Both the position numbers and the translations under genes were made by a program. DNA of 64,000 nucleotides. Source: Sulfurimonas sp. (lineage in GTDB: Bacteria; Campylobacterota; Campylobacteria; Campylobacterales; Sulfurimonadaceae). The notes under the pieces are model-generated. The model was not told where the DNA came from. It saw only the letters and a program-made list of their open reading frames with translations, and made no database searches. Below are positions 1 to 64,000 of this stretch, in pieces. Within the stretch, counting starts at the first letter, position 1, and the number at the start of each line of letters is the position of its first letter. The stretch covers positions 890 to 64,889 of the forward strand of contig JAOFSE010000011.1 in NCBI GenBank assembly GCA_028044295.1, written 5' to 3'.

Positions 1-41
1 GCTACTATATCTTCTAGTTTAGTTTTGAGTAAATTTTTCAT
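1..41 (-). CDS. 5' fragment of a gene running off the window (MKNLLKTKLEDIV...)
   Basis: ATG at 41 preceded by AGGAGA SD (54-49); frame open to the window edge. Confidence 0.65.
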   Translation of the reverse strand, partial: MKNLLKTKLEDIV

Positions 42-55
42 AACAATCTCTCCTG

Positions 56-83
56 TGCTATAGAGGATTATAACTCTATAGCA
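56..83. promoter_or_regulatory. 10-bp perfect inverted repeat TGCTATAGAG/CTCTATAGCA with a minus-strand TATAAT in the spacer
   Basis: arms 56-65 and 74-83 read directly; sits just upstream of the SD of the partial gene. Confidence 0.5.
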
Positions 84-89
84 AAATAT

Positions 90-407
90 TTATTGAGCGC
101 CATATTGACGTGAATCTATCTCTTCCATAAATCTCTCTAAAGAAAAGGTAACTAAATTTGCTAAATCTTGTGGTGTTTTTTCTAGGTAACCATGCGTCAA
201 AGGCATGTGCTGTACATGAGGGTCTGTCCCGCTTGATGTATTATATGTGAACTGAACATATGCTCCTCCAGATTCACCACTACCATCTGCATTTTCTGTA
301 ACCTTAACTCCCGGGATGAAATAATCTATTTCAACATCAGGGTCTACAGAGATTTTGTCAATAATTCCAACTGCTTCTTGCAATCTTTCTCTTTGTTCTA
401 CTAACAT
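90..407 (-). CDS. hypothetical acidic protein, 105 aa
   Basis: ORF with GGAGG SD; no recognisable motif. Confidence 0.75.
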   Translation of the reverse strand: MLVEQRERLQEAVGIIDKISVDPDVEIDYFIPGVKVTENADGSGESGGAYVQFTYNTSSGTDPHVQHMPLTHGYLEKTPQDLANLVTFSLERFMEEIDSRQYGAQ

Positions 408-666
408 AATATCCTCCTTTGAGGACTCTATTAATCAAAGTTTATTTTAAATATACATTTATAAATAAGCTTGGCATATACTGGATTGAGATATTCTCCT
501 AAATATCATTATCAATCACTATCTTATATATACTACCTAAATAAGTTTTACTAATAATATATGATACAAAATCAATAAAAATAATTCAGAATAAAAGAAG
601 TTTAATTAATCTTAATAAAAAAGTGATATATTGTAAAAAAATAAAGAGACTATATAAGGAATAAAT

Positions 667-1041
667 ATGAGTGAACAAGCAAAAATACTAGAAGACATGC
701 AAGAGTTAATCATGGCTATCTTAAAAAAAGGTGCTGCAACAGAAGAAGAAGGGAATAAACTTGATGAGCTTGAAAATTTAATGCTTCAACAAAAATGTTA
801 TAGAAGCGTTGATAATGAAAACTATGAATGTCAAGGGGAAGAGATTACCTCTCTTTTATTTAATAAAAATATTAATCAAGCAATCGATAAACTTATCGAG
901 TATGAAATCACAGCTGAAGACTTTTTTGGATTTGCTGAGTACCATTATGATGAAGATGACGAGGCAGAAATAGTAGCTATCTTTACTGATGAGCTTATTG
1001 TAAATGTAAACAAAATGTATAAAGATAAAGCCAACACTTAA
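667..1041 (+). CDS. hypothetical acidic protein, 124 aa
   Basis: ORF with AAGGA SD; very D/E-rich. Confidence 0.75.
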   Translation: MSEQAKILEDMQELIMAILKKGAATEEEGNKLDELENLMLQQKCYRSVDNENYECQGEEITSLLFNKNINQAIDKLIEYEITAEDFFGFAEYHYDEDDEAEIVAIFTDELIVNVNKMYKDKANT

Positions 1042-1134
1042 TCTTTAACTGAAGTTTATTTTATTTTTCAACTTAAATATTTAATTACTAATTACCATGA
1101 TTTAATGATAAAATACGAAAAAATATAATGGGAA

Positions 1135-1704
1135 ATGACAATGGATGAACTAAAAGACTATCTTAAAGAAGGTTTTTCAGAAGATAATAAGAACAAAGCT
1201 GCCAAAGTAAAAGACACGAGTGCGACTGATAAGAAAAATATTGAACTGGCAAAACTTTATGAAGATACGGCAGAGTACGAAGCAGAACTAAAAGTTTTTG
1301 AAGAAGAGTTAGAAATTATCAAAGAAAATGAACTCAAAGATATCCCAGCTGAGTTCGCTAAAAAATTTCCTGATGAAGATAGAGATTATGAACAAGAGTT
1401 GCAAAATATCTTATCAGCTACTTGGTCTCACTTAGCAGAGGTTAAAAAAACACACTCATCAGAGTATTTAGAACTTATAACTCAAACACCTTTTTGTGAT
1501 GTTTTAGAAAAATTCAATGCAACATATCCTGAGTATGATAGAAACTTTGAAACTGAGGTAAGAAATATTTTCGTACAAAGATGGGAAACTCTCATTTCAA
1601 TTAAAAAAGAACATATCAAAGAAGAAGAAACCGATATGAAGATAGCAGGTCTAAAACCAAGCTTTGTTAAAAGAATATATAAACAAATACATGGATCAAA
1701 GTAA
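1135..1704 (+). CDS. hypothetical acidic helical protein, 189 aa
   Basis: long ORF, E/K-rich, coiled-coil-like. Confidence 0.75.
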   Translation: MTMDELKDYLKEGFSEDNKNKAAKVKDTSATDKKNIELAKLYEDTAEYEAELKVFEEELEIIKENELKDIPAEFAKKFPDEDRDYEQELQNILSATWSHLAEVKKTHSSEYLELITQTPFCDVLEKFNATYPEYDRNFETEVRNIFVQRWETLISIKKEHIKEEETDMKIAGLKPSFVKRIYKQIHGSK

Positions 1705-1725
1705 ATTATTTATACTTTGATTTAT

Positions 1726-2193
1726 CTATTTTACTTCAAAATTCACTTCATCTAAATCAAAATCTTTTAACTTCTCACTAATCCATTGAGCTACATTAGA
1801 GTCTTCATTAAAGAAGAAGTAAATACTTCCCCCATCCTCATCATTTTTTATAAGTATACTTTCATTGGAATTTGCTTCCCACTCAGCTAAAGATTCATAC
1901 TCTACATACTCTTTTTGCATAACATAGCTCTGTAGTGTTATCTCTTTCTCAAGAGAGTAAAAAAGAAATCTTTTAGAAGAGACATCTTCTACCTTAACAG
2001 GTGTAGGTGAGCTCAAGTGATGAAGTTTGTATCCAAACTCTTCTAACATGTCTAAAAGAAATTCTTTTGACCATGTAAGAACTTGCTTCATACACTTCTT
2101 GGTAGCTGGGTCTGTGTTGTCTCTATCCAAGTATGATGTGTTATAGTCCTTACATATATTACTATAGTCTATTCCAATACCAACTATTTTCAT
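1726..2193 (-). CDS. hypothetical protein, 155 aa
   Basis: ORF starting 1 nt after the MOSC gene stop, probably co-transcribed. Confidence 0.75.
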   Translation of the reverse strand: MKIVGIGIDYSNICKDYNTSYLDRDNTDPATKKCMKQVLTWSKEFLLDMLEEFGYKLHHLSSPTPVKVEDVSSKRFLFYSLEKEITLQSYVMQKEYVEYESLAEWEANSNESILIKNDEDGGSIYFFFNEDSNVAQWISEKLKDFDLDEVNFEVK

Positions 2194-2194
2194 A

Positions 2195-2644
2195 TTAAGC
2201 TTCTTTAATAACTTTCACTTCATTACCAACAGCGACTTCACCGTAAGCAACAGGCTCAATAATAAGTCCACGGTTACCATGAATAAGTTCAGGTAACTCT
2301 GGTGCAATAGCATATAAGTAACGGTACGCTTCACATGGTCCAGTTACTTCAAACTCTGTTTCACCTATTTGAATTATTGAACCAGCTTTTAGATGGTATA
2401 GGTTAACATCAACATAAATGCTTTCCATTAAAAGACCTTCGTCAATAACAAGTTCTGCTTCTTCAATAATATCGTAACTTTTTTTACAAACTAAAACTAT
2501 TGGAGAATCTACACCCTCGTCATAGTCTCTACTTCCAACGATACCATTTGTATCACAATCAAAGTCTTCACACTTCATACGATGTCCAGCACGCACCATA
2601 TCTGGCATAGTAATATATAATGATAATACTTTTCCGTTTGTCAT
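2195..2644 (-). CDS. MOSC-domain protein (YiiM-like)
   Basis: GKVLSLY N-terminus, GSIIQIGETEFEVTGPC (conserved Cys), RGL and GEVAVGNEV patterns. Confidence 0.75.
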   Translation of the reverse strand: MTNGKVLSLYITMPDMVRAGHRMKCEDFDCDTNGIVGSRDYDEGVDSPIVLVCKKSYDIIEEAELVIDEGLLMESIYVDVNLYHLKAGSIIQIGETEFEVTGPCEAYRYLYAIAPELPELIHGNRGLIIEPVAYGEVAVGNEVKVIKEA

Positions 2645-2872
2645 TTTTCATCCTTTATTATAATAATAAAAATTTTTCGTGATATTAGCATAATTTCTCT
2701 GTAGTCTTATCGCTATAATTAAATAATGATAAATTAATAAGCTTCTATAAATATTATTCATTTTTATCCGATATTAACTACATGAAAAAATTAATCAAAA
2801 AAATATTTAGAAAAAAGCAAAAAAATAGCGATGAAATTGAGTACCTAGTGTATAACTTTCATTTTGGACTAG

Positions 2873-3995
2873 TTAAATAGAGTCTACTTCAACTTTATTT
2901 CTACCACCATCTTTAGCTCTATAAAGTGCTTGGTCGGCTCTATTAAGTATTGAGTTTAATGACTCTTCCCCATTTAGTGCAGCAACTCCAAAAGATGCTG
3001 TTCTTTTACCTACATCTAAAAAGTCCTTAGCTCCTATAATATTTTTGATTTTATTCGCAGCTTCTGTTGCTTGTTGAAGATTTAACTTTGGAAGTAGGAT
3101 TAAAAAACTCCTCTCCACCCCATCTTCCAACTGTGTCAGTATCTCTCAATGAGTTACTTAAAATACTAGCAAACTCTTTTAAGAAGTTATCCCCAATATT
3201 GTGCCCATATCTATCATTAATGGTTTTGAAGTTATCTATATCTATTAGTATAATTGAATAGTCTGTTTCATAACGCTTAGCTTGGTTCTGTTCATACTCA
3301 AATAATTTTTCTAAATGATGTCTATTATAGAGATTAGTAAGCTTATCTGTTATAGATAATTCTTCAAATTTATCTTTTTCTTTTTTGAGTTCATCAGTTC
3401 TTTTACTTACTAAATATTCCAAATTTTGATTGAGTTGTTCTAGCTCCTGTGATTGAGTCTCTTTTACATATTCGTATATATTTAACATTGTAAATATAAC
3501 AATCACATATAATGCTGTTGTATATAGATCAAAGTTAGAGTATTTTGTATCTATGGTGTCACTTAATTGCATAAGTGTTATTAAAAGTACTATAAATATA
3601 AGACTGTATAAACCTATTTTCTTACCCTTTAAAAAATAAATACCATGTCCAAGTAAAATAAATACTATTATTCTTGTTGATTGCTCAGTAGCATATATAA
3701 ATGTATACATACTTAAGATAAATGCTATCAATAAAAGTGCTGTTGATATTCTCTCTATGTGTCGTTTGTCTTTTCTAAGCATTACTAATAATCCTATAGC
3801 AACAAATGAGAGTCCTATTTCTATAGAGCCTAAAACACAATGATCATTGTAAAGTCTCATAACTCCTATAACTGATGTAAATATTATTGCTAAAGTAGCT
3901 ATATAGTTTAAATAAATAAATTTATATTTTATGTTTTTTTCATCACTTGTAAATACGTGTCCACTATGTATATAGTTATGTTTTAATTGTTTCAT
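2873..3995 (-). pseudogene. membrane-anchored diguanylate cyclase (GGDEF) split by a +1 frameshift
   Basis: TM helices, then DKLTNLYNR, IDIDNFKTINDRYGH, RDTD I-site and RWGGEEF; the domain continues in another frame (LILLP...ASFGV...RADQALYRAKDGGRN). Removing one base of the A6 run at 3102-3107 fuses the two ORFs. Confidence 0.8.
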
Positions 3996-4052
3996 GGCGG
4001 TATGATACATATTATAAATGGATTAAAAATGGATTTTTTGTTAAAATGTGTC

Positions 4053-4715
4053 ATGAAATTCCTAATTATTGACACAAATAAAAAATACTCCAAACAGATT
4101 CAGAGCTACTTTCAATTAAAAGACATAGCTATTGATGAAGAAAATAGCTATGATAATATCTTAGATAATCAAAAACATATTAACCTTAATAATTATGATG
4201 CTTTTATTTTCTCTATTAGCTATACGGATGCAAGTTCATTAGATATTCTTGATTATATGAAATTAATCAATCTTGATACCCCTGTTATACTTATAGATTA
4301 TGACAACTCAATAGAGTTATGTAGTAAAGGGTTTTCCAGAGGGGCTGAAGACTATTTACATACTCCCTTTGATATAAAAGAGTTAGAGTTGAGAGTTATG
4401 AAGTCAGTTAGGAAAAAGGTCTCCCAACAAGATGAAATTCAACTACCAAATGATTACTCTTACATGTACAGCGACAATGTAGTGTCACATAGACACCTAG
4501 GGATTGATTTAACTAAAAAACAAAAAGCTCTTTTATATCTATTTATGACCCATAAAAATTCTATGGTAACATATGAGATGATTCAAGATTCAGTATATGA
4601 CGGGAAGTTTTTTACAAACAATGCTATAGCAACACATATAAGAGATATAAAGAAGAAAATAAAAGGTATTCCTATTAAGGCCGTGAAGGGTGAAGGGTAT
4701 ATCTTAAAAATCTAA
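4053..4715 (+). CDS. OmpR-family response regulator with atypical (pseudo-)receiver domain
   Basis: receiver-like MKFLIID...GAEDYLHTPFDIKELELR plus winged helix (LTKKQ, VTYEMI, IATHIRDIKKK, KAVKGEGY); start ATG 4053 preferred over 3987. Confidence 0.8.
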   Translation: MKFLIIDTNKKYSKQIQSYFQLKDIAIDEENSYDNILDNQKHINLNNYDAFIFSISYTDASSLDILDYMKLINLDTPVILIDYDNSIELCSKGFSRGAEDYLHTPFDIKELELRVMKSVRKKVSQQDEIQLPNDYSYMYSDNVVSHRHLGIDLTKKQKALLYLFMTHKNSMVTYEMIQDSVYDGKFFTNNAIATHIRDIKKKIKGIPIKAVKGEGYILKI

Positions 4716-4739
4716 GATATACTAATTCTACATGTAGAG

Positions 4740-6701
4740 TTAAATTATTCTATCACTTCCACCGTCTATAGCTACTTGTGAGCCAGTAGTTTTTGAAAAT
4801 GGTTTTCCTGCCATTGCACATACTAATTCTGCAACATCACTTGAACAGATTTCAGTTTTTAGGACATTGTTAGTTTTGTACTCTTGGACTGAAATTCCAT
4901 GAGCTTTTGCACGGTTAGCTAAAACCTCATCAGTCCAGATAGCTGTGTCAAAAACAGCATGAGGATGAAGAGTGTTTACGCGTACTCCAAACTCTCCTAG
5001 TTCAAGAGCTGCTATGCGAGCTAGTTGCGTCTGTCCAGCTTTTGCAACCGAGTAAGCAGCAGCTCCTTTACCTGGTGCTGGAAAGTTTTTAGAAGCTACC
5101 ATAACTATAGCCGAGTCAATTCCCAGTTTCAAAAATGGTGCAGTCTCTTTTATAAGCTTTTGATGTGAAGTAAGATTTATATCCATACTTCTTTGCCAGT
5201 TCTCATCACTTAAAGAGTCTAGATTTTCACTAGGTGTAAATATACCAGCATTTGAAACTACTATATCTATCCCACCAAAACTCTTCACCGCGATAGCTAC
5301 AGCTTCTTGTATATCTTCGCAACATGTAAGATCACATTTTACACCTATCATGTCAGGTTTATTAAAAATGTTTGTTATTTCAGGATTGATATCAAGTGCT
5401 ACTACAGCAGCTCCGCGAGCATTTAACATCTTAGCTATTGCAAGACCGATTCCACTAGCAGCTCCAGTCACTACTGCAATCTTACCGTTAAACTCAGGTG
5501 CACTTCCAGCTTTTTTCAGCTTTGCCTGCTCTAGTGACCAGTACTCAACTTCAAATATATTAGCAGCACTAAGTGCTTTATAGCCACCAAGTTTCTCAGC
5601 TCTTAAAATAGCCTCAAATGTATGATCATTTATATCTTTAATGATATTTGCTTCTTTAGCATTTTTACCAAAAGAGAGAGTTCCACTGTTTTTTAGTATT
5701 GCAAAGTTTGGCGCTGGATTTAGAAGAGTTTCATTTGCTTTATTATCTTCAAAATACTGTTTATAATCTTTTATATAAGACTCTAAATCTGCATTGAAGT
5801 CACTCCCAAAAATTGCAGGAGTTCTTTTAGTTCTTATAACATGGTCAGGTGTAAGTGGACCTCTCGTTGCAATTGTGTCTACATCTGCTTGTGAGAAATT
5901 AACTGCTTCATCACTATCATTTAATATAGATATAGTTGCATGACCTTTTACTTCTGAGATTTTAGCTCTTATTTGTGCTAAGTTCATTAGGTCTACATGT
6001 AGCTCTTGTTTTTGAACATGTAGAGATGCTCCCTTGTCTGCTAAGTACTTCTCAGCCCTGTCTACAAGCTCTATAGTTTTCTCATAAGATTTTTTAGCAT
6101 CATCATTAAAAGTAAAAAGACCATGATTCATAAGAACCATACCTTCTAACTTAGTCCAATCAACATCTCTAGTCATATCATAGATTAGTTTTGCAAGAAC
6201 AAAGCCTGGCATAATGTAAGGGATAATGAGAACTTTATCACCATAAAGCTCTTTTATTTTATCTTCTCCACCCTCTGTATTTGTGATAGTTACAACAGCA
6301 TCAGTATGAGTATGGTCAACAAATTTAAAAGGAATAATTGCATGAAGGATAGCTTCAACAGAAGGGTTTGGAGCTGATGGATTTGTCATAGCAAGTCTTT
6401 GGTACTTAACCATATCTGGATCATTAAGTTCTTTTAGTTCTGCCATCTTTAAAAGCATTTCCATCTTAACAGGAGCAAATCCTTCTCCTTCTATAGTAGC
6501 TAAGTCCCAACCACTACCCTTTACCAGTAGGATGTCTTCCGTATCACCAAAAAGATTAGTTGCAGTAGACTTTACAGATGTATTTCCACCACCATGTAAA
6601 ACTAGAGACGCGTCACGTCCTAGTAGTCGCGATGTATATACTCTTAAATCTAAATCTGTTTTAAACTCTTTTGCTTCATTGTCTTGCCATAAACTTGTCA
6701 T
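4740..6701 (-). CDS. bifunctional class II aldolase / short-chain dehydrogenase (RhaD-SDR, YuxG-like fusion)
   Basis: aldolase motifs GGGNTSVK, SVE, HTH, NHG; SDR motifs TGAASGIG, NAG, YSVAK. Confidence 0.9.
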   Translation of the reverse strand: MTSLWQDNEAKEFKTDLDLRVYTSRLLGRDASLVLHGGGNTSVKSTATNLFGDTEDILLVKGSGWDLATIEGEGFAPVKMEMLLKMAELKELNDPDMVKYQRLAMTNPSAPNPSVEAILHAIIPFKFVDHTHTDAVVTITNTEGGEDKIKELYGDKVLIIPYIMPGFVLAKLIYDMTRDVDWTKLEGMVLMNHGLFTFNDDAKKSYEKTIELVDRAEKYLADKGASLHVQKQELHVDLMNLAQIRAKISEVKGHATISILNDSDEAVNFSQADVDTIATRGPLTPDHVIRTKRTPAIFGSDFNADLESYIKDYKQYFEDNKANETLLNPAPNFAILKNSGTLSFGKNAKEANIIKDINDHTFEAILRAEKLGGYKALSAANIFEVEYWSLEQAKLKKAGSAPEFNGKIAVVTGAASGIGLAIAKMLNARGAAVVALDINPEITNIFNKPDMIGVKCDLTCCEDIQEAVAIAVKSFGGIDIVVSNAGIFTPSENLDSLSDENWQRSMDINLTSHQKLIKETAPFLKLGIDSAIVMVASKNFPAPGKGAAAYSVAKAGQTQLARIAALELGEFGVRVNTLHPHAVFDTAIWTDEVLANRAKAHGISVQEYKTNNVLKTEICSSDVAELVCAMAGKPFSKTTGSQVAIDGGSDRII

Positions 6702-6705
6702 ACTA

Positions 6706-7776
6706 TTAGCCTCTAAATTTTTCTTGAATTTTATCGAAGTCTGCCTCGCAAACTCCTTTGTTTGTAATAAGTCCAGTTATTAACCTAGCTGGTGTTACAT
6801 CAAACCCATAATTAATAGCCGGTGAGTCTTTTGGAGTTATAAGAACTTCTCGTACAACTCCATCACTATCTACACCTCTCATATACTTAACCTCATCTTC
6901 ACTTCTTAACTCAATTGGTATCTCTTTTACACCATCTCTTATATCAAAGTCAAAAGTAGAAGCTGGAATAGCTACATAAAAAGGCACATCATTGTCATCA
7001 GCAGCTAATGCCTTTAAATAAGTTCCTATCTTGTTTGCTACATCACCATTAGCCGATACTCTATCAGCTCCAACTATTACCATATCTACTTCACCACTTT
7101 GCATTAGATGTCCACCAGTATTGTCAGCTATGATAGTATGATTTACACCACTTTGAGTGAGTTCCCAAGCAGTAAGAGATGCACCTTGGTTTCTAGGACG
7201 AGTCTCATCAACCCATACATGTACATCTATTCCACGGCGAAGTGCTTCATAGATAGGAGCGAGTGCAGTTCCTTCATCTATAACAGCTAACCATCCAGCA
7301 TTACAATGCGTTAAAATATTTATCTTCTTCTTATTTTTTTCTACCAATATACGCTCAATAATATTACATCCGTACTCGGCTATTTTTTGACTTTCTAAAG
7401 CCTCGTCATTATTAAGTTTTATCGCATATAGCTTTGAATCATTTACTAAATCAGTTGAATCCTTTAAAAGCTCCAACATTTTATCAACTGCCCACATAAG
7501 ATTTACTGCTGTTGGACGAGACTCACGAATAAGTAAAGCTTTTTCCTTTAACTTTTCATAGTCATCATCAACTTCCATAGACGCTATGTATATTCCAAAA
7601 GCAGCAACACTTCCTATAACTCCAGCACCACGCACTGTCATATCTTGTATTGCAGTTGCAACTTCTTGTGTAGTTTTTAAAACCTTCGTCTTATACTCAA
7701 ACGGTAGTTTAGTCTGATCTATTACTTCTAATAAACCATCATCATTTAACCATAAAGCTCTATATTTACCTTGCAC
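6706..7776 (-). CDS. mtnA: S-methyl-5-thioribose-1-phosphate isomerase
   Basis: DQTKLP, VRGAG, RPTAVNL, THCNAG, ETRP, GADR, NKIGTY. Confidence 0.95.
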   Translation of the reverse strand: MQGKYRALWLNDDGLLEVIDQTKLPFEYKTKVLKTTQEVATAIQDMTVRGAGVIGSVAAFGIYIASMEVDDDYEKLKEKALLIRESRPTAVNLMWAVDKMLELLKDSTDLVNDSKLYAIKLNNDEALESQKIAEYGCNIIERILVEKNKKKINILTHCNAGWLAVIDEGTALAPIYEALRRGIDVHVWVDETRPRNQGASLTAWELTQSGVNHTIIADNTGGHLMQSGEVDMVIVGADRVSANGDVANKIGTYLKALAADDNDVPFYVAIPASTFDFDIRDGVKEIPIELRSEDEVKYMRGVDSDGVVREVLITPKDSPAINYGFDVTPARLITGLITNKGVCEADFDKIQEKFRG

Positions 7777-8992
7777 TTTTTATAATCTCCAATATCTCAT
7801 CAGTATTCTCAATGCGCTCATAATTCATAACAAACTCTCTTGCAATTCTAAGTGCCATAGCTTCAGCTTCACGTCTTAGAGTTATATCGTTTATACCTCT
7901 AATCTCCTCAACTCCCGCAACACCATAAATTCGTCTCGCTATCTTACAACCAGCAAAACCTACACTGTCTTTGAGAATATTCTTAACAAAATTATTTTTA
8001 TAAGTATCTAATGTTTCAGAATCTAAGTATCCATCTACTAAAAGTGCTGTCTCTTTACTCTCTGCCCAAAATTCTAAGAACTTTTCACTAAATTTTTCTA
8101 GAGTATCTTTTATTACATGTAGAAGCCATTTTTGAAACTCTTCATCTTTTGTAACAATGGAGTGATGTATATAGTTATTTACAAGATTAGCTAGTAATGC
8201 TCCAACATCAAAACCAAATGGTCCAACAAAAGCGAACTCTGGATCAATCACATAAGTCTCATCACTATTTATCATAATAGAGCCTGTATGTAAATCTCCA
8301 TGTAATAATGCATCACTTTGTGTCATGAATGTATACTTTAATCCTAAAACTTTTGCCTTAAACTTTCTATCTGCAAAAAGTTTTTGAGCGTTTTCGTTTG
8401 ATTCTACATTTGCATTATCATTTGTTTCATGTTCCATAAAAGCAAAACTAAAAACCAAATCTTCAGTAAGCTTACACAGTTCAACATTTTGATTAAACTT
8501 TGCCATCAAGTCTCTTTTATCTACACTACTTAGAGATAATGAAGATGTGTAAAAGAGTGTGGCTGCCATGTATGTAGATATGTGTTCTGAGAAGTTTTCG
8601 TACTTGACTCTGTTAATAAGTCCTTCACGCATAATAATATGATTGGACAAATACTCCATAGCAACAAGACTCATCTCTTCACTAGAGTAATATACACGAG
8701 GTACAAAATTTGGAAATATAGAGTAAAACTTATCTAATGCTCTTATCTCATAAGTCATTCTCTCTCGAGAGAGTGGAAACTCTTCACCAACACATCTTAG
8801 ATATGGAACAGCCTGCTTTACTATCATAGATTTTTCTGGGTTATCAATGAGACTTACTAGATAAACAAAATTGAGATTTCCATCGCCAATCTCTTTAGCC
8901 TCTATTTCCTCTGACTCAAAAAAGTTCTTAATCTCTTTGATCTCTAGCAGATACTCAATTACACTGTTTTTATCTAATACTTTGTAGTCCAT
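7766..8992 (-). CDS. mtnK: S-methyl-5-thioribose kinase
   Basis: EIGDGNLNFV, VKQAVPY, LLHGDLHTGS, IDPEFAFVGPFGFDVG. Confidence 0.95.
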   Translation of the reverse strand: MDYKVLDKNSVIEYLLEIKEIKNFFESEEIEAKEIGDGNLNFVYLVSLIDNPEKSMIVKQAVPYLRCVGEEFPLSRERMTYEIRALDKFYSIFPNFVPRVYYSSEEMSLVAMEYLSNHIIMREGLINRVKYENFSEHISTYMAATLFYTSSLSLSSVDKRDLMAKFNQNVELCKLTEDLVFSFAFMEHETNDNANVESNENAQKLFADRKFKAKVLGLKYTFMTQSDALLHGDLHTGSIMINSDETYVIDPEFAFVGPFGFDVGALLANLVNNYIHHSIVTKDEEFQKWLLHVIKDTLEKFSEKFLEFWAESKETALLVDGYLDSETLDTYKNNFVKNILKDSVGFAGCKIARRIYGVAGVEEIRGINDITLRREAEAMALRIAREFVMNYERIENTDEILEIIKSAR

Positions 8993-9007
8993 TGTATATT
9001 CCCAGTT

Positions 9008-9904
9008 TTAATTTAATCTTTCGTAAGCTTCATCAATACTCTTAGCTTTATCAGCTACAAATATATAAATTGCAGCATGAAGCTTTGCTAATTTCAGTAG
9101 TTCATCTGAAGGATTGTTTATTGCATCTAGAGACTCTTCAAGAGTCATCTTATCCCATGTCTTAGTTGAAGTAATGCCATAATACTCAGGGTCTATGATA
9201 AACTCTTCTACTTCTTTACAAGAGTCTGCTATCCATAAATGACCTTTTTTGAAAAGTTCTGGACTACCTTCTGTTCCTTGGATAAGCGCAAATCTTTTAT
9301 ATCTATTTGAGAAAATTTCTACATACTTTTTCACATATGGCTTATGAAACAGCCCTGTAATAGCATAGTCACTACTTGCAACATGAGGAAGCTTCTCGAT
9401 AGTATTTAAACCTGTACGAACTCCAAGCCTCATGCGAAGGTCAGTTAACTCATGCAGTTCATTAAAAAAATCTGCTCTATCATAGTAATGCAGATTAGAA
9501 CCTAAGTCTATTTTTGTACATATGTCTTTTATGGTAATACCTGATTTTGCAGGAGTCAGTTCATCCCCAGAAACAACTAAATTCACATCTGAGTCTTTGA
9601 GTATTTTTGAGACAAGAGGAAATGTATATGGATGTTTTGCTTTTCCATCAAATGAGTAGCCAAGTTCTATAGAATTTTCAATTTTTGTCTTTGTTATAAA
9701 AGAGTCACAAGCTTCTAGTGCTCCTATATACTCCTCTATAGTTTCAGGTTTTAATCTCCATCCAAGTAAAAAAGCGGATATTTGTTCCCCATGAACAGAC
9801 TGATTGAGGATTTGAGTCATCATATCTTGTGATTCTTCAAAAGTTAAATCTCTGTTACCCTTAGGTCCAGTTCCAACTGCTTTTATATACTTCTTAAAAT
9901 CCAT
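9008..9904 (-). CDS. glycosyltransferase family 3 / TrpD-like protein (YbiB type)
   Basis: YIKAVGTGPKGNRDL, QISAFLLGWRLK, GLFH.PY, QGTEGSPE patterns typical of YbiB. Confidence 0.75.
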   Translation of the reverse strand: MDFKKYIKAVGTGPKGNRDLTFEESQDMMTQILNQSVHGEQISAFLLGWRLKPETIEEYIGALEACDSFITKTKIENSIELGYSFDGKAKHPYTFPLVSKILKDSDVNLVVSGDELTPAKSGITIKDICTKIDLGSNLHYYDRADFFNELHELTDLRMRLGVRTGLNTIEKLPHVASSDYAITGLFHKPYVKKYVEIFSNRYKRFALIQGTEGSPELFKKGHLWIADSCKEVEEFIIDPEYYGITSTKTWDKMTLEESLDAINNPSDELLKLAKLHAAIYIFVADKAKSIDEAYERLN

Positions 9905-9906
9905 CT

Positions 9907-11121
9907 TTAAACCTTAGATTTTTGTATCTGATCAACCATCTTTACAACAACCAAATCAGAAGTCACATTTATGGATGTTCTTGCCATATCTAAAATTCTA
10001 TCAACTGCAACTATTAATGCGATGTACTCTACTGGAAGACCTATTTGGTTCAGTATTACTACCATCATCACAAGAGATGCACTAGGAAGTGCTGCAACAC
10101 CAACACTCAGTGCGACAACCGTAATCCCTAGTAGAACTTGATCCATAAAACTAAGGTCCACTCCAGCTAAATGAGAGATATATAAAACAGCTATTGTAAG
10201 ATAAGCTGCCGTTCCATCCATAGATACAGTTGCACCTAGTGGAAGAACAAATGAAGCATGCTTTTTACTCACTCCGCCTGCTTCTTCCACGATACGCATA
10301 GATACAGGAAGTGTAGCTGCACTTGATGCTGTGGAAAATGCCATAATAGGGGCTTCACGGACATCTGATATATACTTATATGGATTTATTCTTCCTATAA
10401 GTCCTAAGACTGTTGGGAGTGTAACAAAGGCGTGAATTACTAAAACTGTGATAACCATAAGCACATATTTCCATAATCCTAAAACCACGTCTATACCCTG
10501 GTCTGCTATAACATAAGATATGAGAGAGAATACACCAATTGGTGTCAGTTTTATAATCCACTCTGCCATAGTTAGCATAGCGTTTGTGACTCCCGTAAAG
10601 AACTCTAACATCAAAGCTTGTCTATCTACATGTAGATGCATAGAAGCAATCGCAAAAAGAATGGCAAAAACTATAATCTGCATCATAGCACCATCTGATA
10701 ATGAAGCAAAAATATTTGTCGGAATGAAACTAAGTATCATAGCCTGAAGTGAAAAAGGTGCAATAGCTGAAGCCTTCGCATACTCCAAACCCTCAGATGA
10801 TACAGCTTCACCTATCGGAGCAATATTCATAGCTATTATTGCCAAAAGTACAGCTAAAGCTGTAGTAAGAAGATAGAGTCCTATAGTTCTAAGACCTATA
10901 GTTTTTAAATCGTTAAGACTTCCCAACCCCATGATAGCAATATAAATACTTGAGAAAACAAGAGGAACAACTAACATTTTTAAAAAGCTTATAAAGATTT
11001 GGCCAATGACCTGTTGTTTTAGAGCTAATTCTGGTAAAAAACTACCAAATAATACTCCAAAAATAATTCCTAAAATAACTAGAGTATTTGTAGTGGAGTA
11101 CTTTTTGAAAGTATCAATCAT
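9907..11121 (-). CDS. dicarboxylate/amino acid:cation symporter (DAACS)
   Basis: AFSTASSAATLP, LPLGATVSMDG, AVDRILDMARTSINV. Confidence 0.95.
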   Translation of the reverse strand: MIDTFKKYSTTNTLVILGIIFGVLFGSFLPELALKQQVIGQIFISFLKMLVVPLVFSSIYIAIMGLGSLNDLKTIGLRTIGLYLLTTALAVLLAIIAMNIAPIGEAVSSEGLEYAKASAIAPFSLQAMILSFIPTNIFASLSDGAMMQIIVFAILFAIASMHLHVDRQALMLEFFTGVTNAMLTMAEWIIKLTPIGVFSLISYVIADQGIDVVLGLWKYVLMVITVLVIHAFVTLPTVLGLIGRINPYKYISDVREAPIMAFSTASSAATLPVSMRIVEEAGGVSKKHASFVLPLGATVSMDGTAAYLTIAVLYISHLAGVDLSFMDQVLLGITVVALSVGVAALPSASLVMMVVILNQIGLPVEYIALIVAVDRILDMARTSINVTSDLVVVKMVDQIQKSKV

Positions 11122-12176
11122 CAAGAGTCATTATCTTTAGCATCTTGAGTTTTTCTCTTTTGCTTCATTTTCCATTTTGCAAGCTCTCTCATATCTGCTG
11201 TTGTATCACTTTCATCTATAATCTCAATACCCAAGATAGTCTCTACACAATCTTCAAGTGTAACAATACCCTCTGTCTGGTCATAATTATCCATAACTAG
11301 AAACATATGGTCCTTTTTTGAGATTAACAAATCTAGTGCTTTACTTACTGGTATATTTTCATTAATTGAGAAAATATCTTTTTTAATTGACTTCAGAGTA
11401 ACACTATCATCTTGAAGTGCTTGTTTGAAAATTTTCTTTGTTAAAACAATACCAGTAACGTCTTCTATGGAGTCTTTGTAAACCGGTATACGAGAAAATT
11501 TAAAAATAGCTTCTTTTGTCTCAATGACTTCTTTTATTGTCATAGTCTCATCAAGAGCAAAAACAACACTTCTAGGTGTTAAAACCTCACCAACTTTTAT
11601 GTTATCAAGATTTAAAATATTTTCAATTACATCAGACTCTTTTTCATCAATAACACCCTCATCCTCACTAATAAGCATACTTTCAAGTAATTCTTCTTTC
11701 GTAAAAGAGTGCATATCTTTATTGCCTTTAGAAATCTTGTTTGTTACAAAAAGCGTTGTCAAAATAATAGGGTATGTAATCCATATAAACACTCTTATTG
11801 CTTGTGCTGAAATTGGAGCTAATTGTTTCCAGTAAATTGCACCTATTGTTTTTGGAATAATTTCTGATAAAAACAAAATAGCGAAAGTCATAATCATAGA
11901 GATAATAACAACAGCATCATTTCCAAAAAGTTTTGCAGCCTGAGCACCAACAGCAGCGGCACCTAGTGTATGAGCGATAGTATTTAAAATTAAAATAGAT
12001 GCAATTGACTTGCTAATCTCATTCTTTTGAATTTTTAAAAGCTTCCCAATTTTTGGTTTTTCTTTCTCAAGGAGAGAGATATATGACATGTTAATTGAAA
12101 GAAGAACAGCCTCTAAGACTGAACATATAAATGATATTCCTACTGCTAGAAAAAAGTATAAAAGTAATAAGTCCAA
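11121..12176 (-). CDS. CNNM/DUF21 + CBS protein (CorC/HlyC family)
   Basis: SFICSVLEA, ILILNTIA, SEIIPK, MTPR-like LTPR, FSRIPVY, GIVTLED. Confidence 0.9.
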   Translation of the reverse strand: MDLLLLYFFLAVGISFICSVLEAVLLSINMSYISLLEKEKPKIGKLLKIQKNEISKSIASILILNTIAHTLGAAAVGAQAAKLFGNDAVVIISMIMTFAILFLSEIIPKTIGAIYWKQLAPISAQAIRVFIWITYPIILTTLFVTNKISKGNKDMHSFTKEELLESMLISEDEGVIDEKESDVIENILNLDNIKVGEVLTPRSVVFALDETMTIKEVIETKEAIFKFSRIPVYKDSIEDVTGIVLTKKIFKQALQDDSVTLKSIKKDIFSINENIPVSKALDLLISKKDHMFLVMDNYDQTEGIVTLEDCVETILGIEIIDESDTTADMRELAKWKMKQKRKTQDAKDNDS

Positions 12177-12190
12177 GTTTTACAAAATCC

Positions 12191-13519
12191 TTATAATAAT
12201 ATATATGTTGCTAGTGCTAAAAAGCTAAAAAATCCAACAACATCTGTAACGGTAGTAAGTATAACAGTACTACCAATAGCTGGGTCTATATCCATCTTTT
12301 TCAATAAAAGAGGAACTGAAGCCCCAAAAAATCCGGCAACAAAAAGGTTAATAAGCATACTCAGAGCTATAACGACTCCAAGCATATTTATATCAAACCA
12401 TAGTGCTGCTACTATACCCATAATTATAGCAAAGAAGACACCATTCACCAATGATATAGATACCTCTTTTTTTATAATCCTCATTGCATCACCCTGAGAG
12501 ATATCTCCAAGGGCCAATTGTCTAACAACAACTGTCAAGGTTTGAGTCCCTGCATTTCCACCCATTGAAGCAACTATTGGCATTAAAATAGCAAGTGCCA
12601 CAATACTCTCTATAGTCTCAGCAAATAACCCTATAATCAAAGAAGCAAAAATAGCTGTAAAAAGATTTATGCTAAGCCACGAAGCTCTTTTTTTACCAGC
12701 CTTAAAAACCTCATCATCTTCTTCTGCCTCATCATCAACACCAGCTAGATTATACATCTGTTCTGTTGCATGTTCGTTGATAATGTCATATATATCATCA
12801 GATGTAATACGACCAACTAAAACACCATAAGCATTTACTATTGGCATAACAGAAAGATCATACTCCTCAAAATAGTGAACAACATCTTTTATGTCTTCTC
12901 TATCTTCTGCGGTTTTTGGTTCAAAGCTATCGTTACTCTGCTCAATGTTTTCAAGTATGCTCTTGTCAAAATCAAAAATAAGTAAATCATCAAGACCAAC
13001 CGTAAAACGAAGTTTATCATCAGAGCCTATAATAAAAAGGTTTTGAATATTTTCAATAGTTTTCGCTTTTCTTAGTTCACCAAATCTTTTTATAACATCA
13101 TGAACTATCTCTTCTTTACCAGCTGTAAAGACTTCAAGTTGCATATACGCACCAGCTTCATCTTCTTCATAAGTTTGAAGTTTGGTAATTTCCTCTTTAT
13201 CTTCTTCCTTAAGAGTCTTAAAAACTTCCGAAGCAATGTTTTCATCATGTTCTTCAAGTTCTTGCATAAAGTCGACTTGATCATCTGACTCTAGCTCAGC
13301 TACAGCATGACTTAACTCATCTACACTTAGGTTTTCAACTACATCATCAAAATATCTGTCTGGAAGTGCTAATGTCACATCACCAAGTAAGTCTTTTGGA
13401 ACAAGCTGAAGTGCATCAGCAAATTCAGATTCATCTAGCTGTTTTAGTATCTTTGCTATATCTGATGGGTGAATTTCACTTAGAGGGTGAGAGTTTAAAT
13501 ACTCTTTTAATTTATCCAT
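12191..13519 (-). CDS. mgtE: magnesium transporter MgtE
   Basis: MgtE N-domain, CBS pair, MPIVASMGGNAGTQ, DPA...TVTDVVGF. Confidence 0.95.
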   Translation of the reverse strand: MDKLKEYLNSHPLSEIHPSDIAKILKQLDESEFADALQLVPKDLLGDVTLALPDRYFDDVVENLSVDELSHAVAELESDDQVDFMQELEEHDENIASEVFKTLKEEDKEEITKLQTYEEDEAGAYMQLEVFTAGKEEIVHDVIKRFGELRKAKTIENIQNLFIIGSDDKLRFTVGLDDLLIFDFDKSILENIEQSNDSFEPKTAEDREDIKDVVHYFEEYDLSVMPIVNAYGVLVGRITSDDIYDIINEHATEQMYNLAGVDDEAEEDDEVFKAGKKRASWLSINLFTAIFASLIIGLFAETIESIVALAILMPIVASMGGNAGTQTLTVVVRQLALGDISQGDAMRIIKKEVSISLVNGVFFAIIMGIVAALWFDINMLGVVIALSMLINLFVAGFFGASVPLLLKKMDIDPAIGSTVILTTVTDVVGFFSFLALATYILL

Positions 13520-13521
13520 AT

Positions 13522-14052
13522 TTATTTGTCAAAACTCGCTTGTATATTCAAGTCAACCATATCATCAACACACATAAATAAAAGACAAGGCATTTCTATA
13601 CCGTAGTCACTAAATTGCATACTAGTTGTTGCATTTATAGACATACTATCCATCTCTTGTACTATTTTAGCTTCAGCAACTAAATCTTTATCTATGCCCT
13701 GAAAACTAAGTACTCCATTAATCTCATAAATATCTTTTATCTCTGTTTTTGTAACACTAAAAATTTTATATATAGCTAACTTGTGAACACTAGACTTTAT
13801 ACTCTCGTGCATAGCTTCATCTCTATCACTCTCATCACTTGCGAACATGTTCATTTCAACCCAAAAAACACCCTCTATAGTTGTTAAGTCATTCTCTCTT
13901 ATAGTTAGATGTGCATGTAGATTTTTATTGATAGGGTCTATATTTGAGTCCATCATCATCTCAGTATGAGCTTTTAAAACACCATTTTTGATATTTAAAC
14001 TATCTGCCACCAAAGCTATACTAAAACATAAAACCAATAATAATTTTATCAT
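13522..14052 (-). CDS. YceI-family periplasmic lipid/isoprenoid-binding protein
   Basis: signal peptide; RDEAM, GVLSFQG, FSDYGIE...V pattern. Confidence 0.75.
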   Translation of the reverse strand: MIKLLLVLCFSIALVADSLNIKNGVLKAHTEMMMDSNIDPINKNLHAHLTIRENDLTTIEGVFWVEMNMFASDESDRDEAMHESIKSSVHKLAIYKIFSVTKTEIKDIYEINGVLSFQGIDKDLVAEAKIVQEMDSMSINATTSMQFSDYGIEMPCLLFMCVDDMVDLNIQASFDK

Positions 14053-14063
14053 AAACAATTCCT

Positions 14064-14966
14064 TTAACTAAGTATACCTGATAGTGCTGTTAGAAAACCT
14101 AAGCCAGATGCTATCCAGCCTACAAACAGCATTATTAATGCAAGTTTTTTTAAGCTCATCTCTTTAGATAGAGCTGTAAATATAAGTACATTATAGTAGG
14201 AAACAGTAAAAGGGTAAAGCATAGAGACTAGAAGAGCTAGTTTTAGGTAGGATACAAGGTAAGTTGAGAAAAATAAAATAGCGATAAAAATATGCACTTT
14301 TTTATCATCTAGTTGTATGAAATATGCACTAATGAGACCAATAAGGTGAAAAAGAATTATTACTAAAGTATAGTTTGTCCATATGTCCAAGCAAAGATGT
14401 CTCGAGAGTGTTTCAAATAAATTTGTATCTAAAAATACCCATAAAATAAATATTGCATAATAAATAAATGCATGGGTGTCTGACTTTATACTCATCTCAT
14501 AGTTTCTAATAATTAAACTACTCAAAAGAGCAACAGCTGAAAAAACAACCGCTAAAATAAATCTAATATCTTCACCTGAAGTAAAATAATATGTACCTAC
14601 ACTGTATGCAATTGCCAAAGCAATAAGAAGCTCTTTTAACTGTTTCTCACTATAGATATAAATACTAAGTGGCGCCATTAAACCAACTGAAACACCTAAT
14701 AATACTAGCGTAGCCATATTATAATTTGGATAAAAAAAAGAGAGTATAAGTTGAATTGTTAATGCAAATATTATTTTTTCTATTGGTTTAGATAGTACAA
14801 TCCATCTTTGCCCTGCAAAATAAGTACCAAAGACTCCACCTAAGAATATAAAGATGAGACTAGAAATATCTGAGTTTAAATGTGAGACAATACCTGTTTG
14901 AACAATAAGTAAGTAGTAAGACAGCTCAAACCCAAGCAGTAAAGATAAAGCTATAGAATAAAGCAT
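14064..14966 (-). CDS. polytopic membrane protein of unknown function
   Basis: about 10 hydrophobic segments. Confidence 0.75.
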   Translation of the reverse strand: MLYSIALSLLLGFELSYYLLIVQTGIVSHLNSDISSLIFIFLGGVFGTYFAGQRWIVLSKPIEKIIFALTIQLILSFFYPNYNMATLVLLGVSVGLMAPLSIYIYSEKQLKELLIALAIAYSVGTYYFTSGEDIRFILAVVFSAVALLSSLIIRNYEMSIKSDTHAFIYYAIFILWVFLDTNLFETLSRHLCLDIWTNYTLVIILFHLIGLISAYFIQLDDKKVHIFIAILFFSTYLVSYLKLALLVSMLYPFTVSYYNVLIFTALSKEMSLKKLALIMLFVGWIASGLGFLTALSGILS

Positions 14967-14969
14967 ACG

Positions 14970-15590
14970 TTAAATTCGTCCATCTACCAATTTGATTGTA
15001 CTCGTAGCATACTCTTGAAGTTTCATATCATGTGAGGCTACAACCACTGTTGTTCCTTTGGTAAAACTACGACGAAGTATCTCATATACGAGTTGAGAGT
15101 TAGTAGAGTCTAAACTTCCCGTAGGTTCATCTGCAAAAATAATTTTAGGGTTATTAATAAGTGCGCGGGCAATTGCAACCCTTTGTCTCTCTCCTCCTGA
15201 AATCTCATTTGGATATTTATCTGATAAGTCTAGTATGCCAAGCTCTTCGAGCAAAGAGTTAATCTTTGTCTTTTTATCTTCTAATGCAGCCAAAGCGATA
15301 TTATCATACACACTAAGATAGTTTATGAGATAGTGAAACTGGAAAACAAAACCAATGTTTTTTTGACGGTATATATCAATATTTTTATATCTACATGTAG
15401 AAATATTTTCTCTACGGACTTCTCCAGAACTTGGTTGTAAAAGAGTTGAAAGAATTGATAGCAAAGTTGATTTTCCACTACCACTATCTCCACTCAAAAA
15501 AACAAACTCACCCTCTTTAATCTTAAATGATAGGTTATGAAGAACTTGTTCAGATCCATAACTATGTGAAACGTTTGTTACTTCTATCAT
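14970..15590 (-). CDS. ABC transporter ATP-binding protein (LolD/MacB type)
   Basis: GDSGSGKS, IGFVFQ, ISGGERQR, ADEPTG, ASHD. Confidence 0.95.
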   Translation of the reverse strand: MIEVTNVSHSYGSEQVLHNLSFKIKEGEFVFLSGDSGSGKSTLLSILSTLLQPSSGEVRRENISTCRYKNIDIYRQKNIGFVFQFHYLINYLSVYDNIALAALEDKKTKINSLLEELGILDLSDKYPNEISGGERQRVAIARALINNPKIIFADEPTGSLDSTNSQLVYEILRRSFTKGTTVVVASHDMKLQEYATSTIKLVDGRI

Positions 15591-16660
15591 GAACTACCTT
15601 GGTTAATAAGAAGAACAGGGTCTGTCTTAGACGCTATAAAAGCGGGGATGAGGGAACCCAAAAGTGCCATAACAATAGTAGCAATGAGTACATTTATGGA
15701 TGTAGTAAATGATAAAGACCCATTTACATAACCTTGAAGCATATCAATATGCGGAATTATAGATAAAACAATCAAGCTAATAATCAATGCAAAAATATAT
15801 GCAGATGTACTCAAAAACACAACCTCAAAGAAAAGATTTTTCATAATAAAAAAACGGCTCTTTCCAATAGCTCTCATAATTCCAAACTCTTCTTTTCTTG
15901 AATTTACTATCATAATCATAATGGATAGAATTCCCATTAATCCCATAGCAAAGGCAAGAGCTGAAATCACCAAAGAGGAGTTCTCAATAATCTTAAATTG
16001 ATTGTACTCTTTTATAAAACTTTTTGTTGTTTTGACTTCTATATCTTTATCTATTTGAGAGATAGTCTTTACGAGATCTTTTATCTTATCACTCTTTGTA
16101 GTTGATACTAAAATATAAGAAGCTGAGCGAGAAAATAGCTCTCCTGCATCTTCTATATTCATCACTACTCCACCCTCTTCAAAGCCTATATCACTATTAA
16201 ATAGACCACTTACACGAAACTCTTTATTACCTATATTTACTTTTTTAGATTTAATCTGTCTAGACAAATTTGCACCTAAAATAACCTCACCTTTTTGTGG
16301 GTATTCTCCACTTGAAAGCTTATAGTTAGAAAAATGATTAGACGTAGTTCCATATATACCTGCGATTGGAATGTTATTTATAGGAGAAGCTCCAACAATC
16401 ATGGCATATGAAGATTGAACTCCATTTATATTGTCGATTTTTTTCATTAAGGATATATCTATATTTGAGAAAAAATTATCGGCAATACCTTTTTGTGTGA
16501 TAATAATATCTCCATCTGTCTTTATCATTTTGGAGTACATACCAATAATGCCATGAGAAATTGAAGTGATTAAAAAAATCGCCATTACAGAGACAGTAAT
16601 ACTAGAGAATATCAAAAAACTTTTAAATCTGTTTTTTCCTATGGCTTTTAAAGCAATCAC
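15587..16660 (-). CDS. ABC transporter permease (FtsX/MacB family)
   Basis: N-terminal TM, periplasmic domain, RKEEFGIMRAIG, C-terminal IPAFIASKTDP. Confidence 0.9.
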   Translation of the reverse strand: MIALKAIGKNRFKSFLIFSSITVSVMAIFLITSISHGIIGMYSKMIKTDGDIIITQKGIADNFFSNIDISLMKKIDNINGVQSSYAMIVGASPINNIPIAGIYGTTSNHFSNYKLSSGEYPQKGEVILGANLSRQIKSKKVNIGNKEFRVSGLFNSDIGFEEGGVVMNIEDAGELFSRSASYILVSTTKSDKIKDLVKTISQIDKDIEVKTTKSFIKEYNQFKIIENSSLVISALAFAMGLMGILSIMIMIVNSRKEEFGIMRAIGKSRFFIMKNLFFEVVFLSTSAYIFALIISLIVLSIIPHIDMLQGYVNGSLSFTTSINVLIATIVMALLGSLIPAFIASKTDPVLLINQGSS

Positions 16661-17127
16661 TTTTCTATAGCTGCTATTAGTTCTTTTTGAGTTGTTACAA
16701 ATGATATATTACTTATTTTGTAATTATCCACATGTAGAAGAGTTAGAGTGCCTTTTTTCACAGGGAAACTCTTAGAAAACTCTTCATTATAATTAAGATA
16801 TACAAGATGTTCATACTTTTTCATTTGAGGAATTGCAATCATCTTTGTAATTGCTGTTGGCATCTTACTTATATCTGCTATGAATGTAGCATCATTTTTT
16901 AGCAAGTAATATGGATCTTTAGTCTTTAAATACTTATTTACTAAATCGCCAGTAGATTTTTCAAAGGCAACTACAATAAGTTTTTGCATTCTAGGTACTC
17001 TCATATCTCTACCATGTGGTGTTTCATATTTGTAATCATTTAAAGCGTTCAAAGCACTACCTACTCCTATGTCAGAAGCATTTAAAAAGGTAAAACTAAA
17101 AGCTAGTATTAATAAAAGTTTGTTCAT
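16657..17127 (-). CDS. exported protein, probable thioredoxin-like fold without CxxC
   Basis: signal peptide (LNA/S); ADISKMP...IPQMKKY pattern; no cysteines. Confidence 0.6.
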   Translation of the reverse strand: MNKLLLILAFSFTFLNASDIGVGSALNALNDYKYETPHGRDMRVPRMQKLIVVAFEKSTGDLVNKYLKTKDPYYLLKNDATFIADISKMPTAITKMIAIPQMKKYEHLVYLNYNEEFSKSFPVKKGTLTLLHVDNYKISNISFVTTQKELIAAIEK

Positions 17128-17138
17128 ATCTTGTCCTT

Positions 17139-17765
17139 TTAGTTACTAAGATTTTTCTCAAATGTTGTGATCCAACTATCGAGAGATGGCTTAAGGTTTT
17201 TAAATTCTATTTTTTCATTAACAAGACTAATTACAAAGTCTTTTTGGATACTCCTAGTTCTAGTAAAAACTTCACTACTCCATGAGTCAACTAGTCTACT
17301 CTCTCCTAAAAGGCGGACAGATTCATCTCTATATGCATTATATGAAACAACGTCCATACCTAGTGACACAGGAGTATTATTATTCCATTTTTCATCTTCA
17401 AAATGTACTTCAACTGCTGATATTGCACTTTCAAGTTTTAGAGAATGATCTGATTCCTCTTCAACAAGATTATACATCTTGTTAGAATCAACCACCTTTT
17501 TTAAAGCTAAGGTTAAATAATCTGAAATTTCTTTATACAATTTTTTTTGTGAATCAGTTTGATTTTTTTTCTCTACATTTGATACAACAATAACTGGCGA
17601 TACTAATATGTCTTTATATTTGTAAACTTCTATTTTTTTCGATAAATCTAAATTTTTATAATCATTGAAAAAGCCACTGTTGTTTGCTTTTATAGGTCTA
17701 TTTGAACAACCAGTCGTAATAAATAACAATATCATAAAAGGAAAAAGTAAGATATAAAATTTCAA
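17139..17765 (-). CDS. DUF3313-like lipoprotein
   Basis: lipobox TTGC; SGFFNDY motif; TTG start. Confidence 0.65.
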   Translation of the reverse strand: MKFYILLFPFMILLFITTGCSNRPIKANNSGFFNDYKNLDLSKKIEVYKYKDILVSPVIVVSNVEKKNQTDSQKKLYKEISDYLTLALKKVVDSNKMYNLVEEESDHSLKLESAISAVEVHFEDEKWNNNTPVSLGMDVVSYNAYRDESVRLLGESRLVDSWSSEVFTRTRSIQKDFVISLVNEKIEFKNLKPSLDSWITTFEKNLSN

Positions 17766-17956
17766 ATAAACTGCCTTATATTTTAAGTTATTAATTGTAT
17801 CATAATTTTATATATTCAAATAGATCTATATATTACTCTTATTTAAAGGTCTAAATAAAAAAAACAATTTATTATGTTTAACCATTGTTTATGTTATTTT
17901 AAGTTTTATTTAGAGATGATTCATTCGAATTTAAATAAAACTCAAGGAATTTAGAA

Positions 17957-18274
17957 ATGACAAAAAAAATTATTATTGCTTCAATCGCTACAGCGGCTGC
18001 ACTATCAATGAGCGGATGTGCTGTTAGCCCACACACTGGTGGTGTTATTAAAGATCAAATAGCTCCAATGAATGCTACAACAAGTACTAAAGCTACTAAA
18101 ACAGGTAGATCTGATGAATGTAAGTCTATCTTAGGACTAGTAGCTAGTGGTGATTGTAGTGTAGCTAACGCGAAGAAAAATGGTGGTATCACAAACGTAT
18201 CTTCAGTAGATTTTGAGAGTCATAATATACTTGGTGTAATCCATACTGGTGTTACTATTGTAAAAGGGAACTAA
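17957..18274 (+). CDS. TRL-like family lipoprotein
   Basis: lipobox MSGC; KTG...CKSILGLVASGDCS...AKKNGGIT.V..VD. Confidence 0.8.
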   Translation: MTKKIIIASIATAAALSMSGCAVSPHTGGVIKDQIAPMNATTSTKATKTGRSDECKSILGLVASGDCSVANAKKNGGITNVSSVDFESHNILGVIHTGVTIVKGN

Positions 18275-18309
18275 TCCCTTTTACTTTAACCTAAGTAATC
18301 TCTCCTCAG

Positions 18310-18342
18310 GCTATCAGTATATTATTACTAACAACTGATAGC
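18310..18342. terminator. 9-bp inverted repeat after the TRL gene (possible terminator or processing stem)
   Basis: GCTATCAGT (18310-18318) / ACTGATAGC (18334-18342); no clear U tract. Confidence 0.35.
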
Positions 18343-18471
18343 ACTCTCAAACAATAATTCAAAAAACTATAATTATGAGCTCGAATATACAAAGCTACAT
18401 TCATCCACTATTTTAATAAAAATATAATTATGCTATCATGCATTTTAATATTTAACTAAAGGTCTTTTAAA

Positions 18472-19056
18472 ATGAAAAAACTGTTACTTACATTGAGCCT
18501 AGTATTTCTTAGCATTATGTTTTCTGGTGCATGGTCAGGTCAAAGTGCTAAAGAAGAGAGACAAAAGAAATTCCAAGAAAAAAAGAAACGTCTACAAGAG
18601 AATCAAGAGACTCTTAAAATGCTATACAAATATGCTCCAGAATCTAGAAATATGCTTTTACGCTCTTATGCTTATGCAACTTTTACAAATTTCAATATTT
18701 ATCTTTTTTTAGTATCCGCTGAGGGTGGTCATGGCGTTGCACACAATAATAGGACTGGGAAAAATACATATATGAATATGGCTTCTGGTGGTATCGGTCT
18801 TGGACTTGGTGTAAAAAACTTCAGAGGAGTATTTTTATTCAAAGATAAAAGAGTATTTGACAACTTCATCAATAAAGGCTGGGAAGCAAATATTCAAGCC
18901 GATGCTGCTGCAAAGTTTGGAAATGACGGAGGGGCTGTTAATGCTGCTATGACAATAGCTCCAGGTGTTAGACTTTATAAAATAACAGAAAATGGGTTAG
19001 CTCTAGATGCAACTATACAAGGTACTAAGTACTGGAAAGATGAAGATTTAAACTAG
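18472..19056 (+). CDS. exported YSC84/SYLF (DUF500)-related lipid-binding protein
   Basis: signal peptide; GGHGV, GGIGLGLGV...VFLF, ADAAAK, ATIQGTKY. Confidence 0.8.
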   Translation: MKKLLLTLSLVFLSIMFSGAWSGQSAKEERQKKFQEKKKRLQENQETLKMLYKYAPESRNMLLRSYAYATFTNFNIYLFLVSAEGGHGVAHNNRTGKNTYMNMASGGIGLGLGVKNFRGVFLFKDKRVFDNFINKGWEANIQADAAAKFGNDGGAVNAAMTIAPGVRLYKITENGLALDATIQGTKYWKDEDLN

Positions 19057-19697
19057 TGAAGTTCTAATAGATATCCAGCATCAATTTTTTTAGTGGCGTA
19101 TCTATAAATACCATCAAGCTCTATAACAGTTCTATAGTATCCATCATGATTTCCTACTCTGATCTTTTTAAAAATGTATGTAGAAAGATTTTTTGTATAG
19201 CTTTTCATATCACTTTCTCTTTTAAAATCCATAACTATTCTATGAGGATTAACTAGTAGAAAATTTCTTATCACACTGTCTTTTGTAAGAACTTTCAATT
19301 TTTTACCTGAAGAGTATAACTTTATATATTTATTAGAAGCTATCTCTTTATAATTATCTTTCTTTATTCTTTGTGATATTTTTTTACTTTGTGGTTTTTC
19401 TTCTTGATTATTATAACTTTGAGATATAAATACTGGTAAATGCCAATCAACACTATTGTCTAAGTCAATACTTTTACTTTCAAGTGAACCATCTAAGTTT
19501 TTAAATTCTATAGTTACTTTTTGGATAAGTCTTGCTTGAGCTGGTAGAGATATGGTAGCTCTCTTAAGGGGGGTTTTAATATCAATTTCATTTGATGTGA
19601 ATGGCGTATCTTTTTCACCTATAGAAGCAAAAAAAGGATTTTCTCTAGCGTCTAGAGAAATAAATATAAGTAGTGATAAAAGTAAGAATCTGAGCAA
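19053..19697 (-). CDS. AMIN-domain protein
   Basis: ARENPF N-terminus; NPHRIVMDF, IRVGNHDGYYRTVIELDG. Confidence 0.8.
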   Translation of the reverse strand: MLRFLLLSLLIFISLDARENPFFASIGEKDTPFTSNEIDIKTPLKRATISLPAQARLIQKVTIEFKNLDGSLESKSIDLDNSVDWHLPVFISQSYNNQEEKPQSKKISQRIKKDNYKEIASNKYIKLYSSGKKLKVLTKDSVIRNFLLVNPHRIVMDFKRESDMKSYTKNLSTYIFKKIRVGNHDGYYRTVIELDGIYRYATKKIDAGYLLELH

Positions 19698-19750
19698 AAG
19701 TACACCTAATTTTTAAAGGTATTATAGCAAGATAATTATCATTTTAAAAA

Positions 19751-20026
19751 CTATTGTGCGGAAATCTCTTTTAACTCAAAGTACTCACGTTGTAGTTCAG
19801 CATTTTCATCTTTGAGTCTGTATATCTCATCTTTTAAATACTCTTGATAATCTTGGAGACCAAAAAGTACCTCAAGGGAGTTTGTACCATAGAGTAAAAC
19901 ACCGAGATATATTCCAGTTATCAGTACTAAAGAGACAAGAGTTAAGAACTTGAATAAAGATAGACCTAGGTATCTCTGAGTAATACTCTGAGTTTCGTCT
20001 ATATCTTCAAAAAGTTCTTCATTCAT
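19751..20026 (-). CDS. septum formation initiator (FtsB/DivIC-like)
   Basis: single TM, LLYGTNSL, C-terminal coiled coil; located after eno. Confidence 0.75.
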   Translation of the reverse strand: MNEELFEDIDETQSITQRYLGLSLFKFLTLVSLVLITGIYLGVLLYGTNSLEVLFGLQDYQEYLKDEIYRLKDENAELQREYFELKEISAQ

Positions 20027-20037
20027 AAGCTTTTCTC

Positions 20038-21306
20038 TTAGTTAAAAATTGCTGATCCTAAATACTCACCGTATACAACTTCATTCTCAATCTCTAAAAG
20101 ACGGTTATATTTAGCAGTTCTTTCACCACGAGCAGTAGAACCAGTTTTAATTTGACCACAGTTAAGTGCAACAGCAAAATCAGCTATAAAAGCATCTTCA
20201 CTCTCACCTGAACGGTGGCTCATTACACATGTATAACCATTTCTTTGAGCAAGACGAACAGTTAACATAGTCTCAGAAACTGAACCAATTTGATTTGGTT
20301 TAATAAGAATAGAGTTTGCAATACCTTCATTGATACCTCTTGCCAAAATATTAGCATTTGTAACAAAAAGATCATCTCCAACTATTTGAACTTTATCACC
20401 AAGTTTCTCAGTCATTAGTTTAAAACCATCCCAATCATCTTCATTAAGACCATCTTCTATTGACACAATTGGGTACTTAGCACATAAGTCTACATAATAA
20501 TCTACTAATTCAGCAGATGTAATCGTACGGTTTTCAGACTCTAATCTGTATCCACCGCCTTCAGCTAAAATCTCAGATGCTGCAACATCTAAAGCAATAC
20601 CAATTTGCTCACCTGGCTTATAACCAGCTTTTTCTATTGCTTCCATGATAATCTGGATAGGCTCTTCATTTGAAGATAAATCTGGTGCAAAACCACCTTC
20701 ATCTCCAAGTGCAGTATTATGCTTTTTAGCTTTTAGAATTGCTTTTAAGTTATGGTAAACTTCAGCAGATGCACGTAAACCTTCTGCGAAATCTTCAAAT
20801 CCAACGGGAACAATCATATACTCTTGAAAATCTACAGAGTTATCAGCATGTGAACCACCATTGATAATGTTTAGCATTGGAGTAGGAATAGTCATAGCAT
20901 TAGCACCACCAAGGTAACGATAAAGTGGCATACCAAGAGATTTTGCTGCAGCGCGTGCTACTGCCATAGAAACACCAAGTACTGCATTAGCACCCAAGTT
21001 ACCATAGTTTTCAGTACCATCTATCTCTTTCATAGCAGCATCAACCGTTGCTTGATTAAATGGGCTCATTCCAATAATTGCATCAGAAATTTCATTATTT
21101 ACATGTCCGACTGCTTTTAAAACACCCTTACCCATGTATCTATCGCCACCATCACGAAGTTCAAGTGCTTCACGTTTACCAGTACTCGCCCCTGAAGGTA
21201 CGATTGCACTCTCAACTGTTCCGTCACTTAATTCAACCGTTGCTTTTACAGTTGGGTTACCACGAGAATCCATTACTTCTATTGCACTAATATTATCTAT
21301 AAACAT
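20038..21306 (-). CDS. eno: enolase
   Basis: [42 protein letters not shown]. Confidence 0.99.
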
Positions 21307-21387
21307 ATAATTTGCCTTTATACTACTTTAATATAGTTTTATTTTTGGCATTCTAGCTAATTTAGTGTTAAATAAGGGTTAATTTAA

Positions 21388-22428
21388 TTACTCTGTATCA
21401 GCATCTGCAATCTCAGCAGCTTCCATAACATTTACATTGCTAACACCCATTGCTGCTTTAATCTTTTGCTCTATTTCAAGTGCTAATGCAGGGTCATCTT
21501 TAAATGTTTGCTTAACATTTTCTCTACCTTGACCTAGCTTTTTATCTTCATATGAAAACCAAGCACCTGCCTTATCTACAATGTCTAGTTTAACACCATA
21601 ATCAACAAGCTCACCCTCTTTAGAAATTCCCTCACCAAACATGATATCAAATTCTGCTTGACGGAATGGCGGAGCAACTTTGTTTTTAATTACTTTTGCT
21701 TTTACACGATTACCAATTTGACTTTCACCTTGTTTAAGTGAAGCTATTCTTCTTACATCTATACGAACAGAAGCATAAAATTTAAGTGCATTACCACCAG
21801 TTGTAGTTTCTGGTGAACCATAACCCATCATCCCAATTTTCATACGAATCTGATTAATAAAAATAACAGTACAGTTCATCTTAGAAAGTACCCCCGTAAG
21901 TTTACGAAGAGCCTTAGACATAAGTCTTGCTTGTACACCTACATTTTGGTCTGACATTTCACCTTCTATCTCAGATTTTGGAGTAAGTGCAGCAACGGAA
22001 TCTACAACGATTAAATCAACTGCTCCACTTCTAGCAACAGTCTCTACAATATCTAGTGCTTGTTCACCATAATCTGGTTGTGATACTAAAAGATTCTCAA
22101 CATCAACACCAAGATTTTTAGCATAAACAACATCAAGTGCATGCTCAGCATCAATAAAAGCACATACGCCACCATTTTTTTGACACTCTGCTGTAATTTG
22201 TAGTGCTAATGTTGTTTTACCCGAACTTTCAGGACCATAAACTTCTACAACACGGCCTTGTGGTACTCCACCTATTCCAAGTGCTAGGTCAAGTCCAAGA
22301 GAACCAGTACTTATAGCTTCAATTGGTGTAATTTCTTTATCACCTAATCTCATAAGAGCACCCTTACCAAATGCCTTATCAATTTGCTTCAGTGCTAAGT
22401 CTAATGATTTTTGTTTATTTGCGTCCAT
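21388..22428 (-). CDS. recA: recombinase A
   Basis: [37 protein letters not shown]. Confidence 0.99.
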
Positions 22429-22590
22429 CTTTGGCTCACTTATGTTGAATTTTCAGTATTGTATGTCAATTATATTTTTTTTATTTAAAATATGTCAAAT
22501 TGTCATATTATGTTATTAATTTATCTGCTATGGAAAATATTTATTTCCAAATTGGTGTGATTTTATCCATATTTGGTTAAAATCTCTCTT

Positions 22591-23454
22591 ATGAAAAAAA
22601 CACTAATTGCACACTCACCTGACGCCGACGATATCTTCATGTACTACGCTATTAAATTTGGCTGGGTAGACATGAAAGATACTAAGTTTGATAATATCGC
22701 TGAAGACATTCAAACACTAAATGAGAAAGCCTTAAGAGGTGAGTATGAAATTGTTGCAATTAGTTTTGCTCTTTATCCACATATAAAAGATGATTATGCG
22801 CCACTTCGTACTGCTGTTAGTTTTGGGGAAGGTTATGGCCCAAAACTTATCAAGAAAAAAGATGTTAAGTTAAAGCGTAATTTCAAAGTTGCACTGAGTG
22901 GTGAACACACTACAAATGCAATGCTATTTCGTATAGCTTACCCTGATGCACGAATTACTTACATGAATTTTCTTGAGATTGAACAGGCTGTACTAGATGG
23001 GAATGTGGATGCTGGTGTTTTAATCCATGAATCAATTTTAACTTACGATGATGAACTAGAAGTAGAACGTGAAATGTGGGATATTTGGCAAGAACTTGCA
23101 GGGACAGAGCTTCCTCTTCCTCTTGGCGGGATGGCAATAAGTCGTTCCATTCCACTTAATAAGTCTATAGAGTACGAAACAACTCTTACAAAAGCTGTTC
23201 AAGTAGCCAGAGACCATAAAAATAAACTTTCAGAAATGTTACTTGAGAGAAATTTAGTCCGTATTGATGCGCCTACACTTGATAAGTACCTAGAGCTTTA
23301 CGCAAATGATGAATCTATCACGCTTAGTGAACTTCAATATGAGGCGATAGATAAACTTTTTGAACTAGGCTATAACCATGGTTTTTATGATTCACTAGTA
23401 AAAGCCAAAGACTTTATGATACCTACAGAGTATAAAGAGTTGAGGAACTCATAA
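22591..23454 (+). CDS. mqnD: 1,4-dihydroxy-6-naphthoate synthase (futalosine pathway)
   Basis: AHSPDADDIFMY, DIQTLN, GEGYGP, GVLIHE, LPLGG. Confidence 0.9.
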   Translation: MKKTLIAHSPDADDIFMYYAIKFGWVDMKDTKFDNIAEDIQTLNEKALRGEYEIVAISFALYPHIKDDYAPLRTAVSFGEGYGPKLIKKKDVKLKRNFKVALSGEHTTNAMLFRIAYPDARITYMNFLEIEQAVLDGNVDAGVLIHESILTYDDELEVEREMWDIWQELAGTELPLPLGGMAISRSIPLNKSIEYETTLTKAVQVARDHKNKLSEMLLERNLVRIDAPTLDKYLELYANDESITLSELQYEAIDKLFELGYNHGFYDSLVKAKDFMIPTEYKELRNS

Positions 23455-23458
23455 ACTT

Positions 23459-23725
23459 ATGGAAGCAAAACTAATCTCACTTGGAATAGAAACGTTTAAA
23501 ATAGCACTTATGCTAGCTCTTCCAGGACTACTTGCCGGTATGCTTATAGGTCTTGCTGTAAGTATATTTCAAGCTACTACACAGATCAATGAGATGACTC
23601 TATCTTTTATCCCTAAAATTATTGGTGTTGTTATTGTTATCATATTAACAATGCCTTGGATGTTAAATGCTATGACTGACTTTTCATTAAATGTATTTAA
23701 TATGATTCCAACATTTGTTGAGTGA
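23459..23725 (+). CDS. fliQ: flagellar export protein FliQ
   Basis: GLAVSIFQATTQINEMTLSFIPKI. Confidence 0.97.
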   Translation: MEAKLISLGIETFKIALMLALPGLLAGMLIGLAVSIFQATTQINEMTLSFIPKIIGVVIVIILTMPWMLNAMTDFSLNVFNMIPTFVE

Positions 23726-24552
23726 TGACAACCAAGAGCATAAATTTTTCAAAATTCTCCTCTTTTAAAATTGGAGATACTATTGATGTTTTAGTTCTAG
23801 ATGATTGTAAAACAATTCCAAAAGACTACTATCTCATTGGTTCATGTAACAACGTACTCATAGGTACTCAACCTCCTACTCTTATTAAGCTAGATAAAAA
23901 ATATGATTACATAAAAGTAGAAAACAATACCCTAAAAGTTGGTGGGGCTACACCATCAGGAAAAATTGCCTCTTTTTGTAAAAAGCATGACATTGGTAAC
24001 TTTGAATTTGTATCTCACCTTCCTGGGACTCTTGGTGGATTAGTGTACATGAATGCTGGACTTAAAGAGTATGAGATATTTAACAACCTCATTAGTATTT
24101 CTACATGTAGAGGTGAATTACTCAAAGATGAGATTGAATATGGGTACAGATTTACAAACATATCTACACCTATTTTAGAAGCTACATTTACTCTTACATG
24201 TAAGTTTGATATAGATAGAGTAGAGATGTTTAAAAACATGCGTTCAAACCAACCATCAACTCCTAGTGCAGGTAGCTGTTTTAAAAATCCAAAAGGTGAT
24301 TATGCGGGTCGTCTTATAGAAGAAGTAGGTCTTAAAGGGGTTATGAAAGGTAACATGTGTTTTAGCGAAGAACACGCAAACTTTCTAGTAAATAATGGAA
24401 ATGGGAATTTCGAAGATGCTGTCTTTTTAATACAAGAAGCTCAGAGAAAAGTTTATGAAAAATTTGGTGTTTGGTTAGAGTGTGAAGTAGCTGTTTTAGA
24501 TGTTAGATATATGGGAGAGGATTCACCTCTACTAAATCCATATAATAAATAA
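23725..24552 (+). CDS. murB: UDP-N-acetylenolpyruvoylglucosamine reductase
   Basis: LPGTLGGLVYMNAG, QPSTPSAGSCFKNP, SEEHANFLVN. Confidence 0.95.
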   Translation: MTTKSINFSKFSSFKIGDTIDVLVLDDCKTIPKDYYLIGSCNNVLIGTQPPTLIKLDKKYDYIKVENNTLKVGGATPSGKIASFCKKHDIGNFEFVSHLPGTLGGLVYMNAGLKEYEIFNNLISISTCRGELLKDEIEYGYRFTNISTPILEATFTLTCKFDIDRVEMFKNMRSNQPSTPSAGSCFKNPKGDYAGRLIEEVGLKGVMKGNMCFSEEHANFLVNNGNGNFEDAVFLIQEAQRKVYEKFGVWLECEVAVLDVRYMGEDSPLLNPYNK

Positions 24553-24573
24553 ATCCTAAAGAGGATTTATTTA
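24546..24573. terminator. bidirectional terminator-like hairpin between convergent murB and nifU
   Basis: 12-bp perfect IR TAAATAAATCCT-AAAG-AGGATTTATTTA. Confidence 0.65.
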
Positions 24574-25545
24574 GATTGGTAATACTCTGATTTTATCAGA
24601 AAGTTTCTCTTTAAGAGTAGACTCAATTGCATAAAGAGTACCAGTTGATGAAGAAGCACAAGAATTACATGCACCTAAGTATCTGATATAGATATCTATA
24701 AACTCATCATTTGTTTTAATATCAACAACTTCCATGTCACCACCATCCATTACTAGGAATTGACGAACACTTTCATCTACAACAGAGTCAACTGCTTTGA
24801 TTTGTTGAACAAGAGTCATTGCTGTGAAGTCACCAGTGATACCAGCATCAGCGGCTGCTTTCATCTTCTCTTCATCCATCTCTTTACGAGTGTCAGCTAA
24901 GATATCAACTAAGTAGTAATCCATTGCTTCGTGACCACCTGGTTTGATACATGACTTACAAAAACCACCAGCTTTTGTGTAGTCAGTAATCTCTTCAACA
25001 GTTTTAAGGTCATTTAATTTGATAACTTCTTGCATAGTACTTAAACTAACACGAGCACATTCACATACAATAGTTTCAGTTTCAAAACTCTCAGCGTCAA
25101 CACCTTTGTAAAGTCCTGCAGCTTTTTTAATAACATCATAAGCCATAACTGAACAGTGCATTTTTTGCGGTGGAACAGCTGGAGTCTCTGGGTCGTCACG
25201 TAGAGCTAACTCAACATCAATATTAGTAATTTTTACAGCTTCATCAACTGTTTTACCAATACAAAGTTCAGTCATTACATCTGAAGATGCGATAGCAGTA
25301 CCACAACCAAAAGATTTAAACTTTGAGTTTATAATTTCATCATTTTTAGGGTCAATTTCCCAGTAAAGACGAACTGCATCACCACAAGACTCTGCACCAA
25401 AATCAGCAACAATTAGTTTGTTACCTCTTTCTTCTGCCTCATTTTCAAAGATTTCACCTTGATGCTGAGGGTTATTCATTAATGTTGTAACTTTATTTGA
25501 ATACGCGTCCCATAAAGACTCGCTTACCATATCTGCCTTAGCCAT
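24571..25545 (-). CDS. nifU: Fe-S scaffold NifU (three-domain)
   Basis: CGDAVRLY, FGCGTAIAS, MHCSVM, CECA...CKSC, GGDM...GACNSC. Confidence 0.96.
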   Translation of the reverse strand: MAKADMVSESLWDAYSNKVTTLMNNPQHQGEIFENEAEERGNKLIVADFGAESCGDAVRLYWEIDPKNDEIINSKFKSFGCGTAIASSDVMTELCIGKTVDEAVKITNIDVELALRDDPETPAVPPQKMHCSVMAYDVIKKAAGLYKGVDAESFETETIVCECARVSLSTMQEVIKLNDLKTVEEITDYTKAGGFCKSCIKPGGHEAMDYYLVDILADTRKEMDEEKMKAAADAGITGDFTAMTLVQQIKAVDSVVDESVRQFLVMDGGDMEVVDIKTNDEFIDIYIRYLGACNSCASSSTGTLYAIESTLKEKLSDKIRVLPI

Positions 25546-25573
25546 GTTATATCCTTTTAATAATTATTTATTT

Positions 25574-26818
<1,245 letters not shown>

Positions 26819-26820
26819 TC

Positions 26821-26835
26821 AGACAATTTTTGTCT
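26821..26835. promoter_or_regulatory. palindrome AGACAA-N3-TTGTCT upstream of nifS (candidate operator)
   Basis: perfect 6-3-6 dyad about 33 nt upstream of the nifS ATG. Confidence 0.35.
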
Positions 26836-26960
26836 TGTTTTAGTATTGACATGATAATAGCTTTGTGATTATGACTAGCTTAAGAAAATCTGTATTTATG
26901 AATGGTTTAAGGTATAATTATATTTACGAAAATAATATAGTTAATAATATAGGATTATAA

Positions 26961-27464
26961 ATGTACAATTTTACTAAACAAAATGATGATACTAAAACAC
27001 TTTTACATGTAGAGCTAACTAAGGCTGCAGAGTCTATAGGTGGGTTAAACTTTTTACTCATTCTTCTTGAGTCTATGAAAGAAAAAAAACCTAATCCTTT
27101 AATGTTTAAAGGATGTAAGATTGACTCTAAGGAAGCAGTCATAACATGGAATAAAATAGTTTTTAAGGATAAACTAGATGTTTTAGAAGACGTTATAAGA
27201 ACACATAAAGACGCTGAGTCTTATGATATAAACGTGCTAGAAGCTGATAGTGATAAAAAGAAAAAGAAAATTTTAAATATGGCAAAAGCCTTAGCGCCAA
27301 TAGAGTTTAATGTAAAACCAATCAACAAAGAAAATGGCTCTGGTTTTAGTTTTAAAATTTTCGACTCAGTGGAAAATGGAGAAGCTAAACTAAGCCCTCT
27401 TTTTGTGGCAATGTTTTTTTGCTCAACTGAGTATATTAAAAAAGCTATAAAGTATAGTGCTTAA
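26961..27464 (+). CDS. hypothetical protein, 167 aa
   Basis: ORF with AGGA SD; no motif recognised. Confidence 0.8.
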   Translation: MYNFTKQNDDTKTLLHVELTKAAESIGGLNFLLILLESMKEKKPNPLMFKGCKIDSKEAVITWNKIVFKDKLDVLEDVIRTHKDAESYDINVLEADSDKKKKKILNMAKALAPIEFNVKPINKENGSGFSFKIFDSVENGEAKLSPLFVAMFFCSTEYIKKAIKYSA

Positions 27465-28183
27465 GAGTACAACTTAACACAATTTCTACCACTATTTTTT
27501 GCTTGATAAAGAGCTTTATCAGCCTCTTCTATTACTTCACTTAAATTAGAATGATAATCTCCGTTGCTAATCCCAGCTGAGATTGTCATCTGTTCTTCTA
27601 AAGATTCAAATTTTGTATTTTCTATTATTCTTCTCATAAAGTCAACTTTATCAAAAACTTTTTGTTCAGAAATTTCTCTAAATATTATAATAAACTCTTC
27701 GCCACCATATCGAAACACTTTATCGCTTTCTCTTGTTAAATCCATTAAAATAGATGATACATCTTTTAAAATAAGATCACCAACCATATGTCCATGAGTA
27801 TCATTTATAGTTTTAAAAAAATCTAAGTCGATAAATGCAACAGAAAAACTTTTATTATCTCTATATGAAACATTAAAGTTGTCAATATAATATGACAAAT
27901 AATGTCTATTATATAATCCAGTTAAACCGTCCGTATAAGCAACTTGGTTTATTTCTACAACATCTGTCTTTCTCTTCTTGTATAAAAAGTAGCAAATAAA
28001 ACCAAAAATCATGATTGATAAAACTGAAAAGAGTATCTCTTGATAAAGAAAGTATTTTATATCTAAACCAGACTTCATGCTTTCATGTGCAATAAAAACT
28101 CTTATACATGAGAGAATAATCAAGACTATTAGGCTAATAGTTATAGTTTTTAATACAACTTTAGCTTTATAGTCTTTTACCAT
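27461..28183 (-). CDS. membrane-anchored diguanylate cyclase
   Basis: two TMs; DGLTGLYNR, DLDFFKTINDTHGH, RESD I-site, RYGGEEF. Confidence 0.93.
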   Translation of the reverse strand: MVKDYKAKVVLKTITISLIVLIILSCIRVFIAHESMKSGLDIKYFLYQEILFSVLSIMIFGFICYFLYKKRKTDVVEINQVAYTDGLTGLYNRHYLSYYIDNFNVSYRDNKSFSVAFIDLDFFKTINDTHGHMVGDLILKDVSSILMDLTRESDKVFRYGGEEFIIIFREISEQKVFDKVDFMRRIIENTKFESLEEQMTISAGISNGDYHSNLSEVIEEADKALYQAKNSGRNCVKLYS

Positions 28184-28184
28184 T

Positions 28185-29030
28185 TTAGATATCTCGATTT
28201 TCTACAATTAAATTATGTGCTTGAAAGACTTTAAACTCTCCATCATCCACTTTAGATAAAATTTCACTAGGTGATACACCAAGAAATTTTTTAAAAACCG
28301 AATTCATATGTGAGCTATCACTATAGAGGTAAGGAAGTTCTCCTAATGTTTTCTTTTCATTAATATACTCCACTAATGTCCTACAAAACTTTGACACATA
28401 TATAAATTGCTTAGGTGTAAGACCTATCATCCTTTTAAAATGTCTCTCTAATGTACTTCTACTGTAATTAAACTCATTCAAAAGATCCTCTACATTAATT
28501 TCTAAATGATAATCACTAGCTATTCTATTAATGACGTTTTCTAAAGGAAAATGCGAATGATTATGAGAATATTCAAGCTTTCGAAGAGACTTATCTAAAT
28601 ATTTTATATCTTCTTCTATATTTGAATGAGCATAAAGATCCGAAAAATATGTATTAACTATTTCTTCGTCTATCTCTTTATATTGATAATCTACTAAAGA
28701 TAAGTCTTGATTAAATAATTTAAATAAGCCTAGAGGCAAAAGTTCTACTATAACCATGGGGAAACTATCAATCTTATTTTTGTATTTAGCGTCAAAAATA
28801 TATTTTACTTTATTAGTTTTAAAGCCTACAGAGTAACTACTTGGTATGTCATAAACATCATCTTCCGTATACAACTTAACATTTATGTCAGTTCCTCTAT
28901 TAAAAATCATGAAGTTACCACCATCTGGCAAAAAAATCATTTTATGTATATCATCTAATGATTTGAGTACGATAAAAATTTTTACAATGCCCTCTAAGCC
29001 TCTAGTTGGTTTAAATACCTCTATATCCAT
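28185..29030 (-). CDS. AraC-family transcriptional regulator
   Basis: PDGG N-terminal motif; SRSTLERHFKRMIGLTPKQF and YSDSSHMNSVFKKFLGVSP HTHs. Confidence 0.85.
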   Translation of the reverse strand: MDIEVFKPTRGLEGIVKIFIVLKSLDDIHKMIFLPDGGNFMIFNRGTDINVKLYTEDDVYDIPSSYSVGFKTNKVKYIFDAKYKNKIDSFPMVIVELLPLGLFKLFNQDLSLVDYQYKEIDEEIVNTYFSDLYAHSNIEEDIKYLDKSLRKLEYSHNHSHFPLENVINRIASDYHLEINVEDLLNEFNYSRSTLERHFKRMIGLTPKQFIYVSKFCRTLVEYINEKKTLGELPYLYSDSSHMNSVFKKFLGVSPSEILSKVDDGEFKVFQAHNLIVENRDI

Positions 29031-29208
29031 ATATCCCAATTCTTTATTATTATTTTTTGTTAATTTATTCTAACAAAAAACACATAGATTCTACTTGTAT
29101 TTAATCGTCAATACTCTTAGAAATGCACATGTAAAAAATAAATCTACATTAATTTTAAAACTTAAATGGTATAATCGCACCATTATATTAGATACTAAAA
29201 GGTTTATT

Positions 29209-30468
29209 ATGGCTCAAACAATAACTGAAAAAATATTCTCAGAGCACGTTGGCAAAGAGGTTTTTGCAGGTGAAATTATCCGCTCAAATATTGATATGGT
29301 TATAGGAAATGACATTACAACTCCTATCTCTATTTCTGCTTTTAATCTTAGTGGTGCAACAAAACTTGCAAATCCAGATGGATTTTCTATAGTACTTGAC
29401 CACTTCATTCCAGCTAAAGATATTGCATCTGCGAATCAAGCAAAAATATCTCGTGAATTTGCAAAAAAACATAACATGAAAAACTTTTTTGATGAAAAAG
29501 ACATGGGAATAGAGCACGCTCTTTTACCAGAAAAAGGTCTTATTGTTCCTGGTGATGTTATCATCGGTGCAGATTCTCATACATGTACTCATGGTGCTCT
29601 TGGAGCATTCTCAACTGGTATGGGTTCAACGGACCTTGCTTTTGCAATGATAACTGGTGGTAACTGGTTTAAAGTTCCTGAGTCTATCAAAGTAGTTCTA
29701 AGTGGAAAACCAGGTAAATATACAACTGGTAAAGATATTATCTTAGAAATCATTCGCCTAATTGGTGTTGATGGTGCACTTTACAAAGCTTTAGAGTTCA
29801 CAGGTAGTACTATTGCTCATTTAACAATGGATGATAGATTTTCTATGTGTAACATGGCTATCGAGGCTGGTGCAAAAAATGGAATTGTTGCATATGATGA
29901 TGTTACTAAAGAATTCCTTTCTGACAAAGATTTAGCACGTGAACCTAAGATTCACTACTCAGATGAAGATGCTGAGTATGCACAAATTTTAGAGATAGAT
30001 GTAGCTAACCTTGACCCTGTTATTGCTTACCCATTCTTACCATCAAATGGCCACTCTGTAAATCAAGCTGTAAAAGATCATATTAAAGTAGATCAAGCGT
30101 TTATAGGAAGTTGTACAAATGGTAGACTGAGTGATTTAAAAACTGCTGCTGAGATTTTAGATGGTAAAAAAGTTCATGAGGACGTTCGTCTAATTGTAAC
30201 TCCAGGTACTCAAAAAATTCTAAAAGAGGCATATAGACTTGGATATATGGATATCATCATCGATGCTGGTGGTGTTGTGAGTAACCCTACATGTGGCGCT
30301 TGTCTTGGTGGATATATGGGAATACTTGGTGACAATGAAGTTGCAATCTCTACTACAAACCGTAACTTTGTAGGACGTATGGGTTCAAGGTCTTCTGAAG
30401 TTTACTTAGCAAACTCAGCTGTTGCTGCCATATCTGCTCTAACAGGCTATATTACAGACCCAAGATAA
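29209..30468 (+). CDS. leuC: 3-isopropylmalate dehydratase large subunit (short, homoaconitase-like type)
   Basis: GADSHTCTHG, FIGSCTNGR, PTCGACLG, STTNRNF; real start MAQTITEK at 29209. Confidence 0.92.
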   Translation: MAQTITEKIFSEHVGKEVFAGEIIRSNIDMVIGNDITTPISISAFNLSGATKLANPDGFSIVLDHFIPAKDIASANQAKISREFAKKHNMKNFFDEKDMGIEHALLPEKGLIVPGDVIIGADSHTCTHGALGAFSTGMGSTDLAFAMITGGNWFKVPESIKVVLSGKPGKYTTGKDIILEIIRLIGVDGALYKALEFTGSTIAHLTMDDRFSMCNMAIEAGAKNGIVAYDDVTKEFLSDKDLAREPKIHYSDEDAEYAQILEIDVANLDPVIAYPFLPSNGHSVNQAVKDHIKVDQAFIGSCTNGRLSDLKTAAEILDGKKVHEDVRLIVTPGTQKILKEAYRLGYMDIIIDAGGVVSNPTCGACLGGYMGILGDNEVAISTTNRNFVGRMGSRSSEVYLANSAVAAISALTGYITDPR

Positions 30469-30481
30469 TGATATACTAATC

Positions 30482-30515
30482 TCTATTCTTACTCTTAATT
30501 TAAGATAAGAATAGA
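30482..30515 (+). terminator. hairpin after leuC
   Basis: TCTATTCTTA (30482-30491) / TAAGAATAGA (30506-30515) with further inner pairing. Confidence 0.5.
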
Positions 30516-30549
30516 TAGACTCTCTTCAAACATAAGAATAAGGAATAGC

Positions 30550-31626
30550 ATGAAAAGACTACTACTAATACCAGCATTTCTAGGAACTATGGCAATTGCA
30601 CAAGAATATAAATACGAGATTACACCTGTTATAGGCTATAACATTGCTGAAGGCAACCTAAATTTAGAGAATCAATCTCTTATTGGTGTTGAGCTTCAAT
30701 ACAATGATGTAGATTCATTTTTAAAGCCAGAACTTAGTTTATTACATACTGATGCTGATTATGAGAACTCTCCACTTAGTACAGATATAAATCGTATCGC
30801 TATAAATGGTGTTCACGAGTATGATACTATCGGAAGTCTAATTCCATTAACAAAAGTTGGTGTTGGTTATGAAACAATGAACAGACATTTATTTGAAAAC
30901 AAAGAGAGTATTTTCTTTGATGTTGGTGTTGGCGCAAAGGTACCCCTAACTGATGCAATAGCTTTAAAACTTGAAGCTGTATACATGTTAAAAAACAATG
31001 ACAACAGATGGGATAACAACTTAGCAATGCTAGCTGGTATCAACTTCTCATTTGGTAAAAAAGCTCAAGCTCCTGCTCCAGTTGAAACTGCTGTAGATGG
31101 TGATGATGACAATGATGGTGTTTTAAACTCATTAGATCAATGTCCAACAACTCCAGCTGGAACAACTGTTGATGCTAGTGGATGTAAAGTAGTTGATGGA
31201 GACGATGACCAAGACAGTGTTTTGAACTCTATAGATGAATGTCCAACAACTCCACTTGGTCATGTTGTAAACTCTAAAGGTTGTGAGCTTATTGTAAACC
31301 TAAATGTTAATTTTGAGAACAACTCTTATGAAGTTGATGATGCTTCTTTAGTAAGAATCCAAAAATTTGCTAAATTCTTAGTAGACTTCCCAAATTACAA
31401 TGCACAAATTGTAGGACATACTAACAATATTGGTCGTGAATCATCAAACCAAAGATTGTCAGAAAATAGAGCATCTGCAGTAAAAGACCTAATTGTAAAA
31501 GAAGGTGTTGAGGCAAGTAGAGTGAGCTCAGCAGGTAAAGGTGAAAGTTCACCAATTACAACAAATGATACTCCTGAAGGTCTTGCTGAAAACAGAAGAA
31601 TAGAAGCAACACTAACTAAAAACTAA
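30550..31626 (+). CDS. OmpA/OprF (CadF-like) outer membrane protein with thrombospondin type-3 repeats
   Basis: signal peptide, beta-barrel, D-rich repeats, GHTN...NQRLSENRA...GKGESSP...NRRIE. Confidence 0.92.
   Translation: MKRLLLIPAFLGTMAIAQEYKYEITPVIGYNIAEGNLNLENQSLIGVELQYNDVDSFLKPELSLLHTDADYENSPLSTDINRIAINGVHEYDTIGSLIPLTKVGVGYETMNRHLFENKESIFFDVGVGAKVPLTDAIALKLEAVYMLKNNDNRWDNNLAMLAGINFSFGKKAQAPAPVETAVDGDDDNDGVLNSLDQCPTTPAGTTVDASGCKVVDGDDDQDSVLNSIDECPTTPLGHVVNSKGCELIVNLNVNFENNSYEVDDASLVRIQKFAKFLVDFPNYNAQIVGHTNNIGRESSNQRLSENRASAVKDLIVKEGVEASRVSSAGKGESSPITTNDTPEGLAENRRIEATLTKN
31096..31290 (+). repeat. two tandem 99-nt (33-aa) TSP3-like repeats inside the OmpA gene
   Basis: DGDDDNDGVLNSLDQCPTTP...GC / DGDDDQDSVLNSIDECPTTP...GC starting at 31096 and 31195. 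Confidence 0.85.
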
Positions 31627-31635
31627 AAGCAACTT

Positions 31636-32208
31636 ATGATTGACATACCTTGTGTCATTTTTGCTGGTGGAAAAAGCTCTAGAATGGGAGAAGACAAAGC
31701 GCTTCTTCCTTTTGGAGGTTTTGACACTCTCACTCAATATCAACTAACAAAACTATCAAAAATATTTAAAACTGTATATATCTCATGTAAAGACAAATCT
31801 AAATTTGACTTCCATGCAAACTTCATCGAGGATATTAGAACAGACTCTGTTTTTGCACCTACTGCTGGTTTTGTATCTATATACAAGACTCTACATGTAG
31901 AAAAGTTTTTTGTACTTAGTGTTGACTCTCCATTTGTGGAAGAAGCTGAAATAAAGAATCTCATTGAATCAGACACCATGCAAGTAGATGCAACTATTGC
32001 TAAGACTAAGTTTGGTATTCAACCAATGTGTGGGCTCTATCACAACACATTAAAAGATAAGTTTGTAGAGATGCTCGAGAGCAATAACCATAAGATCGGC
32101 TTTTTACTACAGCAATCAAATACAGTTTTTGTAGACTTTGAAGATGAAAAACCTTTTTTAAATTTAAATAATCCAGATGAGTATAAAAAAGCCTTAGAAC
32201 TTATTTGA
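31636..32208 (+). CDS. mobA: molybdenum cofactor guanylyltransferase
   Basis: [32 protein letters not shown]. Confidence 0.93.
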
Positions 32209-32274
32209 TATAATGTAGCAAGATTGTAATCGAAGTCAAATATAATATAGATATAAACATACTAGGAGTCAAAA

Positions 32275-32718
32275 ATGAGTTATTTTTCTAAGGTAAAATT
32301 AGAACAAGAAGTATTCAGTCTTGTTTATGGACATGGAGAAGTTATCTTTGTACTTCCAAAAGAACAAAGAATTGATGGTTTTTATGTTTTCGCGGCTAAA
32401 TTTTCTAAAAAAAATATTATTCATTATACTGTAGAAGGTTTCCCTAACTGGAGTCCTTCAAATGGTGCTTGTCAAACTGTTTTTTATCAAAAAGACTTAG
32501 ATATGAATGATATAGATATACTCCCTGTAAGTAAAGAGTTATCTGAAAAGCAGATATTAAAATACGCAGAGAAAGATATCTTAGAGATGCGTTGCCCCTC
32601 AGGTATCTGGAGAAATGTAAATGAATGCCCTCAAAACCTTATGAAAAAAGCTTTGAAAAAAGATAAATTATATCTGTTTAGAAAAGAGAAATACAAAGGT
32701 CTTGATAGAAGACAGTAA
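32275..32718 (+). CDS. hypothetical protein, 147 aa
   Basis: AGGAG SD; ORF with RCPSGIW...ECP. Confidence 0.8.
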   Translation: MSYFSKVKLEQEVFSLVYGHGEVIFVLPKEQRIDGFYVFAAKFSKKNIIHYTVEGFPNWSPSNGACQTVFYQKDLDMNDIDILPVSKELSEKQILKYAEKDILEMRCPSGIWRNVNECPQNLMKKALKKDKLYLFRKEKYKGLDRRQ

Positions 32719-32880
32719 TAGTAATCTATAAATCTTTTATAGCTCATCATTCTTGGACTCTTTACAATGAGGAGTCCATGTATACTCTTGTTTAAAAAAC
32801 CTCCAAAAAAAGTGATTATGATACTTCTGCTATAATAATAAATATACAAACAATATTAATAATTATAGGGCAAACATAGC

Positions 32881-33351
32881 ATGAACCTAACGCATTTAGA
32901 TGAAAATCAAAGACCAAAAATGGTAGATGTAAGTGATAAAAGTCAGACAACGAGAGTTGCAGTAGCTAGTGGAATAATAGAGATGAGCCAAGATGCATTC
33001 GATGCAATAGTAACTGAAAAGACAAAAAAGGGACCAGTTTTACAAACTGCAGTAATTGCAGCAATCATGGGTGTAAAAAAAACAAGTGATTTAATTCCAA
33101 TGTGTCATCCTCTAAACTTAAGTGGTATAAACTGTGATGTTGAAGAATTAACAGAACTTCCTGGTTTTAAACTGACAGTTACAGCAAAACTTACTGGTCA
33201 AACAGGTGTCGAGATGGAAGCATTAACTGGAACAAGCATAGGTTTATTAACTATCTATGATATGGTTAAAGCTATAGATAAAGGGATGATAATCCGTAAT
33301 GTTCAACTAGAAAAAAAATCAGGAGGCAAAAGTGGAGATTTTAAACGCTAG
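32881..33351 (+). CDS. moaC: cyclic pyranopterin monophosphate synthase
   Basis: LTHLDE...[28 protein letters not shown]. Confidence 0.98.
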
Positions 33352-33601
33352 AGATGAGAAGCTAGAGCTTTCTTACCCTTGTAACTGGTCTTATAAACTG
33401 ATAGCATTAGATAAGGAAACTCTACACCAAGCTGTAATAGATGTAATAGATGAGAGGGAGCATAAGATAACTCACTCCAAAAATTCTAAAGGCGGAAAAT
33501 ATGTCAGTATGAATCTTGATATGCTTGTGCATAATGAGGACGATAGAAACTTTATATACGAAGCACTAAAAAGGCATTCAAACATTAAAATGGTACTTTA
33601 A
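33332..33601 (+). CDS. DUF493 / YbeD-like (HP0495-type) protein
   Basis: [19 protein letters not shown]-terminus. Confidence 0.85.
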
Positions 33602-33615
33602 ACAAAGGATTAATT

Positions 33616-34569
33616 ATGAGTAATAAAAAATTAGAAGATTTAAGTCTAAGTGAGATTAAAAGTTATATCTCAGCTATACTAGAAGATAAAACAAAAAACT
33701 TAAAAGAAGAACTCGAAGATCTTTTAGCAAAGCAAGAGCAATTGCAAATTGCACTAAAGAAAAAAGAGCATGAACTTCAAAATGCTAAGTATAATGTATT
33801 TGATTCTATTGAATCAACTATAAATAAAGAAGATGTTGCAACACTATCCAAACTACATCAAGTTAAACTCCAAAATATAGACCTATTTGATTTACTTGGA
33901 GAGACAGTAGAATCTGCAATCATTACTGCATTAGAAAATTCTCAAGATAGTGAACCTAATGAGACTATTCAAGAAGTAATAAAAGAGTTAGCATATCAAA
34001 CCATCAAAGAGGGAACACTCAATACCATTAGAGTTAGAAAAATTCTTTCCACCATCCTCCACTCTGCCATAGAAGTAGCTGAGGCCACTCCTAATAGATC
34101 TCTACAAATATTGGAGCCTACTCTAAAAGGTATGCGTTGGGGTCTTCACCATTCTATAGATAGATTTAAAAAGAGAATCGCTTTTATGCCAATAGAAGCA
34201 AAACATATACTAATAGAAGATTATGACACTATCATGGAAGATCTATCGCAAACAGATATCCTCTTTCTACAAGTGGTAAACACTCAAGCAAATGAGAGTA
34301 CAGAAGACACTAGAATAACCCTACTAGAGATTAATAAAAAAATGCATTATGATTTAGAAGAGCTAGTGCATATATCAAAAGAGACGGCAACTGTAATGAA
34401 AGATAAATTTTCCTCATTTGCCAAAACAGCTGTACAAAAAGCTGATAGTGCTATTAATTCAGATACAGCTAAAGAGGCAAAAAGAATGGGAGTTCAAGCA
34501 CTTGGTGTAGCAAAAGATGCGCTTGGCAATGCTATTAAGTCTGCAAAAGATGCAATGGAGAAGAAATAA
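33616..34569 (+). CDS. hypothetical helical/coiled-coil protein, 317 aa
   Basis: long ORF with AAGGA SD. Confidence 0.8.
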   Translation: MSNKKLEDLSLSEIKSYISAILEDKTKNLKEELEDLLAKQEQLQIALKKKEHELQNAKYNVFDSIESTINKEDVATLSKLHQVKLQNIDLFDLLGETVESAIITALENSQDSEPNETIQEVIKELAYQTIKEGTLNTIRVRKILSTILHSAIEVAEATPNRSLQILEPTLKGMRWGLHHSIDRFKKRIAFMPIEAKHILIEDYDTIMEDLSQTDILFLQVVNTQANESTEDTRITLLEINKKMHYDLEELVHISKETATVMKDKFSSFAKTAVQKADSAINSDTAKEAKRMGVQALGVAKDALGNAIKSAKDAMEKK

Positions 34570-34572
34570 GAT

Positions 34573-34986
34573 TTATTCTTTATCTCTAAGCTCTGCATAT
34601 AAAGATATGCATGAGTTTACATCCATTCGTCTAGGAACCCTTCTCACAGATAAATAAGTTGTCTTTCCATCCTTAGCTATTTTTCTCATAGCTGTCGCAT
34701 GTACCCAATAAAATCCACCATCTTTACGACGATTTTTTACAATTCCTGTCCAGAAACCTTTGGACTGTATATCATCCCAAAGTCCTTGAAATGCAATACG
34801 TGGCATTTCAGCATGCCTAACAATATTATGCGGTTCGCCCAATAGTTCATCAAGTTTATATCCTGCCATTTCACAAAAAAGATCATTAGCATATATAATA
34901 AGTCCTTTATCATCTGTCTCACTTAAAATATATTCATTTTCATCAAAATACCATTCATCAGAAGTTTTATCTTTTGTAACTGCCAT
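34573..34986 (-). CDS. stand-alone PAS-domain protein (Aer/CetB-like)
   Basis: SETDDKGLIIYAN, GEPHNIVRH..MPR..F..LW, VKNRRKDGGFYWV. Confidence 0.9.
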   Translation of the reverse strand: MAVTKDKTSDEWYFDENEYILSETDDKGLIIYANDLFCEMAGYKLDELLGEPHNIVRHAEMPRIAFQGLWDDIQSKGFWTGIVKNRRKDGGFYWVHATAMRKIAKDGKTTYLSVRRVPRRMDVNSCISLYAELRDKE

Positions 34987-34994
34987 ATTAACTC

Positions 34995-36068
34995 CTAGCT
35001 ATAGTATTGTGCGACCCTATCCATTTGTGAACCCATATTTAAAAGGACCATATCCGCCACAACTAAAGCGGCCATAGCTTCACAAACTATAGTTCCTCTT
35101 ATTGCTACACATGGGTCATGTCTACCTTTAAGTGAAAAGTCCACCTCTTCATTTGTATTTGTAACAGTATGCTGTTCTTTAAATATAGAAGGGGTAGGTT
35201 TGAAGTATACATTTAAAACTATATCTTCACCATTGCTAATCCCGCCAAGTATTCCACCTGAATGATTTGTTTCAAATCCAGTTGATCTAATCTGATCATT
35301 GTTAAAAGAGCCAAGAGAAGATGAGCTAAGTACTCCATCACCAATCTCAACAGCTTTAACAGCATTGATTCCCATCATTGCATCTGCTAGGGTTGAATCA
35401 AGTTTATAATATAGTGGTTGACCTAAACCAATAGGAGCACCTTTTATAAGAACACGAGAGACACCACCAACAGAATCATGGTCATTTTTTGCTTTTAATA
35501 TGGCCTCTTTTTGAGCCTCTTCAACACTCTCGTCAAGTGCATAAATAATACTACTTTTTGCCTTATCATAATCAAGGTTTTGAGCTTTAATACCATCAAC
35601 TTCACATATACCGCTTAAAACTTCTACATGTAGTTCTTTTAGCATTAATTTTGCTATCGCACCAGCTGCAACTCTTGCTGCTGTTTCTCTTGCACTACTT
35701 CTACCACCACCACGATAATCTCTTAGGCCATATTTGTGAAAATAGGTAAAATCTGCATGACCTGGGCGGAAAACATCCTTGATATTTGAGTAATCTTTTG
35801 ACTTTTGATTTGTGTTGTATATAACCATTGCAATAGGAGTACCAGTACTCAATCCTTCAAAAACACCTGACAATATCTCTACCTTGTCAGCTTCTTTTCT
35901 TGCAGTTTCAAACTCACTCTTGCCAGGTTTCCTACGGTCAAGCTCACTTTGAATAAATTCTTCATCGATCTTTAAACCAGCAGGTACCCCATCTAAAACA
36001 CAACCAATAGCTGTACCATGAGACTCTCCAAATGTGGAAAACCTTAACTTTTGTCCAAAACTATTCAT
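34995..36068 (-). CDS. aroC: chorismate synthase
   Basis: [28 protein letters not shown]. Confidence 0.99.
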
Positions 36069-36744
36069 TACTTTCCTTTAGTATTTTAACTGCTAGTTCT
36101 GCAGCTTCTTGTTGAGCAATTTTTTTACTTTTTCCTATGGCTCTAGCATATTCCTTACCTTGAATAATGACAGCCATTTCAAACTCTTTTAGATGATCAG
36201 GTCCACGACTAGCAACAACTACATACTCTGGAGTTTCACCAAAGCTAGCCTGTGTCATCTCTTGCAAAGTAGTTTTAAAGTCTTTAAATAAAGAGTCAAG
36301 TGATATCTCTTTATGATTTTTTTCTATCAAGTTAATAGCTATCTCTTGAGCTTTTTGAAGTCCAGATTCAAGATAAACTGCACCAATAATAGCTTCAAAA
36401 GCATTAGATAATAAAGATGGCTTCTCTCTTCCGCCATTGTTCTCTTCTGCATTTGATAAATATATATAATCACCTAAATTTATAGATCGGGCTAACATAT
36501 CAAATCCACTTTCATTCACCAAAGATGCTCTAATCTTAGAAAGTCCTCCCTCAGCAGACTTTGGAAATTTCTTAAAAAGATACTCTCCAACAATCAAGTC
36601 CAAGACTGCATCACCTAAAAATTCTAATCGCTCATTATCGTAGGGCTGTTTATAACTTTTATGTGTCAGCGCTTCGATAATGAGCTTCTCTTTCTTAAAT
36701 TTATACCCTAGTGTCTCTTCTAGAGTCTCTATACTCTTACTCAT
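36061..36744 (-). CDS. rnc: ribonuclease III
   Basis: [20 protein letters not shown], dsRBD. Confidence 0.99.
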
Positions 36745-37180
36745 TTCTACCTCTTAAACTTTCTTTCATATTTTCCGCCTCATCTCGTGCAAGTTTATCA
36801 CAACGTTCATTCTCTTCATGACCATCATGACCCCGCACCCAAATTGCTTTTACTGTATGTATTCTAGAAACTTCTATATAGTCTTTCCATAGGTCTACAT
36901 TTTTCACTTTTTTAAAATCTTTTTTTATCCACCCTTTAAGCCATTCGTTAATACCCTTTACAACATAAGATGAATCAGAAATAATCTCAACTTCACAAGC
37001 CTCTCTTAAAGCTCTCAAGCCCTCTATTGCACCGAGGAGTTCCATACGATTATTCGTTGTATGCTCCTCACTACCTGAGAGTTCTTTTTCTTTATCGCCA
37101 AACCTAAGGATTACACCATAGCCGCCAGGACCTGGGTTACCCAAAGCACTTCCATCACTGAAAAGAGTTATTTTCTTCAC
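36737..37180 (-). CDS. rnhA: ribonuclease HI
   Basis: [28 protein letters not shown]...NERCD. Confidence 0.98.
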
Positions 37181-38201
37181 CGAAATCCTTACTATAGTTT
37201 TTTACTAAACTCATCTCAACTCTAGAGCTGTCAATACTATGACAACTACTACAACGATGAAATGCAAATGGATAAACATTTTTACAGCTATCACATACAT
37301 ACTCAAAACTAAGTTTCGCATTTACACTATTATCCAAATTTATTAAAACATTAAACTCAAATACAGAACTACTCTTAGCTTCTTGAATATACCCTTTTGC
37401 ACTATATAACTCTCTTAAATATCCATTTTTATTTATAATATTTAAATCTAAATGTTCTCTGCCAAGGTTGTACAAAATATCAACTAATAATTCTGATTTA
37501 GAACTATCTAAATTTTTCCAAGCTAATTTGTAATCAACTCTAAATATATACTCAAATATCATATAGGTAAAAATATGATTTTCTTTGTATATTGTTAAAA
37601 GCTCCTCCACTCGTTCTATTGATGTAAGTTCTGTATTGTTTAAAATAATAAGTATTCTTAGATAAGTACTTTCTACTGTAACACTCTCTTGAAGTACTTC
37701 TAATGGTTCTAAAACCTCTAAGGCTGAGCTATAGTCTTTCATATGTTCATATATGAGTAGAAGGTATCTAAGTGCCTGTGGTGTCCTAGGATTTGCTTGT
37801 AGAATCTCTAAAAAAATCTTCTTTGAACGTTCCAAGAAACCAGCTTTAAAATATGTCTTAGCAAGTAAGAACATAGTATCTCTAGAGTTACTCTTAGAAC
37901 CTACCTTAAGTAGTTCACTGTATATTTCTATACTCTTCTCATAATTTCCATCTTTAAAGTAGGAGTTAGCCAGTAAAAGCCATGACTTTTCAGATAAATC
38001 ACCACTTGATATGAGTACTTTTAATTCATCTTGTGATGGAGTAGCGTTAAACTGCTTTAAAAAGTTATCTAGATGTTTATGGTCTTCTTGCTTTTTAAAC
38101 TTGTTAAACCAGTACGAAAAAAAAGTTATCATGAAGATGATTACAAAAAAAACGATAACCCCAAAAAGAGGATCGCGAAACTCTATAAAAAATGTATTCA
38201 C
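37155..38201 (-). CDS. membrane-anchored TPR protein with C-terminal CxxC...CxxC (LapB-like)
   Basis: N-terminal TM, TPRs (LAKTYFKAGFLERS), YVCDSC...RCSSC. Confidence 0.75.
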   Translation of the reverse strand: MNTFFIEFRDPLFGVIVFFVIIFMITFFSYWFNKFKKQEDHKHLDNFLKQFNATPSQDELKVLISSGDLSEKSWLLLANSYFKDGNYEKSIEIYSELLKVGSKSNSRDTMFLLAKTYFKAGFLERSKKIFLEILQANPRTPQALRYLLLIYEHMKDYSSALEVLEPLEVLQESVTVESTYLRILIILNNTELTSIERVEELLTIYKENHIFTYMIFEYIFRVDYKLAWKNLDSSKSELLVDILYNLGREHLDLNIINKNGYLRELYSAKGYIQEAKSSSVFEFNVLINLDNSVNAKLSFEYVCDSCKNVYPFAFHRCSSCHSIDSSRVEMSLVKNYSKDFGEENNSFQ

Positions 38202-38668
38202 TATTTGTACACCACAATTCCGTAATCATTTTTCAAATTATAAAATGTAGAGTCTGCTGTAATCTCAAGCTCTTTAATCTTACCAAGCTGGACTATAGAG
38301 TTTTTATTTACTTTAATCCCAAACTCTGTAAAAAACTTCTTTATGTTTACAAACTTCACATCTTCTACGAATTTATATTCAAACTCTTTGTAGAGTTTCA
38401 TCTTCTCATATGAAAATATATGTTCATTTACATGTAGTCTATCTGAAGCGTATTTTATTGGTAAATGTCCTGAGAGATCCGTCAAAATATTCTCAACATG
38501 CTCATGCTTCTGGGGTAGTGTATTTTTTTGGATAAAAAGATATTTGTTATTTAGTTTGAGGTTTGGTGTATTTTTCCAGTACTTATATGCCGGATTTGAC
38601 ACACCTAGTTTCGAAGAGACTTCTCTCCATAACCAGTAAGAGTTAAGAGTGTTTGGTAATTGCGACAT
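38201..38668 (-). CDS. hypothetical protein, 155 aa
   Basis: ORF overlapping the TPR gene start by 1 nt. Confidence 0.8.
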   Translation of the reverse strand: MSQLPNTLNSYWLWREVSSKLGVSNPAYKYWKNTPNLKLNNKYLFIQKNTLPQKHEHVENILTDLSGHLPIKYASDRLHVNEHIFSYEKMKLYKEFEYKFVEDVKFVNIKKFFTEFGIKVNKNSIVQLGKIKELEITADSTFYNLKNDYGIVVYK

Positions 38669-38754
38669 CTGCTTAACTCCTATACAATAGATTTATAACT
38701 CTATTATATAGTTTTTTTTTATATAGTTTCTTTAAAAGTGTTTTCAGACTTCAC

Positions 38755-39762
38755 TTATAGCAGACTAATGAGTAGACCACTAAAGATTAATTGTAGTGCA
38801 AAAAGAAGAGAAGAGACTTTAAATGCTGTACCTGCTGTTTTAACAATAGTCCCAAAATGAATCATTAATCCTATTGCACTCATTGCAATCAGTGTAATAT
38901 AATAACTAACAGAAGCAATCAATTCTTCAATCCCTTTTGGCAGTAAACCAAGTGAAGCGATAACCGAGAAAAAGACAAACCAAAGTATAAAAGATGGGAC
39001 TCCCACTTTTGCTTTTTCACTTGATTCTTCATCATTAGAGTTCTCTTTTTTTACTATATATATCAAAATAAGTACAAGAGGCACCAGTAGCAAAACTCTT
39101 CCCATTTTTACAACAGTTGCATAGTGTCCTGACTCCTCTGATATACTAAAGCCAGCTGCGACTGCTTGTCCAATAGCTTGAAGTGTATTTCCGGTAAATA
39201 CACCTGATTGAACGTCACTAAATCCTAAAAGATGAGCTAATGCAGGTGCTAAAAATATACCTACTGTTCCCATAAGATTTACAAGCGCTATACTAATACC
39301 TATATCGCCGCTTTTCACCTTAGCAATACTAGATGTGGCAGCTATTGCAGAACTCCCACATACACCATTTCCTATACCTATCATAAGTGCAAGCTTAGAG
39401 TTTAGTTTAAAAAGTTTTCCTAGGAAGATACCCATAAAAATTGTAAACATCATCCCCAAAACAATAATCAAAATAGTTTTAATACCTAAGTTAGCTAGCA
39501 TTGTAAAGTTGAGATTTATTCCCATAAGGGCAATAGCAAACATCAATAAATCTTTCTCTGCGAACTTAACTCCACTTTTAAATTCAGAATCATCAGAGTG
39601 AAAAGTATCGTAAAATTTATTTCCGACAATCATGCCAAGAATAATAGCTACAGTTGCAGTACTAAAAGATATAAAATTAGTAATAATACTAGCTACGACG
39701 GCAACGGCGATACTAGCCACTAAACCTTTTGCATATCTTTTATAGTTAGATATATTAAGCAT
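38755..39762 (-). CDS. YeiH-family putative sulfate exporter
   Basis: AIILGMIVGN, GNGVCGSSAIAA, Q(A)VAAG, VKMGRV. Confidence 0.92.
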   Translation of the reverse strand: MLNISNYKRYAKGLVASIAVAVVASIITNFISFSTATVAIILGMIVGNKFYDTFHSDDSEFKSGVKFAEKDLLMFAIALMGINLNFTMLANLGIKTILIIVLGMMFTIFMGIFLGKLFKLNSKLALMIGIGNGVCGSSAIAATSSIAKVKSGDIGISIALVNLMGTVGIFLAPALAHLLGFSDVQSGVFTGNTLQAIGQAVAAGFSISEESGHYATVVKMGRVLLLVPLVLILIYIVKKENSNDEESSEKAKVGVPSFILWFVFFSVIASLGLLPKGIEELIASVSYYITLIAMSAIGLMIHFGTIVKTAGTAFKVSSLLFALQLIFSGLLISLL

Positions 39763-39818
39763 CTAAATCCTTCATATTTGGTATAAGTTCAAAGTAATAA
39801 ATCGAATTATAGATAAAA

Positions 39819-42800
39819 CTATTTTACTACTATTTTTAGCTCTGTTTTAGCCCATTTTTCATCATTTTCTTCAGACACTAAAACATCTTTAGCAATTATT
39901 CTACTAGGATCGATCTGTTTATCTACTACCAAATAAGTTCTAATACCATTTGCCCTTCCTTGTGCAAGTTCTTGTAACTCTTCTAATGATACTATCTGAG
40001 TGGAGGTACATCTTACTAGAAGTTCTTTACGGTATTCAGAATCAAACAGATCATCATCATCTTCATATCTTTTTTCAAATTCATCTTTTAAAGCATCAGA
40101 AATATCACTTCCAACTGATTCTTCATATATATCCTCAAGTATATCAACTGTCAAAATTGCTTCATCACTTCTTTTTATAACCTCATCAGTTAACTTATTA
40201 AGCTGTATAGCTTTTTTATCAAGTTCAGCATCATATGATGAAAGAATATCTAAAGAGAGTTTTTGTTTCTTTACTAGTATCTTAGCAAGGTTATCAAGTT
40301 TTTCTCTCTGCGGAGGGAGTATAATATACTCTGATGGCTCAAAGTCCACAAACTTCAATTCATCCCCATCAATACCCATAGCAGCACCAAGAAAGTTAAA
40401 TGGAGAGGTAACAGCTTTAACAATTAGATTTGCAAATGTTTTTAATACCAATGAACCATATTTAAAATCGGGCTCATCCATATTTCCTTCTACTGGCATA
40501 TCAATATCAATTACACCTTCACTATCTTCTAATAATGCTATAGCAAATCCTAAAGGGAGTGCCGTAATATTTTCATCTTCGATAGTATCTCCAAGTTCCA
40601 TCTTTTTAATAACTACACTATTGCTACCAAGGAGCTCAGAATTATGTATTTTATATCCTAAGTCTAAAAAAAGTTTTCCGGATTCTATCTTATGCCCAGC
40701 AAATTGTGCACTGTAACCACTGTAAGAGTCTAAGCCTAAGTTTCTAAAACTAACTCCTATATCTGTATATGATTTAATATCAGAAGCTTCTATACTACCT
40801 TTGATTTTTGTAGAACCATACTTATCTATTTCACCATCTATATCTATATAGCTAACTTCTCCCTTAGTGTTAGATATAGCGTATACATCTCCATTTAAAT
40901 CATGTATAGATGTTTTAAACTGAAGTGGTAAAGAGTAATCTGCAAATATTGCTGCACCGTTTGATACATGTAATTGCATTATTTTAAGTGGGAATGGTTC
41001 ACCTTTATCTATAGTGCTATTATTATCGGATTCTTTAGTCTTTTTCTCATCACTAGTAGTTTTAGAGAGTTGAGCTAAATTCATCTGTTTGTTTTTATCT
41101 ATCTGTGCATTCACATAAAAGGCATCTAAATTAATCTTATCGATAAATAAACTACCTGGAAATAGATCTAGAGTAAATGATTTTAACTCTGTCTTAGAAA
41201 AAGTAAGAAGTCTATCACTGTTTCTACTGTCCATCAGTTCAAATTCTTCTAACTTGAGACCACCAGTTACATGTAAGTCTGGTTGCTTACTACTTTTAGA
41301 GTATGAAAGATTACTATTTAAACTAAAAAAACCATCTACTAATGCGAGATGCATACTTTCTTGTAGATATGGTGTGATCTCTTTTAAAGAAACTCTATCA
41401 ATTGTAAAAGTTCCTTTTTGTTGTAAAGGAGTGTGTCTTACAGTACCTTTTGAGTTAACGGTACCACCTCTGTTTACTCTTATGGTAGCATCGTAATCAA
41501 GCCAACTATTTTTCGATGAGTCAATGTTATAAGCATTAATATCTATGTTATCTAACCTACTTATTGTTTTGTCTTGAATACTCTCATCATTAAAATTAAT
41601 CTCCGCAGAAGATAGAGAAACTTTACCCAACTTAACACTAAATGGTTTTTCTTCAGAGGCATCTTTTTGAGACTCCACAGAAGATTTCGACTCCTTAGAC
41701 TCTTTAGACACCATAAGTTTGTTGATATTCATATCACCTGTTTTATCTTTTCTAAGATATATTCCCAGACCATTTAAATCTATAGCTGATACGTGTAGAT
41801 CTTTTGTTTTTGTATCTACATTAATATCATCTATTTTAAAGTTTTTAAATCCAAGTAATTTTTCATTATCTGTTTGTGATGTAAATAAAAAATTATTTAG
41901 TTCAAAATCAACATTATTAACATTTACATAGTTAGTAGCATTTTCTTCACTGCTAGATGATATATTAAGATCAAGATGTGTATTCATACTACCAACTATG
42001 AGACTATATTTATAAGAATTTAATCGCTTGTTTTGATTAGATTTTACATTGTTTATATAATCCAATAAATCTATGTTGCCATCTTCATCAATACTAAAAT
42101 CTACTAAAAGGTTTTTAAGACTGATACCATCTACATGTATATCTTTTTGAAAAGGTTTTATACTTGCGTTTTGAACTTTAAATGACTGTAAATTTAATAT
42201 ATCTATATTTTTGTTTTTTGGTTTAAGCCTCAAGTCTGCCAAATCGATCTCTAAATTATCTATTGAAGTAGCATTTAAATCATTCGTATTAACTCTATAA
42301 TCTGCATATAGAGAAAACTTTCCATTTGCAACTTCTATACCTAACTCATCTTGAACATATCTCTCATGGTTATATAGTTTGTTAAGTTTAAAATCTATGC
42401 TACCCTCAAGATTAAGTGGTTCTAGACCTAGTATATTTGTTTTAATATCAATCTTGCCACCATTACCTAAGTTAGAGTAAAATCTAAGTTCTGCTCCACG
42501 AGACGTAAAATCATCAGTATCAATGTCTTTTAGAATAAAAGTTATATCTTTTATGGATGTATGGAATTTATTTAGTTTTGTATTGTCTGTATATGTAAAG
42601 ATACCTTCTTCTACAGCAAGTTCATCTATTATTATCCGTGGAAGTTTTGAAGGAGTTTCTTCTTCTGTTGGTTTTACTACTTCATCTGATTCTTTTAAAA
42701 TTGTTGCTAAATTAAATACTTTATCTTTGTTTTGTTCAAGTAAAATTTGGGGACTAGATAAGAGAACTTTTTTTACATTAATCGTTCCATTATATAAATT

Positions 42801-43046
42801 ATAAGGATCAATATCTATCTCAAAGCTCTTAAATGAAATAAGATGCTGTCCAGATAAATCCTTTAAATCTAAACCATGAATAATCAGTCTGAAAATAAAT
42901 GGATTAAAATCAATATCTTCTATACTCAGCTTAGCATTTATCTCTTTATTCGTAATTTCTACAACTTGAGACTTTAAAACTATTGGTAATATTACAAAAC
43001 CAATCACTGAATATATAATCAACACTGATAATATTTTTTTTAACAT
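39819..43046 (-). CDS. DUF748-domain envelope protein, 1075 aa
   Basis: N-terminal anchor, FNPF, repeated beta-rich units, IDIDMPVEGNMDEPDF and FANLIVKAVTSPF. Confidence 0.85.
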   Translation of the reverse strand: MLKKILSVLIIYSVIGFVILPIVLKSQVVEITNKEINAKLSIEDIDFNPFIFRLIIHGLDLKDLSGQHLISFKSFEIDIDPYNLYNGTINVKKVLLSSPQILLEQNKDKVFNLATILKESDEVVKPTEEETPSKLPRIIIDELAVEEGIFTYTDNTKLNKFHTSIKDITFILKDIDTDDFTSRGAELRFYSNLGNGGKIDIKTNILGLEPLNLEGSIDFKLNKLYNHERYVQDELGIEVANGKFSLYADYRVNTNDLNATSIDNLEIDLADLRLKPKNKNIDILNLQSFKVQNASIKPFQKDIHVDGISLKNLLVDFSIDEDGNIDLLDYINNVKSNQNKRLNSYKYSLIVGSMNTHLDLNISSSSEENATNYVNVNNVDFELNNFLFTSQTDNEKLLGFKNFKIDDINVDTKTKDLHVSAIDLNGLGIYLRKDKTGDMNINKLMVSKESKESKSSVESQKDASEEKPFSVKLGKVSLSSAEINFNDESIQDKTISRLDNIDINAYNIDSSKNSWLDYDATIRVNRGGTVNSKGTVRHTPLQQKGTFTIDRVSLKEITPYLQESMHLALVDGFFSLNSNLSYSKSSKQPDLHVTGGLKLEEFELMDSRNSDRLLTFSKTELKSFTLDLFPGSLFIDKINLDAFYVNAQIDKNKQMNLAQLSKTTSDEKKTKESDNNSTIDKGEPFPLKIMQLHVSNGAAIFADYSLPLQFKTSIHDLNGDVYAISNTKGEVSYIDIDGEIDKYGSTKIKGSIEASDIKSYTDIGVSFRNLGLDSYSGYSAQFAGHKIESGKLFLDLGYKIHNSELLGSNSVVIKKMELGDTIEDENITALPLGFAIALLEDSEGVIDIDMPVEGNMDEPDFKYGSLVLKTFANLIVKAVTSPFNFLGAAMGIDGDELKFVDFEPSEYIILPPQREKLDNLAKILVKKQKLSLDILSSYDAELDKKAIQLNKLTDEVIKRSDEAILTVDILEDIYEESVGSDISDALKDEFEKRYEDDDDLFDSEYRKELLVRCTSTQIVSLEELQELAQGRANGIRTYLVVDKQIDPSRIIAKDVLVSEENDEKWAKTELKIVVK

Positions 43047-43076
43047 ATCTAGCCTTTTTGAAATGGATATAATCTT

Positions 43077-44510
43077 TTAATGAGCGTCTTTTAGAACATC
43101 TGCTCTTGGAAAAATAAAAATAGAATCTCTATAAACCACAATCTTTTCCTCATGTCCTAAAGCATACGCTCTTATTTGTATAGGTATTATACTGTCTTGT
43201 CTTGCGTCATCTACTAGAACTTCTTGAGTCCTAAGAACTACAATTTTTTTCTTTTTAATCCCTGGCACCGCAGTAAAAGGTTTAGATGGTTTAGCTATAA
43301 ATATCTTACCTTCCATACTCTTTGGAGGAATTATTTCAAAATAAAATTTCATCTTTTCATTTTCAGTATTTTGAAGTAAGAACTCATATGCATTATCAAC
43401 TTGTACTTTTCCATTTGAAAGTAGTTTTGTTGAGTATAAACGGTTCTCTTTATTTATATTAAGAAGCATATGCTCTTTTTTACTACCCATAATTGCAGTA
43501 GTAACCAATAAAAATATTAATATTGCAATATATATAAGCACTTTTGGACGAAAGAGTTTTGTCTTTCCTTTTTGATCAACTATTTCATAATCACTCGACC
43601 AAGTAACAAGAGAAGGCTTTCCAAGTTTACCCATTACCGTAGTACATGCATCAACACACTCTAAACAGTTGATACACTCTAATTGTAACCCTTTACGAAT
43701 ATCTATGTGTGTAGGGCATACCGTAACACACGATTCGCATGTAGTACACTCAGCTGTTGGATCTACAAGTTGTAATTCTTTTTGTTTAGTGAAAGTTTTA
43801 TCATGATTTTCATCATATATATCCCCGCCTCTGTGCATATCATATAATGCCATTACTGTGTGTTCATCATATAAAACAGACTGCACACGGGAGTATGGAC
43901 AGACATAAACACAAAAATCTTCTTGTAAAAATACAATGTCATATACCAAGAATATTGCTATACCTATCCAGGTTCCAAAAAGTGCCCAATGTTCTTCAAA
44001 CTCAAAGAAGTTCGAGATAAACTCTTGAGGAGGTACAAAAAACCATAAAAAATCAGCAGCAGCTACATGTGCAAGGAAAATAGCAATTAAAAGTGCAACA
44101 AATCTTTTCACTTTATTTTCTAACTTACTCATATCAGGTTCTAACTGTTTGTTTTTTATACGCTTACGAAGTCCAAGTATTTTTGTCTCTATAAGATCAC
44201 GATATGCTACACGAAAAACAGTCTGTGGACAGACCCATCCACAAAACACACGTCCACCCATAACAGTCATTCCAAAAACACCAAGAAATAAAACCATTAA
44301 AATAAATGGCATTAAGTAAAGTTCCTGCATATCAAACTGAACAAAAGCAAGATGTAGTTTTAATTTGTCAAAACTTAAAAGAAAAAAGTGGTTACCATCT
44401 ACTTGTATCCAAGGCAATACAAGGGTAAATATTGTAGCAAATACAAACATATAATAACGTTTATATCTCCATGGCATAGGTATTTTATACGCTTTAGTTT
44501 TACTACTCAT
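43077..44510 (-). CDS. ccoG: cbb3 oxidase accessory polyferredoxin CcoG/RdxA
   Basis: GRVFCGWVCPQT, FCVYVCPY, CTTCESCVTVCP, CINCLECVDAC. Confidence 0.95.
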   Translation of the reverse strand: MSSKTKAYKIPMPWRYKRYYMFVFATIFTLVLPWIQVDGNHFFLLSFDKLKLHLAFVQFDMQELYLMPFILMVLFLGVFGMTVMGGRVFCGWVCPQTVFRVAYRDLIETKILGLRKRIKNKQLEPDMSKLENKVKRFVALLIAIFLAHVAAADFLWFFVPPQEFISNFFEFEEHWALFGTWIGIAIFLVYDIVFLQEDFCVYVCPYSRVQSVLYDEHTVMALYDMHRGGDIYDENHDKTFTKQKELQLVDPTAECTTCESCVTVCPTHIDIRKGLQLECINCLECVDACTTVMGKLGKPSLVTWSSDYEIVDQKGKTKLFRPKVLIYIAILIFLLVTTAIMGSKKEHMLLNINKENRLYSTKLLSNGKVQVDNAYEFLLQNTENEKMKFYFEIIPPKSMEGKIFIAKPSKPFTAVPGIKKKKIVVLRTQEVLVDDARQDSIIPIQIRAYALGHEEKIVVYRDSIFIFPRADVLKDAH

Positions 44511-44696
44511 AGCTAACTCCAATCCTATTTATCATACAAAATGATAACCAACATATTATTAAGTGATACTTATGATAATAATAAGAAATAAGTATTACTT
44601 ATCCATCTTCTTTATTATACTGCTTATATTGATAAAAGCATAAATTATGCTCCAATTTGGTAAAATATATCCAATAATATTTTAAAAAGATTTTGA

Positions 44697-47600
44697 ATGA
44701 CAACACGTGAATATATTTTAAATACAATTGAAAAACGTCCTCTTATTATAGACGGTGCAATGGGTACTCAACTACAGCAACGTGATGATAAGATATCTAA
44801 AGAAGCATGGGAAGGTAATGAAGGTTGTAATGAACTTTTAAATGTTACTGCACCTGAAATTTTAAGTGAAATTTTCTCAGCTTATTTAACTGCTGGAGCC
44901 GACCTAATTACTACAAATACATTTGGCTCTTTCTCTTGGGTTTTAGATGAGTATGACATCGGTAATCGTGCATACGAATTAACTAGGGCAGGTGCCGAGC
45001 TTGTTAAAAAAGAATGTGAGAAGTTTTCAACTCCTGAGCATCCCCGTTTTGTACTAGGTTCAGTTGGTCCAGGAACAAAACTTCCTTCTCTAGGACACAT
45101 AACCTACGATGAAATGTATGAGGGTTATACAGAGTTTTGTAAGGCACTAATAGACGGCGGCGTTGATATATTTTTACTTGAAACTGCTCAAGATCCTCTT
45201 CAGATAAAAGCAGCACTTCATGCGTGTCAAGAAGCTAACAGACAAAAAGATAGTGATATTCCTATCATGGTATCTGTAACAATAGAGCTTAGCGGTACTA
45301 TGCTTATAGGAACAGATGCTCAAACAATTGCAACTATCTTGGAGCCTTTTGACATCTTAAGTCTTGGCTTTAACTGTGGAACTGGACCAGAACAAGTTCT
45401 AAAACATGTAAAAACATTAAGTGAAGTATGGCATAAACCTATTAGTGTTCATGCGAATGCAGGTCTTCCACAAAACCGCGGTGGATACACTTACTACCCA
45501 ATGGGACCAGATGAGTTTGTAGCTCAACAGGAAAAGTTTTTAAACTTTGATGGTGTTAGTTTTCTAGGTGGTTGTTGTGGTACTACACCTCAACATATTC
45601 GTGCCCTGACTAATAAAGTAACAGCGATTAAACCAAAAAAACCAACAGGTTCTCATCCAAACTCTGTAGCTTCACTTTTCAATATTGCAGAACTTATGCA
45701 AGAGCCAGCTCCACTTCTTATGGGTGAGAGGTCAAATGCTACTGGTTCAAAAGCTTTTAGAGAACTTATCTTAGCTGAAGACTATGAGGGAACTCTAAGT
45801 GTAGCGCAACAACAAGTTCGTGCCGGTGCACACTTAGTTGACGTAAATGTTGGTTTTGCGGGTCGTGATGAAACTAAAGATATGAATGCAGTAATTGGAA
45901 TGTATAACCAAAAAATTGCTCTTCCTCTTATGCCTGACTCTACTTCCACAAAAGGTTTAGAAACTGCTCTGAAAAACATAGGTGGAAAACCAATTCTAAA
46001 CTCAGTAAACCTAGAAGATGGTGAACCTAAGTTTGATGAAGTTTGTTCATTAGCTAAAAAGTTTGGTACATCTCTAGTATGTCTTACAATTGATGAAATT
46101 GGTATGGCAAAGAGTGTAGAAGATAAACTAAAAGTGGCAGATAGAATTATAGATTTAGCAACGAATAGACATGGAATTAAAAAAGAAGAATTAATTTTTG
46201 ATGTATTAACATTCACACTTGCTAGTGGAGATGAAGAGTACTGGGATGCTGGAATCAACACTATTGAAGCTATTCGTGCACTTCGCTTAAAACATCCAGA
46301 AGTAAGTACCACACTAGGCTTATCAAATATATCTTTTGGATTAGATAAAGACGCACGTCCATACCTTAACTCAATGTTTTTACATCATTGTATCCAAGCA
46401 GGTCTAACATCTGTTATCATCAATGTTAAGCACATTATTCCTATCAACAAAATCTCTAAGGAAGACCAAAAGATATGTGATGACCTTATCTTTAACCGTC
46501 AGCCAAATGGAGAAGCTCTTTTTGCCTTTATAGAACACTTTAGTACAAAAGAGGCTATAGATACTAGTGCTGAAGATGCAGAGTATTTAGCTATGAATGA
46601 TGAAGAAAAAATTGCTAAACTGCTGATGGATGGTGATAAAGAGAGAATGATTCCTCTTGTTGAAGAAGCTCGTCACAAGATCGCTCCGGAAGTAATCGTA
46701 AATGAGATTCTTATTGATGCTATGAAAGTTGTTGGAGAGCTATTTGGCTCAGGACAGATGCAACTTCCATTTGTACTTCAATCAGCTGAGACTATGAAAA
46801 AGACAGTTGATTTTTTAAACCCATACCTTCCTAAAGTTGAAAAAACTGTAGATACTACACTATCACTAGGAACTGTCAAAGGTGATGTTCATGATGTTGG
46901 TAAAAACCTTGTAGATATCATCCTGTCAAACAACGGGTACAAGGTTCAAAACCTTGGTATTAAAGTTGAACTTGATAAATTTTTAGAGACGATGGACAAT
47001 GGACATATCTCTGCTCTTGGTATGAGTGGACTACTTGTAAAGTCTACTCAAGTTATGCTTGAGAATCTAAATACACTTAAAGAAAAAGGAATCACTATTC
47101 CTATACTTCTTGGTGGTGCCGCTCTTACTCGTGCCTTTATAGATGACTTTTGTCGTCCTGCTTACGATGGACCTATATTTTACTGTAAGGATGCCTTTGA
47201 TGGGGTAACTGCTATGAGTCGCATAGAAGCTGGTAACATGGATACGAACCTTCATGGTGAAGCTGGAGAAGTAAAAGAGAAAAAAGAGAAAAAAGAAATC
47301 ATTATCCCTCCATTCTCTGAACTTAAAATGCCTTCTCGTGATATAACTGTTCCAACACCTCCATTTTGGGGAAGACGTGAGATTAAACTTACAGAGCAAC
47401 AAATTGAGATGGCTTTTGAGTGGATAAATCATAAGATACTTTTCAAATCTCGTTGGGGTTATAGTTCTAAGGGAATGACAAAAGAAGCGTACGAGAAACA
47501 ACTAGATGAAGTCGTATGGCCAGCATATGAAAAACTAAAAAAACAATTTTTAGATGAAAAACTTTTTGAACCAACGATCATCTATGGTTATTGGCCATGT

Positions 47601-48188
47601 AGAAGTGATGATAACACTCTCCTTATCTTTGATGAAAGTGAAGGCTATCACTCAGACTCTGAAGTAAATCGTGACCAACTAGAACATGTTATAGGTAGAG
47701 CAAAAGAGAAATTTGACTTTCCTCGGCAGTCAAAACAACCTCACCGTGCCCTTAGTGACTTTTTCCATAGTGATAGACATGATGTTATAGCTCTTTCATG
47801 TGTAAGTGCTGGAGCTAAGATAAGTGATGCGGAGAGAGCTGTAATGGATGCGGGTGAATACACTGAGTATTATCAGTTCCATGGCCTTGGGGTTGAGCTT
47901 GCTGAAGCTCTTGCAGAGATAGCACATAAACAAGTAAGACTTGATTTAAATATATCAGATAATGAAGGTAGTAAACTTAGTGATGTGCAGATGAATAAAT
48001 ACCAAGGGAGTCGTTACTCTTTTGGTTATGCAGCTTGTCCTGACTTAGAACTCAATCGTCCTCTGTTTAATTTGCTTAAACCTGAAGAATTTGGGATTGA
48101 ACTTAGTGAAACCTTTCAGATTCATCCAGAACAATCTACAAGTGCATTAGTAGTTTATCACCCTAATGCTACTTATTACAATATATAA
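44697..48188 (+). CDS. metH: cobalamin-dependent methionine synthase
   Basis: DGAMGT, GGCCGTTP, GERSN, DVHDVGKN (B12 His), SGLL, RYSFGY.ACP. Confidence 0.98.
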   Translation: MTTREYILNTIEKRPLIIDGAMGTQLQQRDDKISKEAWEGNEGCNELLNVTAPEILSEIFSAYLTAGADLITTNTFGSFSWVLDEYDIGNRAYELTRAGAELVKKECEKFSTPEHPRFVLGSVGPGTKLPSLGHITYDEMYEGYTEFCKALIDGGVDIFLLETAQDPLQIKAALHACQEANRQKDSDIPIMVSVTIELSGTMLIGTDAQTIATILEPFDILSLGFNCGTGPEQVLKHVKTLSEVWHKPISVHANAGLPQNRGGYTYYPMGPDEFVAQQEKFLNFDGVSFLGGCCGTTPQHIRALTNKVTAIKPKKPTGSHPNSVASLFNIAELMQEPAPLLMGERSNATGSKAFRELILAEDYEGTLSVAQQQVRAGAHLVDVNVGFAGRDETKDMNAVIGMYNQKIALPLMPDSTSTKGLETALKNIGGKPILNSVNLEDGEPKFDEVCSLAKKFGTSLVCLTIDEIGMAKSVEDKLKVADRIIDLATNRHGIKKEELIFDVLTFTLASGDEEYWDAGINTIEAIRALRLKHPEVSTTLGLSNISFGLDKDARPYLNSMFLHHCIQAGLTSVIINVKHIIPINKISKEDQKICDDLIFNRQPNGEALFAFIEHFSTKEAIDTSAEDAEYLAMNDEEKIAKLLMDGDKERMIPLVEEARHKIAPEVIVNEILIDAMKVVGELFGSGQMQLPFVLQSAETMKKTVDFLNPYLPKVEKTVDTTLSLGTVKGDVHDVGKNLVDIILSNNGYKVQNLGIKVELDKFLETMDNGHISALGMSGLLVKSTQVMLENLNTLKEKGITIPILLGGAALTRAFIDDFCRPAYDGPIFYCKDAFDGVTAMSRIEAGNMDTNLHGEAGEVKEKKEKKEIIIPPFSELKMPSRDITVPTPPFWGRREIKLTEQQIEMAFEWINHKILFKSRWGYSSKGMTKEAYEKQLDEVVWPAYEKLKKQFLDEKLFEPTIIYGYWPCRSDDNTLLIFDESEGYHSDSEVNRDQLEHVIGRAKEKFDFPRQSKQPHRALSDFFHSDRHDVIALSCVSAGAKISDAERAVMDAGEYTEYYQFHGLGVELAEALAEIAHKQVRLDLNISDNEGSKLSDVQMNKYQGSRYSFGYAACPDLELNRPLFNLLKPEEFGIELSETFQIHPEQSTSALVVYHPNATYYNI

Positions 48189-48196
48189 CTCTAAGT

Positions 48197-48625
48197 CTAT
48201 AACGACTTAGTAGTTGTCCAGATTCCATGTAAGTTACATCCTGATCTTGCTGTAAGAACCTTAGCATTATCTAATTTTACAGAAAAAGAAGTATATCCAC
48301 GAGAAATCTCAGCTTCTAATGTATTTTTACCAACTAATTTACCATCTACATGTAGCTCGATAAAATCTATCCAATGATCTGGTGTACTTGGATGCATAAT
48401 TCCATCTTGACCAACATTGATATTTATTTGTGTATAACCTTTTGAGTCTTTTTCACCAATAGTGATGTCCGGAGAATGCTTTTTCTCACCCTTAGTCATA
48501 TTGTTTGTATCTTCAGGCTTCATCTCCATTCTGTTCATAAATGGTTCATTTCCACCTGCTTCTGCTCCTACTGCTGTAACTAAAGCTGTAATACCAGCTA
48601 CTTTTATTGCGTCTCTTCTATTCAT
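48197..48625 (-). CDS. Tat-exported superoxide reductase (1Fe-SOR/neelaredoxin type)
   Basis: RRDAIK Tat signal with AEA; EKKH.P, HP....HWI, CNLHG ligands. Confidence 0.88.
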   Translation of the reverse strand: MNRRDAIKVAGITALVTAVGAEAGGNEPFMNRMEMKPEDTNNMTKGEKKHSPDITIGEKDSKGYTQININVGQDGIMHPSTPDHWIDFIELHVDGKLVGKNTLEAEISRGYTSFSVKLDNAKVLTARSGCNLHGIWTTTKSL

Positions 48626-48681
48626 AAAATTTCCTTTTTCTAATTGTTCAATAGTATAGAAAATTGCCTTAAAAAAAGATA

Positions 48682-50187
48682 CTATCTTCTTCTATAGCTT
48701 AATGCTTCAAGTATATGTGATTTATCTATTATCTCTAAATTATCTATATCTGCAATAGTACGAGATACCTTTTGAATTTTTTTGATACTTCGAAAACTAA
48801 GAGAGAAATTCATAGTAGCTTTGTCTAGTGTAGCTTTAGCTTCATCACTCATGATACAAAATTTTTCAATATCTTTATCATTTAGTTTTGCAGTAAAGTT
48901 CTTTTGCCCTCTTTTTTTAATAATATGATGAACATCTATAACTTTTTGATGCATATCTTTAGAGCTAGATGTAGACTTATCATCAATGCTTACACTTTGC
49001 ATTGTAACACTCAAGTCAATCCTATCAAGAAATGGGTCTGAGAGTCTATTTTTATATTTACTAATTTCTAGTTCATTACATCTACACTCTTTAGATTCAT
49101 CTAACAAGTTACCACAAGGGCATGGGTTCATAGCCCCAATGAAAAGAAAGTCTGCAGGGTACTCAACTTTTGAGTTAACACGTGAAATTTTTATCCTTGC
49201 ATCTTGAAGCGGTTCACGTAAAGCTTCAAGAACAGACTTTGAAAAGTGGGGTAGCTCATCAAAAAACAATATTCCCCCATTAGCTAAACCTACTTCACCG
49301 ATTTTTGCCTTATGACTTCCACCACCAAATATAGAGGCTGATGATGATGTATGATGTGGTGAACAAAAGTTACGTAGTGGTTTAAATTCTGGCTCTTTAC
49401 CTTCAAGTGAATCTAACTTTGCTATATCTAGAATTTCACTTTTATTCAGAGGAGGTAAAATATAACGAATTCTCTGAGCTATCATACTTTTACCACATCC
49501 AGGACTACCTTCTAAAAGTATATTATGAAATCCACATGCAGAAATCAATGCTGCTCGTTTAGCAATTGTTTGTCCCTTAACATCAATAAAGTCATCATCA
49601 TACTTAGTGTTAACATAGTATTTTTGATCAAGAATATAACTAGGTGCAGTAAAAGAACTCTCCGAAACATTTGGTTTAGCGCTCTCTTGTGTCTTCAAAA
49701 TCTCTATAGCCTCTTTTAAACTCTTTACTCCATAGAACTCAACATTTGGAATCTTTGAAAGCTTATCAAGACTTACGAATGGAACTATAGCTTTTTTTAG
49801 TATTCCTTGATTTGCCAAAGAAAGTAGTAATGGGTAAAGTTGATGATTCTCTTTTACTGTCCCATCAAGTCCAAGTTCACCAAATACAAACCAATCAGAA
49901 AAATCATCTTCTGAAGTGTTAAGAGCTATCATTAACGCGATACTCAAGTCAAAATGGCTTCCATCTTTTTTCAAATCACTTGGACTGAGAGACAGCGTTA
50001 TTCTCTTAGGAGGGAACTTAAACTCATTAGATAAAAGTGCAGATTTAACACGTTCCTTCGATTCATTTATAGATAAAGAAGTCATCCCAATAACTGAAAA
50101 AGATGGAAGACCTTTGGTTAATGTCGATTCTACATGTACAGTTTTTGCATCCAAACCTTCATACGTGGCACAAGATACTTTTTTCAT
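48682..50187 (-). CDS. comM: YifB/ComM Mg-chelatase-like AAA+ ATPase
   Basis: FPPKRITLSLSPSDLKKDGSHFDL, GSPGCGKS, FFDELP, AMNPCPCG, LDRID. Confidence 0.9.
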   Translation of the reverse strand: MKKVSCATYEGLDAKTVHVESTLTKGLPSFSVIGMTSLSINESKERVKSALLSNEFKFPPKRITLSLSPSDLKKDGSHFDLSIALMIALNTSEDDFSDWFVFGELGLDGTVKENHQLYPLLLSLANQGILKKAIVPFVSLDKLSKIPNVEFYGVKSLKEAIEILKTQESAKPNVSESSFTAPSYILDQKYYVNTKYDDDFIDVKGQTIAKRAALISACGFHNILLEGSPGCGKSMIAQRIRYILPPLNKSEILDIAKLDSLEGKEPEFKPLRNFCSPHHTSSSASIFGGGSHKAKIGEVGLANGGILFFDELPHFSKSVLEALREPLQDARIKISRVNSKVEYPADFLFIGAMNPCPCGNLLDESKECRCNELEISKYKNRLSDPFLDRIDLSVTMQSVSIDDKSTSSSKDMHQKVIDVHHIIKKRGQKNFTAKLNDKDIEKFCIMSDEAKATLDKATMNFSLSFRSIKKIQKVSRTIADIDNLEIIDKSHILEALSYRRR

Positions 50188-50258
50188 AATGAACTCCTAT
50201 ACTATATTTATGTCTTAAAGGATAATATAGGTTATTTATCAATATATGTTTAAATATT

Positions 50259-50399
50259 TCATTTTGTCATATTTTCTGCATCAAGCTTTGCTCTATCTGC
50301 CTTTGAAATATAACGTTCCTTTGAGGAATTCTTTAATTTTGCACGTGCACGTTTAGTACGTTTATCGTACATCTTTTGAATCTTAGCTTTTCTATTCAT
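50259..50399 (-). CDS. small basic protein, DUF2986-like, 46 aa (not in the ORF track)
   Basis: GGAG SD; MNRKAKIQKMYDKRTKRARAKLKNSSKERYISKADRAKLDAENMTK; MNRK start and RYISKA.RAKL motif. Confidence 0.8.
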   Translation of the reverse strand: MNRKAKIQKMYDKRTKRARAKLKNSSKERYISKADRAKLDAENMTK

Positions 50400-50555
50400 A
50401 TGAGCACTCCTTTAATTTCATTGTATATTCATGTTATTATACTTCACAAAGTACTAAATAACTATCTATAATTTCAAAACTTTGATTAATCATATATAAT
50501 TTACTGTTCTGCTACCCCTTTATTTTTATATTGGATAACTTTGTTAAAATTCGGT

Positions 50556-51083
50556 ATGAATAAAAAACAATTAGCTATTTTAAGTGTCGGTAATGTATTA
50601 CATAAAGATGAAGGTATTGCTTTATATGCGAGTAAATATCTAGAATCTAATTACAGTTTTCACCCAGGAGTGGATATCATTCATGGTGGTGTTGAAAAAA
50701 TGAGTTTAGTCAATATTTTTATGGAATACCAGGAAGTCATTGTCCTTGATGTCATAGGAATTGAGGATACTCCAGGTTCAATATATCAGTTTCCTATGTC
50801 AACATTTCGTGGTTTTAGTACAGATGAGGACGATAATGAAAAGAGTGTCTTAGGATGTCTAAATTTAATTGAGAAGCAAGGAAACACATTGCCAAAAGTC
50901 AGTCTTTTTGCAATTATTCCAGATACAATAGAACCAAAAGTCGGTTTAAGTGATTCTATTTTAAAACCCTTTGATGCTTATATCTTAATGATTACAAAAG
51001 CGCTTGAAGACAAAGGGTTTAATTGTATAGCTAAAACTGAGAAGCAAACAATCGAAAGCGTCGTAGCAAGTTTTAGTAGTTAA
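50556..51083 (+). CDS. hydrogenase maturation protease family protein (HyaD/HybD-like)
   Basis: ILSVGNVLHKDEG, GVDIIHGG, VIVLD, PGSIY, IIPDTI...GLS. Confidence 0.8.
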   Translation: MNKKQLAILSVGNVLHKDEGIALYASKYLESNYSFHPGVDIIHGGVEKMSLVNIFMEYQEVIVLDVIGIEDTPGSIYQFPMSTFRGFSTDEDDNEKSVLGCLNLIEKQGNTLPKVSLFAIIPDTIEPKVGLSDSILKPFDAYILMITKALEDKGFNCIAKTEKQTIESVVASFSS

Positions 51084-51093
51084 AGGATAGTTG

Positions 51094-51795
51094 ATGCCCG
51101 GACGATTGAGTATGTTCAATGATGCTACTTTTATCCAAGACATTACAAATAAGTTTGGTCCATCAAAAGATACAATTGGTATCTTAAACAAACAGTATAA
51201 TATTCCTCCCACATTAAATATAGCTATCTATACCAATACAAACCTATATACATATGCACACTTTGGACTTATACCATCGTGGGCGAATAAACGTTCTTCT
51301 ATGCAAATTAATGCACGAAGTGAAACAGTATTTGAAAAGAGTAGCTTTAAAGAAGCCTACAAACAAAGGAGATGTCTAATTCCTCTCAATGGATACTTTG
51401 AATGGAAAAAAGATAGCGAAAATAAAAAAAGCATCCCTCATTTTATAACATCTTCCAATCGAGACTATTTTGTCTTTGCAGGCATATATGAATCATGGTA
51501 CGATAATTTACTTGGTGAGACTATACTAACATGTGCTCTACTTACAACAGAACCTAATGCAAAGATAGCAACTTTACATGACCGAATGCCCGTGATACTT
51601 GAATCAGACAAATGGGAGGTATGGCTTAATAACAAAAGTAGCTATAGTGAACTTAACAAATTTTTCACACCCATTCCAAGTGACAAGATAACATACTTTA
51701 GAGTAAGTGACTTGGTAAATAGTGTTAAAAACAATAGTATGGAATGTATAACTAAGAATATAGAGGTAGCACCTAGACAAGGAACACTCTTTTAA
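51094..51795 (+). CDS. SOS response-associated peptidase (SRAP/YedK/HMCES family), Cys2->Pro variant
   Basis: GLIPSW, INARSET, RRCLIP.NGYFEW, HDRMPVIL, V...VNSVKN; begins MPGR. Confidence 0.9.
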   Translation: MPGRLSMFNDATFIQDITNKFGPSKDTIGILNKQYNIPPTLNIAIYTNTNLYTYAHFGLIPSWANKRSSMQINARSETVFEKSSFKEAYKQRRCLIPLNGYFEWKKDSENKKSIPHFITSSNRDYFVFAGIYESWYDNLLGETILTCALLTTEPNAKIATLHDRMPVILESDKWEVWLNNKSSYSELNKFFTPIPSDKITYFRVSDLVNSVKNNSMECITKNIEVAPRQGTLF

Positions 51796-51807
51796 ATTCT
51801 AAGCGAA

Positions 51808-52335
51808 TTATTTCTTTGTAGTGTTTCTCTCTTTTTGAAACTTCTTATACTCTTTTTCAAACTTTTTTCTTCTTGAATATGAAAGTTTGTCAACAAATAA
51901 AACACCATTTAAGTGATCAATTTCATGTTGTATTGCAACACTTAATAAGCCATGTGCTTCAACTGTTTTAGTATTTCCATCTCTATCTTGATAATTAACA
52001 GTTACTACTTCGGATCTATTAATGTCTTCATAAAAAGAAGGTACACTTAAACATCCTTCTTGATATGTTGTTTCACCAGTTTCATTTGTAATAACTGGAT
52101 TAACCATCTCAATGAGATTATCTTCCGATTGCTCATCATTTTCATCTGGTATATTTAAAATAAGTACCTGTTTTGCATGTGCAACTTGGATAGCAGCTAG
52201 ACCAATACCATTCGTATTAATCATTACAGGATACATCGCATCTAAAAGTTTATGTAGTTCTTCATCAAACTTTTCTACTTTTACTGATTTTTCACGCAGT
52301 TTTTTATCTGGGTATTCTACTATTTTTAAATTCAT
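51808..52335 (-). CDS. def: peptide deformylase
   Basis: GIGLAAIQV, EGCLSVP, QHEIDHLNG. Confidence 0.99.
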   Translation of the reverse strand: MNLKIVEYPDKKLREKSVKVEKFDEELHKLLDAMYPVMINTNGIGLAAIQVAHAKQVLILNIPDENDEQSEDNLIEMVNPVITNETGETTYQEGCLSVPSFYEDINRSEVVTVNYQDRDGNTKTVEAHGLLSVAIQHEIDHLNGVLFVDKLSYSRRKKFEKEYKKFQKERNTTKK

Positions 52336-52337
52336 GA

Positions 52338-53399
52338 CTATTTAGGGTTTCTCAGTATTACAGCAAAATCAAGTTTTGGGTTTTGGTAAGCTTTTTCTAT
52401 ACCATCTATAGAACTCACAATTGTCTCTTCTACTGAATGGTCCTGTGTAATATCTGTTATACCAATTGATATTTTAAGCTGTATTTCACGGTCTGCAAGA
52501 AAAAAATTAGAGTTAGAAACGAGTTCAGATAAACGTTCACTTGCCTTTTTTGCACTATCAATATCTGTATGCTTAAGAAGCATAGCAAAAACACCATCTC
52601 CATAATGAGCTACAGTATCACTACGTCTTGAAGTTTTTAAAAGAAGTCTAGCTATTGTCTTAGTCATAAGCATAATAGCCTTGTCATTTTTCACACTTGC
52701 TTTTAGTTCACGAGATAGCTCTATCATTATTAAAGAACTTTTATGTTTGAACTTTTCTATTAGTCCTATCTCTTGCTCTACTTTAGTGATAAGATTTCTT
52801 TTATTATATACTCCAAACTGATTATCAAAAATTGTCTCATTTTCAACATTTTTAATAATACTAGCAGTTTCATCATACATACCCTTAAGGCTAGTACTCT
52901 GTTTTTTAAGGATAGTATTTAATTTAGCTATGTCACCTTCTAGAGCATCTGCAACATTGCTAGCAGTTAATTCATCATCACTAGCTCTTAGCTCATCTTT
53001 TCTTTTTTCTAGAATTTTTGTCATTAAAGACATATTTTTGTATAAATTAGCAGTTATCCCAAGGATATTTTTGATTGATGAAAATCCATTTTTTAAACTC
53101 TGCTCAAGTCTTATGCTACTTTCATCTTCATTACTCTCTTCAAGTTCCATAATAGAAATTATTTCACTACGAGTATTTTGACTTTTGTCTTCAAGAAGTC
53201 TATCAAAGTATAAAGAAAAATTATTTGGAGTTGGTGGTAGGCCATCTCTTATAAGAGAATTAAGAACCTCTTTTGAGTATGTTTCAAGATCGCCTTCTGG
53301 TTCTGTTGATGATGGTGCACTAGGACTTGATAGCACCTCGTCAGAAGACTGAACATTTTTAATATTGCGACGCGATCTACTCTTTAATGCACCTGCCAT
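52338..53399 (-). CDS. degenerate GGDEF-domain protein
   Basis: helical N-terminus; DNQFGVYNKR, RRSD I-site, HYGDGVF in place of GGDEF, ISIGI. Confidence 0.8.
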   Translation of the reverse strand: MAGALKSRSRRNIKNVQSSDEVLSSPSAPSSTEPEGDLETYSKEVLNSLIRDGLPPTPNNFSLYFDRLLEDKSQNTRSEIISIMELEESNEDESSIRLEQSLKNGFSSIKNILGITANLYKNMSLMTKILEKRKDELRASDDELTASNVADALEGDIAKLNTILKKQSTSLKGMYDETASIIKNVENETIFDNQFGVYNKRNLITKVEQEIGLIEKFKHKSSLIMIELSRELKASVKNDKAIMLMTKTIARLLLKTSRRSDTVAHYGDGVFAMLLKHTDIDSAKKASERLSELVSNSNFFLADREIQLKISIGITDITQDHSVEETIVSSIDGIEKAYQNPKLDFAVILRNPK

Positions 53400-53413
53400 A
53401 TCAACCCTTTATA

Positions 53414-54007
53414 TTATTTTTCTTTGTCTTTTTTAACTAATACTTCGTCAATCATACCATATTTTACAGATTCTTGTGCACTCATAAAGTTATCTCTATC
53501 AGTATCTTTCTCTATAGTTTTAACACTTTGGCCTGTATTTGAAGCTAAAATAGAATTTAGTTCTTTCTTCATACGAAGTATCTCTTCAGCTTGAATAGCA
53601 ATATCTGTTGCTTGACCTTGAGCACCACCTAAAGGTTGGTGAATCATAATTCTAGCATGAGGAAGAGCGTATCTCTTACCCTTTTCACCAGATGAAAGTA
53701 AAAATGCTCCCATACTAGCAGCTTGACCTATACAGATAGTTGTTATATCTGGACGGATATAATTCATAGTATCGAAAATTGCCATACCTGCTGTTACTAC
53801 TCCACCAGGAGAGTTGATGTAGAAGTAAATATCTTTTTCAGGATCTTCTGCTTCTAAAAAAAGCATTTGAGCTACGATTGAAGAGGCAACAGCATCATTT
53901 ACTTCACCACTCAACATAATAATTCTGTCTTTTAAAAGACGAGAATATATGTCGTAAGATCTTTCACCACGAGAAGTTTTTTCAACTACATAAGGAACAT
54001 AACTCAT
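53414..54007 (-). CDS. clpP: ATP-dependent Clp protease proteolytic subunit
   Basis: [30 protein letters not shown]. Confidence 0.99.
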
Positions 54008-54011
54008 CCGA

Positions 54012-55313
54012 TTATGCTTCTTTCATCTTTGAGTTAAGAATTTGAGTAAGAACTTTATCCTCAACCATAGACATTTGGATAGCAGGTAAATAACCAGCTT
54101 CTTTATACTTGTCGTATGCTTCTTTAGGATCTTGACCTGTTCTCATCGCTTCATAGTATATAGTTTGCATTACTTCATTCTCTTCAACTTTTACATCTTC
54201 AGCAGCTGCTAAAGAGTCAATGATAAATGTAGCTCTTACACTTTTTTGTGCTTCATCTCTAAATGTGTTACGAAGTTCTTCAAGCTTGTCAGCATTTTCA
54301 CGAAGTTCTTTAATCTCATCTTCACTCATTGATCCAGCTTTTTTGTTTAGCGCAACATCTATCTCTTGTTCAACAACAAACTCTGGAAGATCAAACTTAA
54401 GTCCATTTACTAACTTATCTAAAAATGCAGGTTTCATATCATCATTGTAAAGTGTAGCAATCGCTTCAGCTTCTAGCTGAGATTTAACTTGTTCAGTTAG
54501 GTTTTCTAAAGTTGGATTGTCTTGACCAGCAAGAACTTTCTCAGCTAAAGCGTCATCAACCTCAACTTTTGCTTTTTCTTGAATGTTATGAACATTTACT
54601 TTAAACTCTGCATCTTTACCAGCTAGTTTATCTCCACCATAGTTTTCAGGAAATGTTACTTTTACAACTTTTTCTTCACCGATTTTCATACCGATAACTT
54701 GATCTTCAAAACCTGGAATAAATTGACCAGAACCAAGAACAAGAGCAAACTCTTTAGCCGCACCACCCTCAAATAGTTCACCATCTATAGAACCTTCAAA
54801 GTCAAGAATCACGCTATCGTCTTTTCTTGCCATTCTTTTTCTCTTAAGGTCAACAAACTTACCTTGTGAGCTAGCTAGTTCTTCTAGTTTCGCTTGAACT
54901 TCTTTATCAGCTATAGCTGGTTTATCAAAAGCATCAACCATATCAGCATATTTACCAAGCTCAATCTCTGGTCTAAGTGCAACTTTTACTGTTACAGCTA
55001 TATTGTCATCATTTTTATCAAACTGAGATATATTTGGCTCACCGATTAATGATTCCATTGCTATCTTAAGTTCATCAAGACCTTGGTTTAGAACTTCACG
55101 AAGAGCTTCTGCTTCTGCATCTTGAACTAGTTTGTCACCATATTGCTTTTTAACTACCGCTACAGGAACCTTACCTTTACGAAAACCTTGAACAGTTGCT
55201 GTTTTAGCTAATTCTTTAGCTACTTTTTCTAATTTTGCGTCTACTACTTCTTTTGGGATTACCGCTTCTATTTCAGCATTTGCACCGTCAATTTTATTCG
55301 TTTTGATTTTCAT
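54012..55313 (-). CDS. tig: trigger factor
   Basis: [12 protein letters not shown] domain [10 protein letters not shown]. Confidence 0.98.
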
Positions 55314-55404
55314 CAATTTCCTTTTATTTATGTTTATAATTCATAGTTTTATAACTATTATTTTAGGTAATAATACCAAAAAACTGCTTTTATCTATCTT
55401 TAGC

Positions 55405-55860
55405 TTAAGTTTTACACAGTTTTGGTTTAAAATTTAGTATCAATATCCAGACCACTGCAACATCAATCATTACATCTGCAAAGTTAAAAACAGCAAAGTC
55501 AAATCCACAATGCCAGTAGACCATATCTACAACACCTCCGTGAATAAATCTATCATATACATTTGATAATGCACCACCTAACATTAGTCCTGCGGGGAAA
55601 GCATAACAAACTTCTTTAAGATAAATTATATAGGCTAACACTCCACCAATAAGAACTACCTGTATATACTTTAGCCACTCTTCTAAAAATGCAAACATAG
55701 AAAATGCTACACCTCTGTTATAGACTAAAATCAGGTCAATACAGTCTGTATAATATCTCCAGCCATCTACAAAAAGTGTTTTTATATTTTGATCAATAAT
55801 AAAAACACCCACTAGAGTAAAAGAGAGTATTGTTAAAAGACGAATAAGTTTATTAGGCAT
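55405..55860 (-). CDS. lspA: lipoprotein signal peptidase
   Basis: [28 protein letters not shown]. Confidence 0.96.
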
Positions 55861-57193
55861 TTAAATCTTTTTGGAAAAACTCTACCATATCTTCTACATG
55901 TAGATTCATCTCTTTTTCATCTTTACACTCTAGTAGTACTCTAAGTTTATTCTCTGTTCCAGAGTAACGAATCAGATGACGTATACCTTTATCGTCTAAA
56001 TTTTTCAGCTTGCTATCAAGACCAGGTATATTTTCTAGAGGTTTTTTATTTTTAATATTTATATTTACTAATTTTTGTGGATAAAGCTTAAAAGGACGAA
56101 GAGCTTCTGAAGCTTTTTTATCTTGTCTTATAAGTAATGCTAAAGTCTGTAGTGCAGACACAAGTCCATCACCAGTTTTAGCAAAGTCACTTACTATAAC
56201 ATGACCACTTTGCTCACCACCAAAGTTAATACCCTCATTTTTCATAATCTCTAAAACATTTTTATCCCCAACGTCCGAACGAAGTAGTTTTATACCTTTT
56301 GATGCCATATAGTCATCTAGTCCTTGATTACTCATAACTGTAGCTACAATAGCTCCACCTTGGAGTTTGCCTTCATCATTCATATGAGCACCAAGAGCTC
56401 CAATTAATTGATCACCATCAACTACTTCACCCTTTTCATCAACAACAACCAGTCTATCAGCATCACCATCAAGTGCTATTCCTAAATCTGCTCTATATTT
56501 TATTACACTATCGCGTAAGTCTTTAGTATGAAGAGCTCCACAATTTTCATTTATATTGAATCCATCTGGTTTATCATGTAGCACAACTACTTCAGCACCA
56601 AGCTCTTCTAAAACAGTTGGGCCTACTATATATCCTGCACCATTAGCGGTATCTAACACTATACGCATACCCTGAAGTGATAAGTCTCTCGGAAATGAAT
56701 TTTTTAGTTGAACTATATATCTACCAATTACGTCATCAATTCTTTTTGCCTGACCAATATTTTTTGCACGAGTCTGTGCTTCTATCAACTTGTTTTCATC
56801 TTTAATGATTGCTTCTATCTCTTCTTCAACACTATGAGATAGCTTATTACCACATCCATCAAAAAATTTAATTCCATTGTCTTCAAAAGAATTATGTGAT
56901 GCACTAATCATAATTCCAGCATCACAACGCATATTTTCAGTGATATATGCAATAGCGGGAGTTGGCATTGGACCAATTTCAACTACATCATAACCAATAG
57001 CAGTTAAACCACTTACAATTGCATTTTCAATCATATACCCACTTCTACGAGTATCTTTACCTATCAAAATTTTATTTGTTTTTGAGTGAGCTTTAAAGTA
57101 GATTCCAGCTGCCATAGCAACTTTCATAGCTAAACCAGCTGTTAAAAATGTTCCAGCTTCACCTCTTACACCATCAGTACCAAATAGTTTCAT
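55853..57193 (-). CDS. glmM: phosphoglucosamine mutase
   Basis: [33 protein letters not shown]. Confidence 0.98.
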
Positions 57194-57311
57194 AAATACA
57201 TCCAAATTTTAATTATGAAACATTTTATCATAATTCGTTGGCTCTTTAACTTAAGTTTAATTATATTTAAGCTAATATTCTGCACTAAATTTTTATGAGA
57301 AGGACTCATAC

Positions 57312-57572
57312 ATGGCAAATCACAAGTCATCTATAAAGAGAATTCGTCAAACGATCGTTAAAACAGAACGTAATCGTTTTTACAGAACTCGTCTTAAAAA
57401 CATCGTTAAGGATGTTCGTTCTGCAATCGATGCAGGGAACAAAGAAGAAGCTACATCAGCAATGACAGTAGCTAACAAACAAATTCAAAAATTTGTAAGC
57501 AAAGGTGTTCTTAAAAAAGAGACTGCTGCTAGAAAAATCAGCCGTTTACACAAAGCTGTAAACGCTATATAA
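57312..57572 (+). CDS. rpsT: 30S ribosomal protein S20
   Basis: [13 protein letters not shown]...AARKISRL. Confidence 0.99.
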
Positions 57573-57596
57573 GCGTATTTATTTTAAAGAATAAAT

Positions 57597-58664
57597 ATGC
57601 TTTCTGATAAACTAAACCCGTTTATCAACCGCTATAACGAACTTAGCGAATTGCTAAGTTCACCTGACATTACTTCTGACATTAAAAGAATGACAGAACT
57701 CTCAAAAGAACAATCTTCACTTTTAGCAATCGTTGAAAAAGCAAAAGAGTACCAATCTCTTATAGCTGAAATCGCTGACTCAAAAGAGATGCTTGGCGAT
57801 TCTGAAATGGGTGATATGGCTAAAGAAGAACTCAAAGAGCTTGAACCGCAAGTGCCAATCATGGAAGAAGATATTAAAATGCTTCTTCTGCCGAAAGATC
57901 CAAATGATGATAGAAATATTATTGTAGAACTTCGTGCTGGTGCTGGTGGTGATGAAGCGGCTATCTTTGTTGGTGACCTTTTTGATGCCTATACTCGTTA
58001 CGCGGAAGTTCGTGGTTGGAAAATTGAGCTTATAAGCACATCTCCTTCAGAATCTGGTGGATTTAAAGAGGTTACTGCACTTATAAAAGGTGAACAGGTT
58101 TATAGTAGGTTGAAATATGAAGGTGGAACTCACCGTGTTCAAAGAGTTCCTGCAACAGAGTCACAAGGGCGTGTTCATACATCTGCAATAACAGTAGCTG
58201 TAATGCCCGAAGTTGATGATGTAGAAATTGAGATAAATGAAAATGATCTTAAGATAGATGTTATGCGTTCATCTGGTTGTGGTGGGCAGTCTGTAAATAC
58301 TACAGATTCTGCCGTTCGTATTACTCACTTACCGACAGGTTTAGTGGTAACAAACCAAGACCAAAAATCTCAGCATAAAAACCGTGAAAAAGCTATGAAA
58401 GTTCTTAAGGCTAGACTTTTTGACTTAGAGATGCAAGCTCAACAGTCTGAAAATGCAGCAGAGAGAGCCGCTCAAGTTGGGACTGGTGATAGAAGTGGTC
58501 GTATTCGTACTTACAACTATCCTCAAAACCGTATGAGTGACCATAGAATCAATCTTACACTGTATAGACTTAATGAGATTATGAGTGGGGGACTTTTAGA
58601 TGAAGTTGTTGACCCGCTTATAACAGACCATCAAGCAAAAATAGTTGAGGCAGCTGGACTTTAG
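57597..58664 (+). CDS. prfA: peptide chain release factor 1
   Basis: GAGGDEA, VPATE, GGQSVN, RTYNYPQ. Confidence 0.98.
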
Positions 58665-58669
58665 TCCAG
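58654..58669. terminator. short hairpin at the prfA stop, facing a convergent gene
   Basis: CTGGAC-TTTA-GTCCAG. Confidence 0.3.
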
Positions 58670-58710
58670 TATCCTTAAAACACTACAATACTAATAAACA
58701 CTTAACTATA

Positions 58711-59127
58711 TTACTTATGTAAACTAAATGGTTTAGCATCTTTTGCAATACAAGCACCTCCTATTAGACATCCACTAGCATCACAAACTGCAACATTTTG
58801 ACTATACGTTGCAAGATTACCATCTGGATGTACCAATAACAATCCTACACTCGAAGGAGACTCAGTATATTTAAGCCCTACTACATAATCTGGTACTTCA
58901 GGCATGCTCTGACGTAATATCTCCATATCTTCAGCACCTAGAACTGTTCCTTTATTGATGACTACTAATCCTCCATATCCTCGACAATTAATATTATAAT
59001 TTGCATGCATTGTTAACTGATAATTTTTTTGCTCATCTTTACTTAAGCCAATAACTGGTGTGGGTTCTATACATCCAGTAAACATTAATGCTACAACTAT
59101 AATCACTTTATATAAATTATTTTTCAT
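58711..59127 (-). CDS. hypothetical Cys-containing lipoprotein
   Basis: lipobox FTGC; four further Cys. Confidence 0.7.
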   Translation of the reverse strand: MKNNLYKVIIVVALMFTGCIEPTPVIGLSKDEQKNYQLTMHANYNINCRGYGGLVVINKGTVLGAEDMEILRQSMPEVPDYVVGLKYTESPSSVGLLLVHPDGNLATYSQNVAVCDASGCLIGGACIAKDAKPFSLHK

Positions 59128-59203
59128 AACTTTTTCCAATATCAATTTTCTTTCAAATAAGTGTATTATAAACTATAATATATAAAATAGCTACTTAAAA
59201 ACT

Positions 59204-59944
59204 TTATTCCCAATTTGTACTAAAAGTATTTTTTACCTTACCTTTAAAAGTAATAGTTTTTTCATTCATTCCTAAGTATAGTGTTTCACCACTTGTTGGA
59301 TAAACTTCAATACTTCCATTAACTTTGCCCTCTGTCAAAGCTCTATAATAACAAGCTGCCATACCCGTTCCACAAGCTAATGTTTCAGCTTCAACACCGC
59401 GTTCATAAGTTCTTACATGTAGATTTTTACCATCTACAGATGTAATGTTTACATTTGCATTGTATTTATAACGAAGTTCGCGTAATTCTTCTATATCAAA
59501 CTCTTTGATATTATCTGTGATATGGACTAAATGAGGAACCCCAGTGTTGATAAGCCACCATGATTTTGAATTAAATTCTATACTTTTATCTATAATCTCA
59601 GGTGGAGTTAATTCACTCTGAACAATATCACCATCTACTTCGGCACTTATAACCCCAGCTTCAGTTAAAAAACTCATATTTTTTGGAGCCAAATCATACT
59701 TATATGCGTAATGAGCACAAGCTCTACTCCCATTTCCACACATTTCGGCCGTACTTCCATCAGAATTATAAAATTGCCACTCGAAATCATATTCATTATG
59801 GGGAATAACTACTATAAGACCATCGGCGCCAACCCCATTTTGTCTATGACATAAATCTTTGGCTAATTCTGACCTGTCTTCTTTAATATCAGAATGAAAA
59901 ATAACAAAATCATTACCGCTTGCACTGTATTTTTCTATTTTCAT
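59204..59944 (-). CDS. dapF: diaminopimelate epimerase
   Basis: SGNDF, GVGADG, EMCGNG, NTGVPH, RTYERGVE.ETLACGTG. Confidence 0.98.
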   Translation of the reverse strand: MKIEKYSASGNDFVIFHSDIKEDRSELAKDLCHRQNGVGADGLIVVIPHNEYDFEWQFYNSDGSTAEMCGNGSRACAHYAYKYDLAPKNMSFLTEAGVISAEVDGDIVQSELTPPEIIDKSIEFNSKSWWLINTGVPHLVHITDNIKEFDIEELRELRYKYNANVNITSVDGKNLHVRTYERGVEAETLACGTGMAACYYRALTEGKVNGSIEVYPTSGETLYLGMNEKTITFKGKVKNTFSTNWE

Positions 59945-60534
59945 AAGTATTTGGCCTTTATTTTCTCTACAAATTCTTCAACTTCAAGTTGTAGATGTTT
60001 TAAATTTTTAGAATTATCTATAACCCATGTAGCTTTACTCTTTTTCTCATCGATTGGCATTTGTGAATTAATTCTATTTATAGACTCTTCTTCATTGTAT
60101 CCGTTTCTATTCATAAATCTCTCCAACTGAATGTCAGCAGGAGTGTATACAACAACACTTTCTTCTATATCATAAGCGCCATTTTCAAAAAACAGAGGAA
60201 TATCTATAAGGTAGGGAAATTTAAATGTATCTTGCTTAATACTTCTTGCTTCTATTTCATCTCTAATCATAGGATGCAAAAAGTCTTCAAGTTTTTTCTT
60301 CGCAGTAGAATCTGAAAATACCAAGGTTCCGAGTTTAGTTCTGTCAACTTTAGAACCATTTACAAATTCATCACCAAATTCCTCTTTTACCCAAGTAAAA
60401 GAAGCATCTAGTATTTCATGAGAGATAGTATCTGCATCTATGACACGCATACCATTTAAAGAAAGAAGTGAAGCTACAGTACTTTTTCCCGTAGCAATTC
60501 CACCAGTTAGAGCGATAGCATACTCAAAAGCCAT
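59941..60534 (-). CDS. coaE: dephospho-CoA kinase
   Basis: LTGGIATGKS, IDAD, LHP, IPLFFE. Confidence 0.97.
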   Translation of the reverse strand: MAFEYAIALTGGIATGKSTVASLLSLNGMRVIDADTISHEILDASFTWVKEEFGDEFVNGSKVDRTKLGTLVFSDSTAKKKLEDFLHPMIRDEIEARSIKQDTFKFPYLIDIPLFFENGAYDIEESVVVYTPADIQLERFMNRNGYNEEESINRINSQMPIDEKKSKATWVIDNSKNLKHLQLEVEEFVEKIKAKYL

Positions 60535-61079
60535 TAGTTTTTAATGATGCCTAAGTACTCTTTTCTTATGTAGTTACCCATTGCAAAAGCAGCTGGATGA
60601 ACATCACAGTTATAGAAACTCAAACCATCAAGTAAATCAGTACGGTGTAGGTTAATATCAGCAGTTGGATGATACTCTTTTGAAGCTAAAATAGCAGTTG
60701 AACCATTACCTAAGTTGTATGGCATAATTACTTTAAAGTATTGACCTAGAATTTTCATTAACTTCTTATTTGATTCAGTATCATCTAAATCTTTATGAGT
60801 TGTAGAAAGTTGTCCGTCATCTTTAATGATACGGTTGATTTGTGAAGCAAGAACTGCATCTATTTCCATTTCAGATATGATTACATCGTATGCATCATCA
60901 CCTAAAGTACTAACCTCTTCAAGTTTACATGAAGCTACATGTAGAGAACTTTTACTATGTCTTTGTGCTTCACTCTTAAGTAAATCAGCGTTATCGCTTA
61001 TGATTAAGATGTCTTTAGCTGTTTTATTTGTACAAACTGGTACATGTACCATCATTTCTGCGTAGATAAAGTCTTTCAT
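60534..61079 (-). CDS. truncated spermidine-synthase-like (SpeE-fold) protein
   Basis: FIYAEMMVHVP, ASKEYHPTAD, FYNCDVH.AAF; lacks the N-terminal domain and GGGDG loop. Confidence 0.75.
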   Translation of the reverse strand: MKDFIYAEMMVHVPVCTNKTAKDILIISDNADLLKSEAQRHSKSSLHVASCKLEEVSTLGDDAYDVIISEMEIDAVLASQINRIIKDDGQLSTTHKDLDDTESNKKLMKILGQYFKVIMPYNLGNGSTAILASKEYHPTADINLHRTDLLDGLSFYNCDVHPAAFAMGNYIRKEYLGIIKN

Positions 61080-61265
61080 TCTTGTAAATTCCTTTTAAAT
61101 TTCGTCAATTGTCTTTTATAAAAGCGATTTTATCATATTTGGATTAAATAGGTTTAAAAACCTTAAACATTTCATAGATTTAAGTCCTAATTGATATTTA
61201 ATTATAATATTAACTTAATATTGATATAATTACATAAAATATAAGTCTATTTCATAGGATAAATC

Positions 61266-61445
61266 ATGAATTACAATAAAATAAAGTCTACATGTAGAGT
61301 TGTTAGAATAGCTGCAGGTTTAGCACTAATCACTACTGGTTTTATAACTGGTAATGCTTGGTTTTACTTGGGTTTAGCACCTTTAATAGCAGGTATAGTA
61401 AACTTTTGTCCATTATGTATTATCACAAAAAAGTGTACAGTATAA
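61266..61445 (+). CDS. DUF2892 / YgaP-like small membrane protein, 59 aa (not in the ORF track)
   Basis: AGGA SD; R..RIAAG...WFYLGLAPLIAGIVNFCPLC. Confidence 0.85.
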   Translation: MNYNKIKSTCRVVRIAAGLALITTGFITGNAWFYLGLAPLIAGIVNFCPLCIITKKCTV

Positions 61446-61519
61446 ATATAACAATTTCTTAAACAATATATCAGCCGAAGAATGCTAATCTAGTCCTAAA
61501 ATAATTCTAAGGATTTAAG

Positions 61520-62878
61520 ATGGCTATTTCAAGAAGAGAAGCCCTTACTCTATCTGGCGCGGCAGTAGTATCAACTGCGCTTAATGGATGTACTGGCTCA
61601 AGTGAACCTAAACCAAATAGTGACAACCCCTCAAGCTCTATTAACAACTATAAAGCACCACTGCATGATACAACAAAACCTAGAGTTGTAGTAGTTGGTG
61701 GTGGATGGTCAGGACTTTCAGTAGCAAAAAATACAAAAGCATTTGCTCCAGATGCTGATGTCATACTTGTTGAGCAAAGACATGAATTTAAATCATGTCC
61801 AGTTAGTAACTTATGGCTTGTTGATAAAGTAGATAGTGAATTTCTTACTCATGATTATCTTCAGGCAGCTAGACATTACAACTATACTTATTTTCATGCA
61901 ACAGCTATAGGTTTAGACAAAGAAAAACAAATACTCGATACAAGTAATGGCTACATAGAATATGATTACCTTGTCCTTGCTCCTGGAATAGACTATGATT
62001 ATTCACGTTGGACAGATGATATAGCTTTTGAAAATAGACTTAAACAAGAATACCCTGCAGCATTTATGCCAGGTTCAGAACACCTAACTTTAAAAAACAA
62101 GATCAAAAACTTTAAAGGTGGTAACTTTCTTATGACTGTACCATCAGGAAACTATAGATGCCTTCCTGCCCCATATGAAAGAGCATGCGTCATTGCTGAT
62201 TACTTTAAACAAAACAACATAAAAGGTAAAGTACTTTTACTAGATGAAAACAATTCAATCACCATTAAAGAAAAAGGTTTTCAAAGTGCTTTTGATGAGC
62301 TTTATAAAGATTACCTAGAGTATATACCTGGTGCACCAATAAACGAAATAGATTTAGATAACAAAATAGTTTATACTGAATTTGATGAATATGAATTTGC
62401 TGATGCATCTTTTTACCCGCACGTTAGAGGTGGGAAAATTTTAGAAAAATTTGGATTGGCTAAGGATGCAAAAAATAAATTAGAAGCACATATAAATCAA
62501 CTTACATATGAAGCTATTGGTGCTAAAAATATTTTCATATCTGGAGATACTCGTCCTATGGGATTTTCAAAATCTGGTAACACTTCCAATACAGAAGGGC
62601 AATATGTTGCAAGAATTATTGCTAGTAAAATAAATAACACAAAACCAATAGCATGGGAGCCAGCTACAACTGCATGTTTTTCAGCTGTATCAATTCAACC
62701 AGAAAAAGCAATATATATTTATACACAATACTCTTATGATAAAGAAACTAAGACTTTTAATTTTGCAGATACAACGGCGGATGAGAATTGGAAGACAAAT
62801 GGTCCGACAAATGCCGACTCCAACTATAGTTGGGCAACCTCATTATACTTCGATATGTTTGGTTCTAAAGACTCCTAA
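61520..62878 (+). CDS. flavocytochrome c sulfide dehydrogenase flavoprotein (FccB/SoxF-like), Tat lipoprotein
   Basis: SRREAL...LNGC; VVVGGGWSG; SCPVSN; YRCLPAPYERA; GFSKSG; TACFS. Confidence 0.8.
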   Translation: MAISRREALTLSGAAVVSTALNGCTGSSEPKPNSDNPSSSINNYKAPLHDTTKPRVVVVGGGWSGLSVAKNTKAFAPDADVILVEQRHEFKSCPVSNLWLVDKVDSEFLTHDYLQAARHYNYTYFHATAIGLDKEKQILDTSNGYIEYDYLVLAPGIDYDYSRWTDDIAFENRLKQEYPAAFMPGSEHLTLKNKIKNFKGGNFLMTVPSGNYRCLPAPYERACVIADYFKQNNIKGKVLLLDENNSITIKEKGFQSAFDELYKDYLEYIPGAPINEIDLDNKIVYTEFDEYEFADASFYPHVRGGKILEKFGLAKDAKNKLEAHINQLTYEAIGAKNIFISGDTRPMGFSKSGNTSNTEGQYVARIIASKINNTKPIAWEPATTACFSAVSIQPEKAIYIYTQYSYDKETKTFNFADTTADENWKTNGPTNADSNYSWATSLYFDMFGSKDS

Positions 62879-62889
62879 ACTTGATTTAT

Positions 62890-62928
62890 GCTCCAATAAG
62901 GTATAATCCCATACTTTAATATTGGAGC
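62890..62928 (+). promoter_or_regulatory. purM upstream element: TATAAT inside a long hairpin whose 3' arm contains the SD
   Basis: GCTCCAATA (62890-62898) / TATTGGAGC (62920-62928); GGTATAAT 62900-62907. Confidence 0.5.
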
Positions 62929-62933
62929 CATGA

Positions 62934-63929
62934 ATGAGCCAAATTAGCTACAAAGATGCTGGTGTCGACATAGATGCTGGTAATAGTTTCGTTGAAAATA
63001 TCAAACCATTAGTAAAATCTACAAAAATCCCAGGTGTAATGGGTGGAATAGGATCTTTTGCTGGTGCATTTGAATTACCAAAAGGTTTTAAAGAGCCAGT
63101 AATGTTAGCCGCAACTGATGGTGTTGGTACAAAACTAAAATTAGCAATTGACTCTGGTATTCATAACACAGTAGGTATTGATCTAGTAGCTATGTGTGTT
63201 AATGATCTTATCTGTAACTTTGGAACTCCATCTTTCTTCCTTGACTATTACGCAACAGGTAAACTTGATGTTAATGTAGCTACTAATGTAGTAGCTGGTA
63301 TAGCTGAGGGTTGTAAAAGAAGTGAATGTGCCCTAATAGGTGGGGAAACCGCTGAAATGCCAGGAATGTACTCTGAAGATGATTACGATCTAGCAGGTTT
63401 CTCAGTTGGTATCGCAGAAAAATCAGAAATGGATAGAGTATCCCTAGTAAGAGCTGGACATAAGCTTATAGCACTTCCTAGTTCTGGTCTTCACTCTAAT
63501 GGTTTTTCATTAGCAAGAAAAGTTCTGTTTGAAAAAATGAACCTTGACTTCAACGAAGACTTTAACGGTAAACCTCTTATAGAAACTCTTCTTGAGCCTA
63601 CAAACATTTATGTAAAAACTTTTAAAGAGTTAAAAAATGAAATTGTAGCAATGGCACACATAACAGGTGGTGGGATAGTTGAAAACCTTCCTCGCGTACT
63701 TCCTGAAAACTTAATGGCAGAAGTTAAAAAAGACTCTATTAAAGTTCTACCTATTTTTGAGTTAATGAGTGAACATGTGGATAGAGATGAAATGTTTAGA
63801 GCATTCAACATGGGTGTGGGTATGATTCTTGTCGTTGAAGATAAAAATGTAGATACTGTTCTTTCTAAAACAGATGGTTATCTAATAGGCGAAATTAAAG
63901 AGGGTTCTAGAGAAGCTGTAATGATATAG
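62934..63929 (+). CDS. purM: phosphoribosylformylglycinamidine cyclo-ligase
   Basis: YKDAGVDIDAG, DGVGTK, GGETAEMPG, SSGLHSNG, HITGGG, FNMGVG. Confidence 0.99.
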   Translation: MSQISYKDAGVDIDAGNSFVENIKPLVKSTKIPGVMGGIGSFAGAFELPKGFKEPVMLAATDGVGTKLKLAIDSGIHNTVGIDLVAMCVNDLICNFGTPSFFLDYYATGKLDVNVATNVVAGIAEGCKRSECALIGGETAEMPGMYSEDDYDLAGFSVGIAEKSEMDRVSLVRAGHKLIALPSSGLHSNGFSLARKVLFEKMNLDFNEDFNGKPLIETLLEPTNIYVKTFKELKNEIVAMAHITGGGIVENLPRVLPENLMAEVKKDSIKVLPIFELMSEHVDRDEMFRAFNMGVGMILVVEDKNVDTVLSKTDGYLIGEIKEGSREAVMI

Positions 63930-63948
63930 AATCTGTAACTAGATTCTA
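63927..63948. terminator. hairpin at the purM stop; a second imperfect hairpin follows (about 63955-63980)
   Basis: TAGAATCT-GTAACT-AGATTCTA. Confidence 0.5.
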
Positions 63949-64000
63949 TTCACAAGAAACCTTATTTAAAAGGCTTCTTTAAATCTTTAATGACATTTCC

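Follow-up and report, generated by a model that had tools for sequence, protein, structure and literature searches.

A palindromic octamer maintained at the DNA level as a genome-wide signature word in Sulfurimonas

The commonest 8-mer in the genome of the Sulfurimonas MAG studied here (G000; 1.91 Mb, 34 contigs, 32.7% G+C) is the palindrome TACATGTA, and our data show that it is a genome-wide signature word maintained at the DNA level. They support a lineage-specific process acting on DNA, and not protein selection, as its cause, because codons and amino acids have been rewritten around it, its flanks are symmetric, copies are conserved between species, and congeners differ in its presence or absence. 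Among the candidate functions, a tag that marks self-DNA for uptake or recombination would fit the anatomy of the word best, and we tentatively favour this reading, at a probability of about 0.4. Words of similar character are HIP1 in cyanobacteria and the uptake sequences of Neisseria and Haemophilus; for the phylum Campylobacterota our literature search turned up none.

Results

The octamer occurs 694 times where an order-3 Markov model predicts about 50 copies (14-fold). The same model predicts 2.3 copies of the decamer CTACATGTAG, of which there are 193, while the 12-mer TCTACATGTAGA is found 103 times with 0.3 expected (about 340-fold). The consensus is T-Y-TACATGTA-R-A, and TCTACATGTAGA is the full or optimal form in this genome (the C/G dialect). 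One-mismatch variants of the octamer are near Markov expectation (1499 vs 1478) and exceed their level in word-poor relatives by about 1.3-1.4-fold at most, allowing for the higher G+C of the latter. Counted by itself, CATG is rarer than expected (O/E 0.73); neither CATG nor ACATGT is enriched outside the octamer, ACATGT being at expectation. In an AT-rich MAG of 34 contigs one might suspect that no dedicated system exists and that base composition, codon usage, recurrent protein motifs or the assembly produced the word, but this has negligible probability and is already refuted: all null models are off by 4- to 340-fold, a control palindrome of equal composition (ATGTACAT) has only 52 copies, the word leaves reading frames intact, and it recurs in independent assemblies of dozens of species.

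The initial annotation covered a 64-kb stretch (the window; starts of 12-mers are contig C3 coordinates minus 889) and reported 11 perfect decamers, all of which were found (starts 4728, 5993, 10626, 15391, 24101, 31891, 35624, 48346, 55894, 60935 and 61288); dinucleotide-preserving shuffles gave 0.03 on average and never more than 1. Seven extend to the 12-mer, as it had stated. One of these (4727..4738) lies where genes 3987-4715(+) and 4740-6701(-) converge, in the 24 bp that separate them, and the other ten decamers are within CDSs. The 12-mers among them are in genes for an SDF/DAACS symporter (10625..10636 in 9907-11124(-), L-H-V-D), an ABC ATPase (15390..15401 in 14970-15590(-), S-T-C-R), MurB (24100..24111 in 23722-24552(+), S-T-C-R), a MobA-like protein (31890..31901 in 31636-32208(+), L-H-V-E) and a GlmM-type mutase (55893..55904 in 55853-57205(-), L-H-V-E; relatives variable, x-x-M), and in a 59-aa YgaP-like/DUF2892 ORF (61287..61298 in 61266-61445(+), S-T-C-R). 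The shorter decamers fall in an aldolase-SDR fusion (5993..6002 in 4740-6701(-), E-L-H-V-D; relatives S-[HNSY]-[VAI]), in aroC (35624..35633 in 34995-36068(-), L-H-V-E; relatives LDI/LGI), in the gene for desulfoferrodoxin (SOR) (48346..48355 in 48197-48625(-), L-H-V-D) and in a speE-like gene (60935..60944 in 60534-61079(-), L-H-V-A). The proposed frame usage, L-H-V-(D/E/A) seven times and S-T-C-R three times, is thus correct, and Pfam bore out the gene names (class II aldolase-SDR fusion, SDF/DAACS symporter, ABC ATPase, MurB, MobA-like, chorismate synthase, desulfoferrodoxin, GlmM-type mutase, YgaP-like TM), the spermidine-synthase-like match of the speE-like gene being weak.

The window holds 25 core octamers, more than the decamers first noted. 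Those outside decamers are at 4461..4468 (context CTTACATGTACA; CDS 3987-4715(+), in the rare frame TAC-ATG-TAC, Y-M-Y), 7216..7223 (CATACATGTACA; 6706-7776(-), V-H-V), 8114..8121 (ATTACATGTAGA; 7766-8992(-), L-H-V, relatives LVT/LLT), 24195..24202 (CTTACATGTAAG; also in murB, L-T-C-K), 26461..26468 (CTTACATGTAGA; 25574-26788(-), S-T-C-K), 27004..27011 (TTTACATGTAGA; 26961-27464(+), L-H-V-E), 29580..29587 (CATACATGTACT; 29095-30468(+), H-T-C-T), 38429..38436 (TTTACATGTAGT; 38201-38668(-), LHV), 50131..50138 (TCTACATGTACA; 48682-50187(-), V-H-V-E), 59414..59421 (CTTACATGTAGA again; 59204-59944(-), L-H-V-R, relatives LRV/LQV) and 61041..61048 (GGTACATGTACC; the speE-like gene, V-H-V-P). Three more lie in a single 1075-aa CDS, 39819-43046(-), at 40965..40972 (L-H-V-S), 41268..41275 (L-H-V-T) and 42132..42139 (I-H-V-D).

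Genome-wide, 91% of the roughly 700 copies are inside CDSs, where 631 were counted against 158 +/- 13 after a synonymous-codon shuffle that preserves the proteins, far above this codon-aware null. The word overrides codon choice: CATGTA is preceded by CTA 221 times and by TTA 124 times, whereas elsewhere leucine is encoded more often by TTA (35%) than by CTA (19%). The flank preference is symmetric despite unlike coding constraints on the two sides. The word is written into unrelated genes even at the cost of protein change, with the tripeptides LHV (386 vs 73 expected, 5.3-fold) and STC (105 vs 20, 5.1-fold) in excess and the reversed VHL at 0.6 times expectation. At six of the eight testable window sites the orthologues of word-poor relatives carry other residues, as in the LVT/LLT, LDI/LGI and LRV/LQV examples above, in keeping with the original view that protein selection is unlikely. 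At 7216..7223, 25 of 26 relatives keep VHV in the protein, most of them with other codons, and at 38429..38436 LHV is kept in 33 of 35, the exact word being present at only 4 loci, 3 of them from word-rich genomes. The word at 50131..50138 is found in five other loci (4 from word-rich genomes) that belong to three separate parts of a single-gene tree; in word-poor relatives this site is mostly occupied by words resembling TCAACATGAACA.

The sister species G102 shares 33 of 87 G000 sites, corresponding to 33 of its own 50 (38-66%), whereas ordinary 8-mers in the same frames are 12% identical. Within the genus the distribution is graded and patchy: of 194 Sulfurimonas species genomes, 36 reach 100 copies or more (control word, 10-70); class-wide, enrichment is confined to two families, and twelve others are not rich. 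The rich Sulfurimonas genomes fall into two sharply distinct flank dialects, C/G and T/A. The CTACATGTAG/TACATGTA ratio is 0.2-0.4 in G000, G043, G053, G163, G197, G091 and G102, and 0.001-0.02 in G015 (logo TTACATGTAA), G041, G057, G106, G110, G127 and G200. The nearest relatives of G000 by MutS identity all share its dialect.

Density is even over all contigs of G000 and over ten samples along the chromosome of the complete relative G015, with over-dispersed spacing (CV 1.13). Two low-GC accessory islands of G000 are free of the word, a 34.4-kb polysaccharide cluster (C6:1-34374; a gap that long has P ~0.003) and 20.4 kb of ORFans (C12:167259-187667). Intergenic copies cluster at gene 3' ends, at 1.8/kb in convergent against 0.24/kb in divergent spacers genome-wide. 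Close pairs are intergenic in 14 of 29 cases, folding at -12 to -19 kcal/mol; these hairpins have no U-tract and are therefore unlike classical terminators.

Discussion

We suggest that a sequence-specific dsDNA-binding factor, probably a symmetric dimer, would read the exact 8-12 bp word, and that word-bearing alleles would be fixed more often than word-less ones. The most likely reason would be that, in natural transformation, DNA of the same species is taken up and/or recombined more readily when it carries the word, a biased-uptake drive of the DUS/USS kind, a role now also proposed for HIP1. Copies would accumulate where the sequence is tolerant, in the two stop-free reading frames, at variable protein positions and, as hairpin-making pairs, directly past gene 3' ends; recently acquired islands would lack them. 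Clades would differ in the flanks that their reader prefers. In the clade of G000 the CATG at the centre is probably m6A-methylated by the orphan NlaIII-like methylase described below, which may modulate recognition. By analogy with DUS/USS, the two word-free low-GC islands, the 3'-end pairs and the dialects argue for such a tag. ComEC is found in 183 and a secretin in 185 of the 194 genomes, including all rich complete ones; however, both are equally present in word-poor species, and therefore gene content does not separate rich from poor. It also counts against an uptake tag that the word is a perfect palindrome with no one-mismatch excess by the Markov model: known DUS and USS are asymmetric, palindromes being what R-M enzymes and dimeric regulators usually recognise, and both uptake-drive models and USS/DUS genomes have a clear halo of one-mismatch variants. 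We know of no receptor for the word, and no literature report of natural transformation was found for Sulfurimonas.

Of the alternatives to a self-DNA tag, the least improbable, though unlikely, is a methylation-linked process of the Elhai type, for which HIP1 is the precedent (PMC4390886). Here an orphan methylase would mark CATG, and a methyl-directed repair or replication activity, either mismatch repair with MutS-HNH or SeqA-like sequestration, would create and keep the word. CATG is indeed at the centre of the word, and one of only two DNA methyltransferases in G000 is an orphan D12 m6A methylase adjoining tsaD. It is probably CATG-specific; a source database labels a 69%-identical relative 'Modification methylase NlaIII'. 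Of the 36 rich genomes 17 have its orthologue, as do 15 of the 158 poor ones (odds ratio 8.5, Fisher p = 9e-7, phylogeny not corrected), and the carriers are mostly of the C/G dialect. A MutS-HNH fusion belongs to the core genes of the genus, and the search of G000 gave no MutL; a strand signal would therefore be needed. Yet the word does not require the methylase, and the methylase does not suffice to produce it. Fifteen word-poor genomes retain it, some in the same tsaD synteny, while the rich complete genome G053 has no D12 methylase, and no D12, N6_N4 or m5C enzyme was detected in G041 and G015 (only Type I/IIG-type enzymes) or, save two distant m5C-like matches, the listed one with a stop codon, in G057. 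Neither G000 methyltransferase tracks the word across the 194 genomes, and none is common to the word-rich ones. Methyltransferase-based methylation or repair around CATG/ACATGT, put forward in the initial annotation, is thus not supported as the driver. The depletion of CATG, the unremarkable frequency of ACATGT, and the over-dispersed spacing, where a repair signal would predict an even one, point the same way, as do the presence of MutS-HNH in word-poor genomes, its lack of a match in the rich genome G085, and the failure to find Vsr in G000.

Somewhat less probable still is that the word is a by-product of another sequence-specific enzyme (a nuclease, nickase or recombinase) or a defence self-mark; a solitary or domesticated enzyme could act, and gene conversion then write the word, as a selfish 'word drive'. 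At 24 of the 87 sites at most 4 of 8 bases match the sister species, which looks like written patches and not single mutations, and the graded, patchy distribution would suit such a drive. However, with proteins about 80% identical, base-by-base substitution where there is no constraint would also leave differences of several bases; there is no candidate gene, and genomes normally avoid the recognition sites of restriction systems and do not enrich them. We consider slightly more doubtful again that each copy is individually selected as a binding site, whether for a global regulator or for an abundant protein that associates with the nucleoid or organises the chromosome. A homodimer would be suited by a 12-bp palindrome with a strict core, the sister species shares many of the copies, and paired sites 11-25 bp apart exist, but some 700 sites, 91% of them within CDSs and at variable positions of proteins, an even density unlike that of matS, NBS, SBS and parS, the rarity in divergent (promoter) spacers, and the 158 of 194 congeners that manage without the word all weigh against it. 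The suggested matS, Noc or SlmA-type site is accordingly unlikely, and the earlier interpretation as a whole is partly supported.

In the same phylum, Campylobacter jejuni uses methylated RAATTY (CtsM), a short palindrome with m6A, as a self-mark in natural transformation, to which the orphan adenine methylase of G000, with its likely target within the word, offers a parallel. RAATTY, a degenerate hexamer, does not depend on enrichment, whereas the Sulfurimonas word is a strict, 14-fold enriched octamer that persists in genomes without the methylase. DUS (Neisseriaceae; reader, the minor pilin ComP) and USS (Pasteurellaceae) resemble the word in their hundreds to thousands of exact 8-12 bp copies, tolerant frames, proteome effects, depletion in acquired DNA, close inverted pairs directly downstream of genes, and clade-specific dialects. 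They differ in being asymmetric, where this word is a perfect palindrome with little or no one-mismatch halo.

The analogy with HIP1 (GCGATCGC) drawn initially is apt. HIP1 and the alternate cyanobacterial HIPs are likewise palindromic octamers, the top 8-mers of their genomes and more than 10-fold over-represented; HIP1 too lies in coding and non-coding DNA, is conserved beyond codon expectation and has lineage variants. Its centre is GATC in place of CATG, both of the type targeted by D12 adenine methylases. The Sulfurimonas word is a different, AT-rich one from another phylum, patchy inside one genus and with flanks as distinct dialects; its word-rich genomes share no methyltransferase, in contrast to HIP1, which is associated with two orphan methylases. 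Recent work on HIP1 points to transformation: methylated HIP1 raises transformation of Synechococcus PCC 7002 up to 100-fold (bioRxiv 10.1101/2024.09.10.611283), and transformation-related genes correlate with HIP1 abundance (PMC13756078).

Abundance and form of the word

The genome under study (G000, placed in Sulfurimonas, Campylobacterota, from the titles of related loci) is an assembly of 1.91 Mb in 34 contigs, with a completeness of 94% and a G+C content of 32.7%; the window corresponds to C3:890–64889. Genome-wide, the palindromic octamer TACATGTA ranks first among all 8-mers, with 694 copies (one per 2.8 kb) against 50 expected from an order-3 Markov model, a 13.8-fold excess. A control palindrome of the same composition, ATGTACAT, occurs 52 times. 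The initial annotation had noted 11 copies of the decamer CTACATGTAG in the window, seven of which extend to the 12-mer TCTACATGTAGA; all 11 were recovered with coordinates unchanged, as were the seven extensions, while dinucleotide-preserving shuffles of the window hold 0.03 decamers on average and never more than one. The octamer itself is present 25 times in the window, so that the decamers are part of a larger signal. In the whole genome the decamer is found 193 times (2.3 expected) and the 12-mer 103 times (0.3 expected). An artefact of composition or assembly can be dismissed with near certainty as the cause of this abundance.

The copies in G000 yield the logo T-Y-TACATGTA-R-A, with C (53%) or T (35%) at position -1, G (52%) or A (36%) at position +8, and no conservation past ~12 bp. 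This flank preference is symmetric despite the unlike coding constraints on the two sides of the word. The 24 one-mismatch variants together amount to 1499 copies against 1478 expected (order-3 Markov, O/E 1.01) and exceed those of word-poor relatives (fewer than 100 octamers) by ~1.3–1.4-fold at most when the higher G+C of the latter is allowed for. CATG is not enriched in G000 (O/E 0.73), nor is ACATGT outside the octamer. As neither these sub-sequences nor the variants are in excess, the recognised unit is the exact octamer with its flanks.

The word is present on all large contigs at even density, and its spacing is slightly over-dispersed (CV 1.13), which rules out even spacing or periodicity. 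Mobile repeats of the REP or MITE type, which are longer intergenic units with flanks of their own, can be excluded, as conservation ends at ~12 bp and 91% of the copies lie in open frames. The matS, Noc or SlmA type of site that had been considered initially does not fit either: matS, NBS, SBS and parS occur in tens of copies restricted to one chromosome region and largely free of other constraint, unlike the ~700 evenly dense copies found here.

Codons and proteins bent to the word

By crude gene calls, restricted to long ORFs, 631 of the 694 copies (91%) are inside CDSs. Three frames are used very unequally: xTA-CAT-GTA in 409 cases, xxT-ACA-TGT-Axx in 200 and TAC-ATG-TAx in 22, the last of which results in a stop codon if the next base is R. 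When synonymous codons were shuffled within genes, with proteins kept, only 158 +/- 13 copies remained, which shows that codon choice is bent towards the word; the codon-aware comparison that could have refuted the initial annotation leaves it standing. Outside the word, the Leu codon TTA (35%) is preferred to CTA (19%), whereas inside it CTA (221) outnumbers TTA (124).

Protein sequences are affected as well, LHV and STC each being ~5 times as frequent as expected. LHV occurs 386 times in G000 (73 expected; the reversed VHL 43 times) and is spelled YTACATGTA in 345 of these, and STC occurs 105 times (20 expected). In the window, translation around the decamers returned the two frames described initially, L-H-V-(D/E/A) in seven and S-T-C-R in three, and Pfam confirmed every host gene name. 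The third S-T-C-R copy is inside a YgaP-like ORF of 59 aa (window 61266–61445), and the copy at 4728 falls between two convergent genes, in a spacer of 24 bp. The view that these peptides are not simply conserved as protein also held: at 6 of 8 alignable window sites word-poor relatives have other residues (LVT/LLT, LDI/LGI, LRV/LQV or a variable x-x-M), while at the remaining two (L/V)HV is kept with a different spelling. Some 200 Thr-Cys and 350 Leu-His-Val codings are forced by TACATGTA in a 1.9-Mb genome, a strong reshaping of the proteome that bears on annotation, codon-usage models and the binning of metagenome-assembled genomes.

Position within genes does not explain the placement of copies, their frequency being roughly flat over gene deciles and slightly lower in the first and last. 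The number of genes with at least one copy in G000 is 456, against 512 by a Poisson model, so copies cluster in some genes. Two genes on contig C9 (C9:7468–8691 and C9:10000–11001) have 5–6 copies, and the gene for ComEC (C12:105791–107002, minus strand, 403 aa) contains four.

Site retention, word-free regions and gene 3' ends

Sites were compared between G000 and 400 kb of a rich sister species (G102; rich denotes at least 100 octamers) over 200 reciprocal-best orthologues, with a median protein identity of 80% and a third-position identity of 54%. The two have 33 sites in common, out of 87 in G000 and 50 in G102 (38–66%), compared with 12% identity for ordinary 8-mers in the same frames, or 21% where the amino acids are identical. 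Among the unshared G000 sites, 20 match G102 at 6/8 or 7/8 positions and 24 at no more than 4/8, which resembles background. Taken together, this indicates that some sites are old and kept, and that others have been written into variable positions in recent times. Genes with >90% identity, the most conserved ones, show the lowest density (0.17/kb).

Two stretches, each at a contig end, contain no copy at all. One (C6:1–34374, 28.5% G+C), a gap with a chance of ~0.003, carries a gene cluster for polysaccharide synthesis that includes ManC and glycosyltransferases. On the other (C12:167259–187667, 29.2% G+C), a pump of the AcrB type is encoded together with four ORFans that are rich in lysine and had no Pfam match. 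Both are probably recently acquired DNA.

The intergenic copies in G000 are concentrated at the 3' ends of genes. Convergent spacers have 20 copies in 10.9 kb (1.8/kb) and divergent spacers seven in 29.1 kb (0.24/kb), while in tandem spacers the majority are 5–40 bp from the upstream stop codon. There are 29 pairs less than 50 bp apart, 14 of them intergenic. As TACATGTA is its own reverse complement, close pairs fold into hairpins of 12–14 bp (-12 to -19 kcal/mol), which have no U-tract.

Distribution and flank dialects

Octamer counts across 194 Sulfurimonas species genomes are graded, with 100–850 copies in 36 rich genomes and 3–90, close to the counts of the control word, in the 158 others. 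The four genomes closest to G000 by MutS identity (90–92%; G102, G091, G053 and G043) are all rich. In a tree of a 1163-aa protein (window 44697–48188, plus strand), a single gene for which richness was judged on samples of 4–23 kb, rich loci are scattered, with nine changes for nine rich rows. The word is therefore coherent in small clades but patchy genus-wide.

The same tree places the window with three word-poor loci (L100, L102 and L109; 98% support), while the MutS-HNH protein, the D12 methylase (both described below) and a 653-aa aldolase-dehydrogenase protein of G000 have their nearest relatives in the rich G102 and G091. This discordance may reflect recombination or transfer of the 1163-aa gene, or an effect of genome sampling.

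Rich genomes fall into two sharply distinct dialects according to the bases preferred around the octamer, C/G or T/A. The decamer CTACATGTAG makes up 19–39% of octamers in G000, G043, G053, G197, G163, G091 and G102, but only 0.1–2% in G015, G041, G057, G106, G110, G127 and G200, which are equally rich. In G015 the logo is TTACATGTAA, with T at -1 in 74% (200-kb sample), despite a G+C content of 38%, above that of G000; ten samples around its chromosome gave 3–11 octamers per 20 kb.

In a class-wide set of 371 genomes, TACATGTA is enriched in only two families, f1 (Sulfurimonas and genus g20) and f20 (genera g40, in 12 of 12 genomes with up to 1727 copies, g56 and g58, and one of three g42 genomes), and not in the 12 other families sampled. 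One genus with dozens of word-bearing species, ~160 without the word and two sharp dialects represents a natural experiment. Owing to this split and the dialects, it should be possible to find the protein reading the word by association and to test it in relatives that are in culture.

DNA methyltransferases, repair and competence genes

Two DNA methyltransferases were identified in G000, an orphan D12 m6A enzyme and an m5C enzyme accompanied by a nuclease; N6_N4 and N6_Mtase gave no match in this genome. The D12 gene (C34:26078–27070, minus strand, equal to locus L081:1378–2373) comes after a gene for a histidine kinase and has an overlap with the start of tsaD. A 69%-identical member of the family is named 'Modification methylase NlaIII' in its source database, and from this one name a CATG specificity of the G000 enzyme is likely. 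An orthologue is present in 17 of the 36 rich and 15 of the 158 poor genomes (odds ratio 8.5, p = 9e-7, phylogeny uncorrected), mostly in those of the C/G dialect, with the same tsaD synteny in rich and poor. The enzyme is absent from four rich complete genomes (G041, G015, G057 and G053), in two of which (G041 and G015) N6_N4 and m5C enzymes are missing too and only enzymes of Type I/IIG were found. As a driver of the word the NlaIII-like orphan is thus neither necessary nor sufficient, although a partial association remains. N6_N4, Type I/IIG and Eco57I-type methylases are likewise excluded, none being common to the rich genomes. As the rich complete genomes share no methylase, the word is not kept by shared Type II methylation.

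The m5C methyltransferase (322 aa) and the nuclease (370 aa, with a B3-like DNA-binding domain of the NgoFVII type) form a Type II pair between glyQ and mutY (C23:52403–56314, locus L082). Close orthologues of the former are scattered almost only among word-poor congeners, and Vsr and MutL gave no match in G000 (94% complete), which speaks against m5C methylation with VSP-type repair. Recognition sites of Type II systems are usually avoided in the host genome. With a 14-fold enrichment of TACATGTA, and the sole pair found not tracking the word, such a site can be discounted. The published m5C motifs of S. denitrificans are CGCG, CCNGG, GATC and CCGG, with no CATG (PMC8112702).

A MutS homologue of 1010 aa (C32:92693–95725, minus strand) combines a MutS_I domain with a C-terminal HNH motif in a MutS7-like fusion and might carry out mismatch repair as a single polypeptide. 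It belongs to the core of the genus (182 of 194 genomes, 76–92% identity) and does not discriminate. The same applies to the competence machinery, ComEC and the secretin being near-universal (183 and 185 of 194). None of the methyltransferase, repair, ComEC and secretin genes tested separates rich from poor genomes.

Relation to known systems and possible function

The evidence shows that an exact palindrome of 8–12 bp is maintained and multiplied at the level of DNA, even where this runs counter to the preferences of codons and proteins; its maintenance is confined to particular clades and its flanks are clade-specific. A sequence-specific factor, probably dimeric, would read TACATGTA, and carriers of the word would be fixed preferentially.

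The comparison with HIP1 made in the initial annotation proved apt. Like HIP1, TACATGTA is a palindromic octamer among the top words (here the top 8-mer), at least 10-fold over Markov expectation, found throughout genes and spacers, and retained between species more often than codons would predict. HIP1, however, is GCGATCGC or listed alternates in cyanobacteria, and is accompanied by orphan methyltransferases for sub-sequences; here the NlaIII-like orphan is present in 17 of the 36 rich and 15 of the 158 poor genomes, a partial association. A literature search gave no mention of TACATGTA as a repeat in prokaryotes; it is a second, independent palindromic case, from a different phylum. To our knowledge, HIP1 is the oldest palindromic case and has stood without explanation for thirty years, and the only hyper-abundant signature words with an explanation are the uptake words DUS (receptor ComP) of Neisseriaceae and USS of Pasteurellaceae.

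Of several possible explanations, we place first a self-DNA tag for uptake or recombination, with a probability of about 0.4, because the anatomy of the word matches that of DUS and USS point by point (an exact word every ~1–3 kb, tolerant frames with effects on peptides, close inverted pairs just past gene ends, scarcity in acquired DNA, clade dialects) and because a role in uptake or recombination is now proposed for HIP1 (10.1101/2024.09.10.611283; PMC13756078). DUS and USS, however, are asymmetric and surrounded by a halo of one-mismatch variants, whereas TACATGTA is perfectly symmetric and its halo is missing; there is also no discriminating gene, and no competence is known in Sulfurimonas. 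A signal for methylation-linked repair or replication appears unlikely: the orphan methylase shows a partial association, but a methylation- or repair-driven word around CATG or ACATGT, as first suggested, disagrees with a CATG ratio below one and with the lack of a methylase common to rich genomes. We consider it rather improbable that the word is a by-product of another sequence-specific enzyme, and give still less credence to a site for an abundant DNA-binding protein, for which a dimeric reader would be conceivable.

Extending the self-DNA tag to both families, we tentatively propose, with somewhat less assurance than for the tag as such, that Sulfurimonadaceae and another family of Campylobacteria use a palindromic tag with clade-specific dialects, which a dimeric receptor or recombination factor would read without methylation in natural transformation. 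If true, Campylobacterota would have their first system resembling uptake sequences, which would also be the first palindromic one, and the HIP and DUS/USS phenomena would be connected in culturable organisms. The word is possibly relevant to building genetic tools for the sulfur-oxidising Sulfurimonas. New in this study are the C/G dialect, sharply apart from the T/A dialect within one genus, the census over 194 genomes, the intergenic copies at 3' ends, the explicit negatives for methylases, repair and competence genes, and an orphan methylase of the NlaIII type that is partly associated with the word.

An aldolase-dehydrogenase fusion

The 653-aa protein encoded at window 4740–6701 (minus strand) joins a class II aldolase domain to a short-chain dehydrogenase domain. 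Relatives with 46–60% identity occur in Saprospiraceae and other Bacteroidota, Zetaproteobacteria, Gammaproteobacteria of the Steroidobacter group, Verrucomicrobiota and others, and this broad taxonomic sharing suggests a widely exchanged enzyme.

Follow-up and report, generated by a model that had tools for sequence, protein, structure and literature searches.

An mtnK-mtnA-aldolase/dehydrogenase fusion cluster in Sulfurimonas: a probable variant of the DHAP shunt

We analysed a 64,000-nucleotide stretch of DNA from Sulfurimonas sp. (the window), in which three genes follow one another on the minus strand. The first, mtnK (7766..8992), encodes a 5-methylthioribose/5-deoxyribose kinase of 408 aa, which in a profile search scored 486.7 bits against the S-methyl-5-thioribose kinase profile TIGR01767 (cut-off 275) and matched Pfam APH. 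The second, mtnA (6706..7776), has a GTG start and encodes a (5-methylthio/5-deoxy)ribose-1-phosphate isomerase of 356 aa, assigned by TIGR00512 (412.2 bits, cut-off 279) and NF004326 (432 bits). The third (4740..6701) encodes a 653-aa protein in which a class II aldolase, a middle domain and an NAD-type SDR are fused. The stop codon of mtnK (7768-7766) lies inside mtnA, which begins at 7776, giving an overlap of 11 nt, and the mtnA stop codon (TAA, 6708-6706) is separated by 4 nt (tagt) from the ATG of the fusion gene at 6701. The ORFs, profiles and motifs thus bore out the original prediction of an mtnK-mtnA overlap followed 4 nt downstream by an aldolase fused to an intact SDR. Scans for promoters and terminators at this locus returned nothing above chance, and co-transcription is suggested by the 11-nt overlap together with the short spacer of 4 nt. 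The three genes probably form a single translationally coupled unit.

The fusion is a full-length member of NCBIfam NF006196 ("bifunctional aldolase/short-chain dehydrogenase"; PRK08324.2-4), scoring 1027.8 bits (cut-off 831) across residues 1-653; this family is named but uncharacterised, and has no assigned substrate or pathway. Pfam assigned residues 21-219 to Aldolase_II and residues 407-590 to adh_short, and an AlphaFold2 model of the whole protein had a mean pLDDT of 88.9 and a pTM of 0.87. The aldolase domain (residues 1-225; 6027..6701, minus strand) scored 191 bits against the aldolase domain at the N-terminus of a Thermoplasma homologue (PDB 3m4r). It contains the phosphate loop GGGNTS (37-42), E116 as general acid/base and metal ligand, and the metal ligands H130, H132 and H193, all of which are invariant across 91 homologues. 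The middle domain (residues 226-400; 5502..6026, minus strand) had no Pfam match and was folded confidently in the AlphaFold2 model. It is specific to the "long aldolase" family, including stand-alone relatives of 391 aa, and its invariant residues include R245, D286, H287 and K292. The SDR domain (residues 401-653 plus the stop codon; 4740..5501, minus strand) was recognised by adh_short, by its motifs and by structural matches to classical SDRs. Its motifs are all present (TGAASGIG 412-419, D437, NAG 484-486, N509, S537, Y550 and K554), so that, judged from sequence, the catalytic motifs of both halves are intact; D437 points to NAD(H), not NADPH, as the likely cofactor. Furthermore, the substrate-loop residues K538, H579, R597, Y608, K609, N612 and R651 do not vary across 73 fusions whose gene contexts differ widely.

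The original prediction had described the fusion as rhamnose-type. This holds at the level of homology: the fusion is homologous over its full length to RhaEW/YuxG (TIGR02632), with the same three-part architecture, equal catalytic motifs and an aldolase and SDR in one polypeptide. It does not hold in the strict sense: the fusion scored 443.7 bits against TIGR02632, below the equivalog cut-off of 567.75, and belongs to the separate NF006196. RhaEW of Chloroflexus, the assayed relative, converts rhamnulose-1-P to DHAP and lactate with NAD+ but not with NADH, and forms neither DHAP nor lactate when NAD+ is omitted (PMC3870299). In RhaEW, and by prediction in the fusion, a deoxy-ketose-1-phosphate yields DHAP and a second product that ends as an acid via NAD+; however, the predicted substrates of the fusion are C5 sugars, whereas those of RhaEW are C6. 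Their surroundings also differ. RhaEW orthologues were reported always within rha loci (rhaA, rhaB, rhaM) (PMC3870299), whereas the fusion neighbours mtnK-mtnA, plus lsrK, an ABM-fold gene and metK in relatives.

The source genome is 94% complete, and absences from it count as "not found". MtnB, enolase-phosphatase (MtnC), ARD (MtnD), RuBisCO-like protein and RhaA were not found in it; the original prediction, which had noted a window free of mtnB, mtnW/X, mtnC, mtnD and rhamnose genes and had proposed looking for mtnBCD and rha genes beyond it, therefore held for the window and extended to the 94% of the genome available. The class II aldolase family is represented by only two genes in this genome, neither of which is MtnB. 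By tblastn no small aldolase (Ald2-like or FucA-like) was detected, and there was no PF01791 match that would mark an aldolase of the DeoC/LsrF type. On the supply side, the genome encodes an MTA/SAH nucleosidase (G000:C32:70083-70751; NF004079 285.7 bits, cut-off 169; TIGR01704 173 bits), LuxS, and a spermidine synthase, from which we conclude that MTA is made.

We compared 401 Campylobacterota genomes, which are related, so that the counts overstate independence; mtnK exceeded its cut-off in 22 of them. The full fusion was present in 9 of these 22, and a small aldolase in none of the 9; in 8 of them the fusion and mtnK shared a strand and were ~1.1 kb apart. A small aldolase stood beside mtnK-mtnA in another 11 of the 22, none of which carried the fusion. 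In 10 of those 11 genomes the adjoining gene encoded an Ald2-like aldolase of 202-218 aa, and in the eleventh it encoded a FucA-like aldolase, in the cluster mtnK-ABC-mtnA-GntR-aldolase. In no mtnK-bearing genome did the fusion coexist with a small Ald2-like aldolase; the two were strict alternatives. It is likely, on this pattern, that the fusion replaced the small Ald2/DrdA-type aldolase that trails mtnK-mtnA in other Campylobacterota.

Gene order was also conserved. Of the Campylobacterota-type loci, 28 had a flank that was informative; mtnA was directly upstream of the fusion in 24 of these, and mtnK was present as well in 23. The same order was found in two Deinococcales loci, with all three genes above NCBIfam cut-offs and the linked fusion again a member of NF006196 (971.5 bits); the synteny proposed as a check in the original prediction is thus kept in Sulfurimonas and recurs in Deinococcales. 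The fusion lay away from mtnKA in four Campylobacterota loci (L046, L048, L055 and L111), and in one genome (G277) the two were on separate contigs. A prediction concerning unlinked copies was upheld: three genomes with a full fusion unlinked to mtnKA carried an mtnK-mtnA pair at another site, where it had no aldolase as a neighbour, and two genomes with truncated SDR remnants were without mtnK. The remnants formed a decay series, in which a 623-aa form lacked the Tyr-Lys segment of the SDR and forms of 571 and 576 aa lacked the Gly motif, NAG and YxxxK. Throughout this series the residues of the aldolase were invariant, and SDR decay was confined to genomes without mtnK. In the wider family, the gene also occurs in unrelated contexts: in Saprospiraceae its neighbour is PEP_hydrolase/UPF0261, and in Steroidobacter it is D-lyxose isomerase.

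A second association, missed in the original prediction, involves LsrK. In the 401 Campylobacterota genomes, the long aldolase was found in 49 of the 50 with LsrK and in 0 of the other 351, and 32 of these 49 were without mtnK. LsrK of the source genome (G000:C31:10152-11714) scored 885 bits against NF008187 and 667 bits against the LsrK structure PDB 5ya0, and lsrK is adjoined by a gene for a 95-aa ABM-fold protein with a faint similarity to LsrG (21 bits to 2gff) and no NCBIfam match. Trios of ABM, a 391-aa aldolase and LsrK were seen, as was, among some Sulfurimonas, a merged cluster, ABM-lsrK-mtnK-mtnA-(771-aa gene)-fusion-metK (L058), with similar arrangements in three further loci (L040, L051 and L081). 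In the Lsr pathway of E. coli and Salmonella, LsrK (kinase), LsrG (isomerase) and LsrF (a CoA-dependent thiolase of the DeoC family) act on AI-2. A true LsrK orthologue is common to both systems and DHAP would be expected as a product here too, but the ABM-fold protein stands where LsrG would, LsrK is accompanied by a class II aldolase-type protein in place of LsrF, the loci read contained no transporter or LsrR, and metK is in the cluster. For the last step of its LsrK and ABM-isomerase route, this genome offers no candidate but the aldolase half of the fusion. Because the long aldolase tracks LsrK and the clusters merge, it probably also ends the disposal of the signal molecule AI-2 (DPD), the LuxS by-product, as a second job; there the substrate would be the diketone phosphate in its hydrated form, and cleavage to DHAP and acetate would need no dehydrogenase. 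The tie to LsrK, ABM and MetK may be an older or a second job of the aldolase.

Taken together, we consider it likely that the fusion supplies the aldolase activity in a variant of the DHAP shunt, one that clears ribose units remaining after S-adenosylmethionine has been used. In this pathway, MTA/SAH nucleosidase would free 5-methylthioribose from MTA and 5-deoxyribose from 5'-deoxyadenosine, MtnK would phosphorylate both sugars at C1, and MtnA would convert the sugar-1-phosphates to ketose-1-phosphates. The class II aldolase domain would then cleave these to DHAP and 2-methylthioacetaldehyde or acetaldehyde, and the fused NAD-dependent SDR would dispose of the aldehyde, most likely, by analogy with RhaEW, through oxidation to methylthioacetate or acetate. 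The sequences show the identities of the genes, the intact motifs, the synteny, the phyletic patterns and the decay of the SDR domain; from there on, the substrates and products, the direction of cofactor use and the sharing of the enzyme by both routes are inferred. Every comparative test run was consistent with the central claim of the original prediction, that an MtnK/MtnA-fed route of the DHAP-shunt type uses the fusion as its aldolase and has the dehydrogenase tied to it; the evidence lies in the either/or relation with small aldolases, the synteny, the MtnB/C/D and rhamnose genes not found, and the pattern of SDR decay. Against it stand the unlinked loci described above, the activity on rhamnulose-1-P of the only characterised relatives, and an aldolase that is not an orthologue of Ald2/DrdA.

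DHAP shunts or 5-deoxyribose disposal pathways are known from Rhodospirillum rubrum, extraintestinal E. coli and Bacillus thuringiensis, and comprise either MtnN with MtnK or else MtnP, followed by MtnA/DrdI and Ald2/DrdA (EC 4.1.2.62). The Sulfurimonas locus resembles them in its orthologous kinase and isomerase, the latter in the same operon, in the presence of the nucleosidase, in a metal-dependent class II aldolase with an intact His3/Glu site directly next in the operon, in the MtnB/C/D route not found, and in the predicted products, DHAP plus a C2 unit. It differs in that the known aldolases are FucA-like proteins of ~215 aa, whereas this one is a 400-aa long aldolase from another branch, covalently joined to an NAD-type SDR and also tied to LsrK. 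In the known shunts, removal of the aldehyde falls to separate enzymes, in part unidentified (PMC13474568). The mtnK-mtnA-aldolase/SDR arrangement is probably a new form of a known pathway, and we found no description of it in the literature that could be searched.

The order of the two fused activities might conceivably be reversed, although we think this unlikely. Acting first, the SDR would oxidise 5-deoxy- or 5-methylthio-ribulose-1-P at its C4 hydroxyl, giving a 2,4-diketo-3-hydroxy phosphate (from the 5-deoxy sugar, P-HPD, which is also what AI-2 becomes through LsrK and the ABM isomerase), and the "aldolase" would cleave this by retro-Claisen hydrolysis to DHAP and acetate or methylthioacetate. 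There would be no free aldehyde, the aldolase would meet one type of substrate in all contexts, and the SDR would be an adaptor for the products of MtnK and MtnA. Such an order would fit a single long aldolase per genome serving both gene clusters and an SDR retained only alongside mtnK; secondary-alcohol oxidation is usual SDR chemistry, and the NAD+ requirement of RhaEW for DHAP and lactate formation (PMC3870299) is directly predicted, the products being identical under both orders. However, no residue of the canonical catalytic set of aldolases has been lost, and Ald2, the enzyme displaced, is a genuine aldolase. An enzyme of that kind could take the P-HPD hydrate too, so that shared use does not require oxidation first. 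The invariant basic and polar SDR-loop residues would fit binding of a constant phosphate end but could lie at a domain interface, and aldehyde-oxidising SDRs exist, TsaC (PDB 8sy8) being among the sequence matches of the fusion.

Reduction of the aldehyde is less probable still. The SDR would use NADH to form 2-methylthioethanol or ethanol, as in R. rubrum and aerobic E. coli; characterised DHAP shunts do terminate in alcohols, the enzyme for that step in them is unidentified (PMC13474568; PMC10986504), and SDRs are commonly reversible. Nevertheless, Chloroflexus RhaEW, the only assayed relative, was inactive with NADH (PMC3870299), and D437 favours NAD(H) over NADPH.

We regard it as very improbable that the fusion is confined to AI-2 disposal with LsrK and ABM, or to some other sugar phosphate, with a location behind mtnK-mtnA that is functionally meaningless and with MtnK/MtnA products that are handled otherwise or excreted. 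The co-occurrence with LsrK is tighter than that with mtnK, and the wider family has its unrelated contexts in Saprospiraceae and Steroidobacter, but the exclusion between fusion and small aldolase, the close spacing to mtnA, the gene order shared with Deinococcales and the decay of the SDR exactly where mtnK is missing all argue otherwise. A rhamnulose-1-phosphate aldolase/lactaldehyde dehydrogenase (RhaD/RhaEW) for rhamnose use is effectively refuted by gene context, despite the JGI label "rhamnose utilization protein RhaD" on close homologues and real family-level homology to RhaEW, given the sub-cut-off TIGR02632 score, the RhaA not found in this genome, the annotated neighbours of related loci, which show no rhamnose isomerase or kinase, and the reported confinement of RhaEW orthologues to rha loci.

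The retro-Claisen reaction, unlikely as we think it, would carry a wider meaning: the three by-products of S-adenosylmethionine use that derive from ribose would all leave through the one fusion enzyme. DPD derived from S-ribosylhomocysteine would enter via LuxS, LsrK and the ABM isomerase, and 5-methylthioribose and 5-deoxyribose via MtnK and MtnA. Because the fused SDR would oxidise C4 of the MtnA products, the routes would meet at one 2,4-diketo-3-hydroxy-pentose phosphate, which the aldolase domain, as a C-C hydrolase, would convert to DHAP and an acid with no free aldehyde. If this is true, the published RhaEW reaction, in which no DHAP appears without NAD+, would need equal reinterpretation.

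The three genes lie on the reverse strand. mtnK, for S-methyl-5-thioribose kinase (7766-8992), and mtnA (6706-7776) both exceeded their family cut-offs (TIGR01767, 486.7 bits against 275; TIGR00512, 412.2 bits against 279). The third gene (4740-6701) encodes a 653-aa fusion protein that matched NCBIfam NF006196, named 'bifunctional aldolase/short-chain dehydrogenase', over its full length (1027.8 bits; cut-off 831), with a class II aldolase at residues 21-219 and a classical short-chain dehydrogenase (SDR) at residues 407-648. When the junctions were read from the sequence, the mtnK stop was positioned 11 nt inside mtnA, and the mtnA stop was followed after 4 nt by the ATG of the fusion. The original prediction of overlapping mtnK and mtnA, with an aldolase fused to an intact SDR 4 nt further on, was thus borne out in every detail. 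Promoter and terminator scans of positions 4300-10200 returned the same counts as shuffled sequence and were uninformative; the gene spacing suggests that the three genes may be co-transcribed. A TrpD2/YbiB-like glycosyltransferase-family-3 gene (9008-9904, reverse strand) stops 16 nt short of mtnK, in the window's genome only. As a candidate for the pathway's nucleoside phosphorylase it was rejected on neighbourhood comparison: it lies ~5 kb upstream, with unrelated genes between, in four relatives (G245, G295, G393 and G304), and the G213 locus lacks it. This gene is probably outside the mtnK-mtnA-fusion unit.

Both halves of the fusion are intact. The aldolase half retains the phosphate loop GGGNTS (37-42), Glu116 (catalytic and metal-binding), His130, His132 and His193, and its catalytic residues were invariant in 91 of 91 aligned homologues. 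The SDR half retains TGAASGIG (412-419), Asp437, which predicts a preference for NAD, the NAG motif, Asn509, Ser537, Tyr550 and Lys554. An AlphaFold2 model of the fusion was confident (pLDDT 88.9, pTM 0.87). The cultured species Sulfurimonas gotlandica, S. lithotrophica and S. crateris have counterparts of the fusion at 84-86% identity. Sequence and fold searches of the PDB found no full-length relative, the matches being generic SDRs and 3m4r, an uncharacterised N-terminal domain of a Thermoplasma homologue that is the sole solved relative of the aldolase half; the middle domain had no match among the top rows of these searches.

We next considered the rest of the genome (assembly of 1.91 Mb, 94% complete). 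It encodes an MTA/SAH nucleosidase (NF004079, 285.7 bits; cut-off 169), LuxS and spermidine synthase, the last of which means that MTA is produced. The original prediction called for a genome-wide check for mtnBCD and rha genes; no acireductone dioxygenase, enolase-phosphatase, RuBisCO-like protein, rhamnose isomerase (RhaA) or match to an MtnB model was found in this 94%-complete genome. Its only other class II aldolase-family gene lies beside dnaJ (contig C32, G000:C32:14242-14769; 1477-2067, forward strand, in locus L001) and encodes a 196-aa member of the uncharacterised family PRK05834. We rejected the reading of this protein as a hidden MtnB or Ald2, since it matched PRK05834 alone and no MtnB model.

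To compare operons, we screened 401 Campylobacterota genomes for mtnK, small aldolases and members of the fusion family; the sampled genomes are related, and the counts that follow overstate independence. mtnK exceeded its cut-off in 22 genomes; the mtnK-like genes of G130 and G216 were weaker. Nine of the 22 carried a full-length fusion (seven Sulfurimonas, including the window's genome, one other genus of the family and one other family), and in eight of these nine the fusion and mtnK shared a strand and lay ~1.1 kb apart, a distance that corresponds to mtnA in length. A small aldolase was found in none of the nine. In ten further mtnK genomes, from eight genera, a class II aldolase of 202-218 aa, far under the MtnB cut-off, came after mtnK-mtnA, and one had mtnK, an ABC transporter, mtnA, GntR and a FucA-like aldolase; the fusion was found in none of these 11. 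Such a clean either/or at one operon position looks like non-orthologous displacement, and the comparative data show a pattern in which the fusion appears to have cleanly displaced Ald2 among these chemolithoautotrophs.

The synteny expected by the original prediction was recovered in an independent set of 80 named loci. mtnA lay just upstream of the fusion in 24 of the 28 Campylobacterota-type loci with enough upstream sequence, accompanied by mtnK in 23. The order mtnK-mtnA-fusion was also present in two Deinococcales loci, with all three proteins above NCBIfam cut-offs (fusion, NF006196, 971.5 bits), and mtnA was no more than a few genes away from the fusion in one Neomarinimicrobiota, one Zetaproteobacteria and one other proteobacterial locus. 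In several Sulfurimonas, mtnA and the fusion are separated by an inserted 771-aa NIT-PAS-HD-GYP sensor/phosphodiesterase gene (L058:4532-6847; also L032, L040 and L059), and in another genus mtnA is parted from the small aldolase by a response-regulator-PAS-HD-GYP gene (L015:3097-4905, reverse strand). These insertions hint that regulation of the operon may be linked to c-di-GMP or nitrate.

The dehydrogenase half provided a prediction that could fail. Full fusions occur away from mtnKA at three loci (L046, L048 and L111) and shortened proteins at two (L055 and L083); if the SDR serves the MtnK/MtnA branch, mtnK should be kept in the former genomes and missing in the latter. mtnK was detected at 461-493 bits in the three genomes with full fusions, none of which had its own aldolase near mtnK-mtnA, and was not found in the two with shortened proteins. 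Two further carriers of remnant forms (G350 and G267) also lacked mtnK. A strict dependence of the SDR on adjacency to mtnKA was wrong, as these three full fusions lie elsewhere; the SDR instead tracks whether the genome has mtnK. Three decay forms (L055:7001-8872; L020:5803-7518, reverse strand; L083:1534-3264) display stepwise loss: a 623-aa form retains the glycine motif and NAG without the Tyr-Lys segment and substrate loop, and no SDR motif is left in the forms of 571 and 576 aa. All of these forms have intact aldolase residues. At the Arcobacteraceae locus L048 (6042-10542), gpsA, the fusion and lsrK occur in order, with mtnK-mtnA elsewhere in the genome; gpsA encodes NAD-dependent glycerol-3-phosphate dehydrogenase, a user of DHAP.

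A stand-alone 391-aa protein that shares 51-55% identity with the first 400 residues of the fusion was present in ~38 sampled genomes, and in every locus read it lay between or beside a 95-aa ABM-fold gene and a 520-aa FGGY kinase gene. This kinase matched the LsrK structure 5ya0 over its full length at 667 bits (next kinase, 113 bits), which identifies it by homology as a true LsrK. lsrK was found in 50 of the 401 genomes, and a long aldolase (fused, remnant or stand-alone) in 49, all within those 50 and in 0 of the 351 others; the exception was a fragmentary assembly in which lsrK was cut by a contig end. In most other Campylobacterota the cluster is a trio of ABM gene, 391-aa long class II aldolase and lsrK (related loci L004-L010, L016, L023 and L114). 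The window's genome has an ABM-fold gene (7715-8002), lsrK (6150-7712) and metK (4874-6073), all on the reverse strand of locus L025 (contig C31), a different contig from the fusion. No aldolase lies beside this lsrK and no DeoC/LsrF-type enzyme was found in the genome, which leaves the fusion as the sole candidate for the last step of the LsrK route. Other Sulfurimonas have merged clusters, ABM-lsrK-mtnK-mtnA-(771-aa sensor gene)-fusion-metK at L058 and ABM-metK-mtnK-mtnA-fusion-aldolase441-lsrK at L081, with similar clusters at L040 and L051. ABM, long aldolase and LsrK together form a candidate CoA-independent route of AI-2/DPD breakdown. At a Helicobacteraceae locus (L120:6053-8446, reverse strand), mtnK-mtnA come directly after a MetK-like gene (41% identity to Sulfurimonas MetK), another gene link between SAM synthesis and by-product salvage.

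A quick, unrooted maximum-likelihood tree built from the aldolase part (91 rows) placed the stand-alone 391-aa clade (support 100) inside the fusion radiation as sister to the Campylobacterota fusion clade (support 94, not starred), and nested the remnant forms (support 95) within the Sulfurimonas fusions. The direction of SDR change is inferred: wherever the root falls, as long as it is not within the stem of the stand-alone clade, the SDR would have been lost at least twice, on both occasions in lineages or genomes that lack a fusion-dependent mtnKA.

We infer every step of the following chemistry. The nucleosidase would release 5-methylthioribose and 5-deoxyribose, which MtnK and MtnA would convert to ketose-1-phosphates. 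The aldolase domain would cleave these to DHAP and methylthioacetaldehyde or acetaldehyde, and the SDR would oxidise the aldehyde with NAD+, by analogy with RhaEW, which converts rhamnulose-1-P and NAD+ to DHAP and lactate and is inactive with NADH (PMC3870299). In the AI-2 branch, LsrK and the ABM isomerase would yield a 3-hydroxy-2,4-diketone phosphate, whose hydrate carries OH in place of H at C4 and otherwise matches 5-deoxyribulose-1-P. The same aldolase site could cut this hydrate to DHAP and acetate with no leftover aldehyde, which would account for the SDR being dispensable when LsrK alone is present. The main alternative reverses the order, with the SDR oxidising C4 of the MtnA products to the same diketone and the 'aldolase' acting as a C-C hydrolase. 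This fits one aldolase shared by the MtnK/MtnA and LsrK routes, the failure of RhaEW to release DHAP without NAD+ (PMC3870299) and a set of basic residues that stay invariant on the substrate loop of the SDR across very different gene contexts; however, none of these discriminates firmly, and we consider the reversed order unlikely. The fused aldolase is most likely the predicted aldolase step for the MtnK/MtnA products, as originally proposed, a role supported by the either/or pattern, the synteny and the mtnK-tracking SDR.

The proposed route works like the DHAP shunt (MtnK-MtnA-Ald2) and has the kinase, isomerase and nucleosidase in common with it. It differs in having an aldolase that is fused to a dehydrogenase and is not orthologous to Ald2/DrdA. 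The fusion is built in the same way as RhaEW but fails both the family score test (TIGR02632, 443.7 bits; cut-off 567.75) and the gene-context test; in the strict sense it is not the 'rhamnose-type fusion' of the original prediction. The wider family appears from its gene neighbourhoods to be functionally mixed, serving several unassigned sugar-phosphate routes. Partners are PEP_hydrolase-like and UPF0261 genes in Saprospiraceae (L066:9010-11103), and a ribulose-phosphate-3-epimerase (RPE)-like gene, D-lyxose isomerase and an MFS sugar transporter in Steroidobacter (L101:6303-12242). According to a 2026 review, the enzyme that reduces the aldehyde in the DHAP shunt is still unknown (PMC13474568). 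In the literature searched, with most subscription journals outside the search, no paper placed a RhaEW-type fusion in MTA/5'-deoxyadenosine salvage or connected LsrK with a class II aldolase. What the window adds is the displacement of Ald2 in an either/or pattern, the stepwise decay of the SDR, the near-perfect co-occurrence with LsrK and the merged lsrK-mtnKA-fusion-metK clusters.

MTA and 5'-deoxyadenosine inhibit the enzymes that produce them, and therefore every cell needs a route for their removal. The DHAP shunt, which E. coli K-12 does not have, is the known oxygen-independent route, whose aldehyde-handling step is still unassigned in the organisms studied (PMC13474568). The fusion is a concrete candidate for this step, with an aldolase and an aldehyde- or alcohol-level redox step in one protein, in a group of chemolithoautotrophs important in sulfidic waters. 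Because LsrK, the ABM isomerase and MetK are tied to the fusion, the data suggest that disposal of AI-2/DPD and of the MTA/5'-deoxyadenosine sugars forms one module for salvage of SAM by-products, which is relevant to the question of whether Campylobacterota use LuxS/AI-2 for metabolism rather than for signalling. Assignment of the fusion to SAM by-product salvage would also correct the widespread mis-annotation 'rhamnose utilization protein RhaD'.

Follow-up and report, generated by a model that had tools for sequence, protein, structure and literature searches.

A SRAP-fold protein of Sulfurimonas with proline in place of the family's Cys2, and related Pro2 proteins in other bacterial phyla

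The window, a stretch of 64,000 nucleotides from a Sulfurimonas genome, encodes an intact, full-length protein of the SRAP fold (YedK/HMCES family, whose members shield abasic (AP) sites in DNA) in which residue 2 is proline. It is a variant within the SRAP fold and family that lacks the family's defining feature, Cys2. This cysteine was termed 'absolutely conserved' in the founding paper of the family (PMC3765255), and both the window protein (Pro, codon CCC) and its whole clade depart from it. Judged from sequence comparisons, the Pro2 swap is conserved and shared by at least three bacterial phyla, and the Pro2 protein probably handles damaged ssDNA by a different, non-locking chemistry.

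The gene spans positions 51094-51795 on the plus strand of the window, to which all feature coordinates below refer. It encodes 233 amino acids (MPGRLSMF...RQGTLF), beginning with ATG CCC GGA CGA and ending with a TAA stop codon at 51793-51795. A Shine-Dalgarno sequence, AAGGA (51083-51087), is located 6 nt before the ATG and overlaps the TAA (51081-51083) that ends the HycI-like open reading frame upstream; AAGGGG or GAAGGAG is found at the same spacing in homologues. The sequence before the start reads TAA-AGGA-TAG-TTG-ATG-CCC-GGA-CGA, and the in-frame TAG (51088-51090), two codons 5' of the ATG, closes the frame. TTG at 51091 is the sole other candidate start. The ATG at 51094 is the likely start, since it lies 6 nt from the Shine-Dalgarno sequence and the TTG just 3 nt. 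A stop codon directly 5' of the start in many homologues leaves no room for an alternative N-terminus. The initial annotation had read the same Shine-Dalgarno sequence and the same first four codons, and the sequence confirms every detail of that reading. At residue 2, where the family has Cys, the codon is CCC (51097-51099); two bases separate it from TGC and three from TGT.

The assignment of the coding sequence to the family rests on a profile match, a structure model and a structure search. A Pfam search of the 233-aa protein returned SRAP (PF02586) as the sole domain, with an E-value of 3.5e-57 and 193.8 bits (cut-off 27.1) over profile positions 1-214 of 214. Sequence matches to solved SRAP proteins comprise 2f20, HMCES and YedK. 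The AF2 model, built on an alignment with 103 diverse SRAPs, is confident (pLDDT 92.1, pTM 0.89) except for the last ~20 residues (pLDDT 53-67); a shallow alignment of the clade only gave a pLDDT of 57. All 21 Foldseek matches of the model at E ≤ 0.001 are SRAP structures (TMq 0.63-0.81), with TM values of 0.81 for 2f20, 0.80 for HMCES, 0.72-0.77 for YedK and 0.77 for the Schiff-base complex of YedK C2A (8d2m). The Sulfurimonas genome (1.9 Mb, 94% complete) carries just the Pro2 form and no second SRAP.

Residue 2 is proline throughout the query's clade in Campylobacterota. The best 120 homologues among 5.8 billion proteins, with identities of 64-82%, all have PGRL right after the start codon. 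About 30 of these 120 were called as proteins of 227 aa from an internal Met; in the one example examined, the true start is a GTG that follows a GAAGGAG Shine-Dalgarno sequence, and the codons upstream of the called start still encode PGRLS. Among species-representative genomes, 27 Pro2 loci were found, with identities down to 49-61%. They come from Sulfurimonas, Sulfurovum, Arcobacteraceae (among them Arcobacter sp. 15-2, with a complete genome) and unclassified Campylobacterota. Their N-terminus is [M/V/L]-P-G-R-L, with ATG, GTG or TTG as start and CCT, CCA, CCC or CCG as the Pro codon. Residues P2, G3, R4 and L5 are invariant in an alignment of 30 sequences of the clade, in which the mean column identity is 80% and 83 columns, the catalytic ones included, are invariant. 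As Pro2 is found in all 30 aligned homologues and in 27 genome loci with four different Pro codons, base-call error and chance are ruled out; the initial annotation had considered a single base-call error unlikely. By these alignments Pro2 is under purifying selection, and not an isolated lesion or a sequencing error.

In the bacterial family of the window genome, a SRAP gene was detected in 15 of 151 genomes, six with Pro2 (the window's own included) and nine with Cys2. The latter are of the MCGRVGFFDD type, although one reads MCAR, and share 35-39% identity with the query. None of the 151 genomes carries both types. Within the genus the Pro2 gene is patchy (0/29 genomes in one sample, 4/30 in another) and therefore dispensable, a point against the mechanism proposed below. 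This patchiness, together with broken copies in some MAGs (L043) and the disagreement of gene callers on the start, could point to an inactive relic or to an N-terminus that is an artefact of annotation or sequencing. Such an explanation is very improbable: the identity and the invariant columns given above, the synonymous variation at the Pro codon and the stop codons directly 5' of the start in many loci all stand against it, and in the 227-aa calls a GTG start was overlooked, with PGRL still encoded after it. On the sequence evidence it is effectively refuted.

Outside Campylobacterota, Pro2 proteins were found in two further groups. The Rhodobacterales group consists of proteins of ~200 aa that start with MPGR[F/L/V]FLT, with matches in at least 586 species genomes from Ruegeria, Shimia, Sulfitobacter, Marivita, Roseobacter and other genera. 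Pro2 is present in 80/80 of the loci examined from these at least 586 matches, again with four Pro codons. Two Shimia genomes encode a Pro2 SRAP alongside a canonical MCGRF paralogue, and the Pro2 form is the sole SRAP in Roseivivax as well as in two Arcobacteraceae genomes. In Anaerolineales (Chloroflexota), 29 of the best 120 matches to the representative P0185 have Pro2, interleaved with Cys2 proteins at ~50% identity. A further Pro2 representative, P0233, is an orphan without close relatives and was dropped as evidence of conservation. The pattern that would have spoken against the initial annotation, Cys2 in all close homologues, is clearly not what is seen. Its suggestion of a SRAP subfamily in which the N-terminal nucleophile has been switched is thus supported, both by the clade-wide Pro2 and by its recurrence in Rhodobacterales and Anaerolineales.

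Among 328 full-length SRAPs from outside the query's clade, a sample biased by the use of Pro2 proteins as queries, 281 have Cys as residue 2, 45 have Pro, one has Gly and one has Ala, the last owing to a mis-called start. None of the residues one base change away from TGY (Ser, Arg, Tyr, Phe, Trp) occurs at residue 2 of these 328 proteins, and the change from Cys to Pro requires two base changes from TGY. The absence of the one-step neighbours argues for selection for Pro itself and not for a mere loss of Cys.

The origin of the Pro2 groups was examined in a careful maximum-likelihood tree from which the N-terminal columns were left out. In it, the Campylobacterota Pro2 clade (support 98/75) is sister to the Cys2 clade of the same bacterial family and is located inside groups supported at 100/90 and 99/93. 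Two further Pro2 representatives are each paired with a Cys2 protein, P0185 of the Anaerolineales type with support of 95/84 and P0133 with 100/97. On a quick tree, a single clade for all Pro2 sequences was rejected (AU p 0.011). The search for this quick tree was unreliable, however, because constraining Campylobacterota and Rhodobacterales together improved its likelihood. The careful tree separates these two groups, and joining them costs a dlnL of 36.7 (AU p 0.057). As far as these phylogenies go, the Anaerolineales-type and P0133 lineages are firmly placed as origins independent of the query's clade, separate origins of the Rhodobacterales group and the query's clade are favoured but not proven, and several Pro2 origins are well supported overall.

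To compare the active sites, 19 members of the query's clade, 8 Cys2 sisters, 28 Pro2 and 87 Cys2 proteins of the Anaerolineales type, 20 Rhodobacterales Pro2 proteins and 181 other Cys2 proteins were aligned to YedK. The DNA-contact and acid-base residues of YedK, the roles of which are described in PMC6821365 and PMC9436759, are Arg4, Pro40, Asn75, Arg77, Glu105, Trp106, Thr149, His160 and Arg162. They are invariant in all three Pro2 groups with the exception of a single Ala in the Pro40 column among the 28 Anaerolineales Pro2 proteins. The equivalent residues of the query are R4, P39, N73, R75, E103, W104, T151, H162 and R164, all invariant in its clade. Asn73 (51310-51312) is part of the motif INARSE, Glu103 (51400-51402) corresponds to the general acid/base for Schiff-base formation (YedK Glu105, PMC9436759), and His162 (51577-51579) corresponds to the residue for AP-site ring opening (YedK His160, PMC9436759). 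The retention of the partner Glu and His, noted by the initial annotation from the motifs GYFEW (residues 100-104) and HDRMP (residues 162-166), therefore holds and extends to the other DNA-contact residues.

The thiazolidine pocket is altered. In the cross-link structure of YedK, the thiazolidine ring is located in a hydrophobic pocket formed by Trp103, Ile147 and Pro164, with a further contribution of Thr149 (PMC6821365). The W103 column is Phe in 244/276 Cys2 proteins, Tyr in 17/19 members of the query's clade (Tyr101 of the window protein, 51394-51396), Tyr or Val in 28/28 Anaerolineales Pro2 proteins and Trp in 20/20 Rhodobacterales Pro2 proteins. At the I147 column, the Cys2 proteins have Ile (255/276), the query's clade Leu (17/19; Leu149, 51538-51540), the Anaerolineales Pro2 proteins Ile, Phe or Thr, and the Rhodobacterales Pro2 proteins Thr (17/20). 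The P164 column is Pro in 265/276 Cys2 proteins and Gly in 27/28 Anaerolineales and 15/20 Rhodobacterales Pro2 proteins; Pro is kept in the query's clade (Pro166, 51589-51591). In these alignments, it is the three pocket columns that track residue 2: the product pocket is rebuilt and the DNA-binding and catalytic apparatus preserved. This co-variation further supports the suggested subfamily with a changed nucleophile. The change is milder in the query's clade than in the other two Pro2 groups, with P166 kept and the motif still reading HDRMP, and this counts against the iminium chemistry proposed below. Beside Thr149, the YedK A150 column is Cys in 20/20 Rhodobacterales and 16/28 Anaerolineales Pro2 proteins and Thr in 15/19 members of the query's clade. 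Leu5 was also considered as a universal partner of Pro2 and was dropped, residue 5 being often Phe in Rhodobacterales and Anaerolineales.

The protein ends in Q-G-T-L-F (51778-51792), part of the low-confidence and probably flexible tail of the model. The consensus for binding to the bacterial beta clamp, where such short terminal motifs occupy the hydrophobic cleft of DnaN, is QL[SD]LF or QxxLF, which this end resembles. Q229, L232 and F233 are invariant in the alignment of 30 clade sequences, and all of the best 120 homologues end in Qx[T/S]LF. A Qxx[LMI][FLW] end is also present in 14-28% of the sampled Cys2 SRAPs. Judging by this motif, the QGTLF tail would probably tether the Pro2 SRAP to the beta sliding clamp (DnaN). 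No report of SRAP binding to the beta clamp was found in the literature searched.

The SRAP gene starts 10 nt after a co-oriented open reading frame for a HycI-like protease (50541-51083; PF01750, E 7.5e-13), with which it is probably co-transcribed. The pair is found in 6/23 loci compared, and also in one genome of the same genus (G165). Other upstream neighbours in the clade are a RecD2 helicase (4 loci) and an L/F-tRNA-protein transferase (6 Arcobacteraceae loci). On the 3' side, def, a degenerate GGDEF gene and clpP are encoded on the opposite strand; def is not adjacent to the Pro2 gene in the same-genus carriers among the sampled genomes. The neighbours of the Rhodobacterales Pro2 genes are tesA-like and ybbA/ybbP-like. 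No DNA-repair operon or context was found at the window locus, at the compared loci of the clade or at the Rhodobacterales loci, which counts against the proposed role at AP sites. The Sulfurimonas genome encodes Xth-like and Nfo-like proteins and three HhH-GPD proteins, and no Fpg/Nei gene was found in it. With Fpg/Nei alone absent from this set, there is no support for the view that the Pro2 SRAP stands in for a missing BER pathway.

Biochemical work on YedK indicates what an N-terminus without a thiol might do. Neither of the mutants C2A and C2S gives a cross-link; both make a Schiff base at the N-terminus, which depends on Glu105 and can be trapped with borohydride, and both cut AP-DNA by beta-elimination (PMC9436759). 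The N-terminal Schiff base of thiol-less YedK was trapped and crystallised (PMC9436759). For C2A, the Schiff base forms with a rate constant of 1.7 and cleavage proceeds with one of 0.05 (PMC9436759), and because cleavage is ~34 times slower, a lyase outcome is not automatic.

In the proposed mechanism, a functional SRAP-fold protein, the sole SRAP of its genome, would bind AP sites in ssDNA. Met-Pro N-termini are standard substrates of methionine aminopeptidases. The genome encodes two M24 peptidases, a MetAP-like protein of 253 aa and a PepP-like protein of 426 aa, with def next door to the SRAP gene; with M24 peptidases present, removal of the initiator Met is plausible and would make Pro the N-terminal residue. 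His162 and Glu103 would then open the ring of the AP site. The secondary amine of Pro, placed like the Cys2 alpha-amine of YedK and activated by Glu103, would attack C1' to give a covalent iminium. Because residue 2 has no thiol, this adduct could not close to the thiazolidine cross-link. It might be resolved by beta-elimination, which would cut the strand (AP lyase, as in YedK C2A and Fpg/Nei), or by hydrolysis, in which case the protein would act as a short-lived, self-releasing shield. The QGTLF tail would probably hold the protein at the clamp.

Arguments can be made for both fates of the adduct. The lyase idea, already raised by the initial annotation beside that of a non-covalent ssDNA binder, draws on the published behaviour of YedK C2A and on the analogy with Fpg/Nei. 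In its favour, a secondary-amine iminium is a good electron sink. The cutting of ssDNA at a replication fork leads to breaks, the outcome that SRAP proteins are thought to prevent, and this hazard favours the self-releasing shield; for a protein tethered to the clamp, acting purely as a lyase would seem dangerous to the cell. That the Pro2 SRAP binds AP sites in ssDNA and forms a Pro iminium, with no thiazolidine and with resolution by cleavage or release, is judged here to be about evenly balanced between right and wrong. If it is covalent at all, the protein would, by analogy, work like Fpg or YedK C2A.

The main alternative, a somewhat improbable one, is that the protein binds AP sites or ssDNA non-covalently. 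The Pro2 ring would mimic the closed thiazolidine and fill the pocket, and the protein would shield or mark the lesion and perhaps recruit other factors via the clamp. YedK itself binds AP-ssDNA tightly without reacting (Kd 0.17 uM for an AP analogue; PMC6821365). All DNA-contact residues are retained in the Pro2 proteins, the clamp-like motif at the C-terminus is conserved, and the danger of cutting ssDNA would be avoided. On chemical reasoning, the pyrrolidine ring is similar in shape to the thiazolidine ring and may block covalent chemistry. Glu103 and His162 are, however, invariant in three Pro2 groups, which binding alone would not demand (in YedK, H160A binds even slightly better; PMC6821365), and a loss of chemistry would permit many residues at position 2, where just Pro is found.

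It is unlikely that the target or the chemistry is a different one, such as 3'-PUA ends, formyl-bases, AP sites in gaps or duplex DNA, or a stable cross-link via another residue. Support comes from the reaction of YedK with 3'-PUA ends as well (PMC9436759), and from the Cys beside Thr149 in the Rhodobacterales and Anaerolineales Pro2 groups, which could trap the adduct. The query's clade mostly has Thr and not Cys in this column, and neither the gene context nor an added domain points to another substrate.

Taken further, the iminium mechanism would make the Pro2 SRAPs naturally evolved AP-site enzymes of ssDNA, with more than one origin, with Fpg-like Pro iminium chemistry and, in the query's clade, riding on the clamp. 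This wider view is tentative and on balance doubtful. The class would have arisen from cross-linking shields by a two-step codon change from Cys to Pro and a remodelling of the thiazolidine pocket. If true, some bacteria would handle AP sites at the replication fork by cutting the strand or through a covalent shield that releases itself, in place of a long-lived DNA-protein cross-link. A convergent N-terminal-proline chemistry would then connect SRAP and Fpg/Nei, repair families that are unrelated to each other, and it would be shown how bacteria with the Pro2 form alone deal with AP sites in ssDNA. The prediction is directly testable, as the Rhodobacterales carriers (Ruegeria, Shimia, Sulfitobacter) are cultured and genetically tractable and some Arcobacter genomes are complete.

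In the literature searched (full text), no description of natural Pro2 SRAPs was found, nor any report of a C2P mutant. The SRAP field takes Cys2 to be absolutely conserved and sees the function of the family in the thiazolidine cross-link; the conserved, recurrent Pro2 contradicts the first point. The Pro2 form is a natural test of what the SRAP scaffold does when it is unable to lock onto DNA. The window adds the Campylobacterota Pro2 clade, its Cys2 sister group and the co-varying columns mapped onto the published thiazolidine pocket. In annotations, Pro2 proteins carry the same names as any YedK ('SOS response-associated peptidase', 'abasic site processing protein'), and the calls from an internal Met hide the Pro in some of them.

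Compared to E. coli YedK and human HMCES, the window protein has the same SRAP fold (TM 0.72-0.80), the same length and the reactive residue at the same N-terminal position, with identical Gly3, Arg4, Asn, Arg, Glu, Trp, Thr, His and Arg. It differs in Pro2, so that the thiazolidine cross-link of the family cannot form via residue 2, and in two of the three pocket walls of the Cys2 consensus (Tyr101 for Phe/Trp, Leu149 for Ile). HMCES has a PCNA-binding box at its C-terminus, where the window protein has the beta-clamp-like QGTLF. The closest laboratory counterparts are the YedK mutants C2A and C2S (8d2m; PMC9436759), in which the N-terminal amine likewise has no neighbouring thiol. Their Schiff base and AP lyase activity in place of the DPC is the behaviour predicted for the Pro2 protein. 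They are laboratory mutants with a primary amine, however, whereas the Pro2 proteins have a secondary amine fixed by natural selection, with accompanying changes in the pocket.

In Fpg/Nei enzymes, as summarised in PMC9436759 with reference to Zharkov 1997, an N-terminal Pro exposed by removal of Met is the Schiff-base nucleophile at C1'. Some members of this family, e.g. mycobacterial Nei2, are AP lyases on ssDNA (PMC11323726). The Met-Pro start of the window protein would match the N-terminal Pro of these enzymes once Met is removed. The fold and domains are unrelated and the Glu that follows Pro is absent from the window protein. Pfam detected no Fpg/Nei domain in it (PF01149/Fapy_DNA_glyco, H2TH, zinc or zincless finger) and no Fpg/Nei structure is among the Foldseek matches of the model. 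Membership in the Fpg/Nei family is ruled out, as neither domain nor fold is common to both. The nearest relatives are the Cys2 SRAPs of the same bacterial family described above, which form the sister clade of the query's clade in the tree. The two clades have a common N-terminal block, xGRxxxF(D/S)D...F, and a common C-terminal TLF, and the sisters keep Cys2 together with Phe or Tyr in the W103 column and Ile in the I147 column.

The Pro2 SRAP gene of the window is directly preceded by an orphan ORF (50541-51083, forward strand) resembling HycI of the hydrogenase maturation protease family, the stop codon of which overlaps the Shine-Dalgarno sequence of the SRAP gene. No hydrogenase genes were found near this ORF. 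The same gene pair is present in 6 of the 23 compared loci and also in genome G165, and a HycI gene is located approximately 1.3 kb upstream in locus L186. Further genes found directly upstream of SRAP are a co-oriented RecD2-type helicase gene in four Sulfurimonas loci (L025, L027, L028 and L031; about 1750-3990) and the leucyl/phenylalanyl-tRNA-protein transferase gene (aat) in six Arcobacteraceae loci (L035-L041; about 3330-4000). In the window, a GGDEF-domain protein (52338-53399, reverse strand; Pfam match E 3.6e-12) is encoded between clpP and def.

In public gene calls, P0040 and some 30 further entries of 227 aa begin at Met7 because the true start codon is GTG or TTG, and the Pro2 N-terminus is therefore concealed in databases. 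One such concealed N-terminus is at 1483-1500 of L186. A Pro2 copy from a Sulfurimonas MAG (L043, 4001-4704) is broken after 40 residues, and in the complete genome G010 (L012), from the same bacterial family, a Cys2 copy contains one in-frame TGA.

Pro2 SRAPs also form a paralogue group of about 200 aa in Rhodobacterales, with matches in at least 586 species genomes. In these proteins, a GRxNARGRPV insertion replaces the conserved Trp67 loop, HHRMG takes the place of HDRMP, and a new Cys adjoins Thr149. Across the loci compared (L099-L178), the gene is always preceded by a tesA-like SGNH hydrolase gene, and ybbA/ybbP-like ABC genes are divergent from it. Shimia genomes additionally carry a canonical Cys2 SRAP. 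The third Pro2 group, from Anaerolineales/Chloroflexota (P0185, P0377-P0411), is interspersed with Cys2 relatives that share about 50% identity. Among natural Cys/Pro contrasts, this group provides the cleanest one for pocket covariation. Other residue-2 variants are rare: P0236 begins MGARY (Gly2) and is sister to a Cys2 protein, and Granulosicoccaceae MAGs encode a MAFRLN N-terminus at about 24% identity (L097, 4001-4657).

The probably disordered tail of the Pro2 SRAP encoded in the window ends in QGTLF (51778-51792, forward strand), which by its sequence fits a beta-clamp-binding motif. This type of C-terminus is invariant among the closest homologues in the Campylobacterota clade (120/120). 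Since 14-28% of the sampled Cys2 SRAPs terminate in Qxx[LMI][FLW], clamp tethering may be common to many bacterial SRAPs. No published description of a C-terminal clamp motif in SRAP proteins was found in a literature search. HMCES is tethered to PCNA, and bacterial SRAPs could be tethered to the beta clamp in a parallel manner.
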